In this document: positions 1-64,000 of the stretch, piece after piece | How positions within the stretch are numbered: position 1 is the stretch's first letter | Layout of the letters: each line of letters starts with the position of its first letter | Virus record (IMG/VR): IMGVR_UViG_3300033121_001921 | Coordinates: 1 to 64,000 of that record | Origin: a virus | Taxonomy: Duplodnaviria; Caudoviricetes | DNA length: 64,000 nt | Reading direction: 5' to 3' (one strand) | The notes under the pieces: generated by a model | Databases searched by the model: none | Seen by the model: only the letters and a program-made list of their open reading frames with translations | Told to the model about the DNA's origin: nothing | Program-made: the position numbers and the translations under genes

Positions 1-18
1 TAATTGATTATCAGTGAC

Positions 19-582
19 TTATATAAATATATTAAAATAATTAGTTTTGATGTTAAAATAATCTATCACATCTTCTAAATTATCTTTCTTATTACAAACC
101 TTTACCCATGTCCTAGACATGTTTTTAACTACATCTGAATCATCTTTAGTCACATCAACCCTAAATATATCAACAACATCCTTTCTGAATAGATTTTTAT
201 TATTAAATGGCTTACTTAAATATGAATAAAGGTGGTGTCCCTTTATTGTAAATGATGAGGTAAAAAATCCATAATCTGTTTCTAAAGTTAATCCGATAGA
301 TGGTTTGGATGGATTTGAGTCCCAGACCCTGTTTAAAGACGGCTTATATCTCTTCATAAAGAGGTTGTCAAATTCTTTATTAACAGGACCACCACTCCAC
401 TCTTTATATTTTAATTTCATTTTTTCATACAGGGAAAGTAATTCTTGAATTTCATTTTCATTTTTGATTAATAAGCTTCGAAAATAAAAAGACAAAAATC
501 CATCGCATTGAGACATCTCCAATCTAGCTAGATCTATATCGTCATCATCTACGGATTCAAATTGTCTCCACCCCCTTATCAT
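19..582 (-). CDS. hypothetical protein, N-terminal 'QFES' motif family
   Basis: 187 aa ORF starting MIRGWRQFESV; ATATATA box just upstream on the minus strand. Confidence 0.7.
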   Translation of the reverse strand: MIRGWRQFESVDDDDIDLARLEMSQCDGFLSFYFRSLLIKNENEIQELLSLYEKMKLKYKEWSGGPVNKEFDNLFMKRYKPSLNRVWDSNPSKPSIGLTLETDYGFFTSSFTIKGHHLYSYLSKPFNNKNLFRKDVVDIFRVDVTKDDSDVVKNMSRTWVKVCNKKDNLEDVIDYFNIKTNYFNIFI

Positions 583-585
583 AAA

Positions 586-1032
586 TTATATATTAGTATT
601 CAGATTGGGATCTATATAAACGTTTGAATATTTAGAGATTAATTTAGAGTTGGATGACCCATCAATTATTACAGGGACAGAGTGTGATATTATCCATGGA
701 GCCCAAACATATCCAGCCTTAGTAAAATCCGAAACTAATTTGAAGGTTTTTTTCTCGAAATGATTTTTGATATCTACAGTACCTTCAGAAAAGTTATTAA
801 CTTCAATTTCATTTCCTATTGAGACAGAACTATCTATTCCCAGAATTTGATCAATCTTTTGATTTCGTTGAATTGTTTTTCTCCTAATTGATGCGGCCAA
901 TCCCTTAGTCTCGGGGGAAAATATGTCCAAAATAATTTCCTCATCGATGGATTTAGATAATTCATCAACGAGAGCTTTTTCTATTTCCTCGATTACATCT
1001 TTGTGAGGAAATGAATTCAAATTATTTGCCAT
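586..1032 (-). CDS. hypothetical protein with RxxKIDxIL motif
   Basis: 148 aa ORF in a tight minus-strand run; contains QRNQKIDQILG. Confidence 0.65.
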   Translation of the reverse strand: MANNLNSFPHKDVIEEIEKALVDELSKSIDEEIILDIFSPETKGLAASIRRKTIQRNQKIDQILGIDSSVSIGNEIEVNNFSEGTVDIKNHFEKKTFKLVSDFTKAGYVWAPWIISHSVPVIIDGSSNSKLISKYSNVYIDPNLNTNI

Positions 1033-1438
1033 TTAATAATGACATTTTTAATTTCCCGCCAAAGTTGGTAATATCTACCTCTGTTGTATAGACACCTGGA
1101 CTCACAAAGACTGTTGATGGATAAATCTTAAATGCCTTCCGTACTACGGACCCATTTGAATAAAAATCTATCTCAAGTTTAGTTTTAGTCACATCGACCA
1201 CAACGGCTTTACCACTTTTTAGTAAAATGTCTTTAACTAATTTAGATTTGTCTTCTCCTATAATTAAATTCAGCTTATGATTCCTCTTTTTTATAGTCCA
1301 CTTTTCCCATCTCTCATTTTTATTCAATTCCTTTGTCTCAGGTATAATCAAATCTAAGACAAAATCTTCTTTTAAGCTTTCCATTTGAAAAGAAGAATTC
1401 AATTTAATGTTTTCTAAGTCCTCAATAAATTCTGACAT
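1022..1438 (-). CDS. hypothetical protein
   Basis: ORF track gives 1022..1522; the ATG at 1438 (MSEFIEDL) avoids overlap with the upstream gene; contains KRNHKLNLII. Confidence 0.55.
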   Translation of the reverse strand: MSEFIEDLENIKLNSSFQMESLKEDFVLDLIIPETKELNKNERWEKWTIKKRNHKLNLIIGEDKSKLVKDILLKSGKAVVVDVTKTKLEIDFYSNGSVVRKAFKIYPSTVFVSPGVYTTEVDITNFGGKLKMSLLNGK

Positions 1439-1448
1439 ACTTTTACTT

Positions 1449-1643
1449 TTACTCTTCATGGTTAAGTATTGAATTGATTTTTTCTTCTCTGGTTTTTCTT
1501 CTCCTTTCTCTTTTAATACCATCCTCCATTTCCTTTACAAGAATATCCTCCATTGCGGCAACTGCATCGAACCCTTGTATATTTTTTAAATCGTTAATAA
1601 ATTCTGGTGAGACTTTATCCCAACGGGTCCTAAGTTGATTCAT
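1449..1643 (-). CDS. small hypothetical protein with C-terminal REEKINSIL
   Basis: 64 aa; start overlaps the stop of the upstream gene. Confidence 0.6.
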   Translation of the reverse strand: MNQLRTRWDKVSPEFINDLKNIQGFDAVAAMEDILVKEMEDGIKRERRRKTREEKINSILNHEE

Positions 1644-1794
1644 TTAATATTTTATCTATTTTTTCATTTCGAATCTCTCTAAGATATTCTCCCTTATTTC
1701 TTTCCACACCATCATGAATATCCTTAGTCAGTTTCTCAATTGTCTCAATTAGATATTCAGAGTACGATTGATACAAACTTTCCTTAATATTCAT
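1630..1794 (-). CDS. small hypothetical protein with C-terminal RNEKIDKIL
   Basis: likely start MNIKESLY at 1794, overlapping the stop of the upstream gene. Confidence 0.55.
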   Translation of the reverse strand: MNIKESLYQSYSEYLIETIEKLTKDIHDGVERNKGEYLREIRNEKIDKILNEST

Positions 1795-2056
1795 CGTCTC
1801 CGTAATCATCCTCATGAAAGTCATCTTCATCATCATGTAAATCCAAATAAGGAAATACATCCAACGCATCAAAAAGGTTAGATATCTTCTCGATATCATC
1901 TTCTGTTAAATCTAAATCTGACATCTTAAGAATGTGCCTTTCTTGTAGCTTATATTGCAAAGCTCCATTGTCTACGAATTTATCTAACTCAGAGTACAAT
2001 TTTTCCTCGTTTGTGCATTCATCTATTGAATAATAATTAAATAATTTTGGTTCCAT
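1784..2056 (-). CDS. acidic hypothetical protein
   Basis: 90 aa with an Asp/Glu-rich tail (DDEDDFHEDDYGDDEY). Confidence 0.65.
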   Translation of the reverse strand: MEPKLFNYYSIDECTNEEKLYSELDKFVDNGALQYKLQERHILKMSDLDLTEDDIEKISNLFDALDVFPYLDLHDDEDDFHEDDYGDDEY

Positions 2057-2797
2057 TTATTTTTTTAATGTTTTTAGTATCTCAGTCATAGGTAATCTCA
2101 CTGGTTCTTTCTCTGCTTTGTATGTCGCCATGACCCACAACTTATTTTGATCATCTAGAATTCCAATATCCATAATAACCCCGTCTGAATATATTTTTAG
2201 GTATTTATCTGAAATAGATATTGGAATTATGTCAAAATCCGGATTAGTTTGATAATTGTCAATTCTTTTCAAGAAATTAAAATTCTCTTTCTTATAAAAT
2301 TCTAGTTTCAAAAGTTCTAAGAACTTAGATTTGCTTTCTAAGACTTTATTTTTGGGAACACCAAATACATCTTTCCATTTAAATCCAAGTGTCACATGGA
2401 AATCCTGTGGTGGTAGATTGTATCTTTTTTTGATAGCATCTAGTTTTTCGGACTTACAAACAATGAAATATGCGGTGTTTTCATTTCTTGAAGCAGAACC
2501 CACCCCCATCATTTTTAGATCATCGATGGGATATTTCGATAGATCCTCTATAGATTCAACAAATTTGGAAATGGAAGTCTCTTTGGAGAGTTTATTATAT
2601 TCCATTACATTTATCACGGTTATGTGATGTGTTCCACCATCACGTTTTTGTTGATTTTCAATGTAGATTTTATACTCATCTTCCGAAAGATGGTCTTTTA
2701 ATTTTTCTAAAAATGGAGAAACTACATCATAAGGAATCTTCAATCCAATGTAATTATTACCAACTGAATCTCGAATATAGGATAGATAATAAACCAT
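2057..2797 (-). CDS. 2H phosphoesterase family protein
   Basis: two HxT motifs (HHITVI and FHVTLG) spaced as in 2H phosphoesterases. Confidence 0.7.
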   Translation of the reverse strand: MVYYLSYIRDSVGNNYIGLKIPYDVVSPFLEKLKDHLSEDEYKIYIENQQKRDGGTHHITVINVMEYNKLSKETSISKFVESIEDLSKYPIDDLKMMGVGSASRNENTAYFIVCKSEKLDAIKKRYNLPPQDFHVTLGFKWKDVFGVPKNKVLESKSKFLELLKLEFYKKENFNFLKRIDNYQTNPDFDIIPISISDKYLKIYSDGVIMDIGILDDQNKLWVMATYKAEKEPVRLPMTEILKTLKK

Positions 2798-2829
2798 GGT
2801 CTATATATTAGACTCAAATTGGAAGTTTA

Positions 2830-3993
2830 TTATTTGTGAAATAGCTTTAGAAACTCCTCTGTTTCCAATCTTTTGATTTCGTTGCCTAACTCCTTGCCCT
2901 TTATTCCTTGTTTCATTAGCTCTTCAGCAGAAACGCTTGGTAAGTATTTGATAAAGGCATCGAATAGATTTTTATTTAAAATATTGATCCTGACCCACTC
3001 TATTATCATTTCATTTGTTACATGGCACTTAATTTTATCTTTATACATCATAAAAGCATTCTCAGGCGAAAGATTAATGAGTCTTATTAAATGGCAAGCC
3101 TTTGATACAACCTCTGATTCAATTTTAAGATCCAGAACTAATTCCTTTTCTAATTTTTGAGGATCATTATCCCTTAGTACGCTCGCAATATAAATGGGTA
3201 GATAATTTGATTCTGGAATATTGAGGTTGAGTTTTAAATTTGGGAAAATCTCTTCAAATAAGTCTAAGTCTTTAATAATTTGAAGATAGTTCTTGAAGTT
3301 TTTCTTATATCCGTATGCCTTCTTTATTTCTTCCCAAATCCTTTCTCGAACTATTCTTTGCAGGGATTTTTTGGTCTTTTTGATATCTTCTGTAGTTTCC
3401 TCATCGATATTATATCCATATCTATAAGCAAATCTACAAACTCTCATAATACGAAGAGGATCCTCTTCGATTCTTTTTTCTGGATCACCAACCATCCTTA
3501 TAATCTTACTTTCTAGGTCCGATATTCCGCCTACTAAATCTATAATTTCTCTTTTATCCAAATCATAGAAAAGGGCGTTTATAGAAAGATCCCTTCTTTC
3601 CACATCTTTATCTATTGTAGTATATTCAACTTTGGGATTTCTTGATTTTCCATCATATGTATCTGATCTGAAAGTTGCAATTTCCATCCCCATGGGTTGG
3701 TCGTCAGTGTAGACAACAACTACTCCAAATGATTTTCCCTGGAGATTGGTCTTGTACTCTGCTCCAATTATTTTTAACACTTCATCAGGAAGAGCATCTG
3801 TACATAGATCAAAATCCTTTGGCTTATCACCTTTAAGAAAATCTCTAACAGCTCCACCCACTACATATAATTTCTTCCCCTTCTCAGAAAATATTTTTTG
3901 TAAATCTTTAACAGACTCAGGAATAATGGACCACATATCTGACTTAAGTGATTCTAAAAATAATTTATATTTAAGTAGTTTTCCAAATCCCAT
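2830..3993 (-). CDS. cca: CCA-adding tRNA nucleotidyltransferase / poly(A) polymerase family
   Basis: VGGAVRD, DFD, EIATFR, DVERRDLSINAL and EDPLRIMR class II nucleotidyltransferase motifs; likely start MGFGKLLKYKLFLES at 3993. Confidence 0.9.
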   Translation of the reverse strand: MGFGKLLKYKLFLESLKSDMWSIIPESVKDLQKIFSEKGKKLYVVGGAVRDFLKGDKPKDFDLCTDALPDEVLKIIGAEYKTNLQGKSFGVVVVYTDDQPMGMEIATFRSDTYDGKSRNPKVEYTTIDKDVERRDLSINALFYDLDKREIIDLVGGISDLESKIIRMVGDPEKRIEEDPLRIMRVCRFAYRYGYNIDEETTEDIKKTKKSLQRIVRERIWEEIKKAYGYKKNFKNYLQIIKDLDLFEEIFPNLKLNLNIPESNYLPIYIASVLRDNDPQKLEKELVLDLKIESEVVSKACHLIRLINLSPENAFMMYKDKIKCHVTNEMIIEWVRINILNKNLFDAFIKYLPSVSAEELMKQGIKGKELGNEIKRLETEEFLKLFHK

Positions 3994-4756
3994 CTTCTGA
4001 GTATAATAAATTTGTATTGATATTGCAAATTTTATAGTAGAGTTCATGAACCTCTTCAAGAGTCGTTTCTGAGAACGTCTTCATTAACGAATCTCTAATA
4101 GAATCAGAAATAGTTAAAATTTCATCTGTGTGTTCATCTTTATCTCCACCATATTGAGGAATTTTATTAAAAAGCATATTTTTTAAAGCTTTTTTGAATT
4201 CTACGGCTGATTTTCGATCTGAGAATTTACCAATAAACTCACCATGAAATGTATCAATATTAGAGATTGTTAGATCAGTAATTTTTATTTTGTCTCGTTC
4301 CTCTGACATTCCTATCTCTGGCTGTAAGGAAAATAAGTCAATTTTATTTTCATGTATGTGATCTTCAAGAAAATCTAGGGATTTTTTTTCTAATTTTGAT
4401 TTATCAATTTTAAAAATCATAGATAAGCACAGAGGTCTTGAACTTTCGAATGAAGCATCCTCAAAATATCCACGATCAAAATCAATGGATTCTAAGGTTC
4501 CTTGAATTGGAATTGGAGTTAAATTGTTATAGGTATGTTTACCAGGTCTAGCTCTTCCGTCGGCAGCTGGTCTGCCCGCAACGAATCCAATTCCAAATAT
4601 CCAAAGATTAAAAATGTGATCGGATAATTTTCTATTCATATGATTAGTTAATTTGGAAGCACGTGTATTATGACCTAATTGTCGTAATTTATCTGCGGCA
4701 GATTTATAAGTATCAGCCTTCAATTTCTCATTAAAGTGATTAAATTTAGATATCAT
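3971..4756 (-). CDS. hypothetical protein, N-terminal motif family
   Basis: 261 aa starting MISKFNHFNEK; divergent from 4774 across a shared ATATATA. Confidence 0.7.
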   Translation of the reverse strand: MISKFNHFNEKLKADTYKSAADKLRQLGHNTRASKLTNHMNRKLSDHIFNLWIFGIGFVAGRPAADGRARPGKHTYNNLTPIPIQGTLESIDFDRGYFEDASFESSRPLCLSMIFKIDKSKLEKKSLDFLEDHIHENKIDLFSLQPEIGMSEERDKIKITDLTISNIDTFHGEFIGKFSDRKSAVEFKKALKNMLFNKIPQYGGDKDEHTDEILTISDSIRDSLMKTFSETTLEEVHELYYKICNINTNLLYSEDGIWKTT

Positions 4757-4773
4757 ATAATTATATATAAAAT

Positions 4774-5163
4774 ATGAAATGGATCAAAAAATTTGAAAAT
4801 GCTGAAGAAGATCAAATTCCTAATAGATTCAATGAGGATAAGATAGATGAGTATTTTCAGGGATTGGTAGATGATTGGGATGTTGAAATAGAATATGATA
4901 GTGAAACATATGGTGATGCTTACTCAGATATTTTGGCTATTGAAGTAAAGATCGGAAGAAAATTATGGAGTAAATTTCCTAGATTACAGAGAATGCATAA
5001 AACTATGGAAAATGTATTAGAATATCACAATATGGACGTGTATTTTAGATTTATGTCTGATCTAAAAAAATGTATTGACCATCTAATATCATCTTCAGGA
5101 GATTATGAATGTACTCTCATAACTCAAAGTGAGTATTCAAAATTAACAATAATGATAGAATGA
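4774..5163 (+). CDS. MKWIKKFE-family paralog 1
   Basis: 129 aa; MKWIKKFEN...DEYFQGLVDDW...KKCIDHLISS. Confidence 0.8.
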   Translation: MKWIKKFENAEEDQIPNRFNEDKIDEYFQGLVDDWDVEIEYDSETYGDAYSDILAIEVKIGRKLWSKFPRLQRMHKTMENVLEYHNMDVYFRFMSDLKKCIDHLISSSGDYECTLITQSEYSKLTIMIE

Positions 5164-5540
5164 AGTGGATAAGAAAATTTGAATCTATTGAAACCGACTA
5201 CAAGGACTATTTCCAAGAATTAGTTGACAATTGGTTTGTTGGCCTTTCAGAAGAAGATGGAAAATTAGATTATTTTTTAATAGTTTCTACCGATAGTGAT
5301 AATGGATTTCCAACTATTCGAGAACTGAATTATTCATGGGTAACTGCACCAAAGTCAATTGCGGATCAATCTGTGATATCATTTAAATCAATTGATTTTG
5401 ATAAGTATTGTAAATTCATGGTGGACCTTCATAAGTGTTTAACTCACTTTATATCAGCCCATAGTGATCAATTATCATTTACTGAAATATTTCAAGATGT
5501 GAATTCTATAATTTGGATAAAATTTAAGAAATTAGGATGA
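5160..5540 (+). CDS. MKWIKKFE-family paralog 2
   Basis: 126 aa; MKWIRKFES...KDYFQELVDNW...HKCLTHFISA; ATGA overlap with paralog 1. Confidence 0.8.
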   Translation: MKWIRKFESIETDYKDYFQELVDNWFVGLSEEDGKLDYFLIVSTDSDNGFPTIRELNYSWVTAPKSIADQSVISFKSIDFDKYCKFMVDLHKCLTHFISAHSDQLSFTEIFQDVNSIIWIKFKKLG

Positions 5541-5956
5541 AGTGGATAAAGAAATTTGAAAATTCTTTACAAGATGATGTGGGTAAATATGAAGATTATT
5601 TTACAGATCTATCAGATAATTGGGGAATAAGCATTGAAAGTAAAAAAATCAAACGACTATTACAGATAATTCTGGTGATAAAAAACAAAGAATTGAAAGA
5701 GGGATTTCCTGCAATTGAACCACATATTCAGCAGGGAGATATGATGATAGTTGTTCATACTGAATATATTAATGGATTTGAGAAGTCTAGACTATATTTT
5801 GAATTTATGTCTGAGGTAATTAAATGTATAGATCATTTAACATCTTCTTGTGACGAAGCTGAATATGTAAGCATGTATGAGGAAAATAATAACTCATTTC
5901 CGGACTATACTGGATCATCCAAGCTAGTAATACAATTTAACATATATAATGATTAA
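5537..5956 (+). CDS. MKWIKKFE-family paralog 3
   Basis: 139 aa; MKWIKKFEN...EDYFTDLSDNW...IKCIDHLTSS; ATGA overlap with paralog 2. Confidence 0.8.
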   Translation: MKWIKKFENSLQDDVGKYEDYFTDLSDNWGISIESKKIKRLLQIILVIKNKELKEGFPAIEPHIQQGDMMIVVHTEYINGFEKSRLYFEFMSEVIKCIDHLTSSCDEAEYVSMYEENNNSFPDYTGSSKLVIQFNIYND

Positions 5957-6509
5957 GAGATTTGAAAATTTTGAATACCCTAGATTTTCAGAAAAAGATA
6001 TAATCAATGCTATAAAGAGAAAGGATTATATCTATGTGAAGAATATTAAAAATTTACCTGATCACAATGATGAAGATCCTGTTAGACCACTAGATATTGA
6101 TACGGATGGATTAATAACCATTGAAGTGGATGGAAAAGATTATGAAGTAGATCTTAAAAATGTTATAAGATTGGACAATAAAATAACAGAATCATATTAT
6201 CAAGATCTATCAGAATATAGATATGATAATAATTTCAAAGGACTTAATATAGGATGGTTGGATCGAGGCCATAATTATGAAAAAGGAGAAACTCCGGATT
6301 CGGTAGTCGAAAAATTGAAATCTGCAAAGTTCGAGAAAAGATACAAAGGATGGCATGTGTGTGAATTTTGTAAAAAATCCACTGGATATGGAATTGGATC
6401 TATAACAGGTAAGAGTGGAACTAAATATGTATTTCCTGATATGATAATACATTATATAGTTGATCATGGATATAAACCTCCCACAAAATTCATCAAAGAT
6501 GTATCATGA
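5949..6509 (+). CDS. two-module hypothetical protein; second module has CxxC/His residues (possible metal binding)
   Basis: MIKRFENF start; KITES linker, then YYQDLS..NIGWL..GWHVCEFC..PDMIIHYIVDHGYKPP. Confidence 0.75.
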   Translation: MIKRFENFEYPRFSEKDIINAIKRKDYIYVKNIKNLPDHNDEDPVRPLDIDTDGLITIEVDGKDYEVDLKNVIRLDNKITESYYQDLSEYRYDNNFKGLNIGWLDRGHNYEKGETPDSVVEKLKSAKFEKRYKGWHVCEFCKKSTGYGIGSITGKSGTKYVFPDMIIHYIVDHGYKPPTKFIKDVS

Positions 6510-7606
6510 TCAAATCATTTCATCATTTTGAGAATAATAATGAATCCAAAAGTAATAGGGAAGTAATATCATATCATCCTAAATTTCAGAATGATTATCC
6601 GAACGCAGCATTCATTCGTAGGTCACAGTTTAAAAACCATGATTTCCTAGATTATTTTTCAGAGATTATAGATGATAATCCAGAACTACAAATAGAGGTA
6701 ATACCAACATATGGTGATACTGGATTGTATATGATTGAAATAAAAGGCAAGCCAATAGATAACATTTCATCAATGGAATCTGTCATGGGGTGTGTTAATA
6801 GACTATGTGAAATGGAGAATCTCTCAATATTATCACTAGTTTGTCCAAATCAATCTAAGTTTTTCTTCGTTGTTGGGAGAGAGAAAATAACCGAGTCCTA
6901 TCAAGGAATATCTAAGCATCCAAAATTCCTGGCTGAATATGATCCAGATAATTTCATACCAATAAGAGGAGATCATAAGTTTAATGATTATATGTTAGAC
7001 ATATCAGATCAGGATCCGAGTCTAGATATTAAAATATTTAAATTTATTCGTCATAATGTAGGTGATAAAGAACGATATCTAATTCAATTCTTTGGATACA
7101 ATGTTGTAAAAAATCCATCTCCATTTGAAGAGGGATCAAATGTTCCAATAATATATGACTCAATAAATCTCCTCTGTGGTATGGAAAATCTGTCAATAGA
7201 GGCAATTGATTTTGTCCACAGTTCAAACAAATCATCGGTTCTATTCTTACTTAAAGAAGACAAGATCATAAATGAGTCCACAACAACAAAAGAAGATATT
7301 AAAGACTACTTTGTTGATTTTATGGACAAATTCGAATGCACTTTAACTGTTAATGAAGATGACTTTGATAGATATGAGGTGTGTATCGTAATGGATGAAA
7401 GATATTGGCGTAAGCATCAACACGATGTCAGCGCAAATCTACAATCTTGTATACATCATTTATTGGATTCAACAGAACTAGAGAGAAACGGATCCTATAA
7501 TACATTTGAAAGGATTGGTGGTCGAATGATAATGGTTATAAAGAAAAGATTTAAGGGGATATATAGTAAGGATTTAATGAAAATGAAATATTTGAAGAAC
7601 TTTTAA
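6506..7606 (+). CDS. multi-module (putative polyprotein) N-terminal motif family protein
   Basis: 366 aa; modules 1 and 2 are similar (HPKF...LCxMENLSI); linkers KITES and KIINES. Confidence 0.75.
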   Translation: MIKSFHHFENNNESKSNREVISYHPKFQNDYPNAAFIRRSQFKNHDFLDYFSEIIDDNPELQIEVIPTYGDTGLYMIEIKGKPIDNISSMESVMGCVNRLCEMENLSILSLVCPNQSKFFFVVGREKITESYQGISKHPKFLAEYDPDNFIPIRGDHKFNDYMLDISDQDPSLDIKIFKFIRHNVGDKERYLIQFFGYNVVKNPSPFEEGSNVPIIYDSINLLCGMENLSIEAIDFVHSSNKSSVLFLLKEDKIINESTTTKEDIKDYFVDFMDKFECTLTVNEDDFDRYEVCIVMDERYWRKHQHDVSANLQSCIHHLLDSTELERNGSYNTFERIGGRMIMVIKKRFKGIYSKDLMKMKYLKNF

Positions 7607-8046
7607 AGTATATCGAATGACGAATTATTAGAAATATTTTTAGAATTGGAATTAGATCTTCCGGTTGAAGTGGAATATTTTAGAAATAAATTCTATGATT
7701 TTGATTATGAATCAATATCAATTATTCCAGAATCTGGAGTTGATGTTGATGAATTAATATCAAAAATAGATCCAATTATTAAGAAGGCAAAAAATTTCGG
7801 ATATAAAAAAATATAGGAGGAACATTGCCCTGGTGTTTGATAGAAGTATTTGAGCCACAAAGATCTAAATATAAAATAGATTTTAAAAGCACTAGATCAA
7901 ATCAAGAAGATTCGATCAAAAATTGGAATTGGAAATGGAGAAATCTATCTCCTAGTGTACTTGGGTCAGTGATAAAATCCACAGATCCACCATCAAAAGA
8001 TGCAATAATAACAGAAGTATCTATCTATTTTGAAATATCTTCTTGA
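7577..8046 (+). pseudogene. disrupted MKYLKNF(E)S-family gene
   Basis: ATG AAA TAT TTG AAG AAC TTT TAA AGT (TAA where FES needs GAA); about 70 open codons follow, then a frameshift in the A7 run near 7805 joins ORF 7825..8046. Confidence 0.6.
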
Positions 8047-8291
8047 TTTTTTCTAAGAAGTGGATCAAATAGAATAACTGCACCCACAACAAGAACGAGA
8101 AACATACATAAGCCAAACCCGAAAAAAATCAATCTATGGATAAAGGAATCTCCTACAATTCTATTATTTATCACTGAAAAAAGAAAATCCATTGTGGCAA
8201 TATACCCAATGATAAATAATAGTCTTAGAGGGAATCTATATCTTTTAGTAAAAGAAATGATTTTAGGTGATGGTTCATCTTTTTGCAACAT
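8025..8291 (-). CDS. small two-TM membrane protein
   Basis: 88 aa with two hydrophobic stretches; TACATTTG box 5 nt upstream. Confidence 0.65.
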   Translation of the reverse strand: MLQKDEPSPKIISFTKRYRFPLRLLFIIGYIATMDFLFSVINNRIVGDSFIHRLIFFGFGLCMFLVLVVGAVILFDPLLRKNQEDISK

Positions 8292-8312
8292 CTATCAAAT
8301 GTATAATAAATT

Positions 8313-8606
8313 ATGATAATTGTTTATTGAATCCATTTTGATTCGGAATTTCTAAGAGACCTTGTCTTTGGACATCTTTCCAAAGAAAGAACTGGACATA
8401 AAAACCAAAAACCAATTTCAATAATCACAGATCTTATTCTAGCTTCTAGTAATGAGGGTCAATTAGTTTTGGACTGTTTCGGGGGAAGTGGAACAACAGC
8501 TGAGGCATGTCTAAAGACAAATAGAAAATTTATAATAATCGAAAAGGATGAATCGCATTTTGAAAAGATTCAGAAAAGAGTGCATCTATATTCCAAGAAG
8601 ATCTGA
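8313..8606 (+). pseudogene. C-terminal remnant of an N4/N6 DNA methyltransferase (beta-class layout)
   Basis: translates GHKNQKPISIITDLILASSNEGQLVLDCFGGSGTTAEACLKTNRKFIIIEKD (motif I FxGxG); catalytic N-terminal half absent; TGA at 8328; not in the ORF track. Confidence 0.8.
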
Positions 8607-8636
8607 ATTTATTGATATTTCAGATAATAGTTTTGA

Positions 8637-9152
8637 CTAATATTTTTTGAAAAGTAACACCATTTCATAAATGGATCCCTTCTTCATATTGTTTTTAGGA
8701 ATTCTATCTATGATGTCATCAAATATCTCATGAAAGTACACCCTGCCTTGTAACGCACTACCTACCATATAAATATATGACGATTCATTATCATGTGGAG
8801 ATTCATATACGAATCTAAATCCATCAGATTCGGCTCTTTTAATTAATCGGATCGTTTTAGTTATCAAATCTTGAAATGTTTTTGGGGATTCCCAAGAAAA
8901 GATTAAGTCAATTTCCCATCCATCATTGTATGAAATATCATATGAATTATATTTCCTCCCATTAAGAGAATAATGGACCACTCTTCTTGAATCATGAACA
9001 AATTTTTCACCAATTATGCTACTAATATACCAATATTCAGATTTGATAGAATCATCACCTATGTCAACAAAAATATCATGAAGAGTCATTAAATCTTCCA
9101 TTTTTTCAGAAGGAGCTTTGTCATTTCTAAAAGATTCAAATTTCTTTATCAT
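8637..9152 (-). CDS. MIKKFESF-family hypothetical protein
   Basis: 171 aa; MIKKFESF...LHDIFVDIGDD. Confidence 0.75.
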   Translation of the reverse strand: MIKKFESFRNDKAPSEKMEDLMTLHDIFVDIGDDSIKSEYWYISSIIGEKFVHDSRRVVHYSLNGRKYNSYDISYNDGWEIDLIFSWESPKTFQDLITKTIRLIKRAESDGFRFVYESPHDNESSYIYMVGSALQGRVYFHEIFDDIIDRIPKNNMKKGSIYEMVLLFKKY

Positions 9153-9832
9153 TATAGGGGAAATATTTCTAATTTTCCATACACGTTAGAATTTGGTAAT
9201 CGAATATCAACATCAAAACCAAGATTTTCCATCTTTCTAACTAGAATTGCCAATTCTGAATAGAAATCTACTTTATTGTGTATGCTATTAAATGTAAATT
9301 TATAATAGTTGTCGCTAAATCTTAAATTCGGACCATCCACAGTATCTGAAATATCTTGCAATATTTCTTCTAAGTATTCCATTGATAGATCATCAAATGC
9401 TGACGACTTCATTATAGATGTTATTGCAGCTTTTTCTACCTTATCTCCTTTAAGATAGTAAATATTTCTTTTGGCCGGTCCATCTTCTCTATGCACTTCT
9501 CCGTTTTTGTTGTAGTAGATTCTTCCACCATCGCCGTGTCTAGTTTGATCTGGAACAGAGAACGGTCCAGTTGCCAATTTAAAGAATCTTAGATATTTTT
9601 TGATATGAGAGAATGATGTAGTATCAGATTTTTCAGTTTGTAAATTCTCTATATGAACAGAATCATCTTTATCCATAATTCCCCATTTATAAATTTTAAA
9701 AGCTTCTCCTACAGAATAGTTAAAGTTATTGTTATTTGTATTTTTCACACATATATACACTGATTGGAGTGGTAGAGATTTATAAGTCACTGTTTTTGCC
9801 TCATTAAATGATGTAAGATGTTTGAGTGGCAT
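9152..9832 (-). CDS. hypothetical protein, N-terminal motif family
   Basis: 226 aa; MPLKHLTSFNEA; contains one HREDGPA motif. Confidence 0.7.
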   Translation of the reverse strand: MPLKHLTSFNEAKTVTYKSLPLQSVYICVKNTNNNNFNYSVGEAFKIYKWGIMDKDDSVHIENLQTEKSDTTSFSHIKKYLRFFKLATGPFSVPDQTRHGDGGRIYYNKNGEVHREDGPAKRNIYYLKGDKVEKAAITSIMKSSAFDDLSMEYLEEILQDISDTVDGPNLRFSDNYYKFTFNSIHNKVDFYSELAILVRKMENLGFDVDIRLPNSNVYGKLEIFPL

Positions 9833-9835
9833 ATA

Positions 9836-11650
9836 TTATATATCAATTAGCTTTTCAAACTTTATTTTGCCACAATCAAATATCCGATGATATCCTAAAT
9901 CTTTCATATATGATGATTCGGTCTTATCTGTCTTTAGATTTGATTTTCTAAATCTTGATTTATGGACTCTCTTATTACCAACAATGTATTTATAGTCTGG
10001 TCTAGATTCTGATATTTTAGAAAACCCCATTGATTCATATACACCACCAACTGACCAATCTTTATCAGAATAGCTAATTATTCTAGTTGGGTTGTATTTA
10101 TCAATGAAAAATTTCAATAGTTTTGAAGCACCTCCAATAACATTTGTATTCAATTTATTACAAAATCTTGATAGATTCCATTCATTAGATGACATCTTCT
10201 TTCTGCCCTCAGAATGATCGAGTGTCATTATACCAATCAACTCTCCACGAAGATACAATCCTAATTTTACAATTGAATTTATACTTCCTTGTATATGATT
10301 TGTGTCTAGGAAATCCTTCACAATTGATACATCTGATATTTCAGATATTTCACAGTTCCTAGCTCCGATTTTTATTTCGTTTAACCCTATCCAATTTCTA
10401 ATTTGGCTCTTCAAGATTTCATTTTTAAACATCCAATCATCTTCCCAAATATGAATTATTCTAATTCCCCTGTCTTTAAAATAGTTTGTTTTGTCTAGAT
10501 GATAATTTCTATCTTTTATATCGTCAGAATGCCAATAAAGACCGTTAAATTCAAATCCTAATTTCAATTCGGGTAAATATATGTCGATTTCTTTTCTTTC
10601 ATCTTTATATGATTGTATAATTTCCCCCTTGTAAATACTTTGAATAAATTCGAACACTTCTTTTTCCTTTATGGAAACTGAATCTCCAATCGGATTGCAT
10701 ATTGTGCAGATTGGGATTAATGATCTTGTTCTATTATAATAATCAGATAAGCTAATATGAAATTGATGATTCTTATTCAAATCACATTGAAACTCAGATA
10801 TATTATTACCAATGTATTTTATGTAGTTAATATCTTGTGATATTTTGAAATTCTCTTTTCTAAAAGATTCTGATGATTGGTGAGATTCATTTCCGTATTT
10901 TTCAAGATTTGTTATTCTTGATTGTTCTCTAAACTCAGGAGTCATCATATAACTTGGAACGCCATATCTATCCAAATTAGTATTGATGGCTTTTTGCTTA
11001 ATCTCCGCATTTTGCATAGCATTCTCTACACCATATCTAGATAAGATGGTGGATTTGGACTTGGACTTAAATTCTTCTGTATTTAGATATGATTCATTAC
11101 CATATTTTTCAAGATTCGTTTCTTTAACTTTGGATCTTACAGAGTCTAACTTAGAAACATTATCAACTCCGTATTTCGATAAATTAGTTTGCCTTTGTTT
11201 TTCTTTTATGGTGCCTAATTTCAAGTGATGAGTCTCTCCATATTTTTTAAGACAGGTTGATTTTATCTTCTCCTTTACCGAATCTAGTTTCATGGGATGA
11301 TCAACTCCATATTTGTTCTTTATAGTTTCCTTTATTTTCTTCTTAACTTCTTCTGATTCGAATGGATTCTTAACTCCATATTTTGACATACATATGTCTT
11401 CCATTTTGAATTTCCAACATTTTGAACATGAATATTTGTCCATTTTAACATATTCTCTGTATTCCACTTTTGAAACATTTATTCTACAATAGTCACAGAG
11501 AACATCAACTTTCAATTTGGTCCCTTTTGGTAGATAGTTGGTTGGAATTGTGATTTCTTCTCCAATTTCTAATGATTTATTGAGAATTTTAGAATAATGA
11601 GCTTTATTTTTAGAAGCTATTTTAAGAGTTATTTCATTTGTGAGTATCAT
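9836..11650 (-). CDS. putative free-standing homing endonuclease (KYG repeats + Hef-like PD-(D/E)XK/Vsr-type domain)
   Basis: CxxC zinc motifs, many (K/R)YG-x-x-N repeats, then EIDIYLPELKLGFEFNGLYWH...IHIWEDDW...RFCNK...DCG. Confidence 0.8.
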   Translation of the reverse strand: MILTNEITLKIASKNKAHYSKILNKSLEIGEEITIPTNYLPKGTKLKVDVLCDYCRINVSKVEYREYVKMDKYSCSKCWKFKMEDICMSKYGVKNPFESEEVKKKIKETIKNKYGVDHPMKLDSVKEKIKSTCLKKYGETHHLKLGTIKEKQRQTNLSKYGVDNVSKLDSVRSKVKETNLEKYGNESYLNTEEFKSKSKSTILSRYGVENAMQNAEIKQKAINTNLDRYGVPSYMMTPEFREQSRITNLEKYGNESHQSSESFRKENFKISQDINYIKYIGNNISEFQCDLNKNHQFHISLSDYYNRTRSLIPICTICNPIGDSVSIKEKEVFEFIQSIYKGEIIQSYKDERKEIDIYLPELKLGFEFNGLYWHSDDIKDRNYHLDKTNYFKDRGIRIIHIWEDDWMFKNEILKSQIRNWIGLNEIKIGARNCEISEISDVSIVKDFLDTNHIQGSINSIVKLGLYLRGELIGIMTLDHSEGRKKMSSNEWNLSRFCNKLNTNVIGGASKLLKFFIDKYNPTRIISYSDKDWSVGGVYESMGFSKISESRPDYKYIVGNKRVHKSRFRKSNLKTDKTESSYMKDLGYHRIFDCGKIKFEKLIDI

Positions 11651-11692
11651 AATACTCTATATATTATAATTCAAATGTCCCTTTATACCCCA

Positions 11693-11730
11693 TAAAAGAA
11701 AACATCCCCAATCGGGGATGTTTTCTTTTA
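11693..11730. terminator. intrinsic terminator hairpin after the VWA gene
   Basis: perfect 17-bp inverted repeat taaaagaaaacatcccc-aatc-ggggatgttttctttta. Confidence 0.8.
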
Positions 11731-11742
11731 TTTTATCTGTGT

Positions 11743-13320
11743 TTAGTCGTTATTTTCAAGGACTATTTGCTTGATCTTACCATTGTCTTTTGCAATTGGT
11801 AATTTAGTTCCTACTGAGATTACCAAGACTTTTCCTTTAACTCTTGAAAAATCAAGATTATCTGTATAGCCATCAGAAAGTACAACAGTATTAAACTCAT
11901 TAAAATGCTCAACAACATAGTTAACACTAGGCTGGAGGATAGTACCTCCAAGCCCAGAAATTTTCATGGATTCAAGCTTTTTCTTTGATTTAAAGTTCTC
12001 TACCCATTTTACCTCTGTATCTCCCTGAATCATATTGATTTCTATATCATTTCTGTATACGTATGATAGAACTCTTTCAAATGTTCCTTGTCCACCCATT
12101 GAACCTGAGGTGTCGAGTATGACATTTACCTTGCTCTTAATCTTTCGATTACCTTTAAGTCCAGGAATTTGTCTACGATTTGGTCGAACAATAGTCTTTG
12201 TTTTAACATGTCCAAAGATCATATTAGACACACTACGTTTGATTTCTTTCAAGTAATCCTTGCGCTTCTTACGAAGTTTGTTAAGAGTTGTTTCTATGTT
12301 TCCGGAAGTTAGTCCACGAGATTGTAGACGATCCATAACATCACGAACCATTGAATCCCTCATTTCTTCAGGAATATCATCATTGATGTGATGGTCAAGA
12401 TATTCACCTTGATTGTTCTCCATATCATCAAAGATTTGATTCACAGACCATGTATCAATAGAATCACCATCTTTAGATGGATTCTTTCCATAAGGACCAT
12501 ATGAAGGCTTACCAGATGAATCCTTATCATTCTTACCAGTTCCATTGCAATCCGGACAATCGCATTCCTGCGAAGCATTCGGATCATGTTCGTGTTCTCC
12601 ACTGCCATTTCCTTTTCCTTCACCCTTTTGATCACCATTTCCTTTTCCCTCTCCGGGTTGGTTTCCACCTTCACCACTCTCTCCCTTTTCACCCCCGTCT
12701 CCGGATTGATCACCCTTATCACCCTTAGACCCTCCACCTGGCTGATCACCAGATTGTCCTTTATCTGATTTTTGTTTGCCAGTTCCGCCGCAGGTTTGAC
12801 ATTTTGACTTGTCACCATTTGCTTTTTTCTCTTTGACCCATTGTTCTTTCTTCTCCTTCAACCACTCATATAATTCTTCGAAGATCAATTTCCCGGAATA
12901 TTCCTTTGGAACAAACAGAGCCATATTTTTGCCCTCTTTATCCTTTGGAATTTCTACGAAATTGTGATTAATATCTTCCCAAATAACGTGATTGATAATC
13001 ATGTCTTGAGCAATATTTGACATCTTATGATCATATTGACCAGTTACTGTTCTTCTAGGATGTGCGAATAATAGATGGAAATCTTCATGTAAAGTAATGA
13101 AATTAACCTCCCTTTGTGAGAGATTTTCCAAAAACTTAGGAGAATAGTAGAAATTCATCCCTTTGCTGGTCATATTTACTGCACAAGTTCCTATTGAGTC
13201 TTGCTCATGGAAATTGACATGAAGATTAAATTCACCATAATATGGTAAATTGACCTTCGTATCGATCAACATTGTTTGTATAGTGCTGAGCAGCTTTTCG
13301 TGAATATTCTTTACAATCAT
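11743..13320 (-). CDS. DUF2201-like HExxH metallopeptidase-VWA protein
   Basis: HEDFH and NIAQDMIIN N-terminal motifs; MIDAS-like DTSGSM, GGT and SDG at the C-terminus; Gly-rich linker. Confidence 0.85.
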   Translation of the reverse strand: MIVKNIHEKLLSTIQTMLIDTKVNLPYYGEFNLHVNFHEQDSIGTCAVNMTSKGMNFYYSPKFLENLSQREVNFITLHEDFHLLFAHPRRTVTGQYDHKMSNIAQDMIINHVIWEDINHNFVEIPKDKEGKNMALFVPKEYSGKLIFEELYEWLKEKKEQWVKEKKANGDKSKCQTCGGTGKQKSDKGQSGDQPGGGSKGDKGDQSGDGGEKGESGEGGNQPGEGKGNGDQKGEGKGNGSGEHEHDPNASQECDCPDCNGTGKNDKDSSGKPSYGPYGKNPSKDGDSIDTWSVNQIFDDMENNQGEYLDHHINDDIPEEMRDSMVRDVMDRLQSRGLTSGNIETTLNKLRKKRKDYLKEIKRSVSNMIFGHVKTKTIVRPNRRQIPGLKGNRKIKSKVNVILDTSGSMGGQGTFERVLSYVYRNDIEINMIQGDTEVKWVENFKSKKKLESMKISGLGGTILQPSVNYVVEHFNEFNTVVLSDGYTDNLDFSRVKGKVLVISVGTKLPIAKDNGKIKQIVLENND

Positions 13321-13419
13321 TATGTTTTATATATCTTTTTTCAAATATAGTTCAAATTTTGAAATCTTCCAATAGAGGGAGAGTTTACATTTTTATATAT
13401 AGATAAACAAATATATGAA

Positions 13420-15231
13420 ATGATATTGGATAAAAAAGCAAAAATTAAAATAACTAGAAAGAACATTGATCACTATTCTAGATTTTTCATTAATTTAAAA
13501 TTAAAAGATATTATTGAAATAGATATTGAGGAACATTTGATGAAATCAAGTAATCTAAAAATAAATGTTCAGTGTGATGTGTGTAGTATAAAGAGAATCA
13601 TAAAATACCAAGCCTATAATAAGAATATTAGCTCTTGTCAGGATCATCCTATATACACATGTGATAAATGTTCCCATATAAAACTAAAATCAACCAATCA
13701 GAAAAAATATGGCACTGATTATTTTTCACAAACGAATCTATTTGAATCAAAATTCAAATCCTCAATGAGGAAAAAATATGGAGTGGAATACGCTCTTCAG
13801 AGCAAAGAATTAAGGGAGAAAGCTAAACAAACAAATTTGAATAAATACGGAGTAGAAAATCCCTTTCAATCTGAAGAGATTAAAGAAAAAATAAAGAATA
13901 CAATTATTGATAAATATGGATATTCTCATATCCAATCTGTTCCGGAAATAAAAGATAAGATAAAAAAGACCAATTTGAGTAGACATGGGGTAGAATACCC
14001 AATGCAATCGAAGGAAATAAGAATGAAATCTGCTAAGACTAATATGTATAAATTTGGAAATTCAATTTTTTCAAAGACAAAAGAGTATATTGATATTGCT
14101 AAAAAAACAAATTTAGAAAAATGGGGACATGAATGGACTCTACAATCTCCTGAAATAAGGAGTCTCATATCTAAAACGAATTTAGAGAAATATGGAGTTG
14201 ATAATCCAATGAAATCTGAAGAAATAAGAAGGGATATGATTATTTCAAATGACCCACAGTATGTAAGATATATCGGTGAAAGTATTTCTCTATTTGATTG
14301 TCAAATGGGACACGAATTTGAAATAGATATAGACCTATATCATAGTAGAAGTGGAAATGGTACTCCGCTATGCACAGTCTGTAATCCAATTGGAGATAGT
14401 CGGTCCATAAAAGAAAACGATCTATTTGAATTCATTAAATCTATATACCAAGGAGAAATTATTCAATCATATAAGGATGGATTGGAAATTGATATCTATC
14501 TGCCTATCCTAAACCTTGGATTCGAATTTAATGGACTTTATTGGCATTCAGAAGAATTTAGACCTAGAAGATATCATATAGACAAAACAAATTATTTCGA
14601 GAAAAAAGGAATTAGAATAATTCACATTTGGGAAGATGATTGGACATATAGAGGTGAGATAATTAAGAGTCAAATTAGAAATTGGATAGGTGATGTTAAA
14701 GAAAGAATCTTTGCAAGAAAGTGCAAAATTAGGGAAGTCAGCTCAGATATTTCTAAAGAATTTCTTGATTTAAATCATGTCCAGGGATCATGTAATTCTA
14801 TTAAGCAATTAGGATTGTACTTTAATGATGAGTTAGTCAGTATAATGACCTTCGATCATTCTGAGGGCAGAAAGAAAATGCCTATAAATGATTGGAATTT
14901 ATCTAGATTCTGCAATAAGTTAAATACAAGTATTATTGGAGGAGCCTCAAAGCTATTCCAATTCTTCATCAGGAACTATTCTCCATTAAGAGTTATTAGC
15001 TACGCAGATAGAAATTGGAGCAATGGAAATTTATATTTCAAATTAGGATTTAGTCATATTTCTAATTCCAAAGAAGACTATAAATATGTTGTTGAAAATA
15101 GAAGAATTCATAAATCAAGATTCAGAAAATCTAAATTGGACACTAACTTGTCCGAATCAGAATACATGAGATTGAATAGTATTCCGAAGATATGGGATTG
15201 TGGGAAGATGAAATTCGAGTTAAAAAATTGA
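13420..15231 (+). CDS. putative free-standing homing endonuclease (KYG repeats + Hef-like domain), paralog of 9836..11650
   Basis: same architecture; C-terminal half closely similar (CNPIGDS.SIKE...GFEFNGLYWHS...WDCGKMKFE). Confidence 0.8.
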   Translation: MILDKKAKIKITRKNIDHYSRFFINLKLKDIIEIDIEEHLMKSSNLKINVQCDVCSIKRIIKYQAYNKNISSCQDHPIYTCDKCSHIKLKSTNQKKYGTDYFSQTNLFESKFKSSMRKKYGVEYALQSKELREKAKQTNLNKYGVENPFQSEEIKEKIKNTIIDKYGYSHIQSVPEIKDKIKKTNLSRHGVEYPMQSKEIRMKSAKTNMYKFGNSIFSKTKEYIDIAKKTNLEKWGHEWTLQSPEIRSLISKTNLEKYGVDNPMKSEEIRRDMIISNDPQYVRYIGESISLFDCQMGHEFEIDIDLYHSRSGNGTPLCTVCNPIGDSRSIKENDLFEFIKSIYQGEIIQSYKDGLEIDIYLPILNLGFEFNGLYWHSEEFRPRRYHIDKTNYFEKKGIRIIHIWEDDWTYRGEIIKSQIRNWIGDVKERIFARKCKIREVSSDISKEFLDLNHVQGSCNSIKQLGLYFNDELVSIMTFDHSEGRKKMPINDWNLSRFCNKLNTSIIGGASKLFQFFIRNYSPLRVISYADRNWSNGNLYFKLGFSHISNSKEDYKYVVENRRIHKSRFRKSKLDTNLSESEYMRLNSIPKIWDCGKMKFELKN

Positions 15232-15259
15232 TGAATAAATTCCATTTTTTATTCATCAA
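15228..15259. terminator. hairpin, probable terminator
   Basis: 12-bp inverted repeat ttgatgaataaa ... tttattcatcaa at the gene end. Confidence 0.55.
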
Positions 15260-15313
15260 AAAAAGAACAGGGAGAAATGATTATTTTATACATAATAAAA
15301 AATCATAATAAAA

Positions 15314-16951
15314 ATGGGATTAAGAATCATTGATACTGCCGCTAAATATGGCATCAATTGGCTAGATGGTAATAAACGTGTCAAAGAAAAATTCTCTACT
15401 GCGGCTGCTGCAAAATCAGCCCTTACTTGGGCTTGGCAACGATGGAGTAACGACGGCATGACTGAACAAATCTTCATGGATACTTATTTAGGATGTGCTG
15501 TTGCTCAAGACATTGCTTGGACAGAGGAAGCCCCTAATAATCTTATAAGTGGGTATTTAAATGCGTATAATTTTGCTGATTGGACAAAAGCTGTTGGTAA
15601 ATGGAAAATGAATCGAACCGTGCAAATACCACGTGGTGGTATGGAGGGGTCTTCTTCATTTTGGTATGCTGGACAAGGTAGTGATCATGGCATGGCAGCT
15701 ACAGAATTCGTCATGGATGACTCTGATTGGTGGCCACTTAATAAAGTTGAAAGGCGAGTGTTTGAGACTCCAAATAGCTCATTAGCAGGAACAAACAATT
15801 TGTCGTACAATGAGAGTTTCCGAATTGAGCGTATACTTCTATCAGGCCCAGGAAAATTTGGAGATGGAATAAACCGAATGGGTATCTTTCTGAGACGAGG
15901 AGGTGAATGCACATGGGTTAATCAGGTTCGATCAAATGATTTCCAGAGAGGCATTGTGATATTTGGCGGTGTCCCTTTAACATGTGGAACATTAACAACT
16001 TTCGGAAATGAGTTCCAGGGCCTGTTATTTGCCGGATCAGCATTATCAACCCTTAATATTCAAACACTCAGTGGTGATGACAATGCGGAACTAATAGGCT
16101 TAAGATATGCATATGACAGTAATCCTGGTGGGCGTGTTAATATCGGATTATTGAAATCAGAGGGTGGAATTACATCTGGCCACACATTCAGAAACCAAAT
16201 AGCTGGCAGATTCGATGGTCAATATGTTGTAAATATTGGTATGGTGTCATTTGCTAATAAGGCTCCATCTGTACCTGAAGCAATGTTTGTTATTGATCCA
16301 AGACTACCGGATGGTTCCCCACAAAGATCTCTACTCAATGTGGGTGGATGTATTGGATATGGTTATTCGAAGTTGTTAATCAACAAATACACAGGAAAAT
16401 CTTGGAGCAGCAGTGGTGACTATTCAGGTGTTGAATTTAAACACTATGCCTCGGGAGATAAGTTAATTACTGGAGCTAATGGAGTCATCGATTCAAATGG
16501 GTCTTCTACCGAACCAAATAATCCTACAAATCCAACTGATCCAAATAATCCTACAAATCCTACAAATCCTACAGGTAATTTGACATTCGTTCCTTTTGCA
16601 ACCGGAACGGAAGCTGGCATTTTGCGTGAAGCCAAATATGCTGTTGACGGTAACCAATCAACATTTTGGATATCAGGAAAAAGCATGTCTAATGGACAAT
16701 CAGTGGAGGTTTCATTCACTTCCCAATCAGTTACTGGTGTTGCATTCTCAAGTGGATCATATACAAACAGCTATCCACGCACATACACAGTGGATTACTG
16801 GACAGGTAGTGCATGGGTCAAGCTAGGGAATTATACTGGCGCAGTTAATAGTTCCGCAACATGGGCAGCAAAAACAACCACGAAATTGCGTATTACTTGT
16901 AATACTGTAAACGGAAACTGGTGGGCAATATCTGAATTAACATTGAAATAA
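15314..16951 (+). CDS. probable virion/receptor-binding or carbohydrate-interacting protein with C-terminal discoidin (F5/8 type C) domain
   Basis: Gly-rich beta-structured N-terminal region, PTNP linker, then AVDGNQSTFW...YPRTY...WWAISEL discoidin motifs. Confidence 0.65.
   Translation: MGLRIIDTAAKYGINWLDGNKRVKEKFSTAAAAKSALTWAWQRWSNDGMTEQIFMDTYLGCAVAQDIAWTEEAPNNLISGYLNAYNFADWTKAVGKWKMNRTVQIPRGGMEGSSSFWYAGQGSDHGMAATEFVMDDSDWWPLNKVERRVFETPNSSLAGTNNLSYNESFRIERILLSGPGKFGDGINRMGIFLRRGGECTWVNQVRSNDFQRGIVIFGGVPLTCGTLTTFGNEFQGLLFAGSALSTLNIQTLSGDDNAELIGLRYAYDSNPGGRVNIGLLKSEGGITSGHTFRNQIAGRFDGQYVVNIGMVSFANKAPSVPEAMFVIDPRLPDGSPQRSLLNVGGCIGYGYSKLLINKYTGKSWSSSGDYSGVEFKHYASGDKLITGANGVIDSNGSSTEPNNPTNPTDPNNPTNPTNPTGNLTFVPFATGTEAGILREAKYAVDGNQSTFWISGKSMSNGQSVEVSFTSQSVTGVAFSSGSYTNSYPRTYTVDYWTGSAWVKLGNYTGAVNSSATWAAKTTTKLRITCNTVNGNWWAISELTLK
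16514..16573 (+). repeat. coding tandem repeat (Pro-Thr-Asn linker)
   Basis: repeated aatcctaca units encoding PNNPTNPTDPNNPTNPTNPT. Confidence 0.85.
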
Positions 16952-16953
16952 TA

Positions 16954-19134
16954 TTAATTTTCGATTTTAACGATTTTTATATCTCTGAGAATGTCCTTTG
17001 GTAGAGAAAGATCTCTATTCAATTTGTAGTATGGAAATCCACTCGAAATATTTATAGCCACATCATAAATTCCATCTCTTCCTACGATAAAGTCTCCGAT
17101 ATCTATATTAGATATTAGATTTCCATCGTCTGATATACCAGCTATTCCTATTTCTCCAATGAATCCGGGAATAACGATGCCAGAAATTAGATCCGATTCA
17201 CACCATTCATTAAATGTATCTTCTGGATCATTTTTAGATAGATCTAGAAATTTCTGATATTGATCAATTGTCATAACCGATCCAAACCCCATGGAATTTA
17301 CATTTTCTTTATCCTTACCATCAACATATAAACAGAATCGACATTCATCGTCATATATCATAAACTCAGCAACCGTATTAACTGGTTGTTCCATATCTTT
17401 TCCAAATCCCAAAAGAACAATATCTGTTGGATTGTCGAATGTGGCAAGTGTTTTGAACCCATCAGAAAGGGAATTTTCATCCTTTTTTGAATCAGCATTG
17501 TCTGTGTTATCTGTGACACTTTCTTGTCTCTCAATTGGCTTTTCAGGCTTGCTCACGGTGTAAGAATTAGATCCACACATTTTCTCGAATTCAGGAGATT
17601 GTTCGAATCCCATTCTAGTCATTTTAGACACTAATTGATGCCAATTTAGATCTCCTCGATACTCGTATTCATTTTCCGAAATCATATTGATGCTTGATTT
17701 TGCGGATGATCCTAGGCTAAAGACCTTTTTTAGGATATCCGCGGGTAGTTTAAAATCTTTCTTTTCTAGGTCATCTTTCATACCAACTTGTATATTGAAT
17801 ATTCCTTGTGTCAGGAATAAAAGGACTTTAGACCCATCAAGTTTTAGGAGTGGGGCTATTTTATCAACAACTTCTTTTGTTTTTTCATCAGGAACAATGT
17901 CAGACTTTTTTTCTTCTGAGACAAAGAATACCCATCCATTTGGATCGTCTCCAGGTGTCATAGTCTCCAGTCGTGTATTCAGAACTCCAAGATTTTCTTG
18001 GAATGTCTTCAATTTATTTTCTGCGGTCTTTAGTTCAAATTGAGTCTTATGAATTTCCTTCTCAGCCTTCTCAATTCTGTCCTTAAGCTCGATGATTTTT
18101 TCCTCATTCATTTTCCTAAAAGATTCTGCGAGATAGTTTTCTGCAACATTGGTAATTGTTTCTGTTACTTCTTCTGAAACATTCTCACTTCGAGGTGATT
18201 CAATATTTGAAACTTCATTATCAGAATCACCAAACAAGGAATCTAAAATGGAAAGAGCCTTATTTGATAATTTTGTATCAGATGGTTGGGATTTTTCTTC
18301 CTCTGAATCACCATTAATCATAGAAAAAAGTTTATCAATTGGCTTTTCGTGATCTACTTCAAGATAGCAAGTGGTATTATCTGCAATCTTGATTGTCTTC
18401 TTATCGGGATCTTGGTTTTTAACAACTTTAAAGCTAAGACCATGAACAATGAATTTTCCAGTATATCCTGTAACATCACGCTCACAAATATCATCAATTA
18501 GTCTTTGTACCATTTCAGTGGTTGTAAAATTGGTTCCAATTTCTATAAGATCGATTGTTCCATCGGGAAATAGTGTCATTTCAAATTTGACATTATCAAG
18601 CATTCCAGATAGCTGCTTTCCATCAATGGTTGCCTTATCTGATAAGAGTCGAACTCCACCTTTGAGTGCAGTAACAAATCCTAAAAATCTCTTATTGGGC
18701 CTAAAATCACCAGTTGTTTTTAGAATTGTTTCAATTTTATCTGATCTCTTGAATTCAGTGCCATCAAACACAGAATCAATGAGAGAGTCGTGAACACATC
18801 CTGAAAGGCAAATTTCCTCCAATAATTTTTCATTACTCATGGCATTATATTCCTTGATTCTTTCATCTTTATCTTCTTCATGCAAAGAAGATAACCACTC
18901 AATGGCATAGTCTCTAGAAAGGACAATCATAATTGGATCGACTTCTTTCCATCCATTCTTCCAATCATAGTAGTCCTTGTAATCAGACACGGATCCATCT
19001 ACCCACTCAAGAGTTAGAATATCATAGTCTTTTGGTGATTCATCGATGGCCTTCACCAATCCAATGGTATTATACTTTGGATCATCCTTATCCATAATTT
19101 TGGCATACATGCCGGTCCTGAATTCTCCCTTCAT
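16954..19134 (-). CDS. large acidic hypothetical protein with a coiled-coil segment
   Basis: 726 aa open frame; heptad-like IIELKDRIEKAEKEIHKTQFELK; RSDKIETIL and LRDIKIVKI motifs. Confidence 0.8.
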   Translation of the reverse strand: MKGEFRTGMYAKIMDKDDPKYNTIGLVKAIDESPKDYDILTLEWVDGSVSDYKDYYDWKNGWKEVDPIMIVLSRDYAIEWLSSLHEEDKDERIKEYNAMSNEKLLEEICLSGCVHDSLIDSVFDGTEFKRSDKIETILKTTGDFRPNKRFLGFVTALKGGVRLLSDKATIDGKQLSGMLDNVKFEMTLFPDGTIDLIEIGTNFTTTEMVQRLIDDICERDVTGYTGKFIVHGLSFKVVKNQDPDKKTIKIADNTTCYLEVDHEKPIDKLFSMINGDSEEEKSQPSDTKLSNKALSILDSLFGDSDNEVSNIESPRSENVSEEVTETITNVAENYLAESFRKMNEEKIIELKDRIEKAEKEIHKTQFELKTAENKLKTFQENLGVLNTRLETMTPGDDPNGWVFFVSEEKKSDIVPDEKTKEVVDKIAPLLKLDGSKVLLFLTQGIFNIQVGMKDDLEKKDFKLPADILKKVFSLGSSAKSSINMISENEYEYRGDLNWHQLVSKMTRMGFEQSPEFEKMCGSNSYTVSKPEKPIERQESVTDNTDNADSKKDENSLSDGFKTLATFDNPTDIVLLGFGKDMEQPVNTVAEFMIYDDECRFCLYVDGKDKENVNSMGFGSVMTIDQYQKFLDLSKNDPEDTFNEWCESDLISGIVIPGFIGEIGIAGISDDGNLISNIDIGDFIVGRDGIYDVAINISSGFPYYKLNRDLSLPKDILRDIKIVKIEN

Positions 19135-19370
19135 TATTTAGTTTTATTTTGATAAAAGTAAAAGTCTTTAACACACCAGCTGGATTTATTAGCTTTCTTT
19201 GATCCCAAACTGCAAAGTATTGTAAATTTCTTTGTTATGAGGCTCTCACAAACATACATATATTTTGTGAATCGATGATCATTAGATACCACTCGATAAA
19301 GTTTAAACAGTCCGGGCCTTTTCCTATTCTTAAATAGGCCAGCCACTCTTTTAAGTTTTTTTGTTCCCAT
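19134..19370 (-). CDS. small basic hypothetical protein
   Basis: 78 aa, tight spacing in the minus-strand run. Confidence 0.5.
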   Translation of the reverse strand: MGTKKLKRVAGLFKNRKRPGLFKLYRVVSNDHRFTKYMYVCESLITKKFTILCSLGSKKANKSSWCVKDFYFYQNKTK

Positions 19371-19371
19371 G

Positions 19372-19656
19372 TTAGAATCCTAGTTGTTCAAGTTGATATG
19401 CTCTGAATTCCTGTTTTCCGACAGCACCAATCTCAAATCCCCTGCGGAAAAAGATATCAAATAGATGCTCATGTCCCATTTCTTTTGCGGCCATGGCTCG
19501 ATTTATACATTTATGCTCGTCTGTAATTCTATCAGCCTGGATTTGAGCAAGCTTCATTTGGCGATCCTTGTCACCATTAGACTTAGTAATTATGTCCTCA
19601 ATGCGAGTGTAGTTTTTAGAAAACTCTCTTTTGGATTGTCCTTTATATTTTGGCAT
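19372..19656 (-). CDS. hypothetical protein
   Basis: 94 aa; TATATTTG box at 19668-19675. Confidence 0.7.
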   Translation of the reverse strand: MPKYKGQSKREFSKNYTRIEDIITKSNGDKDRQMKLAQIQADRITDEHKCINRAMAAKEMGHEHLFDIFFRRGFEIGAVGKQEFRAYQLEQLGF

Positions 19657-19667
19657 TTTGTGAAATA

Positions 19668-19675
19668 CAAATATA
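19668..19675 (-). promoter_or_regulatory. Bacteroidota sigma70 -7 box (TAnnTTTG)
   Basis: TATATTTG about 11 nt upstream of the ATG; equivalent boxes at 8296, 13342, 22066, 33248, 41155, 51531 and 62281. Confidence 0.65.
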
Positions 19676-19687
19676 GTTGAAAAAATA

Positions 19688-20269
19688 TTATATCCTAATA
19701 ATTTCTTCCTCTCTTACAGTTCCTATAATTCCTCTTGATAGATGGTAAATATATCTAAATCCTTGAATATCAATGATATGTATACTATTATAATCAACCC
19801 AATAATGTTTATTCTCTTTATTCTCTTTCTTCATTCGTGATATAATTAAGGATTGAATCTTTTGATTCATAAGGTTATATACCTCCCATTTAAGTCTACT
19901 TTCCTTTATGGACATAAGCCTTTTCATTTCATTTCCAAAAGGAAGAATATCTTCTAAGATCATTGATATTTTACTATCTCGATCCATATCAAAATCTCGA
20001 AATGTATATCCGTTGTCTTTTATAATAAATGCTCTAATAAACGACTTCTTAGAATCAGTTGAGTTAAAATATACAACATATTCTCCATTTCCTTCACGAG
20101 GAATGATTGTTTTCAAATATGTAACATAATCCCAGAAGTTCTTATTACTCTTTTCAAATCTAAGATTCAGTCTTAGATACAAATCATGTAGATTATTGAT
20201 ATTCCACTTCTTTGGATATCTATTGAATTTTTTATAGAATTCAGAGTTATTAGAATTTAGCCTAATCAT
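19688..20269 (-). CDS. hypothetical protein
   Basis: 193 aa; contains RDSKISMIL. Confidence 0.65.
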   Translation of the reverse strand: MIRLNSNNSEFYKKFNRYPKKWNINNLHDLYLRLNLRFEKSNKNFWDYVTYLKTIIPREGNGEYVVYFNSTDSKKSFIRAFIIKDNGYTFRDFDMDRDSKISMILEDILPFGNEMKRLMSIKESRLKWEVYNLMNQKIQSLIISRMKKENKENKHYWVDYNSIHIIDIQGFRYIYHLSRGIIGTVREEEIIRI

Positions 20270-20760
20270 GACTTCAAAATATTATCAATTTTTATATCTC
20301 TTAATTCAGAATATCTATACTTTCTACTCGGATTAAATCCATTTGGATTAAATCCATTTATTCTATTTTTTAGAATGCTTATTTGGTCTTTCTGGAAGAA
20401 GATCATGACATCTGCCCTATAAAGAATTTCTGATTCAACTCTAGAAACGGCTCCATCGATGGTAGCATATGACATTTTTGTTATGATCAAATTTCTATCT
20501 CTGGGGAAGCTTTTAATAAAATTTATAAAATCAGTTTTGAACTCAAATATATTTGATCTTGGTCGAATATTTATTGTGGATACGTCCATAATGACCTTTT
20601 TGAAATCACCAATATTTAATTTAGAAATGTCGTCTACAAATTCAATTCTGTGGTAATCAGAAAATATTGGAAGAAAGGATTCTAAATGGCGCTCTGAGGC
20701 GGCTTGATATCCAATAATTGTTATTGGACTTGATAATATGTCCTTTATTAATTCTTGCAA
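20266..20760 (-). CDS. hypothetical protein, possibly a degenerate RecA/DnaB-like fold
   Basis: 164 aa; ILYRADVMIFF resembles the DnaB C-terminal 'ADxVxF'; no Walker A; ends LRDIKIDNILKS. Confidence 0.5.
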   Translation of the reverse strand: MQELIKDILSSPITIIGYQAASERHLESFLPIFSDYHRIEFVDDISKLNIGDFKKVIMDVSTINIRPRSNIFEFKTDFINFIKSFPRDRNLIITKMSYATIDGAVSRVESEILYRADVMIFFQKDQISILKNRINGFNPNGFNPSRKYRYSELRDIKIDNILKS

Positions 20761-21062
20761 GATAGTCTCTCTTTTAAGAGTAGTAGCTTGAATTTGCGTT
20801 GGGGCGGAAGTTCGAAATCGAATTTCCTTTCAACATGATACAGATCAATTATTCTCTTCCTAGCATATATAACATACTCACTAATCTTTCTTTCACGAGC
20901 ACCATTAATTTCCTTAATGTGGCTCTCGGGGAAATCGATAGTGAAGTCAACCATTGAAGAAAATTTATTGCACTCTTCTAGAAGAAATTGACGAGCATTA
21001 TCAAATCCATCCTCAAGATTCTCTACAATCTTTTTGTCAATATGATGTTTAACCATGCTCAT
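20748..21062 (-). CDS. hypothetical protein
   Basis: 104 aa, overlaps both neighbours. Confidence 0.55.
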   Translation of the reverse strand: MSMVKHHIDKKIVENLEDGFDNARQFLLEECNKFSSMVDFTIDFPESHIKEINGARERKISEYVIYARKRIIDLYHVERKFDFELPPQRKFKLLLLKERLSCKN

Positions 21063-21649
21063 TTTATGATTCGTTTTTTAATACCTAATCCTATCAATAA
21101 TCCCATCAATGCCCCGCCAACATGTGCAAAATGTGCAGTGCTACTTTGATAAACTCCAATATGTGAGAGAAGGCCAGATATAGATTCGTATACTAAAAGA
21201 CCAGCAGCAACGTGTTTAGCCTTAACATTGAAAATAAAAAATAGAGATAGCTCAGAATTTGGATTTAATATACAAAATAAAAATAATATACCAAAAACTG
21301 CCCCTGATGCCCCAATCATTGGTGTGTCAGAATACCAATTTGTACTCATTGCGAGAATTGCTGCAAAAAGACCAGAACAGAAATAGAATATGCAAAATTT
21401 AGTGCTTCCAAGAAGTCTTTCACAAATAGGACCAAACATGATAAACGCTAACATATTAAATATTATATGTGCAGGGTAGCCATGCAAAAACATATGTGTT
21501 ATTAATTGATGAATTTGAAAATGTGGAGACGTGATGGAAAATAATCCGAAGTTCATAATAGATGTTTCCATTCCTACCCATATCATTAGGAAGAAAGCAG
21601 CAACATTTGTTAGCAAAATCCACCTAACTGATTTAGTTATTTGATCCAT
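21059..21649 (-). CDS. rhomboid family intramembrane serine protease
   Basis: THMFLH, HIIFNM, GASG catalytic Ser and AHFAHVGG catalytic His; likely start MDQITK at 21649. Confidence 0.9.
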   Translation of the reverse strand: MDQITKSVRWILLTNVAAFFLMIWVGMETSIMNFGLFSITSPHFQIHQLITHMFLHGYPAHIIFNMLAFIMFGPICERLLGSTKFCIFYFCSGLFAAILAMSTNWYSDTPMIGASGAVFGILFLFCILNPNSELSLFFIFNVKAKHVAAGLLVYESISGLLSHIGVYQSSTAHFAHVGGALMGLLIGLGIKKRIIK

Positions 21650-22049
21650 TTTTAGATTTTTTAATACATTCAGGACCGAATCCACTTTCAATCGATTCGG
21701 GAGTTGTCAACCTTCGTCCACACCTAGCACAACATCCTTCGTGCCAAACTTCAATAAACTTAGGAAGGGAAGACATATCCATCTTGCTGATAAACCACTT
21801 AAAAACATTTAAGCTGGGAGATCCCTCCTTAATCAGAGATCTGTTTGATCCTCTAAAGATATTTTGTGGAAAAATGGTACCAAGGAACTCATAGTGATCT
21901 GGAGAAGTAAGAACTGATACAAAAAACAGATCGTTGGATTTCGACTTACCAATTTTAAAGGTAAATCTATTGCCCGTTTTTGGATTTTTTATAGTAAAGA
22001 TAGATTTTCCCGCAAAGATAAAATCCTTGATTCTATCATGAGGAATCAT
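21633..22049 (-). CDS. DUF6011-like zinc-binding protein
   Basis: C-terminal CARCGRRLTTPESIESGFGPEC; likely start MIPHDR at 22049. Confidence 0.75.
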   Translation of the reverse strand: MIPHDRIKDFIFAGKSIFTIKNPKTGNRFTFKIGKSKSNDLFFVSVLTSPDHYEFLGTIFPQNIFRGSNRSLIKEGSPSLNVFKWFISKMDMSSLPKFIEVWHEGCCARCGRRLTTPESIESGFGPECIKKSKNGSNN

Positions 22050-22065
22050 TTTTACACTCATCCAA

Positions 22066-22096
22066 CAAATATAAGAAATTTTTTCTTCCAATCAAA
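22066..22096 (-). promoter_or_regulatory. Bacteroidota sigma70 promoter (-33 TTTG, 19-nt spacer, -7 TATATTTG)
   Basis: minus strand reads TTTG-attggaagaaaaaatttct-TATATTTG. Confidence 0.7.
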
Positions 22097-22111
22097 TTAA
22101 TATATAAATCA

Positions 22112-22969
22112 ATGATAAATGAGGCCGTATTCAGAAGTCCAAAGTGGCTAAGAGATTTTGTAGATTTCGAAGTCAATACAGGTGAAGATATAAAGGGCGA
22201 GCCTTCCAAGTCAGAATTGGAGAGGAGACGGAATAAAGAATGGAAGACAAAATGGGATAGAATCAAGAGGGATGATAAGATTTCCTTTATTGAAGACTAC
22301 TTGAATTATGATCTTAGAAGGCATAATTCATCAATAATAAATGATTTCCTTTCACGAATTGAGAATGATTTTATGGGCGATCAATCATTTATGGATGAAT
22401 ATGATAAGTGGCTGTCTAAGAAAATAGAAGAGAATCAAAGGCAGAAAAAAATAATTGATACACTAAACCAATTGCATGATAGCATTTGGTCTGATTATAT
22501 AAAAAATCCCCATGGTGATAAATTCAAAACTCCAAATGATAGGCATGGGAATAGATATTGGGAATATAGATTTGAGAATGGAAAAATTTGCCATCTTTCA
22601 CCATCGACTAATAAATTGGAATTCGATGGTATTACCTATACACTTAATATTGAATTCAAAAATAAATTCATAGAGCTAGCAAATAGAATTGGTGAGACAA
22701 AACAAAGACCAAGAAATGCTAACAATAGGAATAATTCTTCTAATACAAAGACTAATCAAACAAAGGCAGACCCAAACAGAGAAAGGTATGAAAAGTTGAA
22801 GGGAATAGTTAAGATAAGAGAAGAACAATTATACAAAATGTCCTCTAGAGATCCCAACAGACCTTCACTTCAAAATGAATTAGATGCTTATAAGCAAAAG
22901 CTTAGATCTATGAAATCAGAATATAAATTTGAGTCACTTATGTCCTTCAGCAACTTTTCAAAATTCTGA
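22112..22969 (+). CDS. hypothetical protein
   Basis: 285 aa; ATATATA 5 nt upstream; ends YKFESLMSFSNFSKF. Confidence 0.75.
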   Translation: MINEAVFRSPKWLRDFVDFEVNTGEDIKGEPSKSELERRRNKEWKTKWDRIKRDDKISFIEDYLNYDLRRHNSSIINDFLSRIENDFMGDQSFMDEYDKWLSKKIEENQRQKKIIDTLNQLHDSIWSDYIKNPHGDKFKTPNDRHGNRYWEYRFENGKICHLSPSTNKLEFDGITYTLNIEFKNKFIELANRIGETKQRPRNANNRNNSSNTKTNQTKADPNRERYEKLKGIVKIREEQLYKMSSRDPNRPSLQNELDAYKQKLRSMKSEYKFESLMSFSNFSKF

Positions 22970-23340
22970 AACATCCAAATAGTGAATAGGAACTTCATCC
23001 ACAATCTCATGCTTCTCATACAAAAGAATATTCTTTCCACCAAATTCCCAAGACTGATGTGAAGTGGATTCTAGATCAGACTGTCCGGATTCCTTTCTTC
23101 GAATTGAATTGGGATTTGTATAGAATCTTGATATGATGCCTACAAGCATGTCCAAATTAGATTGACACTCAGCTGAATTTTCAAAAAATTTTGATATAGA
23201 TAAATAGTCATCGTTTCCTTGAATATTCCACCCCCACTTCATTGAATCTGGAATAGATTTTATTATCTCGGAAAGATTAGTCTGAGACATGGATGATATA
23301 GATGTTACCACACCTATCAACAAGGATATTTTAATTTCAT
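22958..23340 (-). pseudogene. probable secreted protein with a frameshift just after the start
   Basis: ATG at 23340 overlaps the topoisomerase stop (ATGA); one extra A in the A4 run gives MKLKISLLIGVVTSISSMSQ, a signal-peptide-like N-terminus. Confidence 0.5.
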
Positions 23341-24656
23341 TTGAATTTCTTTTTAAGTTCTGTTAAATCTTCTAAATACATATTCTTTGGAAGGAGAGAT
23401 TTAGTCTTCTCAAGTTCGGATTTTCTTTCAAGAAAATCTTCTTTTATTTTCTCAAACGTTTCCTTAGTCAATGAATTAATTGGCATTCTCAATAAATAGT
23501 CATAGTCTCCTTCTATCTTTTCTATATTTAGAGACTGAATTTGATCTACAATCTCTGATTTTGGTTTATTGTTTATTAAAATTTTCCCATCCAAGATAAA
23601 TTTGATAAACTTACCTCTGTTACCTAGTAACTTCAAATCATGGGCAATTCTCTCAATTAGATAATCCTTCCTCTTCTGATAGTAGGTTAATCTAAACTCT
23701 ACAAAATACGAAACGATTTCCTCTACTGATTCAAATATTTTCAGCTTTCCGTTTTCATCAAGAGTTGTATATATCTCTGTTGAATATTCAATCAATTTGA
23801 ACATCTTACATATTTCATGTTCGGACAGTATCTTCCCCCTATTCAACTTAACAACATAGTCTATATTGGATTTGCTATTATTCTTGAATGAGATTATGTA
23901 TTTATCATCAACTAAATTATCCAAAATACTCTCATACATTTCATATGTAAATGATGGAGGTATTTCTAAAATTCGTAATGTATTTCCAGATAATTCATAT
24001 CTTCCCTTTATTATCCATCTCTTGGAATTTTCTTCATCTTTGGTGAAGCTACCACTGAAATCATAAATTTCAGGAACCATTTCTTTTATTTTTTCTCCAT
24101 TTACCGCTCTAATGCAATTATCTATTATAGATACAGGATTTCTATTCAGAATATTCATTGAAAATCCAACAGCAATTCCAGATCCACCATTTATTAAGAT
24201 CATTGGTATTATTGGTAGATAAAATTTTGGTTCACATTTAACCCCATCAATAGTCACATATTCTAATATTTCATTATCTTTGAATATGTAATCAAATGAT
24301 TCAGAAATTCGAGTAGATATGTACCTAGAACTAGAGGCATGTGGATTTCTTAACGATCCATATATACCAATTTCTTCCAACATGGGAATATTGTTCTTAA
24401 ATTTTTGAGCCATGTTAACCACAGCATCTTCAACAGAAACATTACCATGATGGTACTGAGTTTTGAAAATAACTTTCCCACCTAGAACATTAACTTTTAT
24501 TTTCTCCCTTTTTTCTGAACTTAAAGAAAATAAAATCTTCCTCTGAACAGGCTTCAGTCCATCACAAAAGCTTGGAATTGATCTGTTTTCTATAACATAG
24601 AAAGCAAATTTTTTGTAATCATTATCTAGAAAATTCGAAATACTAACGTTGTTCAT
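23337..24656 (-). CDS. type II DNA topoisomerase breakage-reunion subunit (T4 gp52/GyrA-like)
   Basis: DGLKPVQRKI, YHHG and SSRYI active-site Tyr motifs. Confidence 0.92.
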   Translation of the reverse strand: MNNVSISNFLDNDYKKFAFYVIENRSIPSFCDGLKPVQRKILFSLSSEKREKIKVNVLGGKVIFKTQYHHGNVSVEDAVVNMAQKFKNNIPMLEEIGIYGSLRNPHASSSRYISTRISESFDYIFKDNEILEYVTIDGVKCEPKFYLPIIPMILINGGSGIAVGFSMNILNRNPVSIIDNCIRAVNGEKIKEMVPEIYDFSGSFTKDEENSKRWIIKGRYELSGNTLRILEIPPSFTYEMYESILDNLVDDKYIISFKNNSKSNIDYVVKLNRGKILSEHEICKMFKLIEYSTEIYTTLDENGKLKIFESVEEIVSYFVEFRLTYYQKRKDYLIERIAHDLKLLGNRGKFIKFILDGKILINNKPKSEIVDQIQSLNIEKIEGDYDYLLRMPINSLTKETFEKIKEDFLERKSELEKTKSLLPKNMYLEDLTELKKKFK

Positions 24657-26361
24657 TTTTGTATATCCATTTTTTATTACCCGCCCCCCATATTAAATTG
24701 TATTTGCGGCTTTTCATTATTTCATATTCTGTTAAATTTTTGTTATATCCATCTTTTATTAATTTTTTCTTATTAAAATTAAATCTGTGGTACTTTTTTT
24801 GGCCTATTGACCAGTAATAATTAATTGATTCTCCATCGAATTCAAATCCCATTTTTCTGTACATGTCACCAGAATAATATGAATTATCAGAATAGGACAC
24901 AACTATATCTGGTTTATAGAATTTCAAAAAGTACTTAAATAATCTAGAATATCCTCCAACAACACTTGTATTTATTTTATTGCAAAATCTCACAAGTTCT
25001 AAATTTTTTTTACCGTTGATGTATCTAGTATTAAAACACATAACAGATACAATCTCATCTGATAATTTCAAACAAATATTGTATTTGCATTTTATTCCAC
25101 CCTGAATATGATTATTTTCTAAAAATTCAAATGATTCATTATTACCAATCTCAAATACATTGCATTTTCTGGCAAATATTTTAGACGATTTACCTACCCT
25201 GTTCAAAATTATTGACTTAACAATGTTCTTTTTAAGAATCCAATCATCTTCCCATATTTGTATCAAATCTATTCCGATATCTGAGCAGAATCTCTTCTTT
25301 TCTAGGTGATATCTTTTAGATTTATAATCATCACAATGCCAATATAAACCATTATATTCTATTCCGATATTAAGATCAGGCAACACAATATCTATCTCTA
25401 TCCCATTTAAAAATTCTCTATCATTGAACAAAACATTATCAATTTGAATATCTCTCTTTATCCAATCAAAAATTTCGGATTGACCTCCAGAAAAAGATCT
25501 TAATTTATTACATTCTAAACAGATAACTTTTCCATTTCGCAGTCTTTCATTCATTAGAGCACAATCTATATCAAATTCTTTTTCACACACTAAATGGTTT
25601 AGTCTGACTGATATCGGACAATTGACCCATTCTATGAATGAATAATCATTTCCAATCCTATTAGATATAGATATTTTATATTTTTCAGCGGAAATTTTCT
25701 TACAAATATCCGAAGATTGGTAATTATCGGCACCATATTTTTCCCTATTTGTTTCTAGTGTTTTTTTTATTGCCTCTGGAGATCTCAGTGTAGATCTAAC
25801 ACCATATTTATCAAATATTCTTTTAAAAAAATCTGTTTTGATCAGATCATTTTTCATCGGATTGGTATCTCCATATCTTTCTATATTGGTCTGTTTGATC
25901 TTATTTTTTACCTCCTCAGATTGAGAAGCATATTCAAATCCATATTTTTCAATATTTGTCTTCTTGGCCTTTTCTATGGACTTTTCAGATAATAGAGGCG
26001 ACTTGAATCCATATTTATCAATAAATGTTTTCTCTATCTTTTCTATTATTTCTGGTGATTTGGACGCATTATCATATCCAAATTTTTCCATACATGTTTT
26101 CTCATATTTAAAAATTGAGCATTTATGGGAGCAAGCAAATAAATTATGACTCTTGATATTACCCAAATAGGTTTGGTATTTCAATTCTTTTTCTTTATAG
26201 CAAAAATCACAAATGGCTGTTACCAGAACAGTACTGCAATCAGATAGATACTTTACATCTATATTCATTATCTCAGATAAGGTAGATTCGATTCCATCAT
26301 TAATCAGCAGATCCTTGTATCTCTTATTTATTTTAACTCTTATCGTTTTTGTCTTCAACAT
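24643..26361 (-). CDS. putative homing endonuclease (KYG repeats + Hef-like domain) inserted between the topoisomerase subunits
   Basis: EIDIVLPDLNIGIEYNGLYWH...QIWEDDW...RFCNK; overlaps both flanking genes. Confidence 0.8.
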   Translation of the reverse strand: MLKTKTIRVKINKRYKDLLINDGIESTLSEIMNIDVKYLSDCSTVLVTAICDFCYKEKELKYQTYLGNIKSHNLFACSHKCSIFKYEKTCMEKFGYDNASKSPEIIEKIEKTFIDKYGFKSPLLSEKSIEKAKKTNIEKYGFEYASQSEEVKNKIKQTNIERYGDTNPMKNDLIKTDFFKRIFDKYGVRSTLRSPEAIKKTLETNREKYGADNYQSSDICKKISAEKYKISISNRIGNDYSFIEWVNCPISVRLNHLVCEKEFDIDCALMNERLRNGKVICLECNKLRSFSGGQSEIFDWIKRDIQIDNVLFNDREFLNGIEIDIVLPDLNIGIEYNGLYWHCDDYKSKRYHLEKKRFCSDIGIDLIQIWEDDWILKKNIVKSIILNRVGKSSKIFARKCNVFEIGNNESFEFLENNHIQGGIKCKYNICLKLSDEIVSVMCFNTRYINGKKNLELVRFCNKINTSVVGGYSRLFKYFLKFYKPDIVVSYSDNSYYSGDMYRKMGFEFDGESINYYWSIGQKKYHRFNFNKKKLIKDGYNKNLTEYEIMKSRKYNLIWGAGNKKWIYKNEQR

Positions 26362-28189
26362 ATACCAATTTATTTTTTCTTAAATTAGATTCATCTCCGA
26401 ACCAAATATTGATATCATTTTGATATCCATCATTTGGATCAAATTTGATAAGTTTGGTATTTTGAATTAAATCCTTGAACTCTGCTGATTCTAGAGATCC
26501 CAAACCCTTTTTATAATCTATTTCATAATTGTATATATTGTTTTTTTCTATCCATTTGTTGTATTCGTCGTACGTGTAAAAATAAATCTTTTCTCCCTTT
26601 CCATTCTTTTTACTAACTACCAATAGAGGTGTAAGTGCTCTATAGATCATATTCAATTTGAATAGATTATCCCACATGCTAAAGAAATTCAATAGTAGAC
26701 CACAGATACTATCACCATCAGTATCCATATCAGAACATATTATTATCTTTCCATATCTGAATCCACTGATATCTGATGGATCAAAAAGATTCAACCCAAT
26801 TGATTGTATCAAATTTTTTGCTTCTTCTTTCTCCAATATCTTTTTTTTACTCATTCCATTTGTATTGACAAATTTGCCTTTAAGGGAATAAGCAGCTTGA
26901 GTATTAGGATCCCTGTATTTTCTAAAATCTCCAATAGCTGACAATCCCTCCATTATGAACAATTCACATTTGGTTCTAATTGGAGATTGACAATCTATTA
27001 ATTTTTCAACCTTGGTTCTCTTTTTTAAATCTCTCTGAAGCTTATTTTCTTCTGCTAATTTTTTTTGATCGATCCAATCTAATATAGATTGAACTATTTC
27101 GGATTTTAGTATTGATTTTATTGTTTTATCAGTTACTTGATAAGTAGATCCGAAGTCTTTCACTTCTGTGATGAGTTTCTCTTTTGTTTGAGAAGAAAAT
27201 GATGGATTAACAATCGTGGAGTTAATAAAAATGAATATATGATTCTTTATTTCTGACGGCTTAACATCGACTTTGTGCTTTTTTTGAAAGAAATCCCTGA
27301 CCTCTGATATTATCTGACTTAGAATGTAATCAACATGATTCCCACCGTCATACGTTTCTGTTGAATTAACAAATGATATTTGTTGAAATCCTGAATTAGA
27401 TGGTGAGATTGAAATCGACCAAGATTTCTCTTTATTGTTTTCAAAAAAGTAATCATTGGTATATAATTTAACATAGTCCTCAAAGGATTTGATATTTATC
27501 AAAGAATCGTTCAGGTATATTTTAAGATTTGGATTACATCCAGCAATATCATACACCCTTTTCTCTATCATTTTATAATTATCATCATTTATACCATCTA
27601 GTCCAAATCTTTCAAAATCAGGAATAAATGAAATTTCTGTATGGTTCTTTGTGCTTTTTATGATTTTAGGAACACTCCTTTCGGTCATGTTATTTTTGAA
27701 CGTTTGAAAGAATTGCTTCTTACCATCACAGGTCGATATTGTAAATTCCTTTGAAAATATATTCACACAGGATGATCCCACGCCATTTGTACCAGACCAA
27801 GTTCTTGATTCATCATCAGAGAAATTAGACCCAGACTTCATATTTGAAAAAACCATCTCTGGGACCCATTCGTTATGTTCTTTATGTTTCTCAACTGATA
27901 TTCCACCATTGTCCCAAACAGATATTTTATTATCCCTTATCAAAACTTTTATTGTATTGATCTTAGTTCCAATTCTTTTGGATTCATCTATTGAATTTGT
28001 TATTATCTCATCAAATAGTTTAATAAATGCAGGTATATAAACTATTTCTTTCCTGATCATTGACCCATCACTGATAACATACTTCGATGATATGTTAGGA
28101 TTTATGGATCCTAAATACATCGATGGTCTTAATAAAACATGTTCCTGATCCGTTAATTTTTTATACTTCTCCTCTATCTTCTTCGCCAT
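26333..28189 (-). CDS. type II DNA topoisomerase ATPase/TOPRIM subunit (T4 gp39+60/GyrB-like)
   Basis: DEIITNSID, DNGGI and GTNGVG GHKL motifs; EGLSA, DMDTDG and KKGLGS TOPRIM motifs. Confidence 0.93.
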   Translation of the reverse strand: MAKKIEEKYKKLTDQEHVLLRPSMYLGSINPNISSKYVISDGSMIRKEIVYIPAFIKLFDEIITNSIDESKRIGTKINTIKVLIRDNKISVWDNGGISVEKHKEHNEWVPEMVFSNMKSGSNFSDDESRTWSGTNGVGSSCVNIFSKEFTISTCDGKKQFFQTFKNNMTERSVPKIIKSTKNHTEISFIPDFERFGLDGINDDNYKMIEKRVYDIAGCNPNLKIYLNDSLINIKSFEDYVKLYTNDYFFENNKEKSWSISISPSNSGFQQISFVNSTETYDGGNHVDYILSQIISEVRDFFQKKHKVDVKPSEIKNHIFIFINSTIVNPSFSSQTKEKLITEVKDFGSTYQVTDKTIKSILKSEIVQSILDWIDQKKLAEENKLQRDLKKRTKVEKLIDCQSPIRTKCELFIMEGLSAIGDFRKYRDPNTQAAYSLKGKFVNTNGMSKKKILEKEEAKNLIQSIGLNLFDPSDISGFRYGKIIICSDMDTDGDSICGLLLNFFSMWDNLFKLNMIYRALTPLLVVSKKNGKGEKIYFYTYDEYNKWIEKNNIYNYEIDYKKGLGSLESAEFKDLIQNTKLIKFDPNDGYQNDINIWFGDESNLRKNKLVYVEDKNDKS

Positions 28190-28293
28190 AATACTACTCT
28201 ATATATCCAAATATTCCCTTTGTTGATCTCACCCTAAATAGAATTTTGAATTATACTATTTTATGAAATGGAGGGATGTTTTATCAGGAGTTG

Positions 28294-28515
28294 TTACACA
28301 CCGGGGTGGATGTGAGAGTCCATCTTTACTATAACATCACTTCTACTATTTATTGTATTTGACAGACTTTTAATATCTAATCGGAATCTATGAGGCACTG
28401 TTGATATCTTATAATAATTAAGCCATTCCAAATTATGCCCCTCTGGAAATACTGGCCTTAGATAAAATATTCCAAATTTAGATTGAAAAGATTCAAAAGT
28501 TCTAAGGAATTCCAT
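28294..28515 (-). CDS. small N-terminal motif family protein
   Basis: MEFLRTFESF start; ATATATA upstream; the 3' end may be frameshift-truncated. Confidence 0.55.
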   Translation of the reverse strand: MEFLRTFESFQSKFGIFYLRPVFPEGHNLEWLNYYKISTVPHRFRLDIKSLSNTINSRSDVIVKMDSHIHPGV

Positions 28516-28527
28516 TTGGTATATATA

Positions 28528-28558
28528 AAAATAGGGTGGAAGATTTCCACCCTATTTT
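28528..28558. terminator. intrinsic terminator after groEL
   Basis: 14-bp inverted repeat aaaatagggtggaa-gat-ttccaccctatttt. Confidence 0.8.
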
Positions 28559-28579
28559 CTTCTGTATAGTTTTTTTGTA

Positions 28580-30193
<1,614 letters not shown>

Positions 30194-30204
30194 GTTTTTT
30201 TTAA

Positions 30205-30477
30205 TTAAATTATTGCGAATATATCAGACTCACGTAGAATTATAAGATCCTCACCCTCAACACTTATTTCACTACCGGAATATTTACCATATAAGACGTT
30301 ATCTCCTGTTTTTACTGTCATTGGTTCATCTTTTTTCCCATTCCCAACTGCGAGAACACTCCCCTTTAGAGGTTTCTCCTTGGCTGTATCAGGAATAATC
30401 AATCCGCCTTTTGTAACGGATTCTTGTTCATGTGGCTTTATCACCACTCTATCATGTAAAGGTTTAATATTGCTCAT
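30205..30477 (-). CDS. groES: co-chaperonin GroES
   Basis: [28 protein letters not shown] and RESDI motifs. Confidence 0.97.
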
Positions 30478-30517
30478 TTTTCTTATTTTGTATTGTTATT
30501 AAAATTATTGAGAAAGT

Positions 30518-30860
30518 TTAAATTCCAATTTCATCTAGAATATTGGATCTGTGTTTTGATTTTAGAAACATATTCATTTGATATAGAATCATTCCATCAC
30601 TTTTGTAGAGTAGTGGGCCAGAAAATAGACCCACATCTCTAAAAACCCAAGCTACCCTTAAAGTGGATTTTTGCCTCGTTTGTATAATATGTTATTGAAT
30701 TTTGTATAATTCTCCTCAACATCAATCTTATTTGATCCTTAAACAGTCCAACGTCTATTCTATAGAGTTCATCTATTACTTCATCAATAGAAGATTTTAT
30801 GAATACATCTATATCACTATTTCCAGACGGACTGGCAATGAGTATGTAGAATTTATCCAT
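30518..30860 (-). pseudogene. hypothetical gene with a 1-nt frameshift
   Basis: ORF 30639..30860 stops right after a T5 run; removing one T continues GFRDVGLFSGPLLY...RSNILDEIGI to a stop at 30518. Confidence 0.5.
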
Positions 30861-31092
30861 TAGCAGGAGAAATTTCTACCTTCCATGTCCACCATAGAGA
30901 GAAATTAACGTAAATTAGAAACGATGCATTCATTGAATCCCCCTCAATAGATACTTCTTCATTTTTGGTCCATATTCCAATTCCTCTATCTTTAGTTCTC
31001 CTTAGTCGAAAGGATAATCCATATGGATGCCATTTTTTATTCTTTATCCATGGAATAACTATTCCATCGCTATATTTCTTATATAAGATCAT
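30853..31092 (-). CDS. hypothetical protein
   Basis: 79 aa, overlaps its neighbour. Confidence 0.5.
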   Translation of the reverse strand: MILYKKYSDGIVIPWIKNKKWHPYGLSFRLRRTKDRGIGIWTKNEEVSIEGDSMNASFLIYVNFSLWWTWKVEISPANG

Positions 31093-31125
31093 TTATATCT
31101 TTGAATTTATCCAAAAAATCTATTT

Positions 31126-31419
31126 TCAAGTTCTTATCGCGGAATTAAACTTAGAATCATCTAAGTAGCATTCCTTTTCGATACCAAGAGATTCACACAT
31201 GAGATCATATAATTCATCCTTTTTCGATTTTTGGTTTATATAGGATAGTCCAGCAATATTATCTTCTAATTTTGCTATTAATTGTAATTTGGAAAATTTG
31301 AATCCAAAATTATATTTTTCTAAGGGAAATTCACCAAGATCATTTTTAAATTTATAAAATTGAGATCTCATGAATCCAGAATCACAATCTAAGAATTTTA
31401 TTAGATCATTTTCCATCAC
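31126..31419 (-). CDS. hypothetical protein, 3' end probably frameshifted
   Basis: 97 aa; adding one A near 31131 restores ...SAIRNLKIDFLDK, the shared RxxKID motif. Confidence 0.6.
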   Translation of the reverse strand: MMENDLIKFLDCDSGFMRSQFYKFKNDLGEFPLEKYNFGFKFSKLQLIAKLEDNIAGLSYINQKSKKDELYDLMCESLGIEKECYLDDSKFNSAIRT

Positions 31420-31978
31420 TCATATTTTTCAAATACTGAAGCTCTCTTGGAGATAGAGATTCCATTCCCTTCTCGCTTATTTTATCCAAAATACTATCCA
31501 TATCTAATGAGCTATCCTCCATGCCAGAGTTTTCTATTAGATTATCATAAAATTCTTTAATGGATTCCATAACTTCAATATTACCAACAAAATTCTGCTC
31601 CTGAACTATCATATATTTTATGACTTCTTTGGCCATACTTTCAACAAACTCGGGAACAATTCTCTCCAGAACTCGATCCATCTTATGATAATATCCAGCC
31701 TTGAAATTTAAGGAACATCTGATTCTAGGCATTTCTAATTTCACCCTATCTTCATAAACCAATTCCATCTTTCGCTTGTAATTCTCTTGCTGATGATATT
31801 TTTCTTCCTCTGTATTTGATTTTTTAACAAAGAATCCCCAATTCAAAAACCAATTCATATTTTCTTCTAGAGTATCTTTGGATAAGCTTTTAGAGCTCCT
31901 GAGTTCAGTAATAAAACTATGATACGTTTCTGGAAACCAACTCTTCGCTTGATCTTGAGTCAATTTAAATGTGACCAT
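31406..31978 (-). CDS. hypothetical protein with a DUF6576-like C-terminus
   Basis: ends MDSILDKISEKGMESLSPRELQYLKNMS. Confidence 0.65.
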   Translation of the reverse strand: MVTFKLTQDQAKSWFPETYHSFITELRSSKSLSKDTLEENMNWFLNWGFFVKKSNTEEEKYHQQENYKRKMELVYEDRVKLEMPRIRCSLNFKAGYYHKMDRVLERIVPEFVESMAKEVIKYMIVQEQNFVGNIEVMESIKEFYDNLIENSGMEDSSLDMDSILDKISEKGMESLSPRELQYLKNMSDGK

Positions 31979-32007
31979 ATGTTTGTTAAAAGTTCTATAT
32001 ATACTAT

Positions 32008-32397
32008 GTGAAGATAAAAAAGTTGAAAGATATTTTAGATTATCGAGTTAAAGTATCTGTAAATCATAATCATGGACTAAGAACCTATTCACTGATGGAC
32101 ATGAATGATAGGAGAATAGCTTTTTTTACCATCGATATAGAATATGATGAGGATGGTAAAGAAATATTGGAATCTGGACATCTTCAGTCTTTGTTTTTAT
32201 CGGAAGAGTATAGGGGAATGGGAATATCTAAATTGATATTCAGAGTGCTTCTTGGTGAAGTAGAAAAAACAGGATATGAATCTGTTTTCCTATCCGTTAC
32301 TACTGACAATGAACCTGCTATTAGATTGTATAAATCTCTCAATTTTGATGTACTCAATAAGAATGATAAATACTATACTATGTCTTTAGACATCTAA
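32008..32397 (+). CDS. GNAT family acetyltransferase
   Basis: LQSLFLSEEYRGMGIS motif A; NEPAIRLYKSLNF motif B. Confidence 0.85.
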   Translation: MKIKKLKDILDYRVKVSVNHNHGLRTYSLMDMNDRRIAFFTIDIEYDEDGKEILESGHLQSLFLSEEYRGMGISKLIFRVLLGEVEKTGYESVFLSVTTDNEPAIRLYKSLNFDVLNKNDKYYTMSLDI

Positions 32398-32910
32398 ATT
32401 TGATAACATGATCTCTCTCCATAAATTAATGAATCTATTTTTGATTATTTCTTCTTTATATCTTTTAGTAACATGATGACCACTGCATTGTATAGATTTC
32501 ATATACTTTTCTTTGATTAATTTATCATATATTGGCTTGATTTTCTCAAAGCAATTCATTTCATGTGAGTACTTTACCATATTTTGCAAAAGATCAAATT
32601 TTATTCTCTCAAAATTAAAATAAAAATCTTCAATTACGAAGCTTTGCAAATAATTGAAAATATTTGCAGTGTCAAAATCGAGTGGATTAATATGGGGGTC
32701 TGTATTTCTTGGAGAAATGAAAAAGAATTCTATTTCTCTTTTTGTGAATTCAGATATAGCTTTATAAATATATTTTGATATACGATAATCCAAATAGATA
32801 AATATTCTGTTATCAATTTTCTCATAAAATGGAATCCAAGCAATTTTCTTGGCAAGAATTCTATTCTTCGACCTCTTGGTTTCGAAAGGCCATTCAATAT
32901 CAAAGACCAT
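32386..32910 (-). CDS. hypothetical protein
   Basis: 174 aa open frame. Confidence 0.6.
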   Translation of the reverse strand: MVFDIEWPFETKRSKNRILAKKIAWIPFYEKIDNRIFIYLDYRISKYIYKAISEFTKREIEFFFISPRNTDPHINPLDFDTANIFNYLQSFVIEDFYFNFERIKFDLLQNMVKYSHEMNCFEKIKPIYDKLIKEKYMKSIQCSGHHVTKRYKEEIIKNRFINLWREIMLSNLDV

Positions 32911-33238
32911 ATTCTTTTTTTATTTTCGTAAATTCTATATTATCTAATTCTCTAGTTCCTAGAGACTCTCTGTTTATTTTTAAATCTCTATAGTAATTAT
33001 TATTTTTTCTATTGGGTGAATACTTTATTTTGTATCTACTATCATTTTTATGCGTTGAGATGGATTTATATAGATAAAAGTTGTTTGATCCAATTAGATC
33101 ACACCACTGAGGATCTAAAATCTTTATTCCATTGTTTCCCACGAAACCATAGCGAGAGTACGACCACTGATTAGACTTTTTTAGTCTCTTTTTGTAGACA
33201 ATTTCCTGTCTCCATTTTCGCCATATTCTGTTTCTCAT
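32900..33238 (-). CDS. basic hypothetical protein
   Basis: 112 aa; TATATTTG box at 33248-33255. Confidence 0.6.
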   Translation of the reverse strand: MRNRIWRKWRQEIVYKKRLKKSNQWSYSRYGFVGNNGIKILDPQWCDLIGSNNFYLYKSISTHKNDSRYKIKYSPNRKNNNYYRDLKINRESLGTRELDNIEFTKIKKEYGL

Positions 33239-33247
33239 AAGACATTA

Positions 33248-33257
33248 CAAATATATA
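33248..33257. promoter_or_regulatory. overlapping divergent promoter elements
   Basis: CAAATATATA reads as TATATTTG on the minus strand and ATATATA on the plus strand, 4 nt before the ATG at 33262. Confidence 0.5.
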
Positions 33258-33261
33258 GATT

Positions 33262-33627
33262 ATGATTAAGAAGTTTGAGGAATTTGAATGGGTCAGTCCA
33301 GAAGGGCCGCAAAGTATGATTTTAGAATCGGGACATGGCAAAATTTATTCCAAAGAGGAAATAGAAGAATTTTTTCAAGATATTCTTGATGAATGCGATT
33401 CCTCAATTTTTGTAACTGTTAGAAATGATTATGTATCTGTAATAATATTCATTGATCTATATCAATGGAATTCAAATAAAAATTTGTCGAAAATGATATC
33501 AAATGATTTCTGGAGATTAAGAAAATCTACGGAATTAGCATGGTATGATAATCGTGACCAAGAAGTAGATATAAAAAGAGAATATGGCATTCAGAAGTAT
33601 TTCATGGTATCTAGAAACTTAAAATAA
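33262..33627 (+). CDS. MIKKFEEF-family protein
   Basis: 121 aa; EIEEFFQDILDE segment. Confidence 0.75.
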   Translation: MIKKFEEFEWVSPEGPQSMILESGHGKIYSKEEIEEFFQDILDECDSSIFVTVRNDYVSVIIFIDLYQWNSNKNLSKMISNDFWRLRKSTELAWYDNRDQEVDIKREYGIQKYFMVSRNLK

Positions 33628-33646
33628 GAATGCTGGTATAATTCAC

Positions 33647-34279
33647 ATGATATTTAAAAAGTTCGATAAGAATATCACAAAAGAGCTTATTCAAACAGGG
33701 GTTACGGATTCGGAAGAACTAAAAATCCAAATAAAGGCTGCAAAAAAGGGATATTTAGCTGAATATCGTAGAGAGAGGGGATTCATTTTTACATATGGAA
33801 TTCTAAGAGCAATTTTTATGGACGCAATCGAAGCAAAGAAGTCAGCAGATATAAAAATTGGTGCCTATAAGATGTTCCATAGAATCGTTCCAATTGCCAT
33901 GGCTCCATTTTTTCCAGTCTTAGCAATTGTAGGGTACATTTTGGGTACCACAAGAGCAATTAACAAGATCTGGAAACCTTTGATATCGGATTGGAAAATA
34001 AATGACGATGGATTCCTAAAAAGAATGATAGATGCAACAATGAAAATATCTGAAGGCGAGATTGAGATAAAAGACAGATTTACAAGAGCCTTTGTTATAT
34101 CAGATAATTTGGTCTCGGCTATAAAATCAGAAATCCTGCACGAATTTTCAATTTATCTATCAAATAAGATGAGTCTATTAAATAGATCTTTGGAAGTTCC
34201 TGAACATTTTGTAGAGAATGAATTAAAATCTTATCTGAATGATAGATTTAAAGTAAATCCTCGGATCCCTCTCAAGTAG
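33647..34279 (+). CDS. hypothetical protein with one hydrophobic segment
   Basis: 210 aa; starts MIFKKFD. Confidence 0.7.
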   Translation: MIFKKFDKNITKELIQTGVTDSEELKIQIKAAKKGYLAEYRRERGFIFTYGILRAIFMDAIEAKKSADIKIGAYKMFHRIVPIAMAPFFPVLAIVGYILGTTRAINKIWKPLISDWKINDDGFLKRMIDATMKISEGEIEIKDRFTRAFVISDNLVSAIKSEILHEFSIYLSNKMSLLNRSLEVPEHFVENELKSYLNDRFKVNPRIPLK

Positions 34280-34847
34280 ACCAATCTATTTCTGCTTTGC
34301 TTATTGATTTTAGGACCTTATTACATTTGGAAAAATGTTTGTACCCAAAGAATCCATTGCTGGCAGAATATGGAGAAGGATGGGAGGCTTTTAATATGTG
34401 ATGCTTCTTATGATCTATCAAATATTCTTTTGATTGCGCAAATTTTCCCCACAAAAGGAATACCAGATCCTTCTTTAAATTGGAAGTTTCATTGATAATA
34501 AAATCTGTGAATATTTCCCATCCTTTATTTTGATGTGAAGCTGGATGTGATGGTCTTACAGTAAGTATGGTATTCAATAACAAAACTCCTTGATTGGCCC
34601 AATTTTCCAAATTTCCTGTTCTACATTCTATTCCAAGATCATCCTTAATTTCTTTAAATATGTTGATCAGAGATGGTGGCGGAGAAATCTTATTAGAAAC
34701 AGAGAAACATAATCCATTTGATTGGTTGAGTCCATGATATGGGTCTTGCCCTATTATGACCACATTTGTATCTTCAAATTTGGAAAATTTAAAAGCATTG
34801 AAAACCTTGTCTTCTGGAGGATATATTAATTGCTTTTGCCTATGTCT
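34272..34847 (-). pseudogene. ung: family-1 uracil-DNA glycosylase, 5'-truncated
   Basis: YPP, GQDPYH, PPSLINI, GVLLLN and HPSP motifs; the frame is closed by TAA 8 codons before YPP with no ATG, so the usual N-terminal helix is missing. Confidence 0.75.
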
Positions 34848-35095
34848 TTAAATTTACAAAATATTCTAATTCAAATTGTGAAGAATCAATTGAGTCAATA
34901 TCTAACGAAGTCTATAACGAATTTTGTAATATTCTAGGAAAGGAAAATGTTAGGTTGGTTTGGGGAATAGGTGAATTGGAATCTGATGCGGTCAAATCAG
35001 CAATTTCCCTTCATAGATTAGATTCTTTTCCAATAGTTATTAGTGTCGGAACTCTATTAGACGAATCAAACAATCCTGGAATTTTCTCAATTTGA
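34802..35095 (+). pseudogene. start-less 3' remnant of an unknown gene
   Basis: about 97 open codons (..ENVRLVWGIGELESDAVKSAISL..) with no start codon, back-to-back with the truncated ung. Confidence 0.4.
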
Positions 35096-35135
35096 AATTA
35101 CGTCAGGGAAGTCTATATGAAATATATAGACTAAT

Positions 35136-38100
35136 ATGTGGGTTCCCAATAATGATACTTATAAATGGTCTGAGCGAGAGGATAAGAACTCTGTTCAGGA
35201 TTTTGAGTCCTACAAGCAAGATCTTAAATCAGTTAGATTCTATCAAAAATGTCTCAGCGGATCAACATATGTTGCAGTAAATAACCTAGAAAATATCTAT
35301 GATATTTTGGATGAGCAAGATCCAAGAACATATTATTATGATTCGGGATTCAGTGGATATGTAGATTCAGGATCACCGACAGGATCGTTCCAAATAGGGA
35401 TAAATGGAGCGACATCAGGTACTTATTCTCAATATGAATTCCTAAACAAAGAAATTGCAGAATATGGAATGACTCTAAAAAATTTGTTTACTCCAAATAG
35501 ATTAATATCAGACCAAATATCCAATTTATTTTATGTAGATGTTGCTACGGATGGACCTGTAAGTAATATTGGGCAATTTACTCAAAACCTTATAATCGAT
35601 GATATAAGATTAAAAGAAGGACATAGGATTCTCGTAAAGGATCAATATAGAACAGAGATACTATCAAACTCTATTGATCCTGATACCTATTTTATAGGTT
35701 ATTATGAGGTAGTGGAGGAGGGATCAACTCAATCTTCATATAGAATACCGACTTCCGAAAATGGAATTTATATTTTTAGAAATTCTAGACTTGAAAGGAC
35801 AACAGATTTAGATGAATATGAGAATCTTATTAAGTATAGTATATGCGCGAAACTTGGATCCGCGAATAGAGAGCTCCAATTCCATCTTCAAAGATTAAGC
35901 AATGGGTTTTTTCCTGAATACCAAAACTCGGAACCAATTTACTTCAAATTAAAGAAAAATTGGGTAGTTAGAAATAGAATGGACTATAATAATCTATTCG
36001 AGCTCATGTTATACGATACAATAAAACATGCAACTCAATCAATTTTCAATTCAGAAGATGGTATAACATATTCAATACCATCAAGAACAATAGCTGTAGG
36101 TGAATTTGGATCAATATTAAACACTCAAGGTGATCTTACAACTATAGTAAATAATAAATGGAAAACAAATCTCCGAAGCATAGATGAGACGGAAACTAAC
36201 TATTGGATATGTGGTGATGATGGGACACTTCTGAAGGTCGATAAGATTTCATTTGAAATAACCAAAATAAAAATTGACGTTGAGACAAGATTAAATAAGA
36301 TATCCTTCTTTAATAATCTAAGAGGTGTAATTATTGGAAAATTTAATCAATTATGGGTTACAAGTAATGGAGGATATTCTTGGACCAGAATCCAATTTGA
36401 TTCATTTGAGGGATTCAATTATAATTCCGTTATATATTCTCAAATTGATAAATTTTATGTTGGTGGTGATAATGGTGTATTTATAGAATTCGAGGTCGTT
36501 GGATCTGAATGGAATGCCTACAAAAGAAGAATATCTAGATTTGAGGGACAAGATGATGAATTCTTATTGGTTGAAGATATAACTTCACTTTCATATATAG
36601 AAATTAATGATGATCCATATATATCAATAGGTGCCAGAGGAAACAACATATTCATATATGATAAAAATCACGTCTTGTCAGAATATGATTTTATATACCT
36701 TAGAGGTGATATAGAAATTAGTGATGTTACAAGTATTATAAATTATGGTCCAACTTACAGTTTGGTATTTTCTACGTTTGATGGAGTTTACCAAACTTAT
36801 CCATATTTAGCGGTTCCAACATCATTCAATATAATCGATGTAACTTTTCAAACATATCTAAATCAATTTGCAATAAATTCTATTTTTAATTATGCAGATA
36901 CGGAAATAATTTTAGTTGGTAACAACTCAACATGGAAATTGAGTCAATTATCTCTATCAAGTGTTGATGTATACGATAATGATAACATATCGAATTATCT
37001 TGATAGATTGAAGCCAAAGCTTCTATTTATGAATTATGACATTGGATCAAAGCTTTATTGGTTTGATGATTACGGACAATATAGAATTCCACAACGATTT
37101 TCGATGCTAATCACTGATCTATTATCATCTACAAGCATTGAATTTAGATCAAAGTCTGGAGAGATAAGTTGGATAGACTATTGGAAAGACCGACAAAAGA
37201 CATTTGGATATGCTAGCGGAGATATGTCCAACTCAACAACTGTCGAGCCTAGCTTCCTATTTAGACAAGATGATACGAATTCGGGAACATGGTCATATGT
37301 TGGATCGGATGTAACAATATCCTACGATGCCAACGTAATGCCACTAACGCAATCATCGAGATTTAGACCACCATCAACCCCAACACCTGGATTTGTAGAA
37401 GATCTGTACTTTTATGATTATCTTGGGGTGTGGAAAAATCCGGGATCTCAAGTTGGAGATGTGATTTTAATAAAATCTGATATCGTAGAGGGAAAATTCA
37501 TAATAAACAGAGTTGAAGGCAGCTATTCTTATTTCTTTACAGATTTCAACGAAAACATAATTACAAATTTATCCCAAACGATTGATCCTATTTATGTCAA
37601 GAATTTAAATCTTTACAACTCAACGAGTCAAGATCTATTTATGGATGTCTTCAACAGACATTACATTTCCAATGCTTATGGAATTGATACTTTAGAATAT
37701 TCTGCCACACAATCCTCATTTGAAATATTCGGTAAATATAGTAGATATTCAGCATACTATAATCTAGAAATGGAAATAGATGACGGAACAAACACAACAG
37801 AAATAAATTATCCAAGCGGATTCTTGAATTTCGGATATACTCCAACATATAATCTTTTAAGCTATCTAACTTTTATAAATCCTGCTCTATCAGCATCAAA
37901 GGAATTCTTATCTCTACCAGTCTTCGAGAATATACCATGGGGAACAACAGTTTCTAATGTTTACATAGATATTGGAATACCAAGTCATAATAAAATAAGA
38001 TTTGGGACCGATCTAAAGCACATTTGGGATTCTCTTCTATTATGGACATTTGTTGATGTAGAAGTAACTGGATCCCCAAATATATTAAAAGAAGGATTAA

Positions 38101-40076
38101 TAATCGTAAATAAGTATTTCGAAGAAAATATCAATTACCCTGGACTAAATTGGATCATTGAATTTCATGATTTAATTGGCAGCAACTGGGCTTCAATAAC
38201 TGATATATCCATTAGATCAAGAAGGAGATTAGATCAAATTTCCAGAGATTTGCAATACTTTAATAATTTTCATCGTCCGGAAGATCTAATAACTGATGTT
38301 TATGATCTTTCAGGATCTCCAATAGTATCGACATTCTCAAATTATGAGACCGAAATAAAATACAAAATACCAACAGACTCATATGTTAAGGCAATGCTAT
38401 CAGACACCGAATTTTTTGAATCCATTACAGGTGTTATATACACAGACTATAAGAATGAGTTAGCTATACAAATAGCTAAATTAGATAGGGAATATGAAAT
38501 TGATATAACAAGTGGATCAGCGAGTCAGATAACCTTATCAGATCCACACAATTTGGTAATTGGGGATAGTGTATCTATAGAATATACAGGAACTCAATCC
38601 GTATTAACTCCGTCTGCTCTCGGATATAGATCCGTGACATCAATAATTAATGAATATACTTTAGAAATAGATGCTACTATTTCATTTCAATTGGGACTCG
38701 TCTTAACATATACTAAAAAAGATCCATTTTTGAATTTTGAACCAATAGATATCTTTGATTTAGGAGTGGGAGATAAGAAAGTTAAACAAGCTGTTGAGAT
38801 AACTCCAGACAAGTGGGATGTCGAAGGAAGTCGATATTTCCTACAAAATATGGATTTCAATAAATTCAGATACAGGCTTATCGATGGACTTGATCTGGAA
38901 ACGCTATCAAACAATTATCAATGGATTCTAGAAGCTGAGATTAAAGATGCTATAATAGGATATAGATTGGTGGACAAGGAATTAGTTTGGTATAAGGGAA
39001 TCTGGGAATGTGGAAGATGGTTTGGTGGTCGTTGGATATCAGGTACTTGGAAGTCGGGGGACTGGTATGGTGGTACGTGGGAATCTAAAAAGATTAAGGA
39101 TAATTTTATCTCCGTTGGTGTTGATGACTCATCTTCAAATTTAGAAAGTTCTAAGTGGTTTGGTGGAAGATGGTTTGGTGGAATTTGGAATGCCGGAACT
39201 TGGTATGATGGAAGATGGTATGATGGAATTTGGTCGTCTGGAAGGTGGTATGATGGCACTTGGAATGATGGCACTTGGAAATCGGGAGACTTCCTATCAG
39301 GAATTTGGGTTCTGGGCGAGTGGAGCAATGGAATATTCAATACTTCAAATGGACCCGCTTTCTGGCTAGATGGTAAATTTATGGGTGGTGATTTCGAAAA
39401 TGGAGTTTGGTATAGTGGGGAGTTCAATCAATTGGAAAATGGTCCCGTTTCTAGGTTCGGAACAAAAGCTATAAATACAAGAAATGCTAATTGGTTAGGT
39501 GGTAAATTCATCGCTGGACAATTCCATTCATATTTAAACTTAAATGATGATGGAGATCCTGACGTATCAGATATACATAAGTATTCAAATTGGCATACTG
39601 GATTTTTCAGTGGGGATTTCTATGGTGGTAATGCCTATAACATAAACTTCAATTCCGGCGTCTGGCATGGGGGTATACTAAATGATCTAGAAATAGTTGG
39701 AATTAATTCTACTCCATCCAATACATTTTTATTAAGTGGCATTTGGAGATTTAACATTGGTGATCAATTTTATGTGACTGATGATTTGATCACATCCACA
39801 TATTCAGTCTTTGGATCAACTCAAGATCCTATTAGATATAGAGTCATAGATACTACCTTAGATGAGGATGCTAATACAACTGAAATCTATGTTGATAGAA
39901 GATTGTTTGATATTCTTTCAGTGAATACTGGTGAAATAGATACGGGACTTAAACTGGTTTCTAGATTTTCAAATTCCTTCTTTAACTCAGGAATTTGGTT
40001 CAATGGAGTTTTTGAGTCTGGATATTTCAATGGTGGAATGTGGTATATGGGAAACTTTTCAGGAAATTGGGGCTAA
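35136..40076 (+). CDS. large putative virion structural protein (YCF48-like propeller repeats + GxW pentapeptide repeats)
   Basis: 1646 aa; AVGEFGSI/ICGDDGTL/VGGDNGVF repeats; C-terminal G-x-(W/F)-x-x repeats; ATATATA upstream. Confidence 0.65.
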   Translation: MWVPNNDTYKWSEREDKNSVQDFESYKQDLKSVRFYQKCLSGSTYVAVNNLENIYDILDEQDPRTYYYDSGFSGYVDSGSPTGSFQIGINGATSGTYSQYEFLNKEIAEYGMTLKNLFTPNRLISDQISNLFYVDVATDGPVSNIGQFTQNLIIDDIRLKEGHRILVKDQYRTEILSNSIDPDTYFIGYYEVVEEGSTQSSYRIPTSENGIYIFRNSRLERTTDLDEYENLIKYSICAKLGSANRELQFHLQRLSNGFFPEYQNSEPIYFKLKKNWVVRNRMDYNNLFELMLYDTIKHATQSIFNSEDGITYSIPSRTIAVGEFGSILNTQGDLTTIVNNKWKTNLRSIDETETNYWICGDDGTLLKVDKISFEITKIKIDVETRLNKISFFNNLRGVIIGKFNQLWVTSNGGYSWTRIQFDSFEGFNYNSVIYSQIDKFYVGGDNGVFIEFEVVGSEWNAYKRRISRFEGQDDEFLLVEDITSLSYIEINDDPYISIGARGNNIFIYDKNHVLSEYDFIYLRGDIEISDVTSIINYGPTYSLVFSTFDGVYQTYPYLAVPTSFNIIDVTFQTYLNQFAINSIFNYADTEIILVGNNSTWKLSQLSLSSVDVYDNDNISNYLDRLKPKLLFMNYDIGSKLYWFDDYGQYRIPQRFSMLITDLLSSTSIEFRSKSGEISWIDYWKDRQKTFGYASGDMSNSTTVEPSFLFRQDDTNSGTWSYVGSDVTISYDANVMPLTQSSRFRPPSTPTPGFVEDLYFYDYLGVWKNPGSQVGDVILIKSDIVEGKFIINRVEGSYSYFFTDFNENIITNLSQTIDPIYVKNLNLYNSTSQDLFMDVFNRHYISNAYGIDTLEYSATQSSFEIFGKYSRYSAYYNLEMEIDDGTNTTEINYPSGFLNFGYTPTYNLLSYLTFINPALSASKEFLSLPVFENIPWGTTVSNVYIDIGIPSHNKIRFGTDLKHIWDSLLLWTFVDVEVTGSPNILKEGLIIVNKYFEENINYPGLNWIIEFHDLIGSNWASITDISIRSRRRLDQISRDLQYFNNFHRPEDLITDVYDLSGSPIVSTFSNYETEIKYKIPTDSYVKAMLSDTEFFESITGVIYTDYKNELAIQIAKLDREYEIDITSGSASQITLSDPHNLVIGDSVSIEYTGTQSVLTPSALGYRSVTSIINEYTLEIDATISFQLGLVLTYTKKDPFLNFEPIDIFDLGVGDKKVKQAVEITPDKWDVEGSRYFLQNMDFNKFRYRLIDGLDLETLSNNYQWILEAEIKDAIIGYRLVDKELVWYKGIWECGRWFGGRWISGTWKSGDWYGGTWESKKIKDNFISVGVDDSSSNLESSKWFGGRWFGGIWNAGTWYDGRWYDGIWSSGRWYDGTWNDGTWKSGDFLSGIWVLGEWSNGIFNTSNGPAFWLDGKFMGGDFENGVWYSGEFNQLENGPVSRFGTKAINTRNANWLGGKFIAGQFHSYLNLNDDGDPDVSDIHKYSNWHTGFFSGDFYGGNAYNINFNSGVWHGGILNDLEIVGINSTPSNTFLLSGIWRFNIGDQFYVTDDLITSTYSVFGSTQDPIRYRVIDTTLDEDANTTEIYVDRRLFDILSVNTGEIDTGLKLVSRFSNSFFNSGIWFNGVFESGYFNGGMWYMGNFSGNWG
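39033..40070 (+). repeat. coding G-x-W/F-x-x pentapeptide repeat region
   Basis: GIWECGRWFGGRWISGTWKSGDWYGGTW ... GRWYDGTWNDGTWKSGDFLSGIW. Confidence 0.85.
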
Positions 40077-40564
40077 AATCCTATATAATTTTCATGATAA
40101 AATATCATAACATGTCTAATATATTTTCCCCTTTTGAATTTGCGACGTTCATTCTCCAAGTCTTGATATGAATCATAAATTTGCAAAAATCCAAATTCCT
40201 TAGCTAAGTTGGAAAATTCCTGGATATTTTCATTCCATTTACCCTCCTCGAATGTTATAGATACAGTATAAAATGGAATGTTCCTATATCCATATCCCAC
40301 GGAAGCCTTCCTTTGAATATCTATAAGCTCTGAATCTGGTAACAATCTACTTATATTGTAATAAAATTAAGACTGTCTGTATCTAAGAATATCATAAAAT
40401 GATGGATTTCCATCCCATCCATTCCAGACAGGAGCGTGCCATTTAAGCGATAAGAATATCTTTTTCACATCAACCGAAACGTTGAAAGATTCTTCCAATC
40501 CAGAAAAGATATCAAATAGCACTCCCTCATCTTCTGAATAAGATTCAAATTTCTTTATTATCAT
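40073..40564 (-). pseudogene. MIIKKFES-family gene split by an in-frame TAA
   Basis: ORFs 40367..40564 and 40073..40345 are in one frame (RYRQS*FYYNISRLLPDSE). Confidence 0.6.
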
Positions 40565-41151
40565 AGATCATCAAATTTCTTTATCTTAAATAGAGAATTA
40601 ATGTTATTCAGTTTTGCCTTTATATCATCTAATAGTCTTTTATGTATAGTATTTAGGTCTCTATTTTTTTCAAGTCCTTTTACTATTCTAAAAGTTTCTT
40701 CAAAATAATTATTTCTGAACTTCTCGGACGCTGTAAACGCATCTGAAATATTTTGAAGCCTGTCTGATAATTTAATGATAAGTGCTTTGTCCGACATCTT
40801 TATCATCTTATTAAGAAGATAACCCCCCTTATCACCACCCCATTTATGTGAAATCTCACCACCATCAGATGTAAGTTCCATGACAATATCAGCAATATCG
40901 GGACCAAATCTATCCTTTATGTCCCTATATCCTATCCATTTGTCCTCATAACAATCTTCTGCAACATCATGCAAAAGAGATGCACAGAGAATATCCTCAT
41001 CTGTTGTGTAGAATTTAGCTATACCATTGACTTTCTGAACATGATCATCAAAATAAGGTAGTCCAATAAATTTTCTTACTTGTCCCCTATGCTTTTCTTG
41101 AGCAAATTCCCAAGCTTGCTTCTCCTTTTCCGTAATAGGTCTGTTAGCCAT
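40561..41151 (-). CDS. HD-domain (p)ppGpp hydrolase-like protein (Mesh1/SpoT HD type)
   Basis: FAQEKHRGQVRK..PY, LLHDVAED, ELTSD and IKLSDRLQNI motifs. Confidence 0.85.
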   Translation of the reverse strand: MANRPITEKEKQAWEFAQEKHRGQVRKFIGLPYFDDHVQKVNGIAKFYTTDEDILCASLLHDVAEDCYEDKWIGYRDIKDRFGPDIADIVMELTSDGGEISHKWGGDKGGYLLNKMIKMSDKALIIKLSDRLQNISDAFTASEKFRNNYFEETFRIVKGLEKNRDLNTIHKRLLDDIKAKLNNINSLFKIKKFDDL

Positions 41152-41207
41152 CTACAAATTTAATCATTTTTTCACAAATTACAAAATGCGTAATTTATAT
41201 ATAAATT

Positions 41208-41786
41208 ATGAATCACATTAAAAAATTTGAATCTTGGGATAATGATGCTCCAGTATTCAATTTTGATCAAACATTTCATGTTGTTGGCAGAAATGAAATA
41301 TCTAGCTGGTGGGATTGTCTATCATGTGATAATATATGGGAAAATTTTAATAAAATAGATCCATCAGAATGTCCAAAATGCTCTTCAAAAGAAATTGAAG
41401 AAATAGAATCTGGTGAAGAAGATGACTTACTAGATTTATATAGTCTTAAGAAAGCCTATGAAAATCTGAATCCAGAATCGCACCAAGAAGTTATAAATGA
41501 AGTTAAGTCACTAATTGAATCAACAATTGAAAAGTCTGGAGGTGAATTTTCAACTTTTGTGGAGTCTATGGTAAAGGAACCAGAAAAATTCAAAATTGAA
41601 GGACTTATCAATGATTCCGACATATATGATTTCTATCTAAAATATAGAAATGATATAGATGAGATATTAAATGATGTGAAGTTCTATGATGAGGTTCCAT
41701 CTGAAATAAATGTTTTTGGTCTATACGATTATATAATTACGGGAACGAATAGAGCCGTTCAAGAGGTTGTCAAGATGATCAAGTAA
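41208..41786 (+). CDS. MNHIKKFES-family protein with a zinc ribbon
   Basis: CLSC...CPKC; ATATATA 4 nt upstream. Confidence 0.75.
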   Translation: MNHIKKFESWDNDAPVFNFDQTFHVVGRNEISSWWDCLSCDNIWENFNKIDPSECPKCSSKEIEEIESGEEDDLLDLYSLKKAYENLNPESHQEVINEVKSLIESTIEKSGGEFSTFVESMVKEPEKFKIEGLINDSDIYDFYLKYRNDIDEILNDVKFYDEVPSEINVFGLYDYIITGTNRAVQEVVKMIK

Positions 41787-42153
41787 GAGTTATGCAAATT
41801 AGCATTTCCGCATATTGTCTTTTAATTCTTAGTCCATCATATTCAATCTTTGATACCGATTCATAAATTAATTTATAAATCTTAGATTCGTCTTCTAAAA
41901 ACTTATAATACTCTTCAAGATCTTCGGGATTTCTAACATCTTTACTAACTTCTTTACCTAGGGTCACAACAACAAGAAATTGATTACTCATTCTATGATT
42001 ATCAAAGTATCCGAAAAGGCCTTGATACACTTTATAAATTTCTTTAGAGTAGTAAAATTTGATTTGATTTTCATCAGAAATATTTAAAAACGCAAGCTTT
42101 ATATCATCCAATCTATCATCAATTGAAGATTCATTGAATCTACTAATTTTCAT
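41779..42153 (-). CDS. N-terminal motif family protein
   Basis: MKISRFNES...DDIKLAFLNISDE. Confidence 0.7.
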   Translation of the reverse strand: MKISRFNESSIDDRLDDIKLAFLNISDENQIKFYYSKEIYKVYQGLFGYFDNHRMSNQFLVVVTLGKEVSKDVRNPEDLEEYYKFLEDESKIYKLIYESVSKIEYDGLRIKRQYAEMLICITLT

Positions 42154-42169
42154 TATTTATATATAAATT

Positions 42170-42580
42170 ATGAACAAGAGTAAATATTTTATGTCAATTC
42201 ATGATAAATTTGGCAACTATATGAAGGTTTGTGATAATATGGAGTTAATAACTGGATACACAAAATCAGAAATTATTGGGCGATCAGCCTATGAATTCTT
42301 TAATCCAAAATGTATCCCAGATATCGTGACTTCTCATTTAAGTCCAATACTGACAAGCATAAGCTATCAAATTGTTAAAAAAGATGGGACATTTCTTTAT
42401 GTAAATACCTTATCATTCAAGACAGTTGATGACGGCACTAAAAATGATTATATTTGTTGTGTAACTAAGAAAATGAATTTCTTAGAGAGATTTCTTTATA
42501 GAGTAAGCAGATATAAAAGGAAACTAAACTCAATTATTACTCTAAAAATCAGAAAGGCTCGTGATCAAAAAAACATATAA
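42170..42580 (+). CDS. stand-alone PAS-domain protein
   Basis: ITGYTKSEIIGRSAYEFFNP and YQIVKKDGTFLYV PAS/PAC signature. Confidence 0.75.
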   Translation: MNKSKYFMSIHDKFGNYMKVCDNMELITGYTKSEIIGRSAYEFFNPKCIPDIVTSHLSPILTSISYQIVKKDGTFLYVNTLSFKTVDDGTKNDYICCVTKKMNFLERFLYRVSRYKRKLNSIITLKIRKARDQKNI

Positions 42581-43070
42581 TGATCAAGATATTGGAAATT
42601 TTCTAGATTGTTTTCTAGAGATTGAGGATAGTGGATTTAAAATAGATTTAGAAATTGACATATTGATGGATGCTTATCCTTATGGGTTTCTTTACAATCC
42701 ACATATATGGAATAGTGCAAAGCGACAATGGAATACTCCATGGGAAGGAGATCCATCAAAAATGCCCAGTATGGATGCAACTAGAGGTGGTATAATTACA
42801 AATTATCATTCCGACCTTATAAGAGTAAAAATCACAGGATCAAAGGAATTATTAATGGGAATAGATTTTTATGAAAACGTGATAAATATTCATAGGCCAC
42901 TTAGAAGTGATTCTGTAAATCAAATATCACTTAAAAACCTCGAAAATATAAGATCCAATATACTTATGAGAAAAATTAAGAATATTTCTGGATTCTACTT
43001 ATATAACTCTCAATATTATTCTCTGACGAATGGGAAAGGATCTATAATTTTGGAATTCATACATCAATAA
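42561..43070 (+). CDS. hypothetical protein, paralog of 48579..49088
   Basis: shared DCFLE..D.GFKI, DAYPYGFLYNP.IWN.AKRQWN.PW.GDPSK. Confidence 0.75.
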   Translation: MIKKTYNDQDIGNFLDCFLEIEDSGFKIDLEIDILMDAYPYGFLYNPHIWNSAKRQWNTPWEGDPSKMPSMDATRGGIITNYHSDLIRVKITGSKELLMGIDFYENVINIHRPLRSDSVNQISLKNLENIRSNILMRKIKNISGFYLYNSQYYSLTNGKGSIILEFIHQ

Positions 43071-43649
43071 TCAATCCCACCAATTTATCAATCCTCGCCC
43101 GGTATGAATTTCCTCATATGACTTGTTTTTTAAATTAGGATCTATGATGTAATCGTAGTCAAAATTATCACCTTTTAGTATATCGAAAAGTTCTATCCAC
43201 GTCTCCTTTTCTATTTTTCGAGATTCAGTCATTATAGCATCATCTGTTGATATCTCTTCTTCGGTTCTAAGATCAATCATTTCATAATACTTCTCACCAT
43301 CAATAATTGTTTCCTCAAATTTGAATCCGTTAGATGAGTGATTCAATCCTAAATTCTTTTCAGCCAGGTTAGAAAATGAATCATTGATGATACAATCAAG
43401 TAGATAAATACACCTCCTCATGTAATAGACTTTCTTCGATCTAGATTCATTTTCTTCTTTTCCGTAGTTCTCAATGTAATCGCAGGATCTTGTCAAAGAT
43501 TTTTTCAATAATCTTAAACTATGTTCATAATCACAAGGGTGGTAATTTGTTAATTCCGATCTAAATATCCATATATTCCTAATAAAATTAGGAATATCAT
43601 ATCTGATAAGATCATAAACCCTCATAAGTCTGTATCTTATATTTTTCAT
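43071..43649 (-). CDS. hypothetical protein
   Basis: 192 aa, ends GLINWWD. Confidence 0.7.
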   Translation of the reverse strand: MKNIRYRLMRVYDLIRYDIPNFIRNIWIFRSELTNYHPCDYEHSLRLLKKSLTRSCDYIENYGKEENESRSKKVYYMRRCIYLLDCIINDSFSNLAEKNLGLNHSSNGFKFEETIIDGEKYYEMIDLRTEEEISTDDAIMTESRKIEKETWIELFDILKGDNFDYDYIIDPNLKNKSYEEIHTGRGLINWWD

Positions 43650-43824
43650 AGGCTATATTTCCACAAGATGGACACACTCCTTTTTTAATTCTACGTTCAA
43701 ATTTGTCAGAAAGTTCCCTAGATATACACATTGGGTCACAGTTAAATCTAAGACAATGTGGGCACATGTCTAGAGATCTAGAACCGTCCAATTTTAATCC
43801 CCTCGGTTTCCTCTTTTTGATCAT
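43612..43824 (-). CDS. small Cys-rich protein
   Basis: CPHC..C...C...CPSCG. Confidence 0.55.
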   Translation of the reverse strand: MIKKRKPRGLKLDGSRSLDMCPHCLRFNCDPMCISRELSDKFERRIKKGVCPSCGNIAYEKYKIQTYEGL

Positions 43825-44489
43825 ATTATCTCTATGCTATCCGCCTCAATAGAAACACTGATAGGCTTATTTTTATATCTATAATCCTCGTCGAGATTAG
43901 ATGCGTTTATGTATAAAGTTCCATTATCTGATTTAGATCCATAACCATTGTGAATATGCCCAAACACATGAACTTTTGGATTTATGTATTTTGATACTTC
44001 TTCAAATAGTAGTTCACACCCACAATTAAATCCATCAGGTAGGTGGTCCAATATTCCATGGGGTGGTCCGTGGGTAATAAGAATATCAGTGTTTCCGGGA
44101 ATCATTTTCCACTTTGATAATAATTCTTCCCCTCTTCTTGGCAAATTAAAGGCCCAATTATAAAATACTGGCTGCCATGGAGATCCCCAAATTTTAATTC
44201 CCTCAATTTCAATTCCATTATCTTCTAGATATATAATATTTGGATACCTAGATAGAATTTCTTTAGCTCTCTTTGGATCATCTTGAAAAATAAAATCATG
44301 ATTACCAGCAATGAAAACTTTATATCTATAAGGAAGGCTGGAAAACCATTGTAAAAAATTCTCAATTTCATGTTTATATCCTCTTATTGATAAATCCCCA
44401 GCATGTACCACAACATCACCACCAATAAAGTCGCTATTTGGCATCCAAGCCTGAGAAGAATGAGTGTCTGATAAAAAGGTTATTATCAT
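43821..44489 (-). CDS. calcineurin-like metallophosphoesterase
   Basis: SDTH, HAGD, AGNHD, THGPP and FGHIH motifs. Confidence 0.92.
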   Translation of the reverse strand: MIITFLSDTHSSQAWMPNSDFIGGDVVVHAGDLSIRGYKHEIENFLQWFSSLPYRYKVFIAGNHDFIFQDDPKRAKEILSRYPNIIYLEDNGIEIEGIKIWGSPWQPVFYNWAFNLPRRGEELLSKWKMIPGNTDILITHGPPHGILDHLPDGFNCGCELLFEEVSKYINPKVHVFGHIHNGYGSKSDNGTLYINASNLDEDYRYKNKPISVSIEADSIEII

Positions 44490-44908
44490 AAAAGGTCAAT
44501 CCAATTAAAGTGTATATGGAAATGATTTATTATCAATGCAAATATAATAAGTGATTTTGCTAACTCAAATAAAAATCCTAGAACCTTTCCAATGAAAGTG
44601 AATTTACTATTGACTATAATGTTGAAAAGAAATGATAACAAAATCAGAACTAAGAAAACAATCCAACTTTTGGTTATCAATCCAAAAAAGAACCAGATAA
44701 ATTCAGCCTTCGCGAAAGTATTAAAAGTTGAGAATACATCATAGTCGTGTTTACTCCTAAAGTCTTTTTGAATTGGATCTATGCCAGATATTTTTTTAAA
44801 GGATTTAATCCACATCAACGTATTGTAAAATCCATTGAAGTATATGATGTTCGATATGGCCAAAAAAAGAATAGCAAGGCCAATCAGATAATATGCATGT
44901 CCCATCAT
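44486..44908 (-). CDS. multi-pass membrane hypothetical protein
   Basis: 140 aa with about 4 hydrophobic segments. Confidence 0.7.
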   Translation of the reverse strand: MMGHAYYLIGLAILFLAISNIIYFNGFYNTLMWIKSFKKISGIDPIQKDFRSKHDYDVFSTFNTFAKAEFIWFFFGLITKSWIVFLVLILLSFLFNIIVNSKFTFIGKVLGFLFELAKSLIIFALIINHFHIHFNWIDLL

Positions 44909-44968
44909 TTTTTATTATATCTGGTTGGGGATTTATGTTTAGAACATCTCAATCATAATATATAGATA

Positions 44969-45886
44969 ATGTTAATTAGCGAGTCTGTATTTACTCCAAC
45001 GAACAATAGAAATTATAAAAAATTCAAATCACTAGGATATGAATTTGATATTGGTGATGTGATATTGGTAAGTATCAATCATCTTTCTACAGGATCAAAA
45101 TCTATTGTTGTTGTACAGTGTGATGTTTGTGGGTCTAAAATGGATTTAAAATATTCCATGTATGTAAAGAATACTAAAAAGTATGGCATTTATACATGTA
45201 ATGGTCGATGCTCCAAAATAAAATTTAAAAAAACTTAGAATTTCGGTTCAGAGACTCCGATGCAAAATCCCGATATAAGAAATAAAGTTGGTGAGTATTT
45301 CCTATCTAAATATGGAGTTAGACACCCATCAATGCTTTTAGAATTTGAAAAGAAAAAACAAGACACAAATATAGAAAGATACGGAGTTCCTCACCAAATG
45401 CATATATCAGATAATATCCTAAAAATAAAAAGCTCCAAGTTAGAAAAATACGGGAATGAAAATTATAATAATATCAAAAAGAATAAAGAGACTTGCTTGG
45501 AACGATATGGTGTTAATAATGTAATGAAAGTTGAAGAGATATTTAACAGGCAAAAATCATCTAGCTTTAGTAAAAACGAAATAAATAATTTAATATATCA
45601 AAGTACTTATGAGCTAGACTTCATAAAAAAATGTCTGAGTATGAACATTAGAATAGAAAACGGGCCATCTATTGATTACGCATTTGATGGCAAAGATCAT
45701 AAATATTATTCAGATTTCTACTTGCCAGAATATAATTTAGTGTGTGAGATCAAGTCTAATTATATATACAACATGGAAGTTGATATAAATGAACGTAAAA
45801 AAGCATCTTCGATAAAAAATGGATATAATTTCTTATTTATAATTGATAAGAACTATACTGAATTTGAAAAAATATTGATTAGATAA
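44969..45886 (+). pseudogene. KYG-repeat PD-(D/E)XK (TnsA-like) endonuclease split by an in-frame TAG
   Basis: ORFs 44969..45238 and 45260..45886 are in one frame (KFKKT*NFGSETPMQNP); C-terminal YQSTYELDFI..YYSDFY..EIKS. Confidence 0.7.
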
Positions 45887-48582
45887 TGGTTTGCCCGTTG
45901 TACAAAAGATTAAAGGAAAATGGAACAAGTTTTTATGTATTTCCGGGTAGTGCTGAAGATATTTCAGCCAGTCACCAGAATCAGAATTATAAAATGTACT
46001 TTTCTAAGTACACTTTAGTCAACTTTCCAAAAGTAAACTCTGTTGATCCTGGTGGTACACAATCAGAATATATTACATTTAATTTTGGTACTTTCAGCAC
46101 CATATCTCCCGGTGCCCCTGATAATTTCAGTGATCAAATAGTTGAATCTCTTAGAAATTATGTCGCTAATCATGAGACATCAATAAGAGGATCTAGATTA
46201 AACAATACAGATTTTTACTATGACCCAACTGCATTAGAAACAACTTCAGAAAAGATATTTTTTAAATGGTGTAAGAAAATAGGAATAATAGGATTTGAAC
46301 CAGCTATTCCCCAAGATGAATATTTTGACAATTTGGATGAATTTGCTAGAAAAAATTCTAATGATGATTCTTATTTTAAAGAATATCTCTGGAAAGAAAG
46401 AGAGATATCCGAATATGCAATTATTGATATAGATGCAACATCGAATTTGACTCTAACGGTTAATGGGGTGTCAAATATCAGAGAAGGTGATATTATAGAA
46501 ATCTATGGCGATTCTGATTTAACGACAACTATAGGAGAATACGTCAGAGTAAGAGTATTGGGAGTGACATTCGATGTTGATGACAATCATGTTATTGAAC
46601 TATCATTGACGCCGGGTGGATCCTATGTCGCCACAGGAACAAAAATAAGATTATACTATCATAGACTAATCCAATATATTGGGGAAGTCAATGGTGTTTC
46701 AAACGTTCAACAATCTAACAAATCATATACCGAAGTTTATGCGCATGTTCCAGATCACACTGGACAAACACCTGATATTCTTTTCAGAACAATCGCAGAT
46801 TCAAATTATAAACCAGGATTAATATTTCCGATAAGACCAAATCAATATCAACCAGAAATTGTTGGAGCTGAGTTATTTTCATCACCAATTGTAAATGATC
46901 CACTATCCTATCCTGGGTCCTATTATGGTCAATTTGATACTCCAGATTTCACATACGAAGTTGCAAATGGAGATTCGTTCAGAAGATCTGGAAGCTACTT
47001 TGGTGTATCAGGTGATATTAACGAACCTATAGTTGATGGATCTTTGATAGACGGAATAACAATAGATTTTGATACATCACACTATGTTAAGATGAATATC
47101 GAAGATAGAGTTATTTCAACATTTGATCAATTCAGCGCATTGGAAGTTAATAACGATCCTCCACAAGATTTTGATTTTAATGCAATTCTGTGGTACTATA
47201 TGGTTGAGGACTCTAATGGAAATAAGAGAACAAACTTGTATGGAATCTCCTTTTTGGATAATCCAGAAAACAATCCCGTTGTGGACGATATTGGACTAAG
47301 ATTTCCTCTATATAAAAAATTAGTCACAAATGGCCAACAAGATGGAACATCTTATGCCTTTGCTATTAATTTGAATTTCAATATTGTAAGTGATAACATT
47401 ATCGAGGCCTATAATCCTGACGCCGTTAATTCACTATTCAGTATGAACTTATTCAACAGCGCTATGAGCAAATTGGCGTCAGCGAATGACAGCTTTCTGA
47501 ACGTTATAAGTGAGCATGTTACTCTAAAAACCGAAATAAATGGATTAAAACAGCTTCTATATTCTCAAACTGACTTTGCTGCAATAAATTCGAGACTCTC
47601 AACTCTGGATAGCTTGCTAAGATTATATAGCACAAGTCAAATGGTTTCATCAGATACAATTGAAGTTGAATTGGATGATAGTGTTTCTCCACCTGTAATA
47701 AAGCATAACTCTATTGATAGGTCATATATTTCAACCGAAATATATAAGACAAGTCAGATGTTTTCATCTGCTGGAGTAGTTCCTGTTCAAATAAATCCAC
47801 CTCAATATAAAGATTTCCTAATTCAGATCGAGAACAATGATGAGGTAGAATTTGAACTTGATGGCAATCTAAAGATAGTCTTGAACTCAGATCTTGAAAT
47901 AAGACAAAGTATAGATATTTTGATATCTGGATCTGATCTATCTTCGCAAAATAAAAAACTTGATATTTACATAACTACCGTCAATCCAAATACAAACATT
48001 GTAGAGGAAGATGACGATGAGGTAACTACAACAAGTTCTGACGGATCAACAGAATTCTCTGATGTTCAACCTGTCGAAACACTTTTAATTGGGGATGTTG
48101 ATCTGCCTGTGTTCTATAATTTGAATACATCTCAACCCAACTCTGCCAAGTCATGGAAGAGTTTTAATTTTGATATAGACTTCGATGAAGATATAATAAT
48201 GCTCCCCAATAACACTTTACAAATATCCCTAGTAGGGAATCAATTTATAATTGCAAACTCAATCAAAGAGGGGGATGCTTTAGTACTAAATAATTTATTT
48301 ATTGGCACTTCATCAGTTTTTGATTTCTCTGGCCAATATTTTGTGACTTCTGTGTCTGTCAATCAAATAACACTTGATATATCTATCAATGAGGAATTTG
48401 TCTCTTATGGAACGGGACTTCTCCCTCTAACACTCCATAGTGCATCTTCGACTGTACTGAGCAATAGTCCATTCATATCTCTAAACAAAGGAATTTGGGT
48501 AAGAGTTACAAGAATTAGCTCTTCTGAACAAGTCTCCATAGATCAAAAATATTTAATTGATGTTAGAGATCTGCAATACTAA
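45886..48582 (+). CDS. large acidic protein, probably virion structural
   Basis: 898 aa, beta-rich composition; the structural role is inferred from size, composition and context only. Confidence 0.5.
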   Translation: MVCPLYKRLKENGTSFYVFPGSAEDISASHQNQNYKMYFSKYTLVNFPKVNSVDPGGTQSEYITFNFGTFSTISPGAPDNFSDQIVESLRNYVANHETSIRGSRLNNTDFYYDPTALETTSEKIFFKWCKKIGIIGFEPAIPQDEYFDNLDEFARKNSNDDSYFKEYLWKEREISEYAIIDIDATSNLTLTVNGVSNIREGDIIEIYGDSDLTTTIGEYVRVRVLGVTFDVDDNHVIELSLTPGGSYVATGTKIRLYYHRLIQYIGEVNGVSNVQQSNKSYTEVYAHVPDHTGQTPDILFRTIADSNYKPGLIFPIRPNQYQPEIVGAELFSSPIVNDPLSYPGSYYGQFDTPDFTYEVANGDSFRRSGSYFGVSGDINEPIVDGSLIDGITIDFDTSHYVKMNIEDRVISTFDQFSALEVNNDPPQDFDFNAILWYYMVEDSNGNKRTNLYGISFLDNPENNPVVDDIGLRFPLYKKLVTNGQQDGTSYAFAINLNFNIVSDNIIEAYNPDAVNSLFSMNLFNSAMSKLASANDSFLNVISEHVTLKTEINGLKQLLYSQTDFAAINSRLSTLDSLLRLYSTSQMVSSDTIEVELDDSVSPPVIKHNSIDRSYISTEIYKTSQMFSSAGVVPVQINPPQYKDFLIQIENNDEVEFELDGNLKIVLNSDLEIRQSIDILISGSDLSSQNKKLDIYITTVNPNTNIVEEDDDEVTTTSSDGSTEFSDVQPVETLLIGDVDLPVFYNLNTSQPNSAKSWKSFNFDIDFDEDIIMLPNNTLQISLVGNQFIIANSIKEGDALVLNNLFIGTSSVFDFSGQYFVTSVSVNQITLDISINEEFVSYGTGLLPLTLHSASSTVLSNSPFISLNKGIWVRVTRISSSEQVSIDQKYLIDVRDLQY

Positions 48583-49088
48583 CTGTAGATAAATTCTAAA
48601 CTAATACATCCGATATTGTCCACTAAGTCATTATAATAGCAATGGTGAAGGTAAAATCCAGTTAAATTATAGATCTTTTTCAATAGTGGATTTTTTCTAA
48701 TAATTTCTAAATGTTGATATGACTCAGTGTCAACGAATGAGTTGCCAGTTACTGATTTGCACAAATGCAATAAATATTTATAGAAATTTATTCCCTTTAT
48801 AAGGGATTCTGATCCAGATATATCAATTCTGATTAAATCAGGATTTGAATGTGTAATTACACCACCTCTTATGGTTGGGATCTTTGATGGATCACCTAGC
48901 CAAGGATTGTTCCATTGCCTTTTTGCCTCATTCCATATCTCTGGATTATATAAGAATCCATAAGGATATGCATCGATTGTTAAATTTGTTTTTAACCCTA
49001 TTTTGAATCCGATATCTTCAAATTCAAGAAAGCAGTCTAAAACAGTTCCAATATCTTGATTCGTATATGATCCAAATTTTCTTATCAC
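48579..49088 (-). CDS. hypothetical protein, paralog of 42561..43070
   Basis: MIRKFGSY start; same conserved block as its paralog. Confidence 0.75.
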   Translation of the reverse strand: MIRKFGSYTNQDIGTVLDCFLEFEDIGFKIGLKTNLTIDAYPYGFLYNPEIWNEAKRQWNNPWLGDPSKIPTIRGGVITHSNPDLIRIDISGSESLIKGINFYKYLLHLCKSVTGNSFVDTESYQHLEIIRKNPLLKKIYNLTGFYLHHCYYNDLVDNIGCISLEFIYS

Positions 49089-49097
49089 AAATTAATA

Positions 49098-50066
49098 TCA
49101 AAAATCCAAATTCACAACTATTTCATCATCCAATGCATCATATCCTTCTTCTCTTGGGGGTTCATTATAAAGAGCTCCATTGCTCTGAATCAGAACATAA
49201 TTTTTGAATGATGAATTCCAATTAGAAAATACTCCAGAATCTGGATTATAGAACTTGAATGTATCGATATACGGATAATATCTCAATTGGTGATTGTCTA
49301 ATTTTACCTTCAAGAACAATTCTACATTTGAACTTCCAACTTGGAAGTATATTTCGCTTTTTGAGGTTTGTTCTGTTTTATAGATATATCCATTTTCTTT
49401 TGCCCAAGTCTTAAAAGAAGTCACGTCATGATCATAGATCGAATAGATTCGATCCATTACTTTATATATCTTTCCATCTTCCGCGACACATTCCTCCCAA
49501 AGAAGAGCTCTAGTGCGTAATTTACCATCTTCTTCAAGATTGATAAGCATTTTAATCTTATTTGGATTCTTGGCATAAAGCTCCATAAATCTGTTTCTAT
49601 CATTATATCTCATACATGAATTCCAAAGAGTACCGCATGATCTTTCGTTTGGCATATGATAATTTTGATCTAGGTACCATTTTAATATTTCTTCTCCTTC
49701 AATAACCTTGAACTTAGAACTATCATTTGAGAAATAGCTTTTATAGATATTGACAAATTTTTCGATATCGTGACTAGATATTTGAAATTGATTGATCCAT
49801 TCTTTCTTTATCAACTTTGTAATAAACCTACCAATTTTCATTTTAACACGATGCTTAGCATCATCTGCAAATCCAGAAGAAAGATGGAGCTTATCCTTTG
49901 GTATATAAGAAATATGACCAGACTCTGAATCAGCTTTGATCCAATCACCTATTGGATCCAAATATTCATCACGGCAAATAACATCGGATATTCTTGAGAT
50001 ATGATAATTATGGCAAAATATCAAAAATTTCCGAAACTCGTTTTCAATATTAAATGAATAGAACAT
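49098..50066 (-). CDS. conserved phage protein with an SCM motif
   Basis: GTLWNSCMRY, RALLW, MDRIY and YPYIDTF motifs. Confidence 0.65.
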   Translation of the reverse strand: MFYSFNIENEFRKFLIFCHNYHISRISDVICRDEYLDPIGDWIKADSESGHISYIPKDKLHLSSGFADDAKHRVKMKIGRFITKLIKKEWINQFQISSHDIEKFVNIYKSYFSNDSSKFKVIEGEEILKWYLDQNYHMPNERSCGTLWNSCMRYNDRNRFMELYAKNPNKIKMLINLEEDGKLRTRALLWEECVAEDGKIYKVMDRIYSIYDHDVTSFKTWAKENGYIYKTEQTSKSEIYFQVGSSNVELFLKVKLDNHQLRYYPYIDTFKFYNPDSGVFSNWNSSFKNYVLIQSNGALYNEPPREEGYDALDDEIVVNLDF

Positions 50067-50078
50067 AATATATAGACT

Positions 50079-50291
50079 ATGGAGTTTTTATTAGAGTATT
50101 CGTCTTATTATAAAGTTGGGGACAAGGTTCTAATAGAGTATTGGTACAATGATGACATAACAGTTGTTAAAATAGATGAGATCATTGGTAGGAAATACAA
50201 AGTTACGCACAATATTCCAGAATCTAAAATTTTTAATGCTCCAGATGAATTACTTAAATCTTCAGACATAATTGATTATTTTAAGCCCTAG
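50079..50291 (+). CDS. small SH3/KOW-like protein
   Basis: MEFLLEYSSY...YKVGDKVLIEYW; ATATATA 4 nt upstream. Confidence 0.65.
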   Translation: MEFLLEYSSYYKVGDKVLIEYWYNDDITVVKIDEIIGRKYKVTHNIPESKIFNAPDELLKSSDIIDYFKP

Positions 50292-50311
50292 TGTTATTTA
50301 ACACTACATTT

Positions 50312-51514
50312 TCAATGTACAGGTTGTTTATTATCCATCCCACAATATGTGGAAATCAAGTATCCGTAATAGCCAACGTCCTGAGGATCATTCATATCGA
50401 GATATTGTGTGGCTAGAATAGATAGTTCGTCACGGGTTAGGTTGTGATCTAAAAACTTAACTTTCAACATATCATATTGTCCTGATTCTTGTTGATCCAT
50501 AAAATCATCAGATTCTCTCCAATTCTTAACCTCTGTCAAATTAGCACCTGATTCTATATAGACTTTGGAGTCACGGTTCTTTCTTTTCCATCGATTCTTA
50601 CGGCGACGGCGACTCTTTTTACTAGAATGTGTATATTCAACGATGCCATTGGTACTCATGTGATCCATGTCATATGCATCATTATCCACATAAGTTCTCT
50701 TTTGTGTATATGTAGGATAATTCGAATATGAATATGATTTGTATTCAGTTTTGGTCTTATCTCTTTCAGTTGGAAGACTTTCCCAATCAATCAATATTAC
50801 AGCATCTGCAAGATTCGCAAGGTGGGTAAGATCCTGCCTTTCATTGGTTGTATGTTCATTATAATATCCAACAGATATATTAGTGCATTCGGATATCACT
50901 CTTACAAATTCAGCTGAATCTGTATAGATCCCTGTGTCATCCTTTCGATAAGAGAGATTCAATTTATTGAATTCGGAGGCAAGTGATTCTGCAAATTTAT
51001 CGGAGCAGGTTCTGGTAGAGGATTGGTGAGTAATTACAGAGTTTGTGCCTCGTCTATCAAAAGACACCATTCTATGATATGGCGAAAATTCATCTATAAG
51101 ATTAGATGCAGCCGTTGATCCCAAACAACCAACCTCTTCACCATAGAAAAAGTAATAAGTCCCTGGAATATTATGCTTCATCATCCACAAAAGGATTGTG
51201 ACTCCAGCTTTATCATCTGCTCCCAAAATCGATGTCCCATCAGTCTTAACTATTTCATTACCACAATCATCATCGAAGACGTGGCTTACATCAACTTGAG
51301 CTTGACAAGCAGTGTCCAAATGAGATGTAAAAATGGTTTTAGAATTGCCAACTTGATAATAAAAGTTTCCAAACTGATCTTCTTTCAAATCTTTTGGAAA
51401 AAGTCCACACTGAATCATATCGTCTACTAGACCATCCTCAAATCCAAATGGATAGGTCTTGGTAGTCAATTTCAAAAAAGTTGATTTAATCCACTCAAAC
51501 GTATCTATCTTCAC
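50312..51514 (-). CDS. M28-family zinc peptidase-like protein
   Basis: SHLDT, GADDKAG, GEEVG, DRRG and GYYNEHT metal-binding motifs. Confidence 0.85.
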   Translation of the reverse strand: MKIDTFEWIKSTFLKLTTKTYPFGFEDGLVDDMIQCGLFPKDLKEDQFGNFYYQVGNSKTIFTSHLDTACQAQVDVSHVFDDDCGNEIVKTDGTSILGADDKAGVTILLWMMKHNIPGTYYFFYGEEVGCLGSTAASNLIDEFSPYHRMVSFDRRGTNSVITHQSSTRTCSDKFAESLASEFNKLNLSYRKDDTGIYTDSAEFVRVISECTNISVGYYNEHTTNERQDLTHLANLADAVILIDWESLPTERDKTKTEYKSYSYSNYPTYTQKRTYVDNDAYDMDHMSTNGIVEYTHSSKKSRRRRKNRWKRKNRDSKVYIESGANLTEVKNWRESDDFMDQQESGQYDMLKVKFLDHNLTRDELSILATQYLDMNDPQDVGYYGYLISTYCGMDNKQPVH

Positions 51515-51583
51515 GTATACAAAATTTTTACAAATATACGAAATTTTTCCAAATTTGGTGTATTAATATATAATATATACCCA

Positions 51584-52852
51584 ATGATCAAAAGATATCA
51601 TCAATTTCTTTTAGAATCCATAGAAATCAATGAAATAAGGGATTATTTTTCAGATCTAATAGATAGTGGATTTGGAATAGATATCATCGATAATATTTAC
51701 TATGATACAACTTATCAACATCTATCTAAGGAATATGGTATAACCATGGTAGATTTTGATAGACATGAATCATATCAATTAATGTTTTCTGGGTCTAAAT
51801 ATAGAGAGGGTATTATTATAAAGCTGTTGGTAAGTGGTGGCGCCACATTTGAGGACGTAACAATTGATTTTCAAAATTCAATTTCACAACTGGATTCAAT
51901 TGGATTTAATCTCTTAAAAATAAGAGCTATTTCTGACAATGGCAATGGATGGGATGATTTGAATGTAAATCATATTAGTATGAAAGATAGCTCAATTGTA
52001 TTAGAAGGAATGAATTTTGAATATAATCAGTGTGTTCTGGAGTTGCAATTCTATATTGACGATGAAAAGAAATTTAATGATATCGATGTGGCTAGATACT
52101 ATGGGTGGACAGGTTATGAAAAAGATGAGTCTGGAAATATATCCATAAAATTGGAAACTTCGGATGTTATTTCTACTTTTGGATATAAAAGCGAATACTA
52201 CCAAATATTACTCGAATATGAGGATATATTTGATAGATATAGGAATCATGGGAATTACGTACCGCAAGTTAAAGAGTTTGGTCAAAGATATTTTGGCATT
52301 GATAAAGAAAATATGATAAAACTCCTCACCTATATTATTGATTCATCAAATTGGAATGTATTTTTGGATAAATATGTGGAAAACGAAGAATTAAAAACTC
52401 TATCCAAGGATAATTTCCTAATCGAGATAACAAGCTATAAGCAAGAGCGCAATCTGTGCTCAGTATTAGAAAATTGCAATGCAGATTATAGCGATATAAT
52501 ATCTGATATAAGATGGATAATTGGGGATTTTGCATCAGATGCTCATGCTGGAAAAAATCTGAAAGAAATCCAAAATTCATTTGATGATATGTTAAGTAAG
52601 CATTGCTCTTACACAGTAGATGGTGAAGATATGAAAATTCGATTCAGTAATGATTGGATTAGGGATGTACAAATGTATATTCTAAATGAATCTTTAGAAT
52701 CAATTTTCTCAAACTGGGTCACAGAAGAAATACCCAGATCGGAGAAAGATCTTAAGCCTAGACTATCTGATTGGGGTGATATTGATAAGAAAGAACTCAA
52801 TATCGAAATATCAGGTATTGTTGATAACTATAAGAGAAAAATCACATCATAG
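51584..52852 (+). CDS. N-terminal motif family protein (MIKRYHQFLLES)
   Basis: 422 aa; EIRDYFSDLIDSG segment; ATATATA upstream. Confidence 0.75.
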   Translation: MIKRYHQFLLESIEINEIRDYFSDLIDSGFGIDIIDNIYYDTTYQHLSKEYGITMVDFDRHESYQLMFSGSKYREGIIIKLLVSGGATFEDVTIDFQNSISQLDSIGFNLLKIRAISDNGNGWDDLNVNHISMKDSSIVLEGMNFEYNQCVLELQFYIDDEKKFNDIDVARYYGWTGYEKDESGNISIKLETSDVISTFGYKSEYYQILLEYEDIFDRYRNHGNYVPQVKEFGQRYFGIDKENMIKLLTYIIDSSNWNVFLDKYVENEELKTLSKDNFLIEITSYKQERNLCSVLENCNADYSDIISDIRWIIGDFASDAHAGKNLKEIQNSFDDMLSKHCSYTVDGEDMKIRFSNDWIRDVQMYILNESLESIFSNWVTEEIPRSEKDLKPRLSDWGDIDKKELNIEISGIVDNYKRKITS

Positions 52853-53069
52853 CTCCCGGCGGAACATTGGGTGGAGAACTAGCTCTCCATAGAACACAAT
52901 CATTCGGATTTGTGTAATATCCATAATCCTTAAATATATCTGATTCTTCTAGAATTTTATTTACTATGGCATACTTATTAGATGTTATTATCAAATAATT
53001 CCTATTTGAATCATATTCATATTCAATTGCATTTTCCCTCAATCCATTTATTAATTGATCCATAGACAT
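52842..53069 (-). CDS. hypothetical protein
   Basis: 75 aa. Confidence 0.45.
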   Translation of the reverse strand: MSMDQLINGLRENAIEYEYDSNRNYLIITSNKYAIVNKILEESDIFKDYGYYTNPNDCVLWRASSPPNVPPGAMM

Positions 53070-53105
53070 GGATTTACGCTTTCCTTTATGAATTCATTGA
53101 ATTTT

Positions 53106-53681
53106 CTAATTTCCATTTATATTAAGGTATTCCTTTACTTTCATCAACATAAATTCAGTTATAAGATCTGAAGAAATAATAGAGTTAATATATTTAAGAT
53201 CAACTTTTACTGATTTGCTCAATTCTTCAGCTTTGGAACCATCACCAGAAGCGACTATTTCATGGTAGTCCCTTTCAGTTAGAGTTATTATTGCTGGATG
53301 GTATTTTGCTGAATTGGATTTAGAAATATAGACTGGTGTCATAAATTCAATGTTAAAATCAGGACTTATAACTATTCCAGCCTCCTCTTCTATTTCTCTT
53401 AGAATTGCAGTTTGTGGAGTTTCCCCAACTTCTATAGATCCAGATATTACGGTGATATGGTACTCTTGCCCATCTACATACTTAAAAGTTGGAATGTATT
53501 CTTGTCTTATTATTATCTGATTCATTTCTATTAAATAGATAATACAGACAACATAGTCTGGCTCTTTTATTATAGACCAATCCTCAAATTGAATTAATTT
53601 CAAATGATCATCTGAATATAAAACATTCTCATCTTCATCAGGAATGTCAGATTTTGGTTTCAATCTAGAAAATTTGTCCAT
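53106..53681 (-). CDS. NUDIX hydrolase
   Basis: Nudix box GSIEVGETPQTAILREIEEEAG. Confidence 0.88.
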   Translation of the reverse strand: MDKFSRLKPKSDIPDEDENVLYSDDHLKLIQFEDWSIIKEPDYVVCIIYLIEMNQIIIRQEYIPTFKYVDGQEYHITVISGSIEVGETPQTAILREIEEEAGIVISPDFNIEFMTPVYISKSNSAKYHPAIITLTERDYHEIVASGDGSKAEELSKSVKVDLKYINSIISSDLITEFMLMKVKEYLNINGN

Positions 53682-53701
53682 GAGGTATATATAAATATAA
53701 A

Positions 53702-53947
53702 TTAGGACTTTCGTTTCCCATCTCTAAATGCTGATTGAGTCTTGTTAGAAAAATCAACCACGTCTTGTAAACTCATATTCCATTTACGAACATATCCTTC
53801 AATTGCACCAATCAAATCTGATAACTCACATAATTGCAAAATTCCATCATTTTGCTCGTAGGCATCTTCAAGTTCTTGATATTCCTCCTTTATTTTAGAA
53901 AATTCTCCGTACTTACCTTTCTTTATTTCTGTTTTATGATATCCCAT
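53702..53947 (-). CDS. small MazG-like fold protein
   Basis: KIKEEYQELEDA...ELSDLIGA acidic helix pattern. Confidence 0.55.
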   Translation of the reverse strand: MGYHKTEIKKGKYGEFSKIKEEYQELEDAYEQNDGILQLCELSDLIGAIEGYVRKWNMSLQDVVDFSNKTQSAFRDGKRKS

Positions 53948-54188
53948 GTAGCATTTGTATTTTTACCAACCTCAATAGTATTTTTATATAGTCATTGTGT
54001 GATTTAAATGAATCATCAATTACTATTCTATATAATTGAATACTATCTGTTTTGCGTATTAAAATTCTAGCAAATCCAAATTCATTCATTTCTTCAAGAA
54101 TATCTAAAAAGACATCATTCTTTTCTCTAGTATAAAATTTTAATATTTCATATGGATCACTTTTATCAACTTCCAAGGCGTAGATCAT
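53934..54188 (-). CDS. hypothetical protein
   Basis: 84 aa; C-terminal LRLVKIQML. Confidence 0.55.
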   Translation of the reverse strand: MIYALEVDKSDPYEILKFYTREKNDVFLDILEEMNEFGFARILIRKTDSIQLYRIVIDDSFKSHNDYIKILLRLVKIQMLHGIS

Positions 54189-54201
54189 AATATATAATAC
54201 T

Positions 54202-54543
54202 ATGGAGTTACAATATGTTTTTGTCTACGGCGTTTTTAGAGACGCTTATAATAATCTACTAGGTGAGTCTGTTTATTGTTGCAATTCATTTGTTTATGGT
54301 AAAATGTATAGAGTTAGTGAATTTTATCCAGGATTTAAGAGATCCGATTGTAGTGATCGAGTTTACGGTGATGTTTATCTAATAGATCCATCAATTTTAG
54401 AAACATTAGATGAATTTGAAGGCGAAGAATACGAGAGAAAGAAAATATGGACCTCAATGGGAGAGGAATGTTGGATATATGAATATAAATATCCAATAGA
54501 TCAATTCGAGGAAATTACAGCAGGTGATTGGATTTTGAGATAA
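54202..54543 (+). CDS. gamma-glutamylcyclotransferase (AIG2/GGCT-like)
   Basis: VFVYGVFR, YPG, VYGDVY and LDEFEG motifs. Confidence 0.8.
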   Translation: MELQYVFVYGVFRDAYNNLLGESVYCCNSFVYGKMYRVSEFYPGFKRSDCSDRVYGDVYLIDPSILETLDEFEGEEYERKKIWTSMGEECWIYEYKYPIDQFEEITAGDWILR

Positions 54544-54592
54544 TTTTCGATAGCTAAGTTCCATAATAATTGGAATGATTGATTAGAAAAGA

Positions 54593-55339
54593 CTAAGGAG
54601 TATGATGATTCTTTCTGAGTATCTCTTTCTCGTAATACTCTTCAAATCCAGATAAAAGATCATTCATACCTGGAGACTTATTTAGTCCTATGATTTCATC
54701 TACCAATCCAAATTCTAAAGCTTCTTGTGAATTAAACCACTTGTCCCATCTAGATGATTCTAACATTTCATCAAATGTTTTTCCACAATTTTTAGCCAGT
54801 AATTTGAATAGAATATAATTGTATTTTTCGGCCTCTAGTTGCCCAATTCTTGTTGATTGCACATTACCCTCTATCCCATGCGATACCATATGAGTCATAA
54901 TTTTAGAGAAAATCAATGAAGATCTTTTTCCTTTAGCCCCAGATGATAATAAAATTGATCCCATTGACGCACACATTCCTATATTTATAGTTGCAACGTC
55001 CGAAGAGATATAATTCATTAGATCCACAATTCCTAAGCCATGTAGTACAGAACCACCAGGTGAATTTATATGGAGCGTTATATCCTTTTTAGGATCAACC
55101 GAATCTAGAAAAAGCAATTGAGCTTGAATAATATCAGACATATGCTGGTTTACAACTCCTGAAACCCAAATTATTCTATCTCTAAGAAGTCTACTGAATA
55201 CATCCATCTGAGTTACTCTTAATTCTCTTTCTTCTAAAATGTATGGTGTTAATCCATTTTCAATATGATAGTTTATTGAATCACCATTTATATTGAGATG
55301 TCTGGTTGCATATTTGCAAAATTCTTTTGAATTGTCCAT
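54593..55339 (-). CDS. clpP: ATP-dependent Clp protease proteolytic subunit
   Basis: DVFSRLLRDRII, INSPGG, CASMGS (Ser), IMTH (His), EALEFGLVD. Confidence 0.92.
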   Translation of the reverse strand: MDNSKEFCKYATRHLNINGDSINYHIENGLTPYILEERELRVTQMDVFSRLLRDRIIWVSGVVNQHMSDIIQAQLLFLDSVDPKKDITLHINSPGGSVLHGLGIVDLMNYISSDVATINIGMCASMGSILLSSGAKGKRSSLIFSKIMTHMVSHGIEGNVQSTRIGQLEAEKYNYILFKLLAKNCGKTFDEMLESSRWDKWFNSQEALEFGLVDEIIGLNKSPGMNDLLSGFEEYYEKEILRKNHHTP

Positions 55340-55417
55340 TATAAATTTATTTGTTCATTCTATCTTTTATGAAATGGTTTGTTTAGAAGCAATTTTCTTG
55401 GAAAGATATACGATAAA

Positions 55418-55570
55418 TCATATTCTTTGTTTTAATAAATTAATTATACTTTTTACATCCCCAGACTCAACCTCATGAAATTGAATATTATTTTCTCTTA
55501 TCAAATTGTAATAAGAATTATCTACTTCTTTTGCTTGTTCTAAATTTTGAACCCTACCATCCGGTCTGTA
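55418..55570 (-). pseudogene. C-terminal remnant of a NadR/AAA_28-like kinase
   Basis: YRPDGRVQNLEQAKEVDNSYYNLIRENNIQFHEV resembles the lid of AAA_28 kinases; no P-loop or start upstream. Confidence 0.5.
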
Positions 55571-55600
55571 GGAGGCGCAAAAACAAATCAAAAAAATATA

Positions 55601-55607
55601 ATATATA
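55601..55607 (+). promoter_or_regulatory. ATATATA box (putative phage late promoter)
   Basis: 4 nt before the ATG; equivalent boxes at 4763, 22100, 33251, 35122, 41197, 42159, 44958, 50068, 54190 and 56016, plus many on the minus strand. Confidence 0.6.
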
Positions 55608-55611
55608 AGTC

Positions 55612-55953
55612 ATGAAATAGATTGATACAAAATTAATTATTATCACAAGGGAAGATATATCCGATGGATATAAAGTTGTTCAATCCGCCCATTCTATTGC
55701 AGATTTTGCTCACCAACATCCTGAAAAATTTAATGATTGGAAAAATACATCCAATTCTATAATCTGCCTCTCTTGTAAGTCAGAAGAACATCTTTTAGAT
55801 CTCCATAAAAAGTGGAGTAAACGGACTCCGTGTTCAATATTTTTTGAACCCGATATAGATCAGTTTACTTCACTTTGTCTTTTTGGTGCCCCTGAAATAA
55901 GAAAATCATTTTCAAATTTACCCCTAGCTCTAAAAAAACAAATAACCCAATGA
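55612..55953 (+). CDS. Pth2-like peptidyl-tRNA hydrolase with an in-frame TAG at codon 3 (not in the ORF track)
   Basis: MK*IDTKLIIITREDISDGYKVVQSAHS...WKNTSNSIICL..EEHLLDL...FEPDIDQFTSLCLFG...LPL; matches the Pth2 layout (IVVRxDL..G...Q..HA; W; L...L; D..T..G; LxL). Confidence 0.7.
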
Positions 55954-56030
55954 ATAGACTCGCCGTAGTAGATGAAGTTAGATTACAAAGAATTCAATAT
56001 CGTTTAAAATATGTTATATATACTTTATGA
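55950..56030 (+). CDS. 26-aa ORF coupled to the Pth2-like gene
   Basis: ATGA overlap on both sides; MNRLAVVDEVRLQRIQYRLKYVIYTL. Confidence 0.3.
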   Translation: MNRLAVVDEVRLQRIQYRLKYVIYTL

Positions 56031-56959
56031 AAAATAACATTGAATTAAAAAATTATAACAAAAGTGGAATCTATAAAATAGAAAACATTGAAAATGGATT
56101 TGTTTATATAGGAAGTGCATACAATTTTTATAACAGATATAGAGTTCATAAATCAAGATTATCCAGAGGAAAACATGATAATTATCATTTACAAAAATCA
56201 TATAATAAATATGGTGTTGAAAAATTTGAATTCAGTATTGTTGAAATAGTAGACAATATTGATAATATCTATGATATAGAAAAATTTTACATAAATAAGT
56301 TCTTTGGTACTAAATGTTATAATATTAACACCGAAACACAACCCCACATTAATCTCATTTCTTGGAATGATTCTAGAGAAAAAGAATTTTCTTTAATTTC
56401 CCCAGATGGAGAATTAAGATTTTTTAAGGGGTATGTAAGAGCCGGAAAAGAATTGGGAATACTACCATCAGGAATAAGACAAGTTGTAATTGGTAAAATA
56501 AAAAGCTATAAGGGATGGAGAACAATAGATAATAAAGACTATGATTATAAAAATTATAGAAAAATAAAAAATAAAGGGGCTAAATTACATGATATTAAAT
56601 TATTATCTCCAAGCGGAGAAATAATTGGCCCAATATTTAATATTGAAGAATTTGCAAGATTAAATAACATACATCCATCGATAATATTTAATATTATCGC
56701 AAAAAGAACAAGATATTCTAATGGATGGTCTCTTTACGAAGGAAGTATCAAGAAACCGATAGAAAAAAATGCAAAATTATATGATATTTGCCTTATTTCA
56801 CCATCAGGTGAAGTATTTGATGGTATAGAAAATCTTGCAAAATTTTGCAGAGAAAACAATGTCCAAATAGCAAGCATAAGAAAGCTTATAAAAGGAACCA
56901 TCAAAAGAAAATCTTATAAAGGATGGAAATTAAAAGAAAATCACCATGTCAAAAATTGA
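56027..56959 (+). CDS. GIY-YIG homing endonuclease with three C-terminal repeats
   Basis: SGIYKIEN..FVYIGSA..R..H; repeated SP(D/S)GE...GW units. Confidence 0.88.
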   Translation: MKNNIELKNYNKSGIYKIENIENGFVYIGSAYNFYNRYRVHKSRLSRGKHDNYHLQKSYNKYGVEKFEFSIVEIVDNIDNIYDIEKFYINKFFGTKCYNINTETQPHINLISWNDSREKEFSLISPDGELRFFKGYVRAGKELGILPSGIRQVVIGKIKSYKGWRTIDNKDYDYKNYRKIKNKGAKLHDIKLLSPSGEIIGPIFNIEEFARLNNIHPSIIFNIIAKRTRYSNGWSLYEGSIKKPIEKNAKLYDICLISPSGEVFDGIENLAKFCRENNVQIASIRKLIKGTIKRKSYKGWKLKENHHVKN

Positions 56960-57452
56960 ATTACGAATAATTAAATTCCTGAATAGAATTCTTAAGAAAT
57001 TCAACAAGCAAATATCCATTAATGGAAAATACTACCTTATAGAAGAGGGAAGAATTCATTACGAATGTGTGTATTGTCAAAGGGATCAAATAGCTCTTCC
57101 GGATTTTAAGTATAAAAAATATTCATACGAGTTGCAAAAACTACCACAGATTACATCACAAGATATAACTATTTCAGATGATGAATTATACGAAATTTAT
57201 GGATGGGCCATAGAAACAAGATCCACAATAAGTGTAGATGAAGATGAAAATCCCCAATGGAGAAATGCCAAACCACATAAGATATACTCGTCTAGAGAAA
57301 CGGCGTTGGATTCAATAATCCAACTAAAATCAACCGAAGACCCATGGACCAAAAGATACTACTCATATGAATATCGAGTTAAACCCATCTATCACATTTC
57401 ATCAACAGAAGGAATGCGAAACGTTCTAATCAATAAAATCTTAAACAAATAA
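56946..57452 (+). CDS. hypothetical protein
   Basis: 168 aa; ends MRNVLINKILNK. Confidence 0.65.
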   Translation: MSKIELRIIKFLNRILKKFNKQISINGKYYLIEEGRIHYECVYCQRDQIALPDFKYKKYSYELQKLPQITSQDITISDDELYEIYGWAIETRSTISVDEDENPQWRNAKPHKIYSSRETALDSIIQLKSTEDPWTKRYYSYEYRVKPIYHISSTEGMRNVLINKILNK

Positions 57453-57462
57453 ACCAAAAACA

Positions 57463-57870
57463 ATGAAAACAAAAGAACAAAACAAGCAAGAAGTCGTTAA
57501 TTATCTAACCAAGTGCTCTCAACACATTTTCGTTAAGGGATGGGAAGAATGGAGGCAAATTTTTCTTAAGCAAAAAGAAATAACAGAATTTGTTAAAATA
57601 CTTGTTAAAGAAGATGGATTTGAAATTTACTCATTTGGAAAAATTAGAAAACTCACTAACAAAGACATTGATGACTTGGTTGAGAATTTCAAATCAAATG
57701 CAAAAAATCAAATCAAAATGACAACATTTGTTAATCAATATGTAAACGGCCCAAGGCTTTGTGCAGTCAAAAGCAATAGATACGTCAAAGAGCAGGTAGA
57801 TAAAATTCTTAATCAAAGAGAGGATCCGTCCAAAAAAGAATCTACTATATCTAAAATTTTCAAATTCTAA
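57463..57870 (+). CDS. hypothetical protein
   Basis: 135 aa. Confidence 0.65.
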   Translation: MKTKEQNKQEVVNYLTKCSQHIFVKGWEEWRQIFLKQKEITEFVKILVKEDGFEIYSFGKIRKLTNKDIDDLVENFKSNAKNQIKMTTFVNQYVNGPRLCAVKSNRYVKEQVDKILNQREDPSKKESTISKIFKF

Positions 57871-57877
57871 ATATTTT

Positions 57878-57907
57878 GGTGGAGGAGGTGGAGGAGGTGG
57901 AGGAGGA
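57878..57907 (+). repeat. intergenic (GGT GGA GGA)n tract
   Basis: ggtggaggaggtggaggaggtggaggagga, 30 nt, in an otherwise very AT-rich region. Confidence 0.9.
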
Positions 57908-57946
57908 GAAAGTGCATGTATTAATATATACTGAAAGATAATCAGT

Positions 57947-59029
57947 ATGATAGTATCAAAATCTGCAGAAGTCACAATAAATCCATCAAATTATAAGCAT
58001 TACGCTAGATTTTATCCAAGCATTAATTTTAGGGATAAAGTCTTTGTTAATATTTCCGAATTAACCAAATCATCATCATGTATTATCAAAGCTTCTTGTG
58101 ACTTCTGTAAATTTGAAAAAGATATAACATATAAAGCATATTGCGCCCAAACAAAATCCATAGATTATTATTCTTGTTCCAAGAAAGATTGCGTTAGTAA
58201 GAAAATTAAACTAGTATCTCAACTAAGATATGGTGTAGATAATCCATCTAAATCAGAAAATATTAAGGAAAAAATAAGAAATGTAATCAAAGAAAGATAT
58301 AGAGTTGATAATGTTATGCATCTTGAATCATTCAAAGAAAAACAGAAAAAATCTATACGTAATAGATACGGGGTTGATAATCCATTTCAGTCTGAAGAAA
58401 TTAAAGATAGAATAAAAGCAAAAAATTTAGAAAAATATGGAAATGAAATATCATCAAAATCCCCAATAATTAAAGAAAGAGTAATTATAAACAATAACAA
58501 AAAATATGGAGTTAATTATCCGCAACAACTGGAAGAAATTAAAGATAAAATAAAATCCACCAATTTAGAACGATATGGATATGAATCGGCATCATCCTCT
58601 ATTGAGATAAGGAATAAAATAAAATCAACCAATTTAGAACGATATGGTGTCCCCAATTACTCCCAATCAAACGAATTTTGGCATAAATTTAAAAGCTCAA
58701 TTGCTTGGAAAAAACACAATGGGCAAAATTATCAAACCTCATATGAGCTAGATTTTTTAATACATTGTGAATCAAAAAATATTACATTATCATCGAATAT
58801 ACCAAGGATAAAATATAATCTAAATGAAGAAGATCATTATTACTTCCCCGATTTTTACATAGAATCCATAAATTTATTAATAGAGATAAAATCTTACTAT
58901 TGGTGGAAAAAGCTGGAAGATAAAAACATTCAAAAAATTGAATCATCCAAACTACTAGGATATAATCACATATTGATAATGGAAAAAGATTATTCTGAAT
59001 TTGACAAACTTATACAATCGATTTTATAA
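57947..59029 (+). CDS. KYG-repeat PD-(D/E)XK (TnsA-like) putative homing endonuclease
   Basis: CDFC zinc motif, NLERYG repeats, YQTSYELDF..YFPDFY..EIKS. Confidence 0.8.
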   Translation: MIVSKSAEVTINPSNYKHYARFYPSINFRDKVFVNISELTKSSSCIIKASCDFCKFEKDITYKAYCAQTKSIDYYSCSKKDCVSKKIKLVSQLRYGVDNPSKSENIKEKIRNVIKERYRVDNVMHLESFKEKQKKSIRNRYGVDNPFQSEEIKDRIKAKNLEKYGNEISSKSPIIKERVIINNNKKYGVNYPQQLEEIKDKIKSTNLERYGYESASSSIEIRNKIKSTNLERYGVPNYSQSNEFWHKFKSSIAWKKHNGQNYQTSYELDFLIHCESKNITLSSNIPRIKYNLNEEDHYYFPDFYIESINLLIEIKSYYWWKKLEDKNIQKIESSKLLGYNHILIMEKDYSEFDKLIQSIL

Positions 59030-59037
59030 AATTTTAT

Positions 59038-59595
59038 ATGAGATCAAAATTAGTTAGCTTTATTGGTGCACCCGCATCAGGAAAGTCAACGTTGGCAACA
59101 GATGCCCACACAGAGCTAAAAAAATTAGGAAAGAATTCCATCTACATTTCGGAATCAGCTACGGACTTCATTGCAGAATACGGAATACCAGATACTCCAG
59201 TAGATCAAATAACAATATTTTATAAACAAACCAATAGAGAAAAAATGTTTATTGGTACAAAGGAGTATATAATATGTGATTCCAGTGGAATCTTGAATTA
59301 TTTCTATTTTAGAAAACTATTTAAGACACCCCTATCCAACAAGGACATAGCAACGATAAATCACCTTCAAAAAGAGATACTCAAAACATTGAACCATTGG
59401 GATTTTATATTTTATCTACCACCCATGTTGGGAAATACGGAAGATGGTATAAGATATCAAAACAAAGATGAAATAATAAAAATAGATAGATGGATAAAAT
59501 CCTACCTTGAAATGGAATCAATTCCTCACATAGATTTAAGTAGTATTGATGTTAGTAAGAGGCAAGAATTTGTTATAAAAACCATATTACAATGA
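59038..59595 (+). CDS. P-loop kinase (NadR/AAA_28-like)
   Basis: Walker A GAPASGKST; ICDS; GIRYQ lid. Confidence 0.8.
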   Translation: MRSKLVSFIGAPASGKSTLATDAHTELKKLGKNSIYISESATDFIAEYGIPDTPVDQITIFYKQTNREKMFIGTKEYIICDSSGILNYFYFRKLFKTPLSNKDIATINHLQKEILKTLNHWDFIFYLPPMLGNTEDGIRYQNKDEIIKIDRWIKSYLEMESIPHIDLSSIDVSKRQEFVIKTILQ

Positions 59596-59849
59596 ACTAC
59601 CTTAAAAAGGGAGATTATGTTAGAATTAAAGATGATTGTGATATCTTCAACCACATAAAAAACACAACTGGTCGAGTAATAAACATTACAAGCAGCGGAT
59701 ATATAGTTGAATGTATTTTCAAAAATCCATATCCTGATTTCTATAACATCCCCTATGAGTACATTTCAATAATACCCTACACTCTAAGAAAAATAAGAGA
59801 AAGAAAAATAGATCGCATAATAGATGATAAATCTGAATATAGTAACTAG
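59592..59849 (+). CDS. small SH3/KOW-like protein with RERKIDRII
   Basis: LKKGDYVRIK..TTGRVI. Confidence 0.6.
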   Translation: MNYLKKGDYVRIKDDCDIFNHIKNTTGRVINITSSGYIVECIFKNPYPDFYNIPYEYISIIPYTLRKIRERKIDRIIDDKSEYSN

Positions 59850-61731
59850 ATGCACTAGACTTAAATACATCAATGATGTAAAAAATTCCATATTTAATAC
59901 CGATAAATTCGAAATAACTTGGTGGCTAATATTCGATACTAGAAATCTAAAAGAAATAGATGCTGATTTTTTGGAATCCCTACAATCAGTAAATTGCAAA
60001 ACTCTATTCTATAAGGGAGAAGATGGGGACTTTGGCCACCAATTGGTAAATAAAGTATTTGACCAAATATCAGATGGATTTGTCTATATGTTGGATGACG
60101 ATAATATAATACATGAGGACTTTTATGAAAATATCCACGAGTCTATAATAAAAAATCCAGAAAAAAGAGGATTTATATTTTCACAGAAAGTTGGAGGAAG
60201 AGATTTTAGCGGATTAGATGTGAGAATGGGATCTCCAGAAAATACCAAGGTGAGTCATATAGATATGGCCCAATTTATTTTAAGGAGGGATCTAATAAGA
60301 TCATATAGAATAGATCCTATGAATTATATAGCTGATAGCATTTTTATAGAAAAAATCTACACAGAAAATAAGGATGACTTTTTTTTCATAAATAAAATCC
60401 TCTGTCATTATAACTATCTTAGTAAGGATAGTGGATGGGTATCATCTCCACGTATATTATACATAGGCGAAGACATACCTGTATTAAAATCAATTGCATA
60501 CGAGAATCTAGGAGAGAGCGATCACTTAAAAGTGGAGTATAGAACAGATGATTCTGATCTACAAAACATACTTAATAACTTCAATCCAAATGCCATAGTG
60601 GTAGTTGGTGATCCAAATAATGGTAGAAATGTAATTTCTCAGCCTCCAGATATAAGAAGGAGGGCAATTCATTTCGACAAATCTTCCTCTTCAATTGGTG
60701 AATCTGCCTATCAAGTGGCGATGAACTGGATTTTAGACCACAATAGAAGAGATACGGTGTCATATTTCACCCCAATTTATAATACGGGAGAAAAGCTAAG
60801 ACTAACATATCAATCTCTACAAAACCAAACCTGGAACAATTGGGAATGGGTTATTGTTAATGATTCAACAGATGATGGCAAAACTCTAAAAATAGCAGAG
60901 GAATTAGCATCAAATGATAATCGTATAAAACTATATGATTTTAGAAAAAAATCCGGGGGAGTTGTTGGTGAATCAAAGTACAGAGCTGCAACACTATGTA
61001 GCGGAGAAATACTTGGAGAGGTCGATCATGATGACTATCTAATGCCAAACTGCACAGAGATGCTATTGAAAGCATCAGAAAAGCATCCACAGGCTGGATT
61101 CTTCTATACCGACTGTGTAGAGCTAACTTCAAATTGGGAATCTCCGAAATTTTATGGAGAAGGATTTGGATTAGGATATGGAAAATATAAAGAAGAGATG
61201 CATTTTGGAAGAATGATGAATGTGGCTGAGTCATTTAATATAAATCCAAAAACAATAAGGCACATTGTGGGTGTACCTAATCACATCCGAGCTTGGAGAA
61301 GAAAAGATTATATGAGAATAGGAGGCCACAATAGAAATCTAACAATAGCAGATGATTTTGAGTTGGTTATTAGAACATTCTTAGAAACAATATTTGTTAG
61401 AATCCCAAAGCTTGGGTATTTGCAATTTATTCATGAAAACGGATCAAATACACATAAACAATCCATATATGATATCCAGAGAAGAGTAAGAACTATATCA
61501 AACTATTACAATCTACGAATAAAAGAAAGGTTTCATGAATTAGGAGTAAATGATTGGGCATTTCAAGAAAATCCCCATTATCCGCTCCTAACTCCAAGTA
61601 GGTTTGGTGATAAAGAGGAAAAGGTTAATCTTATTTATGAAGAAGAATCTGGACTAAAACAGGAATTTATGTCAAATACACCCCCTCAATCTGCTGATCC
61701 ACTAAATTCAGAATTAGAATATATGATTTGA
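59824..61731 (+). CDS. two-domain GT-A (family 2) glycosyltransferase
   Basis: YMLDDDNII DxD motif; TPIYNT, VNDSTDDG, EVDHDD and ADDFEL motifs in the second domain. Confidence 0.88.
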   Translation: MINLNIVTRCTRLKYINDVKNSIFNTDKFEITWWLIFDTRNLKEIDADFLESLQSVNCKTLFYKGEDGDFGHQLVNKVFDQISDGFVYMLDDDNIIHEDFYENIHESIIKNPEKRGFIFSQKVGGRDFSGLDVRMGSPENTKVSHIDMAQFILRRDLIRSYRIDPMNYIADSIFIEKIYTENKDDFFFINKILCHYNYLSKDSGWVSSPRILYIGEDIPVLKSIAYENLGESDHLKVEYRTDDSDLQNILNNFNPNAIVVVGDPNNGRNVISQPPDIRRRAIHFDKSSSSIGESAYQVAMNWILDHNRRDTVSYFTPIYNTGEKLRLTYQSLQNQTWNNWEWVIVNDSTDDGKTLKIAEELASNDNRIKLYDFRKKSGGVVGESKYRAATLCSGEILGEVDHDDYLMPNCTEMLLKASEKHPQAGFFYTDCVELTSNWESPKFYGEGFGLGYGKYKEEMHFGRMMNVAESFNINPKTIRHIVGVPNHIRAWRRKDYMRIGGHNRNLTIADDFELVIRTFLETIFVRIPKLGYLQFIHENGSNTHKQSIYDIQRRVRTISNYYNLRIKERFHELGVNDWAFQENPHYPLLTPSRFGDKEEKVNLIYEEESGLKQEFMSNTPPQSADPLNSELEYMI

Positions 61732-62276
61732 TTTATTCTCCAATCTCTTAAATTCGTGAAGTGATTTTTAAAGTGTCCCTCTTCATATTCAGATTCTGAG
61801 ATACCATATTTCATATCTCCGGGTTTGTCCCTGTTAATAACATAATATTTATCACCGTGAATAAAGTATGAATAAATTACACCTCGGAAAAATTTTGCCC
61901 TATGGTAGAAGGATCCAAAGATAGTGTCTTTAATACAAATGCAATGAGTTTTTTGGACCTTAACGGGCTTTGCTCCCGAATTTCTACCATAGGTGAAATT
62001 ATGATCTCCCACAGATGGAAGAATTGAATTCATTTTTTCAATCCTCACAACGTGTTTTATCTTTTTGTTTAATTCGCCCTTTATATTATTGACAGTTTTG
62101 GAAAACTGAACCTCATTTTTGCCTATCTCCCTAGCAAATTTTTCCGGAGAGAATCTCATGAATTCTTTAAGAAGCAAATATTCAGCACTATCAGACCTCT
62201 CGGGATTTAAAGTCCTTAAATAGTCCACGTATCTCTGTAAATCAGGAAGCGTTGATATGCTGGTCAGAACTCTCAC
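61686..62276 (-). CDS. hypothetical protein
   Basis: 196 aa; RIEKMNSIL and LRDWRINQII motifs; TATATTTG at 62281. Confidence 0.65.
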   Translation of the reverse strand: MRVLTSISTLPDLQRYVDYLRTLNPERSDSAEYLLLKEFMRFSPEKFAREIGKNEVQFSKTVNNIKGELNKKIKHVVRIEKMNSILPSVGDHNFTYGRNSGAKPVKVQKTHCICIKDTIFGSFYHRAKFFRGVIYSYFIHGDKYYVINRDKPGDMKYGISESEYEEGHFKNHFTNLRDWRINQIIYSNSEFSGSAD

Positions 62277-62351
62277 TACACAAATATATTAAAAATGATC
62301 GAATGCAGACTTTTTTCGCAATGACAATATAAATTAAAAATTATATCTATA

Positions 62352-63323
62352 ATGCTATTGTCATGCATAATCGACGGAAATTACATTTTATCAAAACTCG
62401 TATTCACTCTACATAAAAACAATTTACTATATGGAGCTTTAGATCAGGCATTAGAAAATTCTATATTAAATTATAGAAAAATTTACCCATTCAGTGATTT
62501 CTATCTCGTATCTGATTCAAAAGAAAGATCTTGGAGAAAAGAACTTCTAACAGAATATAAAACAAATCGAAAGAAGGACTCTGATATTGATTGGAAATTT
62601 GTATACTCTACATATGATAGATTCAAATCTAGGCTCTCTGGGGTCAAGATTCTCGAATATCCTCGAATAGAGGGAGATGACTGGATAGCATTTTTAGTCC
62701 AAAAATTGAATGAGGATAAAAAGTCTACTATGATAGTCTCAAACGATTATGATATAAAACAACTCATAACCTTCAATTTAGAAGGAATGTGGATAAATTT
62801 CATGTCAAATGAAATGTTCAATAAGCAAAAAATATTTCTACCAAGCAATTACCAAATAATTATAGATAAGATTAGAAAGCTACCAAACGATGATATTTTC
62901 AATCTAAATGATAACTCAGAATTTCTATCTCTATTTAAAAAATTTGAAACAAAATACGAAATATCAGAAATCAACAACATGGAATCACTTTTTATAAAAA
63001 TAGTCTCTGGAGATTCGAGTGATAATATACATTCGGTTTACAGAGTTAATAAAAATGGAAGAGTTCGTGGAATAGGATTCAAAGGAGCCCAATCAATATA
63101 TAATTCATATATTAATGAATTCGGAGAAGTATCTTTAACAGATCCTGATTTATATGAAAATATTGCTGATATAATTTGTGAAAAAAAGAAGCTATCAAAA
63201 TCTATGATAGGAAAAATAGTTTCCAACATAAATGGCAATATGAAACTTATTGATCTAAGAATGAATAACTTCCCAAGTGATATTCTAAATTCAATGAACG
63301 ATAGATTTTCAAAATGTCAATAA
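62352..63323 (+). CDS. rnh: 5'-3' exonuclease / RNase H (T4 Rnh, PIN/FEN-like)
   Basis: IDGN, SWRK..YKxNR, EGDD, SNDYD and GDSSDNI acidic motifs. Confidence 0.85.
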   Translation: MLLSCIIDGNYILSKLVFTLHKNNLLYGALDQALENSILNYRKIYPFSDFYLVSDSKERSWRKELLTEYKTNRKKDSDIDWKFVYSTYDRFKSRLSGVKILEYPRIEGDDWIAFLVQKLNEDKKSTMIVSNDYDIKQLITFNLEGMWINFMSNEMFNKQKIFLPSNYQIIIDKIRKLPNDDIFNLNDNSEFLSLFKKFETKYEISEINNMESLFIKIVSGDSSDNIHSVYRVNKNGRVRGIGFKGAQSIYNSYINEFGEVSLTDPDLYENIADIICEKKKLSKSMIGKIVSNINGNMKLIDLRMNNFPSDILNSMNDRFSKCQ

Positions 63324-63601
63324 TAGAACAAATATTCAGACTCACCACCCATGGATTCAAGTCCACACTTAATAAGTGGTCGATTAGAAATCTCAAAATT
63401 GATGTACCAATTGAAGTATCAAGGCTCTTGATATTTGAAAATATATTAGTACTAGATAGTGGAAATTTAGAAACAGGAGAAGAACACTACGTCTATAATC
63501 CAGATCTAATCGGAAAAGAAATCACAATCAAAAACGAAGAAATATCTAATTCTTTAATAAGCATTTTAAGGCAAATAAAATTGAACTCTATAGATGTTTG
63601 A
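63314..63601 (+). CDS. hypothetical protein
   Basis: 95 aa; ends LRQIKLNSI. Confidence 0.6.
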   Translation: MSIIEQIFRLTTHGFKSTLNKWSIRNLKIDVPIEVSRLLIFENILVLDSGNLETGEEHYVYNPDLIGKEITIKNEEISNSLISILRQIKLNSIDV

Positions 63602-64000
63602 GATCAAATGCGAAGATAATCTCTCATTTATGAGATCTATAGATTCCAATTCTATTGATTTGATCTATGGTGACATTTCGAAGACCTAAAGCCAAAAAAA
63701 GAGGATATATACGAATTCTATGTGCCTAGAATAAAAGAAATGCATAGAATTTTAAAATCCACTGGATCCATCTATCTTCAAATGGATTGGAGAATAAATC
63801 ATTGGATTAGATGTATAGGTGATGATATATTTGGATATGATCGGTTTCTGAATGAAATAGTATGGTACTACAATTCATCACCAAGAAAAAAAGGAAATTT
63901 CAGCAACCGACATGATACTATATTGAGATGGTCAAAAACAAAAAAATTTAAATTTAACGAAGATATCGTAAGAGAACCATATTCACTATCCGCTCCTCGC
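63594..64000 (+). pseudogene. N4/N6 DNA methyltransferase, frameshifted at the catalytic motif; runs off the window
   Basis: MFEIKCEDNLSFMRSIDSNSIDLIYGDI, then a shifted frame FEDLKPKK..RIKEMHRILKSTGSIYLQMD..NEIVWYY..HDTILRWSK; not in the ORF track. Confidence 0.75.

Follow-up and report, generated by a model that had tools for sequence, protein, structure and literature searches.

Internal proteins of bacteriophage T4 are basic, and IPI, the third of them, carries a capsid-targeting sequence (CTS) as IPII and IPIII do (MKTYQEFIAE). A conserved N-terminal loading part followed by variable C-terminal bodies is also known from the polymorphic internal-protein loci of T-even phages and from the MuF-type polymorphic toxins of temperate phages. 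The T4 CTS is an N-terminal propeptide of 10-20 residues that is removed by gp21 and is enough to package foreign proteins (PMC5694885, PMC3012670). The giant phages phiKZ and SPN3US have around 50 head proteins, among which paralogues have conserved N-termini in common, and a gp21-related protease that cleaves behind Glu; propeptides there are mostly longer than 100 residues, the sites are A/S/G-x-E, and processing is limited to about 8 proteins (PMC5694885).

The DNA analysed here is a window of 64,000 nt (positions 1 to 64,000 of IMG/VR record IMGVR_UViG_3300033121_001921) from an 80.5-kb contig, which is a fragment (28% complete) of a Mahaphage-type megaphage. Roughly every sixth gene in the window opens with a shared short peptide of consensus M-x(0-3)-[IL]-K-[KR]-F-(N)-E-[SN]. 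Fifteen window ORFs carry it, another two have it in weaker form, and the contig holds five further tagged ORFs past the window (contig positions 66739, 70392, 71271, 71833 and 72713). This tag is real, peptide-level, N-terminus-specific and modular; it sits on unrelated, rapidly changing small proteins and was previously undescribed. Capsid loading, with the tag as this phage clade's version of the T4 CTS, would be its best explanation, to which we give a probability of about 0.4.

Like the CTS of T4 IPII and IPIII, the tag has about 10 residues, lies at the extreme N-terminus of otherwise unrelated small proteins, starts with basic and then aromatic residues and ends with Glu plus a small residue; in long-form tags the spacing is also that of the CTS, K-x-Y-x-x-F-[IL]-x-E, and relatives of the phage have gp21, gp23 and gp20 homologues. 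Unlike the CTS, the commonest window form, M-I-K-K-F-E-S, is short and has no I/L at the third residue before Glu. T4 ipII and ipIII, for which the CTS named in the preliminary description was confirmed, hold two exact copies that are identical in DNA, whereas the tag varies at synonymous sites and occurs about 20 times per 80 kb, on proteins that are acidic. With phiKZ and SPN3US the phage has in common its giant size and, in its relatives, a gp21-type protease. Since the shared part spans 7-12 residues, with bodies beginning within about 20 residues, long propeptides of the phiKZ/SPN3US type were ruled out, and no homology to the head and ejection proteins of those phages was found. The N-module of ORF 5949..6509, present on three bodies, recalls the T-even loci and MuF toxins; unlike the latter, there is no MuF domain, and the conserved part is usually only the short tag.

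Distribution of the tag

Window ORFs, on either strand, are named by their low coordinate, and all 15 N-termini listed in the preliminary description were recovered. The 187-aa ORF 19..582 (minus strand; MIRGWRQFES; ATATATA box 4 nt upstream) gave no Pfam and no PHROG match. The 261-aa ORF 3971..4756 (minus strand; MISKFNHFNE) belongs to a family with 8 members in public data, in which the N-termini (35 residues) are the most conserved part; its AF2 model had a pTM of 0.74, with a pLDDT of 34 for residues 1-12, and yielded no PDB fold match. Three tandem paralogues follow on the plus strand, 4774..5163 (129 aa; MKWIKKFEN; box 6 nt upstream), 5160..5540 (126 aa; MKWIRKFES) and 5537..5956 (139 aa; MKWIKKFEN), the last two each starting with a 4-nt overlap with the previous gene. 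On the same strand lie a tagged fusion protein of 186 aa (5949..6509), which combines tag and N-module, linker and DUF7919 domain, and the 366-aa ORF 6506..7606 (MIKSFHHFEN), made up of three modules, the second and third of which each follow a tag-like K-I-T-E-S or K-I-I-N-E-S. ORF 8637..9152 (171 aa; minus strand; MIKKFESF) is coupled to its upstream gene 9152..9832, itself tagged (226 aa; minus strand; starting MPLKHLTSFNEA; box 4 nt upstream). The remaining tagged ORFs are 28294..28515 (73 aa; minus strand; MEFLRTFESF; box 6 nt upstream), 33262..33627 (121 aa; plus strand; MIKKFEEF; box 4 nt upstream), 40367..40564 (65 aa; minus strand; MIIKKFESY; start overlapping gene 40561-41151), 41208..41786 (192 aa; plus strand; MNHIKKFESW; box 6 nt upstream), whose orthologue in the relative LR756502 also bears a tag, of different form, 41779..42153 (124 aa; minus strand; MKISRFNES; box 6 nt upstream), and 51584..52852 (422 aa; plus strand; starting MIKRYHQFLLES; box 4 nt upstream), with the long T4-CTS-like form K-x-Y-x-x-F-L-x-E-S. 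Weak tags were found on two paralogues of 169 aa with GTG starts and 53% identity, 42561..43070 (plus strand; MIKKTYNDQD) and 48579..49088 (minus strand; MIRKFGSY).

Within the first 12 residues, the strict core [KR]F[END][ESN] was present in 11 of the 122 contig ORFs, against 0.4-0.5 expected from its interior frequency (Poisson P ~1e-11). A longer core occurred 8 times at N-termini and never in the interior of contig proteins; the corresponding figures in LR756502 were 39 and 5, and two of these five interior copies follow an internal Met and are thus miscalled starts. Over the interiors of the same proteins, enrichment was 20-fold in the contig and 9-fold in LR756502, and the same pipeline gave no N-terminal enrichment in T4 (2 vs 1.2 expected). 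Complete relative genomes hold 90-150 tags each.

Modularity of the tagged proteins

The preliminary description had spoken of about 20 unrelated ORFs, which proved slightly too strong: most bodies are indeed unrelated, but five ORFs fall into two small groups of paralogues, and a second helix motif is common to nine. By BLAST, kin were found only within the trio 4774/5160/5537 and the pair 42561/48579, and a profile built from the trio stayed at three members, with no further matches. The acidic helix said to follow many tags was seen, as [DE]-x-F-x-[DE]-L-x-D-[DE], in 9 of the 22 tagged and 1 of the 100 untagged ORFs, a difference whose P value is inflated because the pattern was derived from the same data. 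These nine may be distantly related.

In 5949..6509, the tag and a 70-aa N-module occupy residues 1-76, a K-I-T-E-S linker residues 77-81 and the DUF7919 domain residues 83-185 (Pfam PF25535, E 9e-29), and a Streptomyces DUF7919 protein begins exactly past the linker. The same N-module was found on three different bodies in all (DUF7919 and two others), and alone it constitutes a 79-aa protein in LR756502. The AF2 model of the fusion protein has a pLDDT below 50 over the linker region (73-91); tag and linker were modelled at low confidence, as flexible segments would be. The tRNA nucleotidyltransferase (CCA-adding enzyme) at 2830..3993 (minus strand; PHROG 2244, E 5e-64), if read from the ATG at 3993, has a 19-residue tag-like extension (…LLKYKLFLES…), with an internal Met where the enzyme core usually begins. 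Its LR756502 orthologue begins with MIITKYAKFLES, the point from which the alignment runs, and the enzyme is tagged in both phages if the contig copy is read from that ATG.

Proteins common to the contig and its relatives are only 42-57% identical. Tag status was concordant in 44 of 45 orthologue pairs between the contig and LR756502, the discordant pair being 28294..28515, whose LR756502 relative has no tag. A Pfam domain was detected in only 7 of 105 tagged proteins, with eight families matched, including lysozyme, SET and HNH. Tagged proteins are soluble and more acidic than untagged ones, hydrophobic segments being rarer in them (1/94 vs 127/882, P 3e-5), and the tag end motif was not seen within their bodies, a marginal depletion (0 vs 2.5 expected, P 0.08).

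Proposed capsid loading and the head protease of relatives

We infer docking, cleavage, packaging and any role of the cargo; the anti-defence role suggested in the preliminary description would be hypothetical. The tag would act as a protein-level address that needs a free N-terminus to work. With its basic-aromatic start (M-K-x-[LI]-K-x-[FY], here shortened to M-I-K-K-F) a new protein would attach to the scaffold core while the prohead is being assembled. Cleavage after Glu (between E and S) by a gp21-type prohead protease would follow, and the soluble body would stay inside the head and be ejected with the DNA. By this route the phages may supply their hosts with an unusually large protein cargo. 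This reading is favoured by the strong N-terminal enrichment with almost no interior copies, by the attachment of the tag to DUF7919 and to CCA-adding enzymes and of one N-module to three bodies, by the agreement in tag status between orthologues, by the low AF2 confidence on tag and linker, and by the soluble and acidic nature of the tagged proteins, whose bodies tend, marginally, to be free of the end motif. Selection at the peptide level points in the same direction: among the 94 tags of LR756502, synonymous codons track genome-wide usage (K5, AAG 31/AAA 29; E9, GAA 21/GAG 17), Leu is spread over 5 codons, and replacements are conservative (K/R, F/Y, L/I).

A gp21-like prohead protease, which the preliminary description had expected, was present in every complete relative examined (detected in LR756502, LR756504, LR756501 and LR756500 as well as in four near-complete IMG/VR genomes), but neither this protease nor any other head gene was found on the 80.5-kb contig, which is only 28% complete. 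The relatives' protein has 630-810 aa and an N-domain matching gp21 of T4-like phages, followed in most of them by 8-14 repeats with Y-[IL]-A-E, which are degenerate in LR756500. As judged from these matches, the relatives encode a predicted head protease of the T4 gp21 type that is joined to a repeat scaffold, which is new here. All these protease/scaffold proteins have hydrophobic-N-E-[SA] sites at domain borders, and the same motif ends many tags, a richness that argues for capsid loading. In LR756504, the protease/scaffold has 4 interior copies of [LIVFYM]NE[SA] (P 2e-5), and none of the other proteins, 596 in all, has more than one; in LR756502 its counterpart has the lowest P of five proteins with two copies each. 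In the T4 positive control, which lends further support, ranking 267 proteins by the CTS end motif put gp22, gp21 and gp23 in the first three places. Long-form tags also fit the T4 pattern: K-x-Y-x-x-F-[IL]-x-E-small was matched by 20 tags in LR756502, 10 in LR756504 and two on the contig (51584 and 71271, the latter beyond the window), against fewer than 0.3 expected in each case, and one IMG/VR contig carries MKSYKQFITES. An untagged peptidase related to peptidase T (M20) is encoded at 50312..51514 (minus strand; PHROG 4191; PDB sequence matches 3rza and 3gb0), and its LR756502 homologue sits in the head module, adjoining the major head protein gene.

Several observations argue against capsid loading. 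As the contig has no head gene or protease, the link between tag and protease rests on relatives, and in LR756502 the motif enrichment is modest, its protease/scaffold having two copies, as have four other proteins. The statistics of body depletion are marginal. Nine of the 15 window tags end in [KRTQH]-F-E-[SN], with a polar or basic and not a hydrophobic P3, and only four have a hydrophobic-x-E ending (F-N-E, L-L-E). Head cargo would amount to 10-15% of all genes, to our knowledge far above any studied phage, and a CCA-adding enzyme is no obvious virion protein. T4 gp61.1, encoded beside the primase gene and entered as 'hypothetical protein' in the T4 record, starts MKTFKEFIKED; thus, a CTS-like start alone is no proof of packaging. 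The ATATATA box, in addition, is no late-gene marker.

It is a doubtful, though conceivable, proposal that Mahaphage-type megaphages use a diversified descendant of the T4 CTS to load at least one tenth of their proteome into the head and inject it with the DNA. If true, at least 100 mostly orphan soluble proteins, together with the CCA-adding enzyme, a lysozyme, a SET-domain protein and an HNH nuclease, would be cargo, a larger stock of ready-made effectors than is known from any other bacterial virus, and the docking lattice would be formed by the 13-residue scaffold repeats in the protease fusion.

A real protein-level tag could also be directed at another partner: it could be a timing degron recognised by a protease of the host or the phage, a peptide that docks onto the phage chaperonin, or a signal that sorts proteins to an intracellular phage compartment. 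We consider this unlikely since no known degron or chaperonin signal resembles the tag, and neither the end motif at the borders of the prohead protease/scaffold nor the long-form match to the T4 CTS would be explained. However, the modular, N-terminus-specific and peptide-level features fit it equally well, GroEL/GroES and several peptidases are among the phage's gene products, the cytoplasm is where tagged enzymes like the CCA-adding enzyme would be expected to work, and the large count of tagged genes would be easier to accommodate with a cytoplasmic sorting or turnover signal.

Possible roles of shared ancestry, the ATATATA box and translation

The tagged genes might instead form one large multigene family that has diverged widely and shuffled its modules, the tag being its conserved N-terminal element and serving folding or oligomerisation, not addressing. 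The tandem paralogue arrays (4774-5956, and tagged runs of 10-17 genes in LR756502), the second helix motif of nine tagged ORFs and the conserved N-termini of the 3971-4756 family would agree with this, whereas the bodies are unrelated by BLAST and profile search, the tag stands on the unrelated folds of DUF7919, lysozyme, SET, HNH and CCA-adding enzyme, AF2 does not pack it against the body, and interior copies are almost absent, making such an origin improbable. A single diverged paralogous family is not supported, BLAST and profile search having shown no body homology outside the trio and the pair.

The preliminary description had placed most tagged ORFs behind an ATATATA box or coupled to a gene that has one. 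Indeed, the box lies 0-7 nt ahead of the ATG in 10 of the 15 tagged window ORFs, and each of the other five overlaps or adjoins a gene upstream of it on its own strand. Tagged genes are not alone in having the box: it was also seen in front of the topoisomerase II large subunit, HNH-type genes and a 1646-aa gene, as well as 24% of LR756502 genes, including those for topoisomerase II and a ribonucleotide-reductase-like protein. From its placement it is a general promoter-like box, not late-specific, and so of no use as a late-gene marker.

The shared start could also be sought in translation, if genes 4-9 nt behind the box gave leaderless or nearly leaderless mRNAs with constrained first codons, or if promoter and first codons formed a recombination cassette capturing new genes. 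The box lies at 4-9 nt in 49% of tagged and 10% of untagged LR756502 genes (P 2e-18), about half of these 'untagged' near-box genes being tag variants, no Shine-Dalgarno sequence was found, and the second codon is biased to AAA. Even so, this explanation is quite improbable: third codon positions and first positions of Leu vary freely while the amino-acid class is kept, about 45 near-box LR756502 genes start quite differently, the tag is retained in coupled genes that themselves have no box, and no reason at the RNA level is known for F/Y at a fixed position or for the final E-S.

AT-rich genomes often have M-K-K and M-I-K starts. Across all contig ORFs, K and I are the prevailing residues at positions 2-5, which would fit a tag that is an accident of composition, with codons for Lys, Ile, Phe, Asn and Glu frequent behind the start in an AT-rich genome, but this explanation, to which we give practically no credence, is refuted by the enrichment over the same proteins' interiors in the contig and LR756502 and its absence from T4.

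The N-terminal tag and its distribution

The contig from which the window takes the first 64 kb (80.5 kb, 31% GC) is related to the metagenomic megaphages LR756502, LR745206, LR756504 and LR756501 (634-735 kb), which gave the top matches for topoisomerase II, GroEL and a 1646-aa protein (42-63% identity); 45 of the 122 contig ORFs matched LR756502 at E below 1e-5. In the source study, every genome above 634 kb was assigned to the Mahaphage clade, with Bacteroidetes as predicted hosts of the five genomes above that size (PMC7162821). No closer relative with a head module was found beyond 57-58% identity in topoisomerase II. LR756502 as a whole and the first 400 kb of LR756504 were compared, with T4 as a control.

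The N-terminal tag is real and apparently undescribed, no mention of MKHLKKF or MIKKFESF having turned up in the papers searched. All 15 N-termini listed in the preliminary description were found in place, and five further tagged ORFs lie on the contig outside the window. Of the 122 ORFs, 11 have the core [KR]-F-[END]-[ESN] within their first 12 residues, whereas its frequency in the interiors of the same proteins predicts about 0.5 (P about 1e-11); the T4 control showed no N-terminal excess of this core. A longer core occurred eight times at N-termini and never in interiors on the contig, and 39 and five times, respectively, in LR756502, where two of the five interior copies come after an internal Met.

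In LR756502, the start M-[KRN]-[HYWF]-[LIVM]-x-x-[FYW] was present in 94 of 976 ORFs, and approximately 45 additional ORFs carried looser variants, the consensus being M-K-H-L-K-K-[YF]-N-E-S or M-K-H-L-K-x-Y-K-I-F-E-S. The preferred form in LR756504 is M-K-Y-L-K-x-[FY]-x-x-F-[LIV]-N-E-S. The fixed pattern M-K-x-[LI]-K-x-[FY]-x-E was rejected as a general form, with no matches in LR756504 and LR756501; de novo inspection of LR756504 revealed a longer form there. An exact-pattern scan of IMG/VR located the tag in 35 stretches on AT-rich contigs of 9-483 kb, most with several tagged ORFs, and the exact start M-I-K-K-F-E-S-[FY] in just one further contig. About half of the tagged genes of LR756502 lie in its first 100 kb (10-100 kb), where as many as 17 follow one another without interruption, and this part of the genome looks like a hyperplastic region.

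Proposed head targeting and the prohead protease

The most likely reading of the tag, to which we give a probability of about 0.4, is a mechanism like that of the T4 capsid targeting sequence (CTS) of ipII and ipIII (MKTYQEFIAE, cut by the gp21 prohead protease), in which tagged proteins would be targeted to the prohead and cleaved after Glu. Long-form megaphage tags fit the CTS spacing, and one IMG/VR contig carries the tag M-K-S-Y-K-Q-F-I-T-E-S. No head genes were found on the contig, whose completeness is estimated by CheckV at 28%. The head module of LR756502 comprises a portal, a protease, a major head protein homologous to gp23 and an M20-type peptidase. The N-domain of the protease matches gp21 of T4-like phages (752 phage records) and is fused to a scaffold-like tail in eight genomes (in LR756502 at 225272-227371). 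In most of the eight, the tail consists of 8-14 near-identical repeats of 13-14 residues (N-I-x-Y-S-E-Y-[IL]-A-E-N-L-D-K) and, behind them, an acidic low-complexity stretch; in LR756500, the repeats are degenerate. The I-A-E of these repeats (Y-[IL]-A-E) is the same as that ending the T4 CTS. This protein looks like protease and scaffold combined in one chain that could cut itself.

Many tags end in hydrophobic-N-E-[SA], and such sites were found at domain borders of the protease protein in all eight genomes. One homologous border reads L-N-E-S, L-N-E-N, L-F-E-S or V-F-E-N, the same variation as in the tags. Among 596 proteins of LR756504, the protease protein alone contains more than one interior [LIVFYM]-N-E-[SA] (four copies, P 2e-5), and its P is the lowest of five LR756502 proteins tied at two. 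Applied to T4, the same ranking placed gp22, gp21 and gp23 on top and thus recovers known gp21 substrates. The I-N-E|N at residues 41-44 of the LR756502 major head protein, considered as the homologue of the T4 gp23 cut L-T-E|A (residue 65), does not align with it and is therefore no more than a candidate cut site.

Other features, like the missing head genes on the contig, count against head targeting. Most contig tags end in K-K-F-E-S, without a hydrophobic residue at P3 (three before the cut), and T4 gp61.1 (NC_000866 18966-19130, minus strand), a 54-aa hypothetical protein encoded beside the primase gene, starts with MKTFKEFIKED, close to the CTS. Moreover, there is no precedent for a head cargo numbering 100 proteins or more, which weakens this reading. 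It is less likely, though possible, that the tag addresses another protein-level partner, in which case it would still be an undescribed sorting signal, present in the largest known phages on 10-15% of their genes. If instead the tag loads heads, a simple sequence rule would identify injected proteins across an uncultivated giant-phage clade; injected proteins act ahead of all phage gene expression and are therefore prime counter-defence candidates. The T4 CTS would also grow from a three-protein curiosity into a general, evolvable sorting system, and new short tags would be available for packaging foreign proteins in phage capsids.

A peptidase T (M20)-like gene lies in the window (50312-51514, minus strand), its LR756502 homologue (229975-231351) directly following the major head protein gene; its product might clear peptides set free by head maturation. 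Further ORFs of LR756502 and LR756504 resemble it at the N-terminus and are apparent paralogues.

Tagged proteins and their modular architecture

The ORFs had been described as unrelated, and by BLAST and profile search this holds for their bodies (proteins minus tag), except for one tandem trio (4774, 5160 and 5537) and one pair (42561 and 48579); profile iteration seeded with the trio recruited no new members. Most tagged proteins are orphans. Ten tagged window proteins searched against Pfam and PHROGs yielded DUF7919, a weak zinc ribbon and nothing else, and just 7 of 105 tagged proteins contain a Pfam domain of any kind, the eight matched families being DUF7919, phage lysozyme, SET, two HNH families, DUF6576, GCN5L1 and a carbohydrate-binding module. 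A Foldseek search of the PDB with the model of 3971-4756 gave no match. The interpretation of the tag as an element of a diverged family is improbable; the tag is a bolted-on module. In ORF 5949-6509, the tag and a 70-aa module are followed by K-I-T-E-S and then DUF7919, and the start of a Streptomyces DUF7919 protein coincides exactly with the end of this linker. In public data, the N-terminal module is also joined to two different bodies, and LR756502 has it free-standing. Similarly, K-I-T-E-S precedes the second module of ORF 6506-7606 and K-I-I-N-E-S the third. AF2 confidence was low at the tag and at the K-I-T-E-S linker.

A tag-like extension that terminates in F-L-E-S is shared by the CCA-adding enzyme encoded at 2830-3993 (minus strand) and the LR756502 orthologue. 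The window gene has an internal Met exactly at the start of the enzyme core, 19 codons past the tag-like start, so one gene might give tagged and untagged forms. Tag status was concordant in 44 of 45 orthologue pairs between the contig and LR756502. Tagged proteins have a median length of about 160 aa and are more acidic than the remainder (P 0.004-0.005). A hydrophobic 19-mer was detected in 1 of 94 tagged versus 127 of 882 untagged proteins (P 3e-5), the untagged set including some spurious ORFs. Hydrophobic-N-E-[SA] was absent from tagged bodies (2.5 expected), a marginal difference.

The ATATATA box, codon usage and other window genes

The ATATATA box lies upstream of 24% of LR756502 genes versus 1.9% of random windows, preceding not only head genes but also topoisomerase II and a ribonucleotide-reductase-like gene, which excludes a late promoter; from this distribution, we infer a general promoter-like box. 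Window examples of (A)ATATATA are at 4760-4770, 41190-41205 and 51565-51580. Spacing to the start falls into two classes, 18-38 nt (head genes, topoisomerase II) and 4-9 nt, the latter possibly representing leaderless transcripts. No Shine-Dalgarno sequence was seen before starts, as expected for a Bacteroidota host. Tagged genes are enriched for the box only at close spacing (4-9 nt, 49% vs 10%), which keeps a translation-linked cause of the tag alive as an improbable reading. Judging from codon usage, what is conserved is the peptide rather than a signal in RNA or DNA: within LR756502 tags, synonymous codons track genome usage, and replacements conserve residue class (K/R, F/Y, L/I). Whereas both copies of the T4 CTS are DNA-identical, the megaphage tag varies at synonymous codons.

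The window also encodes a GroEL (28580-30477, minus strand) with 63% identity to that of LR756501, and a small adjoining ORF looks GroES-like by eye. A set of five large paralogues, including one split gene, is located at 9836-11650 (minus), 13420-15231 (plus), 24643-26361 (minus), 57947-59029 (plus) and 44969-45886 (plus), and its members behave like mobile homing-type genes. The copy at 9836-11650, the only one scanned against Pfam, matched DUF7487 and, weakly, has Mom-like and restriction-endonuclease-like parts, and one of the five lies between the genes for both topoisomerase II subunits.

What the first reader, a model, noticed from the sequence alone, without database searches (positions are those of the whole stretch)
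55601..55953. Peptidyl-tRNA hydrolase-like gene gated by an ATG-AAA-TAG minigene
Seen: ATATATA, 4 nt, then ATG AAA TAG followed in frame by 110 uninterrupted codons (starting ATT) with Pth2-type motifs. There is no other in-frame ATG, so the ORF track missed it. Known: very short minigenes such as lambda bar cause peptidyl-tRNA drop-off, tRNA-Lys is a major casualty of Pth shortage, and AUU can serve as a regulated start codon (infC). Inference: a feedback device in which the enzyme that recycles dropped-off peptidyl-tRNA is made only by amber readthrough (weak release factor or a suppressor tRNA) or by re-initiation at the adjacent AUU, so the mRNA both produces and senses the substrate. A similar ATG AAA TGA overlaps the start of the 13420 gene, though that may be chance. 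Caveat: other genes here carry nonsense lesions, so a simple mutation or error is possible.
Basis: partly seen in the sequence, partly recalled or inferred. Interest (0 to 1): 0.78.

Follow-up and report, generated by a model that had tools for sequence, protein, structure and literature searches.

The report
Amber-gated phage Pth2-like gene, eroded module
A large phage keeps the stop codon UAG as the third codon of a small tRNA-hydrolase-like gene, as nearly 40 other phages do beside their own UAG-reading tRNA, so the enzyme is probably made only when that stop is overridden; in this phage the neighbouring tRNA and a partner gene have been lost.

Summary
ATG AAA TAG (55612-55620) sits behind this phage's usual start motif and is followed in frame by 110 codons with a Pth2 fold.

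- 37 of 38 distinct homologues (35-84% identity, including cultured Tenacibaculum phage pT24) have ATG, 0-8 codons, then TAG. The stop is never TAA or TGA.
- dN/dS is 0.11 at dS 0.9.
- A CUA-anticodon tRNA lies within 2.5 kb in 23 of 38 loci, and 2-3.4 kb away in three more genomes.
- A downstream HD-domain gene carries the same early TAG and is fused to the Pth2 domain in two phages.

The codon after TAG is ATT, ATA, GTA, GTT or AAC, so AUU re-initiation is unlikely. These genomes otherwise use TAG as a stop, so blanket recoding does not explain it either. The best reading is expression gated by a phage amber-suppressor tRNA.

This window holds an eroded copy. Only the last 13-14 nt of the tRNA remain, a GIY-YIG endonuclease gene replaces the HD partner, and the 80.5-kb contig has no tRNA.

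The drop-off-sensing idea is untested. This scan has noted the same module many times on other DNA, and I found no paper describing it.

The parts
55566..55579 (+). Stub of an amber-suppressor tRNA gene: T-arm end, 3' acceptor strand and discriminator (TGTAGGAGGCGCA at 55567-55579). The rest of the tRNA is missing.
   Evidence: In the closest relative, L006, an 82-nt CUA-anticodon tRNA (own model R1, 40.9 bits) ends 35 nt before the ATG. DNA homology between the window and L006 begins at 55566, inside that tRNA's 3' end. No tRNA is detectable in the window or the whole contig.
55601..55608 (+). Start-associated motif ATATATAA, 3 nt before the ATG.
   Evidence: ATATATAR-N3-6-ATG occurs 20 times in the window against 2.2 expected (0 of 100 shuffles reach 20). 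Most copies lie at predicted gene starts.
55612..55617 (+). Start codon ATG plus one sense codon (AAA, Lys).
   Evidence: 37 of 38 distinct homologues have an in-frame ATG 0-8 codons before the TAG. The intervening codons vary.
55618..55620 (+). Conserved in-frame amber codon TAG (codon 3).
   Evidence: The codon is TAG in all 38 distinct homologues, never TAA or TGA.
55621..55953 (+). Pth2-like ORF: 110 codons followed by TGA.
   Evidence: Pfam PTH2 28 bits, phrog_1866 at 1.6e-14, AF2 pLDDT 94.5, Foldseek hits to Pth2 structures at TM 0.70-0.74, and dN/dS 0.11 against L006.
56027..56959 (+). GIY-YIG endonuclease gene in the slot where relatives carry the amber-gated HD-domain partner gene.
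   Evidence: Pfam GIY-YIG at 3.8e-10. L006 3326-3913 (the HD gene) lies between flanks that match window 55566-55946 and 56940-57737. The contig has no HD-partner homologue.
45236..45238 (+). The second gene in the window that also needs UAG read-through has its in-frame TAG here. It is the DUF7487 gene at 44969-45886.
   Evidence: Read through with X, the 305-aa product aligns end to end with its paralogue at 57947-59029 (E 5e-51). The TAG lies opposite Gln. Pfam DUF7487.

Best explanation
This is a Pth2-fold gene of a large phage whose translation starts at ATG 55612 and meets a UAG at codon 3. The UAG is an ancestral, selected feature of a phage module made of three parts: an amber-suppressor tRNA (anticodon CUA), this Pth2-like gene, and usually an HD-domain phosphohydrolase gene carrying the same early UAG.

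Full-length protein is made only when the UAG is decoded by the suppressor tRNA in competition with RF1. Otherwise only Met-Lys is produced. The amount of enzyme would therefore follow the activity of the suppressor tRNA.

Shown here:
- conservation of the TAG;
- its exclusive identity as TAG;
- purifying selection on the ORF behind it;
- linkage to CUA-anticodon tRNA genes;
- a second gene with the same signature, and its fusion to the Pth2 domain;
- the otherwise standard use of TAG as a stop.

Inferred: that the tRNA is expressed, charged and reads this UAG; which residue it inserts; and that the enzyme acts on (peptidyl-)tRNA.

In this window the module is eroded. The tRNA is cut down to its last 13-14 nt and the HD partner is replaced by a GIY-YIG endonuclease gene. 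The gene now depends on a suppressor tRNA elsewhere in the roughly 70% of the genome not in the contig, or it is silent and on its way out.
For: 1. Conservation. Searches give 38 distinct proteins from 52 loci. 37 have ATG, 0-8 sense codons, then TAG (most often codon 3). The set includes cultured phage pT24 and the 460-735 kb phages LR745206 and LR756500-504.
2. Stop identity. TAA and TGA never occur at this position, although TAA ends 64 of 71 CDS in pT24 and 42 of 84 long ORFs here.
3. Selection. dN/dS is 0.11 at dS 0.89 against L006, and 0.08-0.19 in other close pairs.
4. tRNA linkage. A CUA-anticodon tRNA lies within 2.5 kb in 23 of 38 loci, often as the only tRNA there. It lies 2-3.4 kb away in pT24, LR756501 and the complete 373-kb G002.
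5. Second gene. An HD-like gene directly downstream also begins ATG, 0-6 codons, TAG, then an Ile codon in at least 15 loci. It is fused to the Pth2 domain in pT24 and L036.
6. Context. The codon after TAG always starts with a purine and is usually RUN: 24 ATT, 4 ATA, 5 GTA, 2 GTT, 1 GTG, 1 AAC and 1 GCT. From memory, this 3' context favours amber suppression in E. coli.
7. Start site. The ATG carries the genome's start-associated motif.
8. A second gene in the window needs UAG read-through, with its TAG opposite Gln in a paralogue.
Against: - Nothing here is experimental. Expression, charging and decoding by the tRNA are all inferred.
- This contig has no tRNA at all, and its linked tRNA is truncated. 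In this phage the gate may have no key.
- TAG ends 10 of 84 long ORFs here and 5 of 71 CDS in pT24. An efficient suppressor would extend those proteins, so suppression must be partial or timed.
- I found no CUA tRNA in LR745206, LR756502 or LR756504 with ARAGORN on the tRNA clusters or with one strict pattern. That search was not exhaustive.
- In mycobacteriophage Grungle the layout is ATG TAG GTG with GAAGG placed 7 nt before the GTG. An ordinary GTG start is equally plausible there.
- The Lys of the Pth2 GK motif is Tyr in this family, so the substrate may differ.
Confidence: 0.7

Rival explanations
1. Stop-sensing autoregulation without a dedicated suppressor. The two-codon minigene ending in UAG senses RF1 activity or peptidyl-tRNA drop-off, and the enzyme is made by near-cognate read-through when termination at UAG is slow.
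For: The UAG lies within the first 2-10 codons, where from memory short peptidyl-tRNAs drop off most easily (the lambda bar minigene work). UAG is read only by RF1, which would explain the exclusive TAG. This contig has no tRNA-CUA.
Against: It does not explain why CUA-anticodon tRNA genes sit beside the gene in most relatives. It does not explain why an unrelated HD-domain gene carries the same signature. No stimulatory element is evident.
Confidence: 0.1
2. Termination and re-initiation. Ribosomes translate Met-Lys, stop at UAG and restart at the adjacent AUU (an infC-like weak start).
For: ATT follows the TAG here and in 24 of 38 homologues. In mycobacteriophage Grungle the following codon is GTG, preceded by a well-spaced GAAGG.
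Against: In relatives the following codon is ATA (4), GTA (5), GTT (2), AAC (1) or GCT (1). These are not usable starts. ATT-to-ATA is a synonymous Ile change, as expected of an elongation codon. Re-initiation would work with any stop, yet only TAG is found where TAA dominates as terminator.
Confidence: 0.06
3. Blanket TAG reassignment (code 15-like). TAG is simply a sense codon throughout this phage, and its position here is incidental.
For: A second in-frame TAG lies opposite Gln in another gene. The LR756501 copy has an extra internal TAG. Related huge phages and Lak phages are known for recoding (Borges preprint).
Against: Only 2 of about 85 genes in 80 kb need TAG read-through, and 10 of 84 long ORFs end in TAG with short, non-coding extensions. 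pT24 is annotated densely in the standard code. An ordinary sense codon would drift to synonyms at dS of 0.9 or more, yet the TAG is fixed at the same place in all 38 homologues while its neighbouring codons vary. The ORFs otherwise contain no TAG.
Confidence: 0.08
4. Recent nonsense mutation, pseudogene or assembly error.
For: The contig contains other broken-looking genes: a split methyltransferase-like ORF at 65.6-66.7 kb and the TAG in the DUF7487 gene. The module around this gene is eroded.
Against: The same TAG is present in all 38 homologues, and the ORF is intact with dN/dS 0.11.
Confidence: 0.03

Closest known systems
Stop-codon recoding in phages with phage-encoded suppressor tRNAs (TAG read as Gln, 'code 15'; Lak and crAss-like phages; Borges et al. 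preprint 10.1101/2021.08.26.457843)
   Same: A phage-borne tRNA that reads UAG is proposed to license translation of phage genes holding in-frame UAG, giving temporal control in a standard-code host.
   Different: In recoded phages, many late genes (structural and lysis genes) carry scattered TAGs and TAG is shed as a terminator. Here the genomes keep TAG as a stop. The in-frame TAG is a single, positionally fixed codon at the very start of one or two specific tRNA-related genes next to the tRNA. The preprint does not mention a hydrolase (0 occurrences).
prfB (RF2) autoregulation through an early in-frame UGA
   Same: An early in-frame stop codon in a translation-factor gene makes output depend on how well that stop is read.
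   Different: prfB needs a +1 frameshift and its own product reads the stop.
Lambda bar-type minigenes and Pth (knowledge from memory)
   Same: A two- or three-codon ORF (AUG-X-stop) of the kind that promotes peptidyl-tRNA drop-off, here placed at the head of a Pth-like gene.
   Different: Bar minigenes are free-standing, and as I recall their effect does not depend on which stop codon ends them. Here the stop is exclusively UAG, is in frame with a conserved ORF, and is linked to a tRNA-CUA.
Archaeal and eukaryotic Pth2 (PF01981; 2zv3, 1wn2, 1q7s, 1xty)
   Same: Same fold (TM 0.70-0.74). The Q..H and Asp positions are conserved.
   Different: Only 20-25% identity. The Lys of the GK motif is Tyr. 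It is phage-borne, and in some phages it is fused to an HD domain.

Membership tests
Pth2 peptidyl-tRNA hydrolase (PF01981) | Sequence match above the Pfam gathering score | tested here: met
   28 bits against a cut-off of 23, over residues 4-68. A profile of 31 homologues hits Pth2 chains at 3e-8.
Pth2 peptidyl-tRNA hydrolase (PF01981) | Pth2 alpha/beta fold | tested here: met
   The AF2 model has pLDDT 94.5. Foldseek top hits are all Pth2/Bit1 structures, at E 1e-7 to 2e-4 and TM 0.66-0.74.
Pth2 peptidyl-tRNA hydrolase (PF01981) | Catalytic residues (from memory: a Lys in the GK motif and an Asp in the DAG motif of S. solfataricus Pth2) | tested here: inconclusive
   The invariant Asp78 (EPD) aligns with the Asp of DAG. 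The GK Lys aligns with a conserved Tyr (the PGY motif). Gln21 and His24 are conserved as in Pth2.
Pth2 peptidyl-tRNA hydrolase (PF01981) | Hydrolysis of peptidyl-tRNA | not testable with these tools
   Needs an enzyme assay.
TAG-recoded (code 15) phage | Many genes with in-frame TAG | tested here: not met
   Two genes in 80.5 kb need TAG read-through.
TAG-recoded (code 15) phage | TAG abandoned as a terminator | tested here: not met
   10 of 84 long ORFs end in TAG, with short extensions beyond it.
TAG-recoded (code 15) phage | Phage-encoded UAG-reading tRNA | tested here: inconclusive
   None in the contig, only a 13-14 nt stub. The contig is estimated at about 28% of the genome. Most relatives have one.
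infC-type AUU start | AUU (or another usable near-cognate codon) conserved as the initiation codon | tested here: not met
   In relatives the codon is ATA, GTA, GTT, AAC or GCT.
Amber-gated tRNA-CUA / Pth2-like / HD module (as seen in relatives here) | All three parts are present: the linked tRNA-CUA, the Pth2-like gene with an early TAG, and the HD gene with an early TAG | tested here: not met
   Only the Pth2-like gene with its TAG is present. The tRNA is truncated and the HD gene is replaced by a GIY-YIG gene.

The most novel reading that the evidence does not exclude
The tRNA-CUA, the Pth2-like enzyme and the HD phosphohydrolase form a self-contained translational circuit of large phages. 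The early UAG makes the dose of two tRNA-end-processing enzymes follow the charged, ribosome-competent state of a sentinel phage tRNA. Examples would be repair or recycling of tRNAs damaged by host tRNA-targeting defences, or clean-up after stop read-through. That would give phage suppressor tRNAs in standard-code genomes their first defined target and purpose.
Probability: 0.2. Interest if true: 0.85.

Novelty: new variant of a known kind. Interest (0 to 1): 0.6.

Why it matters
Many large phages with the standard code carry amber-suppressor tRNAs whose targets are unknown. The XacN1 authors looked only downstream of amber stops and found no targets (PMC5852040). Here the target appears to be a fixed UAG at the very start of a Pth2-like gene, and of an HD-domain gene, next to the tRNA. 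This is a compact lock-and-key layout shared by a cultured phage, pT24, so the idea can be tested directly. It also means standard gene callers miss or truncate these genes: pT24 BPT24_235 is annotated 42 codons short. This particular window adds a natural 'lock without its key'. The gene and its TAG persist after the linked tRNA and the partner gene were lost.

Tried and rejected
- Whole-window recoding test. Reading TAG as sense raises ORF coverage no more than reading TGA or TAA as sense does, so it is not informative on its own.
- Megablast of the region against the phage collection found no match.
- ARAGORN, Rfam tRNA (E up to 10) and my own tRNA-CUA covariance model found no tRNA in the window or the contig. 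I rejected the idea that the stub at 55520-55583 still folds into a tRNA, because too little sequence is left and the T-loop is gone.
- I looked for an orthologue of the second TAG-containing gene in the closest relative's contig and found none. Conservation of that TAG could therefore not be tested.
- I looked for a small amber-gated leader peptide of the kind earlier notes mention. None is present in this window. The scan of relatives turned up the HD partner instead.
- Literature searches for a Pth/amber/suppressor-tRNA link found nothing relevant. A search for Pth2 catalytic residues gave no usable statement.
- The HD partner's fold search gave only weak matches: tRNA-processing enzyme entries 3wfo-3wfs at E 0.03 and TM 0.53, then HD phosphohydrolases.
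- The amino-acid identity of the suppressor tRNAs could not be assigned. Acceptor stems and discriminator bases differ among them.

Full report
**What is in the window.** On the + strand, ATATATAA (55601-55608) is followed by GTC, ATG (55612), AAA and TAG (55618-55620). After that come 110 sense codons beginning with ATT, ending at TGA 55951-55953. The 110-codon frame contains no ATG, GTG or TTG.

The product matches Pfam PTH2 above its cut-off (28 against 23 bits) and phrog_1866. An AlphaFold model built on 31 homologues has pLDDT 94.5. Its only significant structural neighbours are archaeal and human Pth2 enzymes (2zv3, 1wn2, 1q7s, 3erj, 1xty; TM 0.70-0.74).

The ATG is a credible start. The pattern ATATATAR-N3-6-ATG occurs 20 times in the window against 2.2 expected, mostly at predicted gene starts.

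Within this genome alone, an ATG followed shortly by a stop and then a long open frame is not rare: 7 cases for TAG, 4 for TAA and 7 for TGA.

**Where the window comes from.** It is the first 64 kb of an 80.5-kb IMG/VR virus contig estimated at about 28% of a genome, with 31% G+C. The contig has no tRNA gene by ARAGORN, by Rfam tRNA at E up to 10, or by my own model.

The code looks standard. Long ORFs end in TAA 42 times, TGA 32 times and TAG 10 times. The TAG-ended ORFs run on for only 1-16 codons, plus one 71-codon stretch that looks non-coding.

**The decisive comparison.** tblastn and two IMG/VR scans gave 52 loci with 38 distinct proteins at 35-84% identity. In 37 of 38 the homologous frame is preceded by an in-frame ATG, 0-8 sense codons, and then TAG. 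The TAG is most often codon 3, with a range of 2-10.

The 38th (L048) also has the TAG, but its ATG is one base out of frame.

The set includes:
- the cultured Tenacibaculum phage pT24 (ATG AAA TAG ATA; its record starts the CDS 42 codons too late);
- the 460-735 kb phages LR745206 and LR756500-504.

The codons between the ATG and the TAG vary (Lys, Asn, Thr, Ser, Leu). The stop is never TAA or TGA, although TAA ends 64 of 71 CDS in a 50-kb stretch of pT24. Apart from this codon the ORFs are free of TAG, with one extra internal TAG in LR756501.

The ORF is under purifying selection. dN/dS is 0.11 at dS 0.89 against the closest relative, and 0.08-0.19 in other close pairs.

**Read-through, not re-initiation.** The codon after the TAG is ATT in 24 homologues, ATA in 4, GTA in 5, GTT in 2, GTG in 1, AAC in 1 and GCT in 1. 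Most of the alternatives are not usable start codons, and ATT-to-ATA is a synonymous Ile change. This argues that the position is read during elongation.

Every one of these codons starts with a purine, and nearly all are RUN. From memory, that 3' context favours amber suppression in E. coli.

Re-initiation would also work with any stop codon, so it does not explain why only TAG is found.

**The key to the lock.** A tRNA gene with anticodon CUA lies within 2.5 kb of the gene, on the same strand, in 23 of 38 distinct loci. It is often the only tRNA there. This count includes a family of 81-82-nt odd-shaped tRNAs with an enlarged D-arm. ARAGORN misses them, but a covariance model built from 25 linked CUA tRNAs finds them at 35-41 bits.

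Further examples:
- pT24's few tRNAs are one CUA tRNA and two Ile-UAU tRNAs by ARAGORN, plus a fourth Rfam tRNA hit that the record calls tRNA-Pro. They lie 1.6-2.6 kb upstream, the CUA tRNA at 2.5 kb, and the record itself calls the CUA tRNA tRNA-Sup.
- LR756501 has two CUA tRNAs 2 kb downstream.
- The complete 373-kb genome G002 has an odd-shaped one 3.4 kb upstream.
- Even distant family members that start with an ordinary ATG (L056-L064) have a CUA tRNA right behind the gene.

I did not find one in LR745206, LR756502 or LR756504, but that search was not exhaustive.

**A second gated gene.** Scanning all loci for other ATG-short-leader-TAG frames found one recurrent family. It is a roughly 190-residue protein with the H..HD..H..D motifs of HD phosphohydrolases (Pfam HD at 14-17 bits, below the cut-off). 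It lies directly downstream of the Pth2-like gene in at least 15 loci and always begins ATG, 0-6 codons, TAG, then an Ile codon.

In pT24 and L036 it is fused to the Pth2-like domain in a single 307-314-residue frame behind a single early TAG. phrog_14850 is this fused form.

Its model (pLDDT 94.6) has only weak structural neighbours. The best are entries titled 'tRNA processing enzyme' (3wfo-3wfs, E 0.03, TM 0.53), followed by HD phosphohydrolases.

Two different tRNA-related enzymes carrying the same start signature beside a UAG-reading tRNA is hard to explain except as gating by that tRNA.

**Not blanket recoding.** Both this contig and pT24 use TAG as a terminator and are densely coding under the standard code. 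An ordinary sense codon would have drifted to synonyms at this level of divergence.

The window does hold one more in-frame TAG, at 45236-45238 inside a DUF7487 gene. That gene aligns end to end with its paralogue, and the TAG lies opposite Gln. This is consistent either with a working suppressor in this phage or with a recent nonsense mutation in a mobile-element-like gene.

**What is special about this copy.** In the closest relative (L006, 84% identity) the odd-shaped CUA tRNA ends 35 nt before the ATG, and the HD gene follows the Pth2-like gene.

In the window, DNA homology with L006 begins at 55566, inside the tRNA's 3' end. Only TGTAGGAGGCGCA is left (55567-55579), and the sequence upstream is unrelated. 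It leads to a divergently transcribed ClpP-like gene.

Downstream, the HD gene's slot between conserved flanks is occupied by a GIY-YIG endonuclease gene (56027-56959), and the contig has no HD homologue. The window therefore holds an eroded module: the lock without the linked key.

Either another UAG-reading tRNA lies in the unsequenced part of the genome, or this gene is now silent. The dN/dS value averages over the whole divergence and cannot separate these two cases.

**Caveats.**
- Nothing here is experimental.
- The mycobacteriophage C1-cluster homologue (ATG TAG GTG, with a CUA tRNA 300 nt downstream) has GAAGG well spaced for the GTG. It may simply start at the GTG.
- The Lys of the Pth2 GK motif is Tyr in this family, while the Asp, Gln and His positions are kept. 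The substrate is therefore uncertain.
- A strong suppressor would extend TAG-terminated proteins, so suppression is presumably partial or timed.

**Novelty.** Suppressor-tRNA-dependent expression in phages is an established idea for recoded phages (Borges et al. preprint). That preprint does not mention a hydrolase, and five literature searches found no description of this module. The XacN1 authors explicitly could not find targets for their CUA tRNAs.

This scan's own notebook shows the same module noted many times on other DNA. I reached the same reading independently before looking at those notes. I rate it a new variant of a known kind.

Noticed in passing
window, 20 sites (e.g. 580-593, 33251-33264, 41197-41210, 55601-55614): The motif ATATATAR sits 3-6 nt before ATG at many gene starts: 20 sites against 2.2 expected. 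If it is a late-type -10 element, the mRNAs would have almost no leader. That is an inference only.
   Followed up: partly
window 44969-45886 (TAG at 45236-45238): A DUF7487 gene has one in-frame TAG. Read through, it aligns end to end with its paralogue at 57947-59029, with the TAG opposite Gln.
   Followed up: partly
L006 2870-2951; L018 2257-2338; L020 1456-1536; L021 120-201; L025 2137-2218; L007 1784-1864; G002 about 116.2 kb: A family of 81-82-nt CUA-anticodon tRNAs has an enlarged D-arm: a 4-6 bp stem with differing, still complementary sequences, and extra linker bases. ARAGORN misses them, and Rfam tRNA scores the one copy scanned (L006) below its cut-off.
   Followed up: partly
L013 929-2024; L020 1559-1955; L028 303-2179: Several tRNA-like pieces share a T-arm plus a 3' acceptor strand (ending ...CCTGACTAC) and are repeated upstream of the Pth2-like gene. 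Their nature is unknown.
   Followed up: no
L110 (pT24 LC168164.1) 26521-27478 and 29087-30037: ARAGORN types pT24's tRNAs as one CUA tRNA and two Ile-UAU tRNAs. Its gated gene begins ATG AAA TAG ATA, so the second and third codons after the start are both read by phage tRNAs. CDS BPT24_235 is annotated without its Pth2 N-terminus.
   Followed up: partly
G000 65660-66722 (beyond the window's end): A C-methyltransferase-like ORF appears split across two frames, with ATG AAG AAA TAG at 66045 just before the second part. This is probably a frameshifted gene rather than another gated one.
   Followed up: no
L010 (Lak-B7) 847-919: A tRNA with anticodon UUA (reads UAA) lies about 500 nt upstream of the Lak homologue. 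That homologue starts with an ordinary ATG and has no early TAG.
   Followed up: no
L009 (LR756501) 1594: This copy of the Pth2-like gene has a second in-frame TAG inside the conserved domain, which suggests wider TAG read-through in that 735-kb phage.
   Followed up: no
L048 about 2465-2490: This is the only homologue whose ATG is one base out of frame with the TAG. It lies in a 13-tRNA array with no CUA tRNA nearby. It could be a real frameshift, an assembly error or a TTG start.
   Followed up: no
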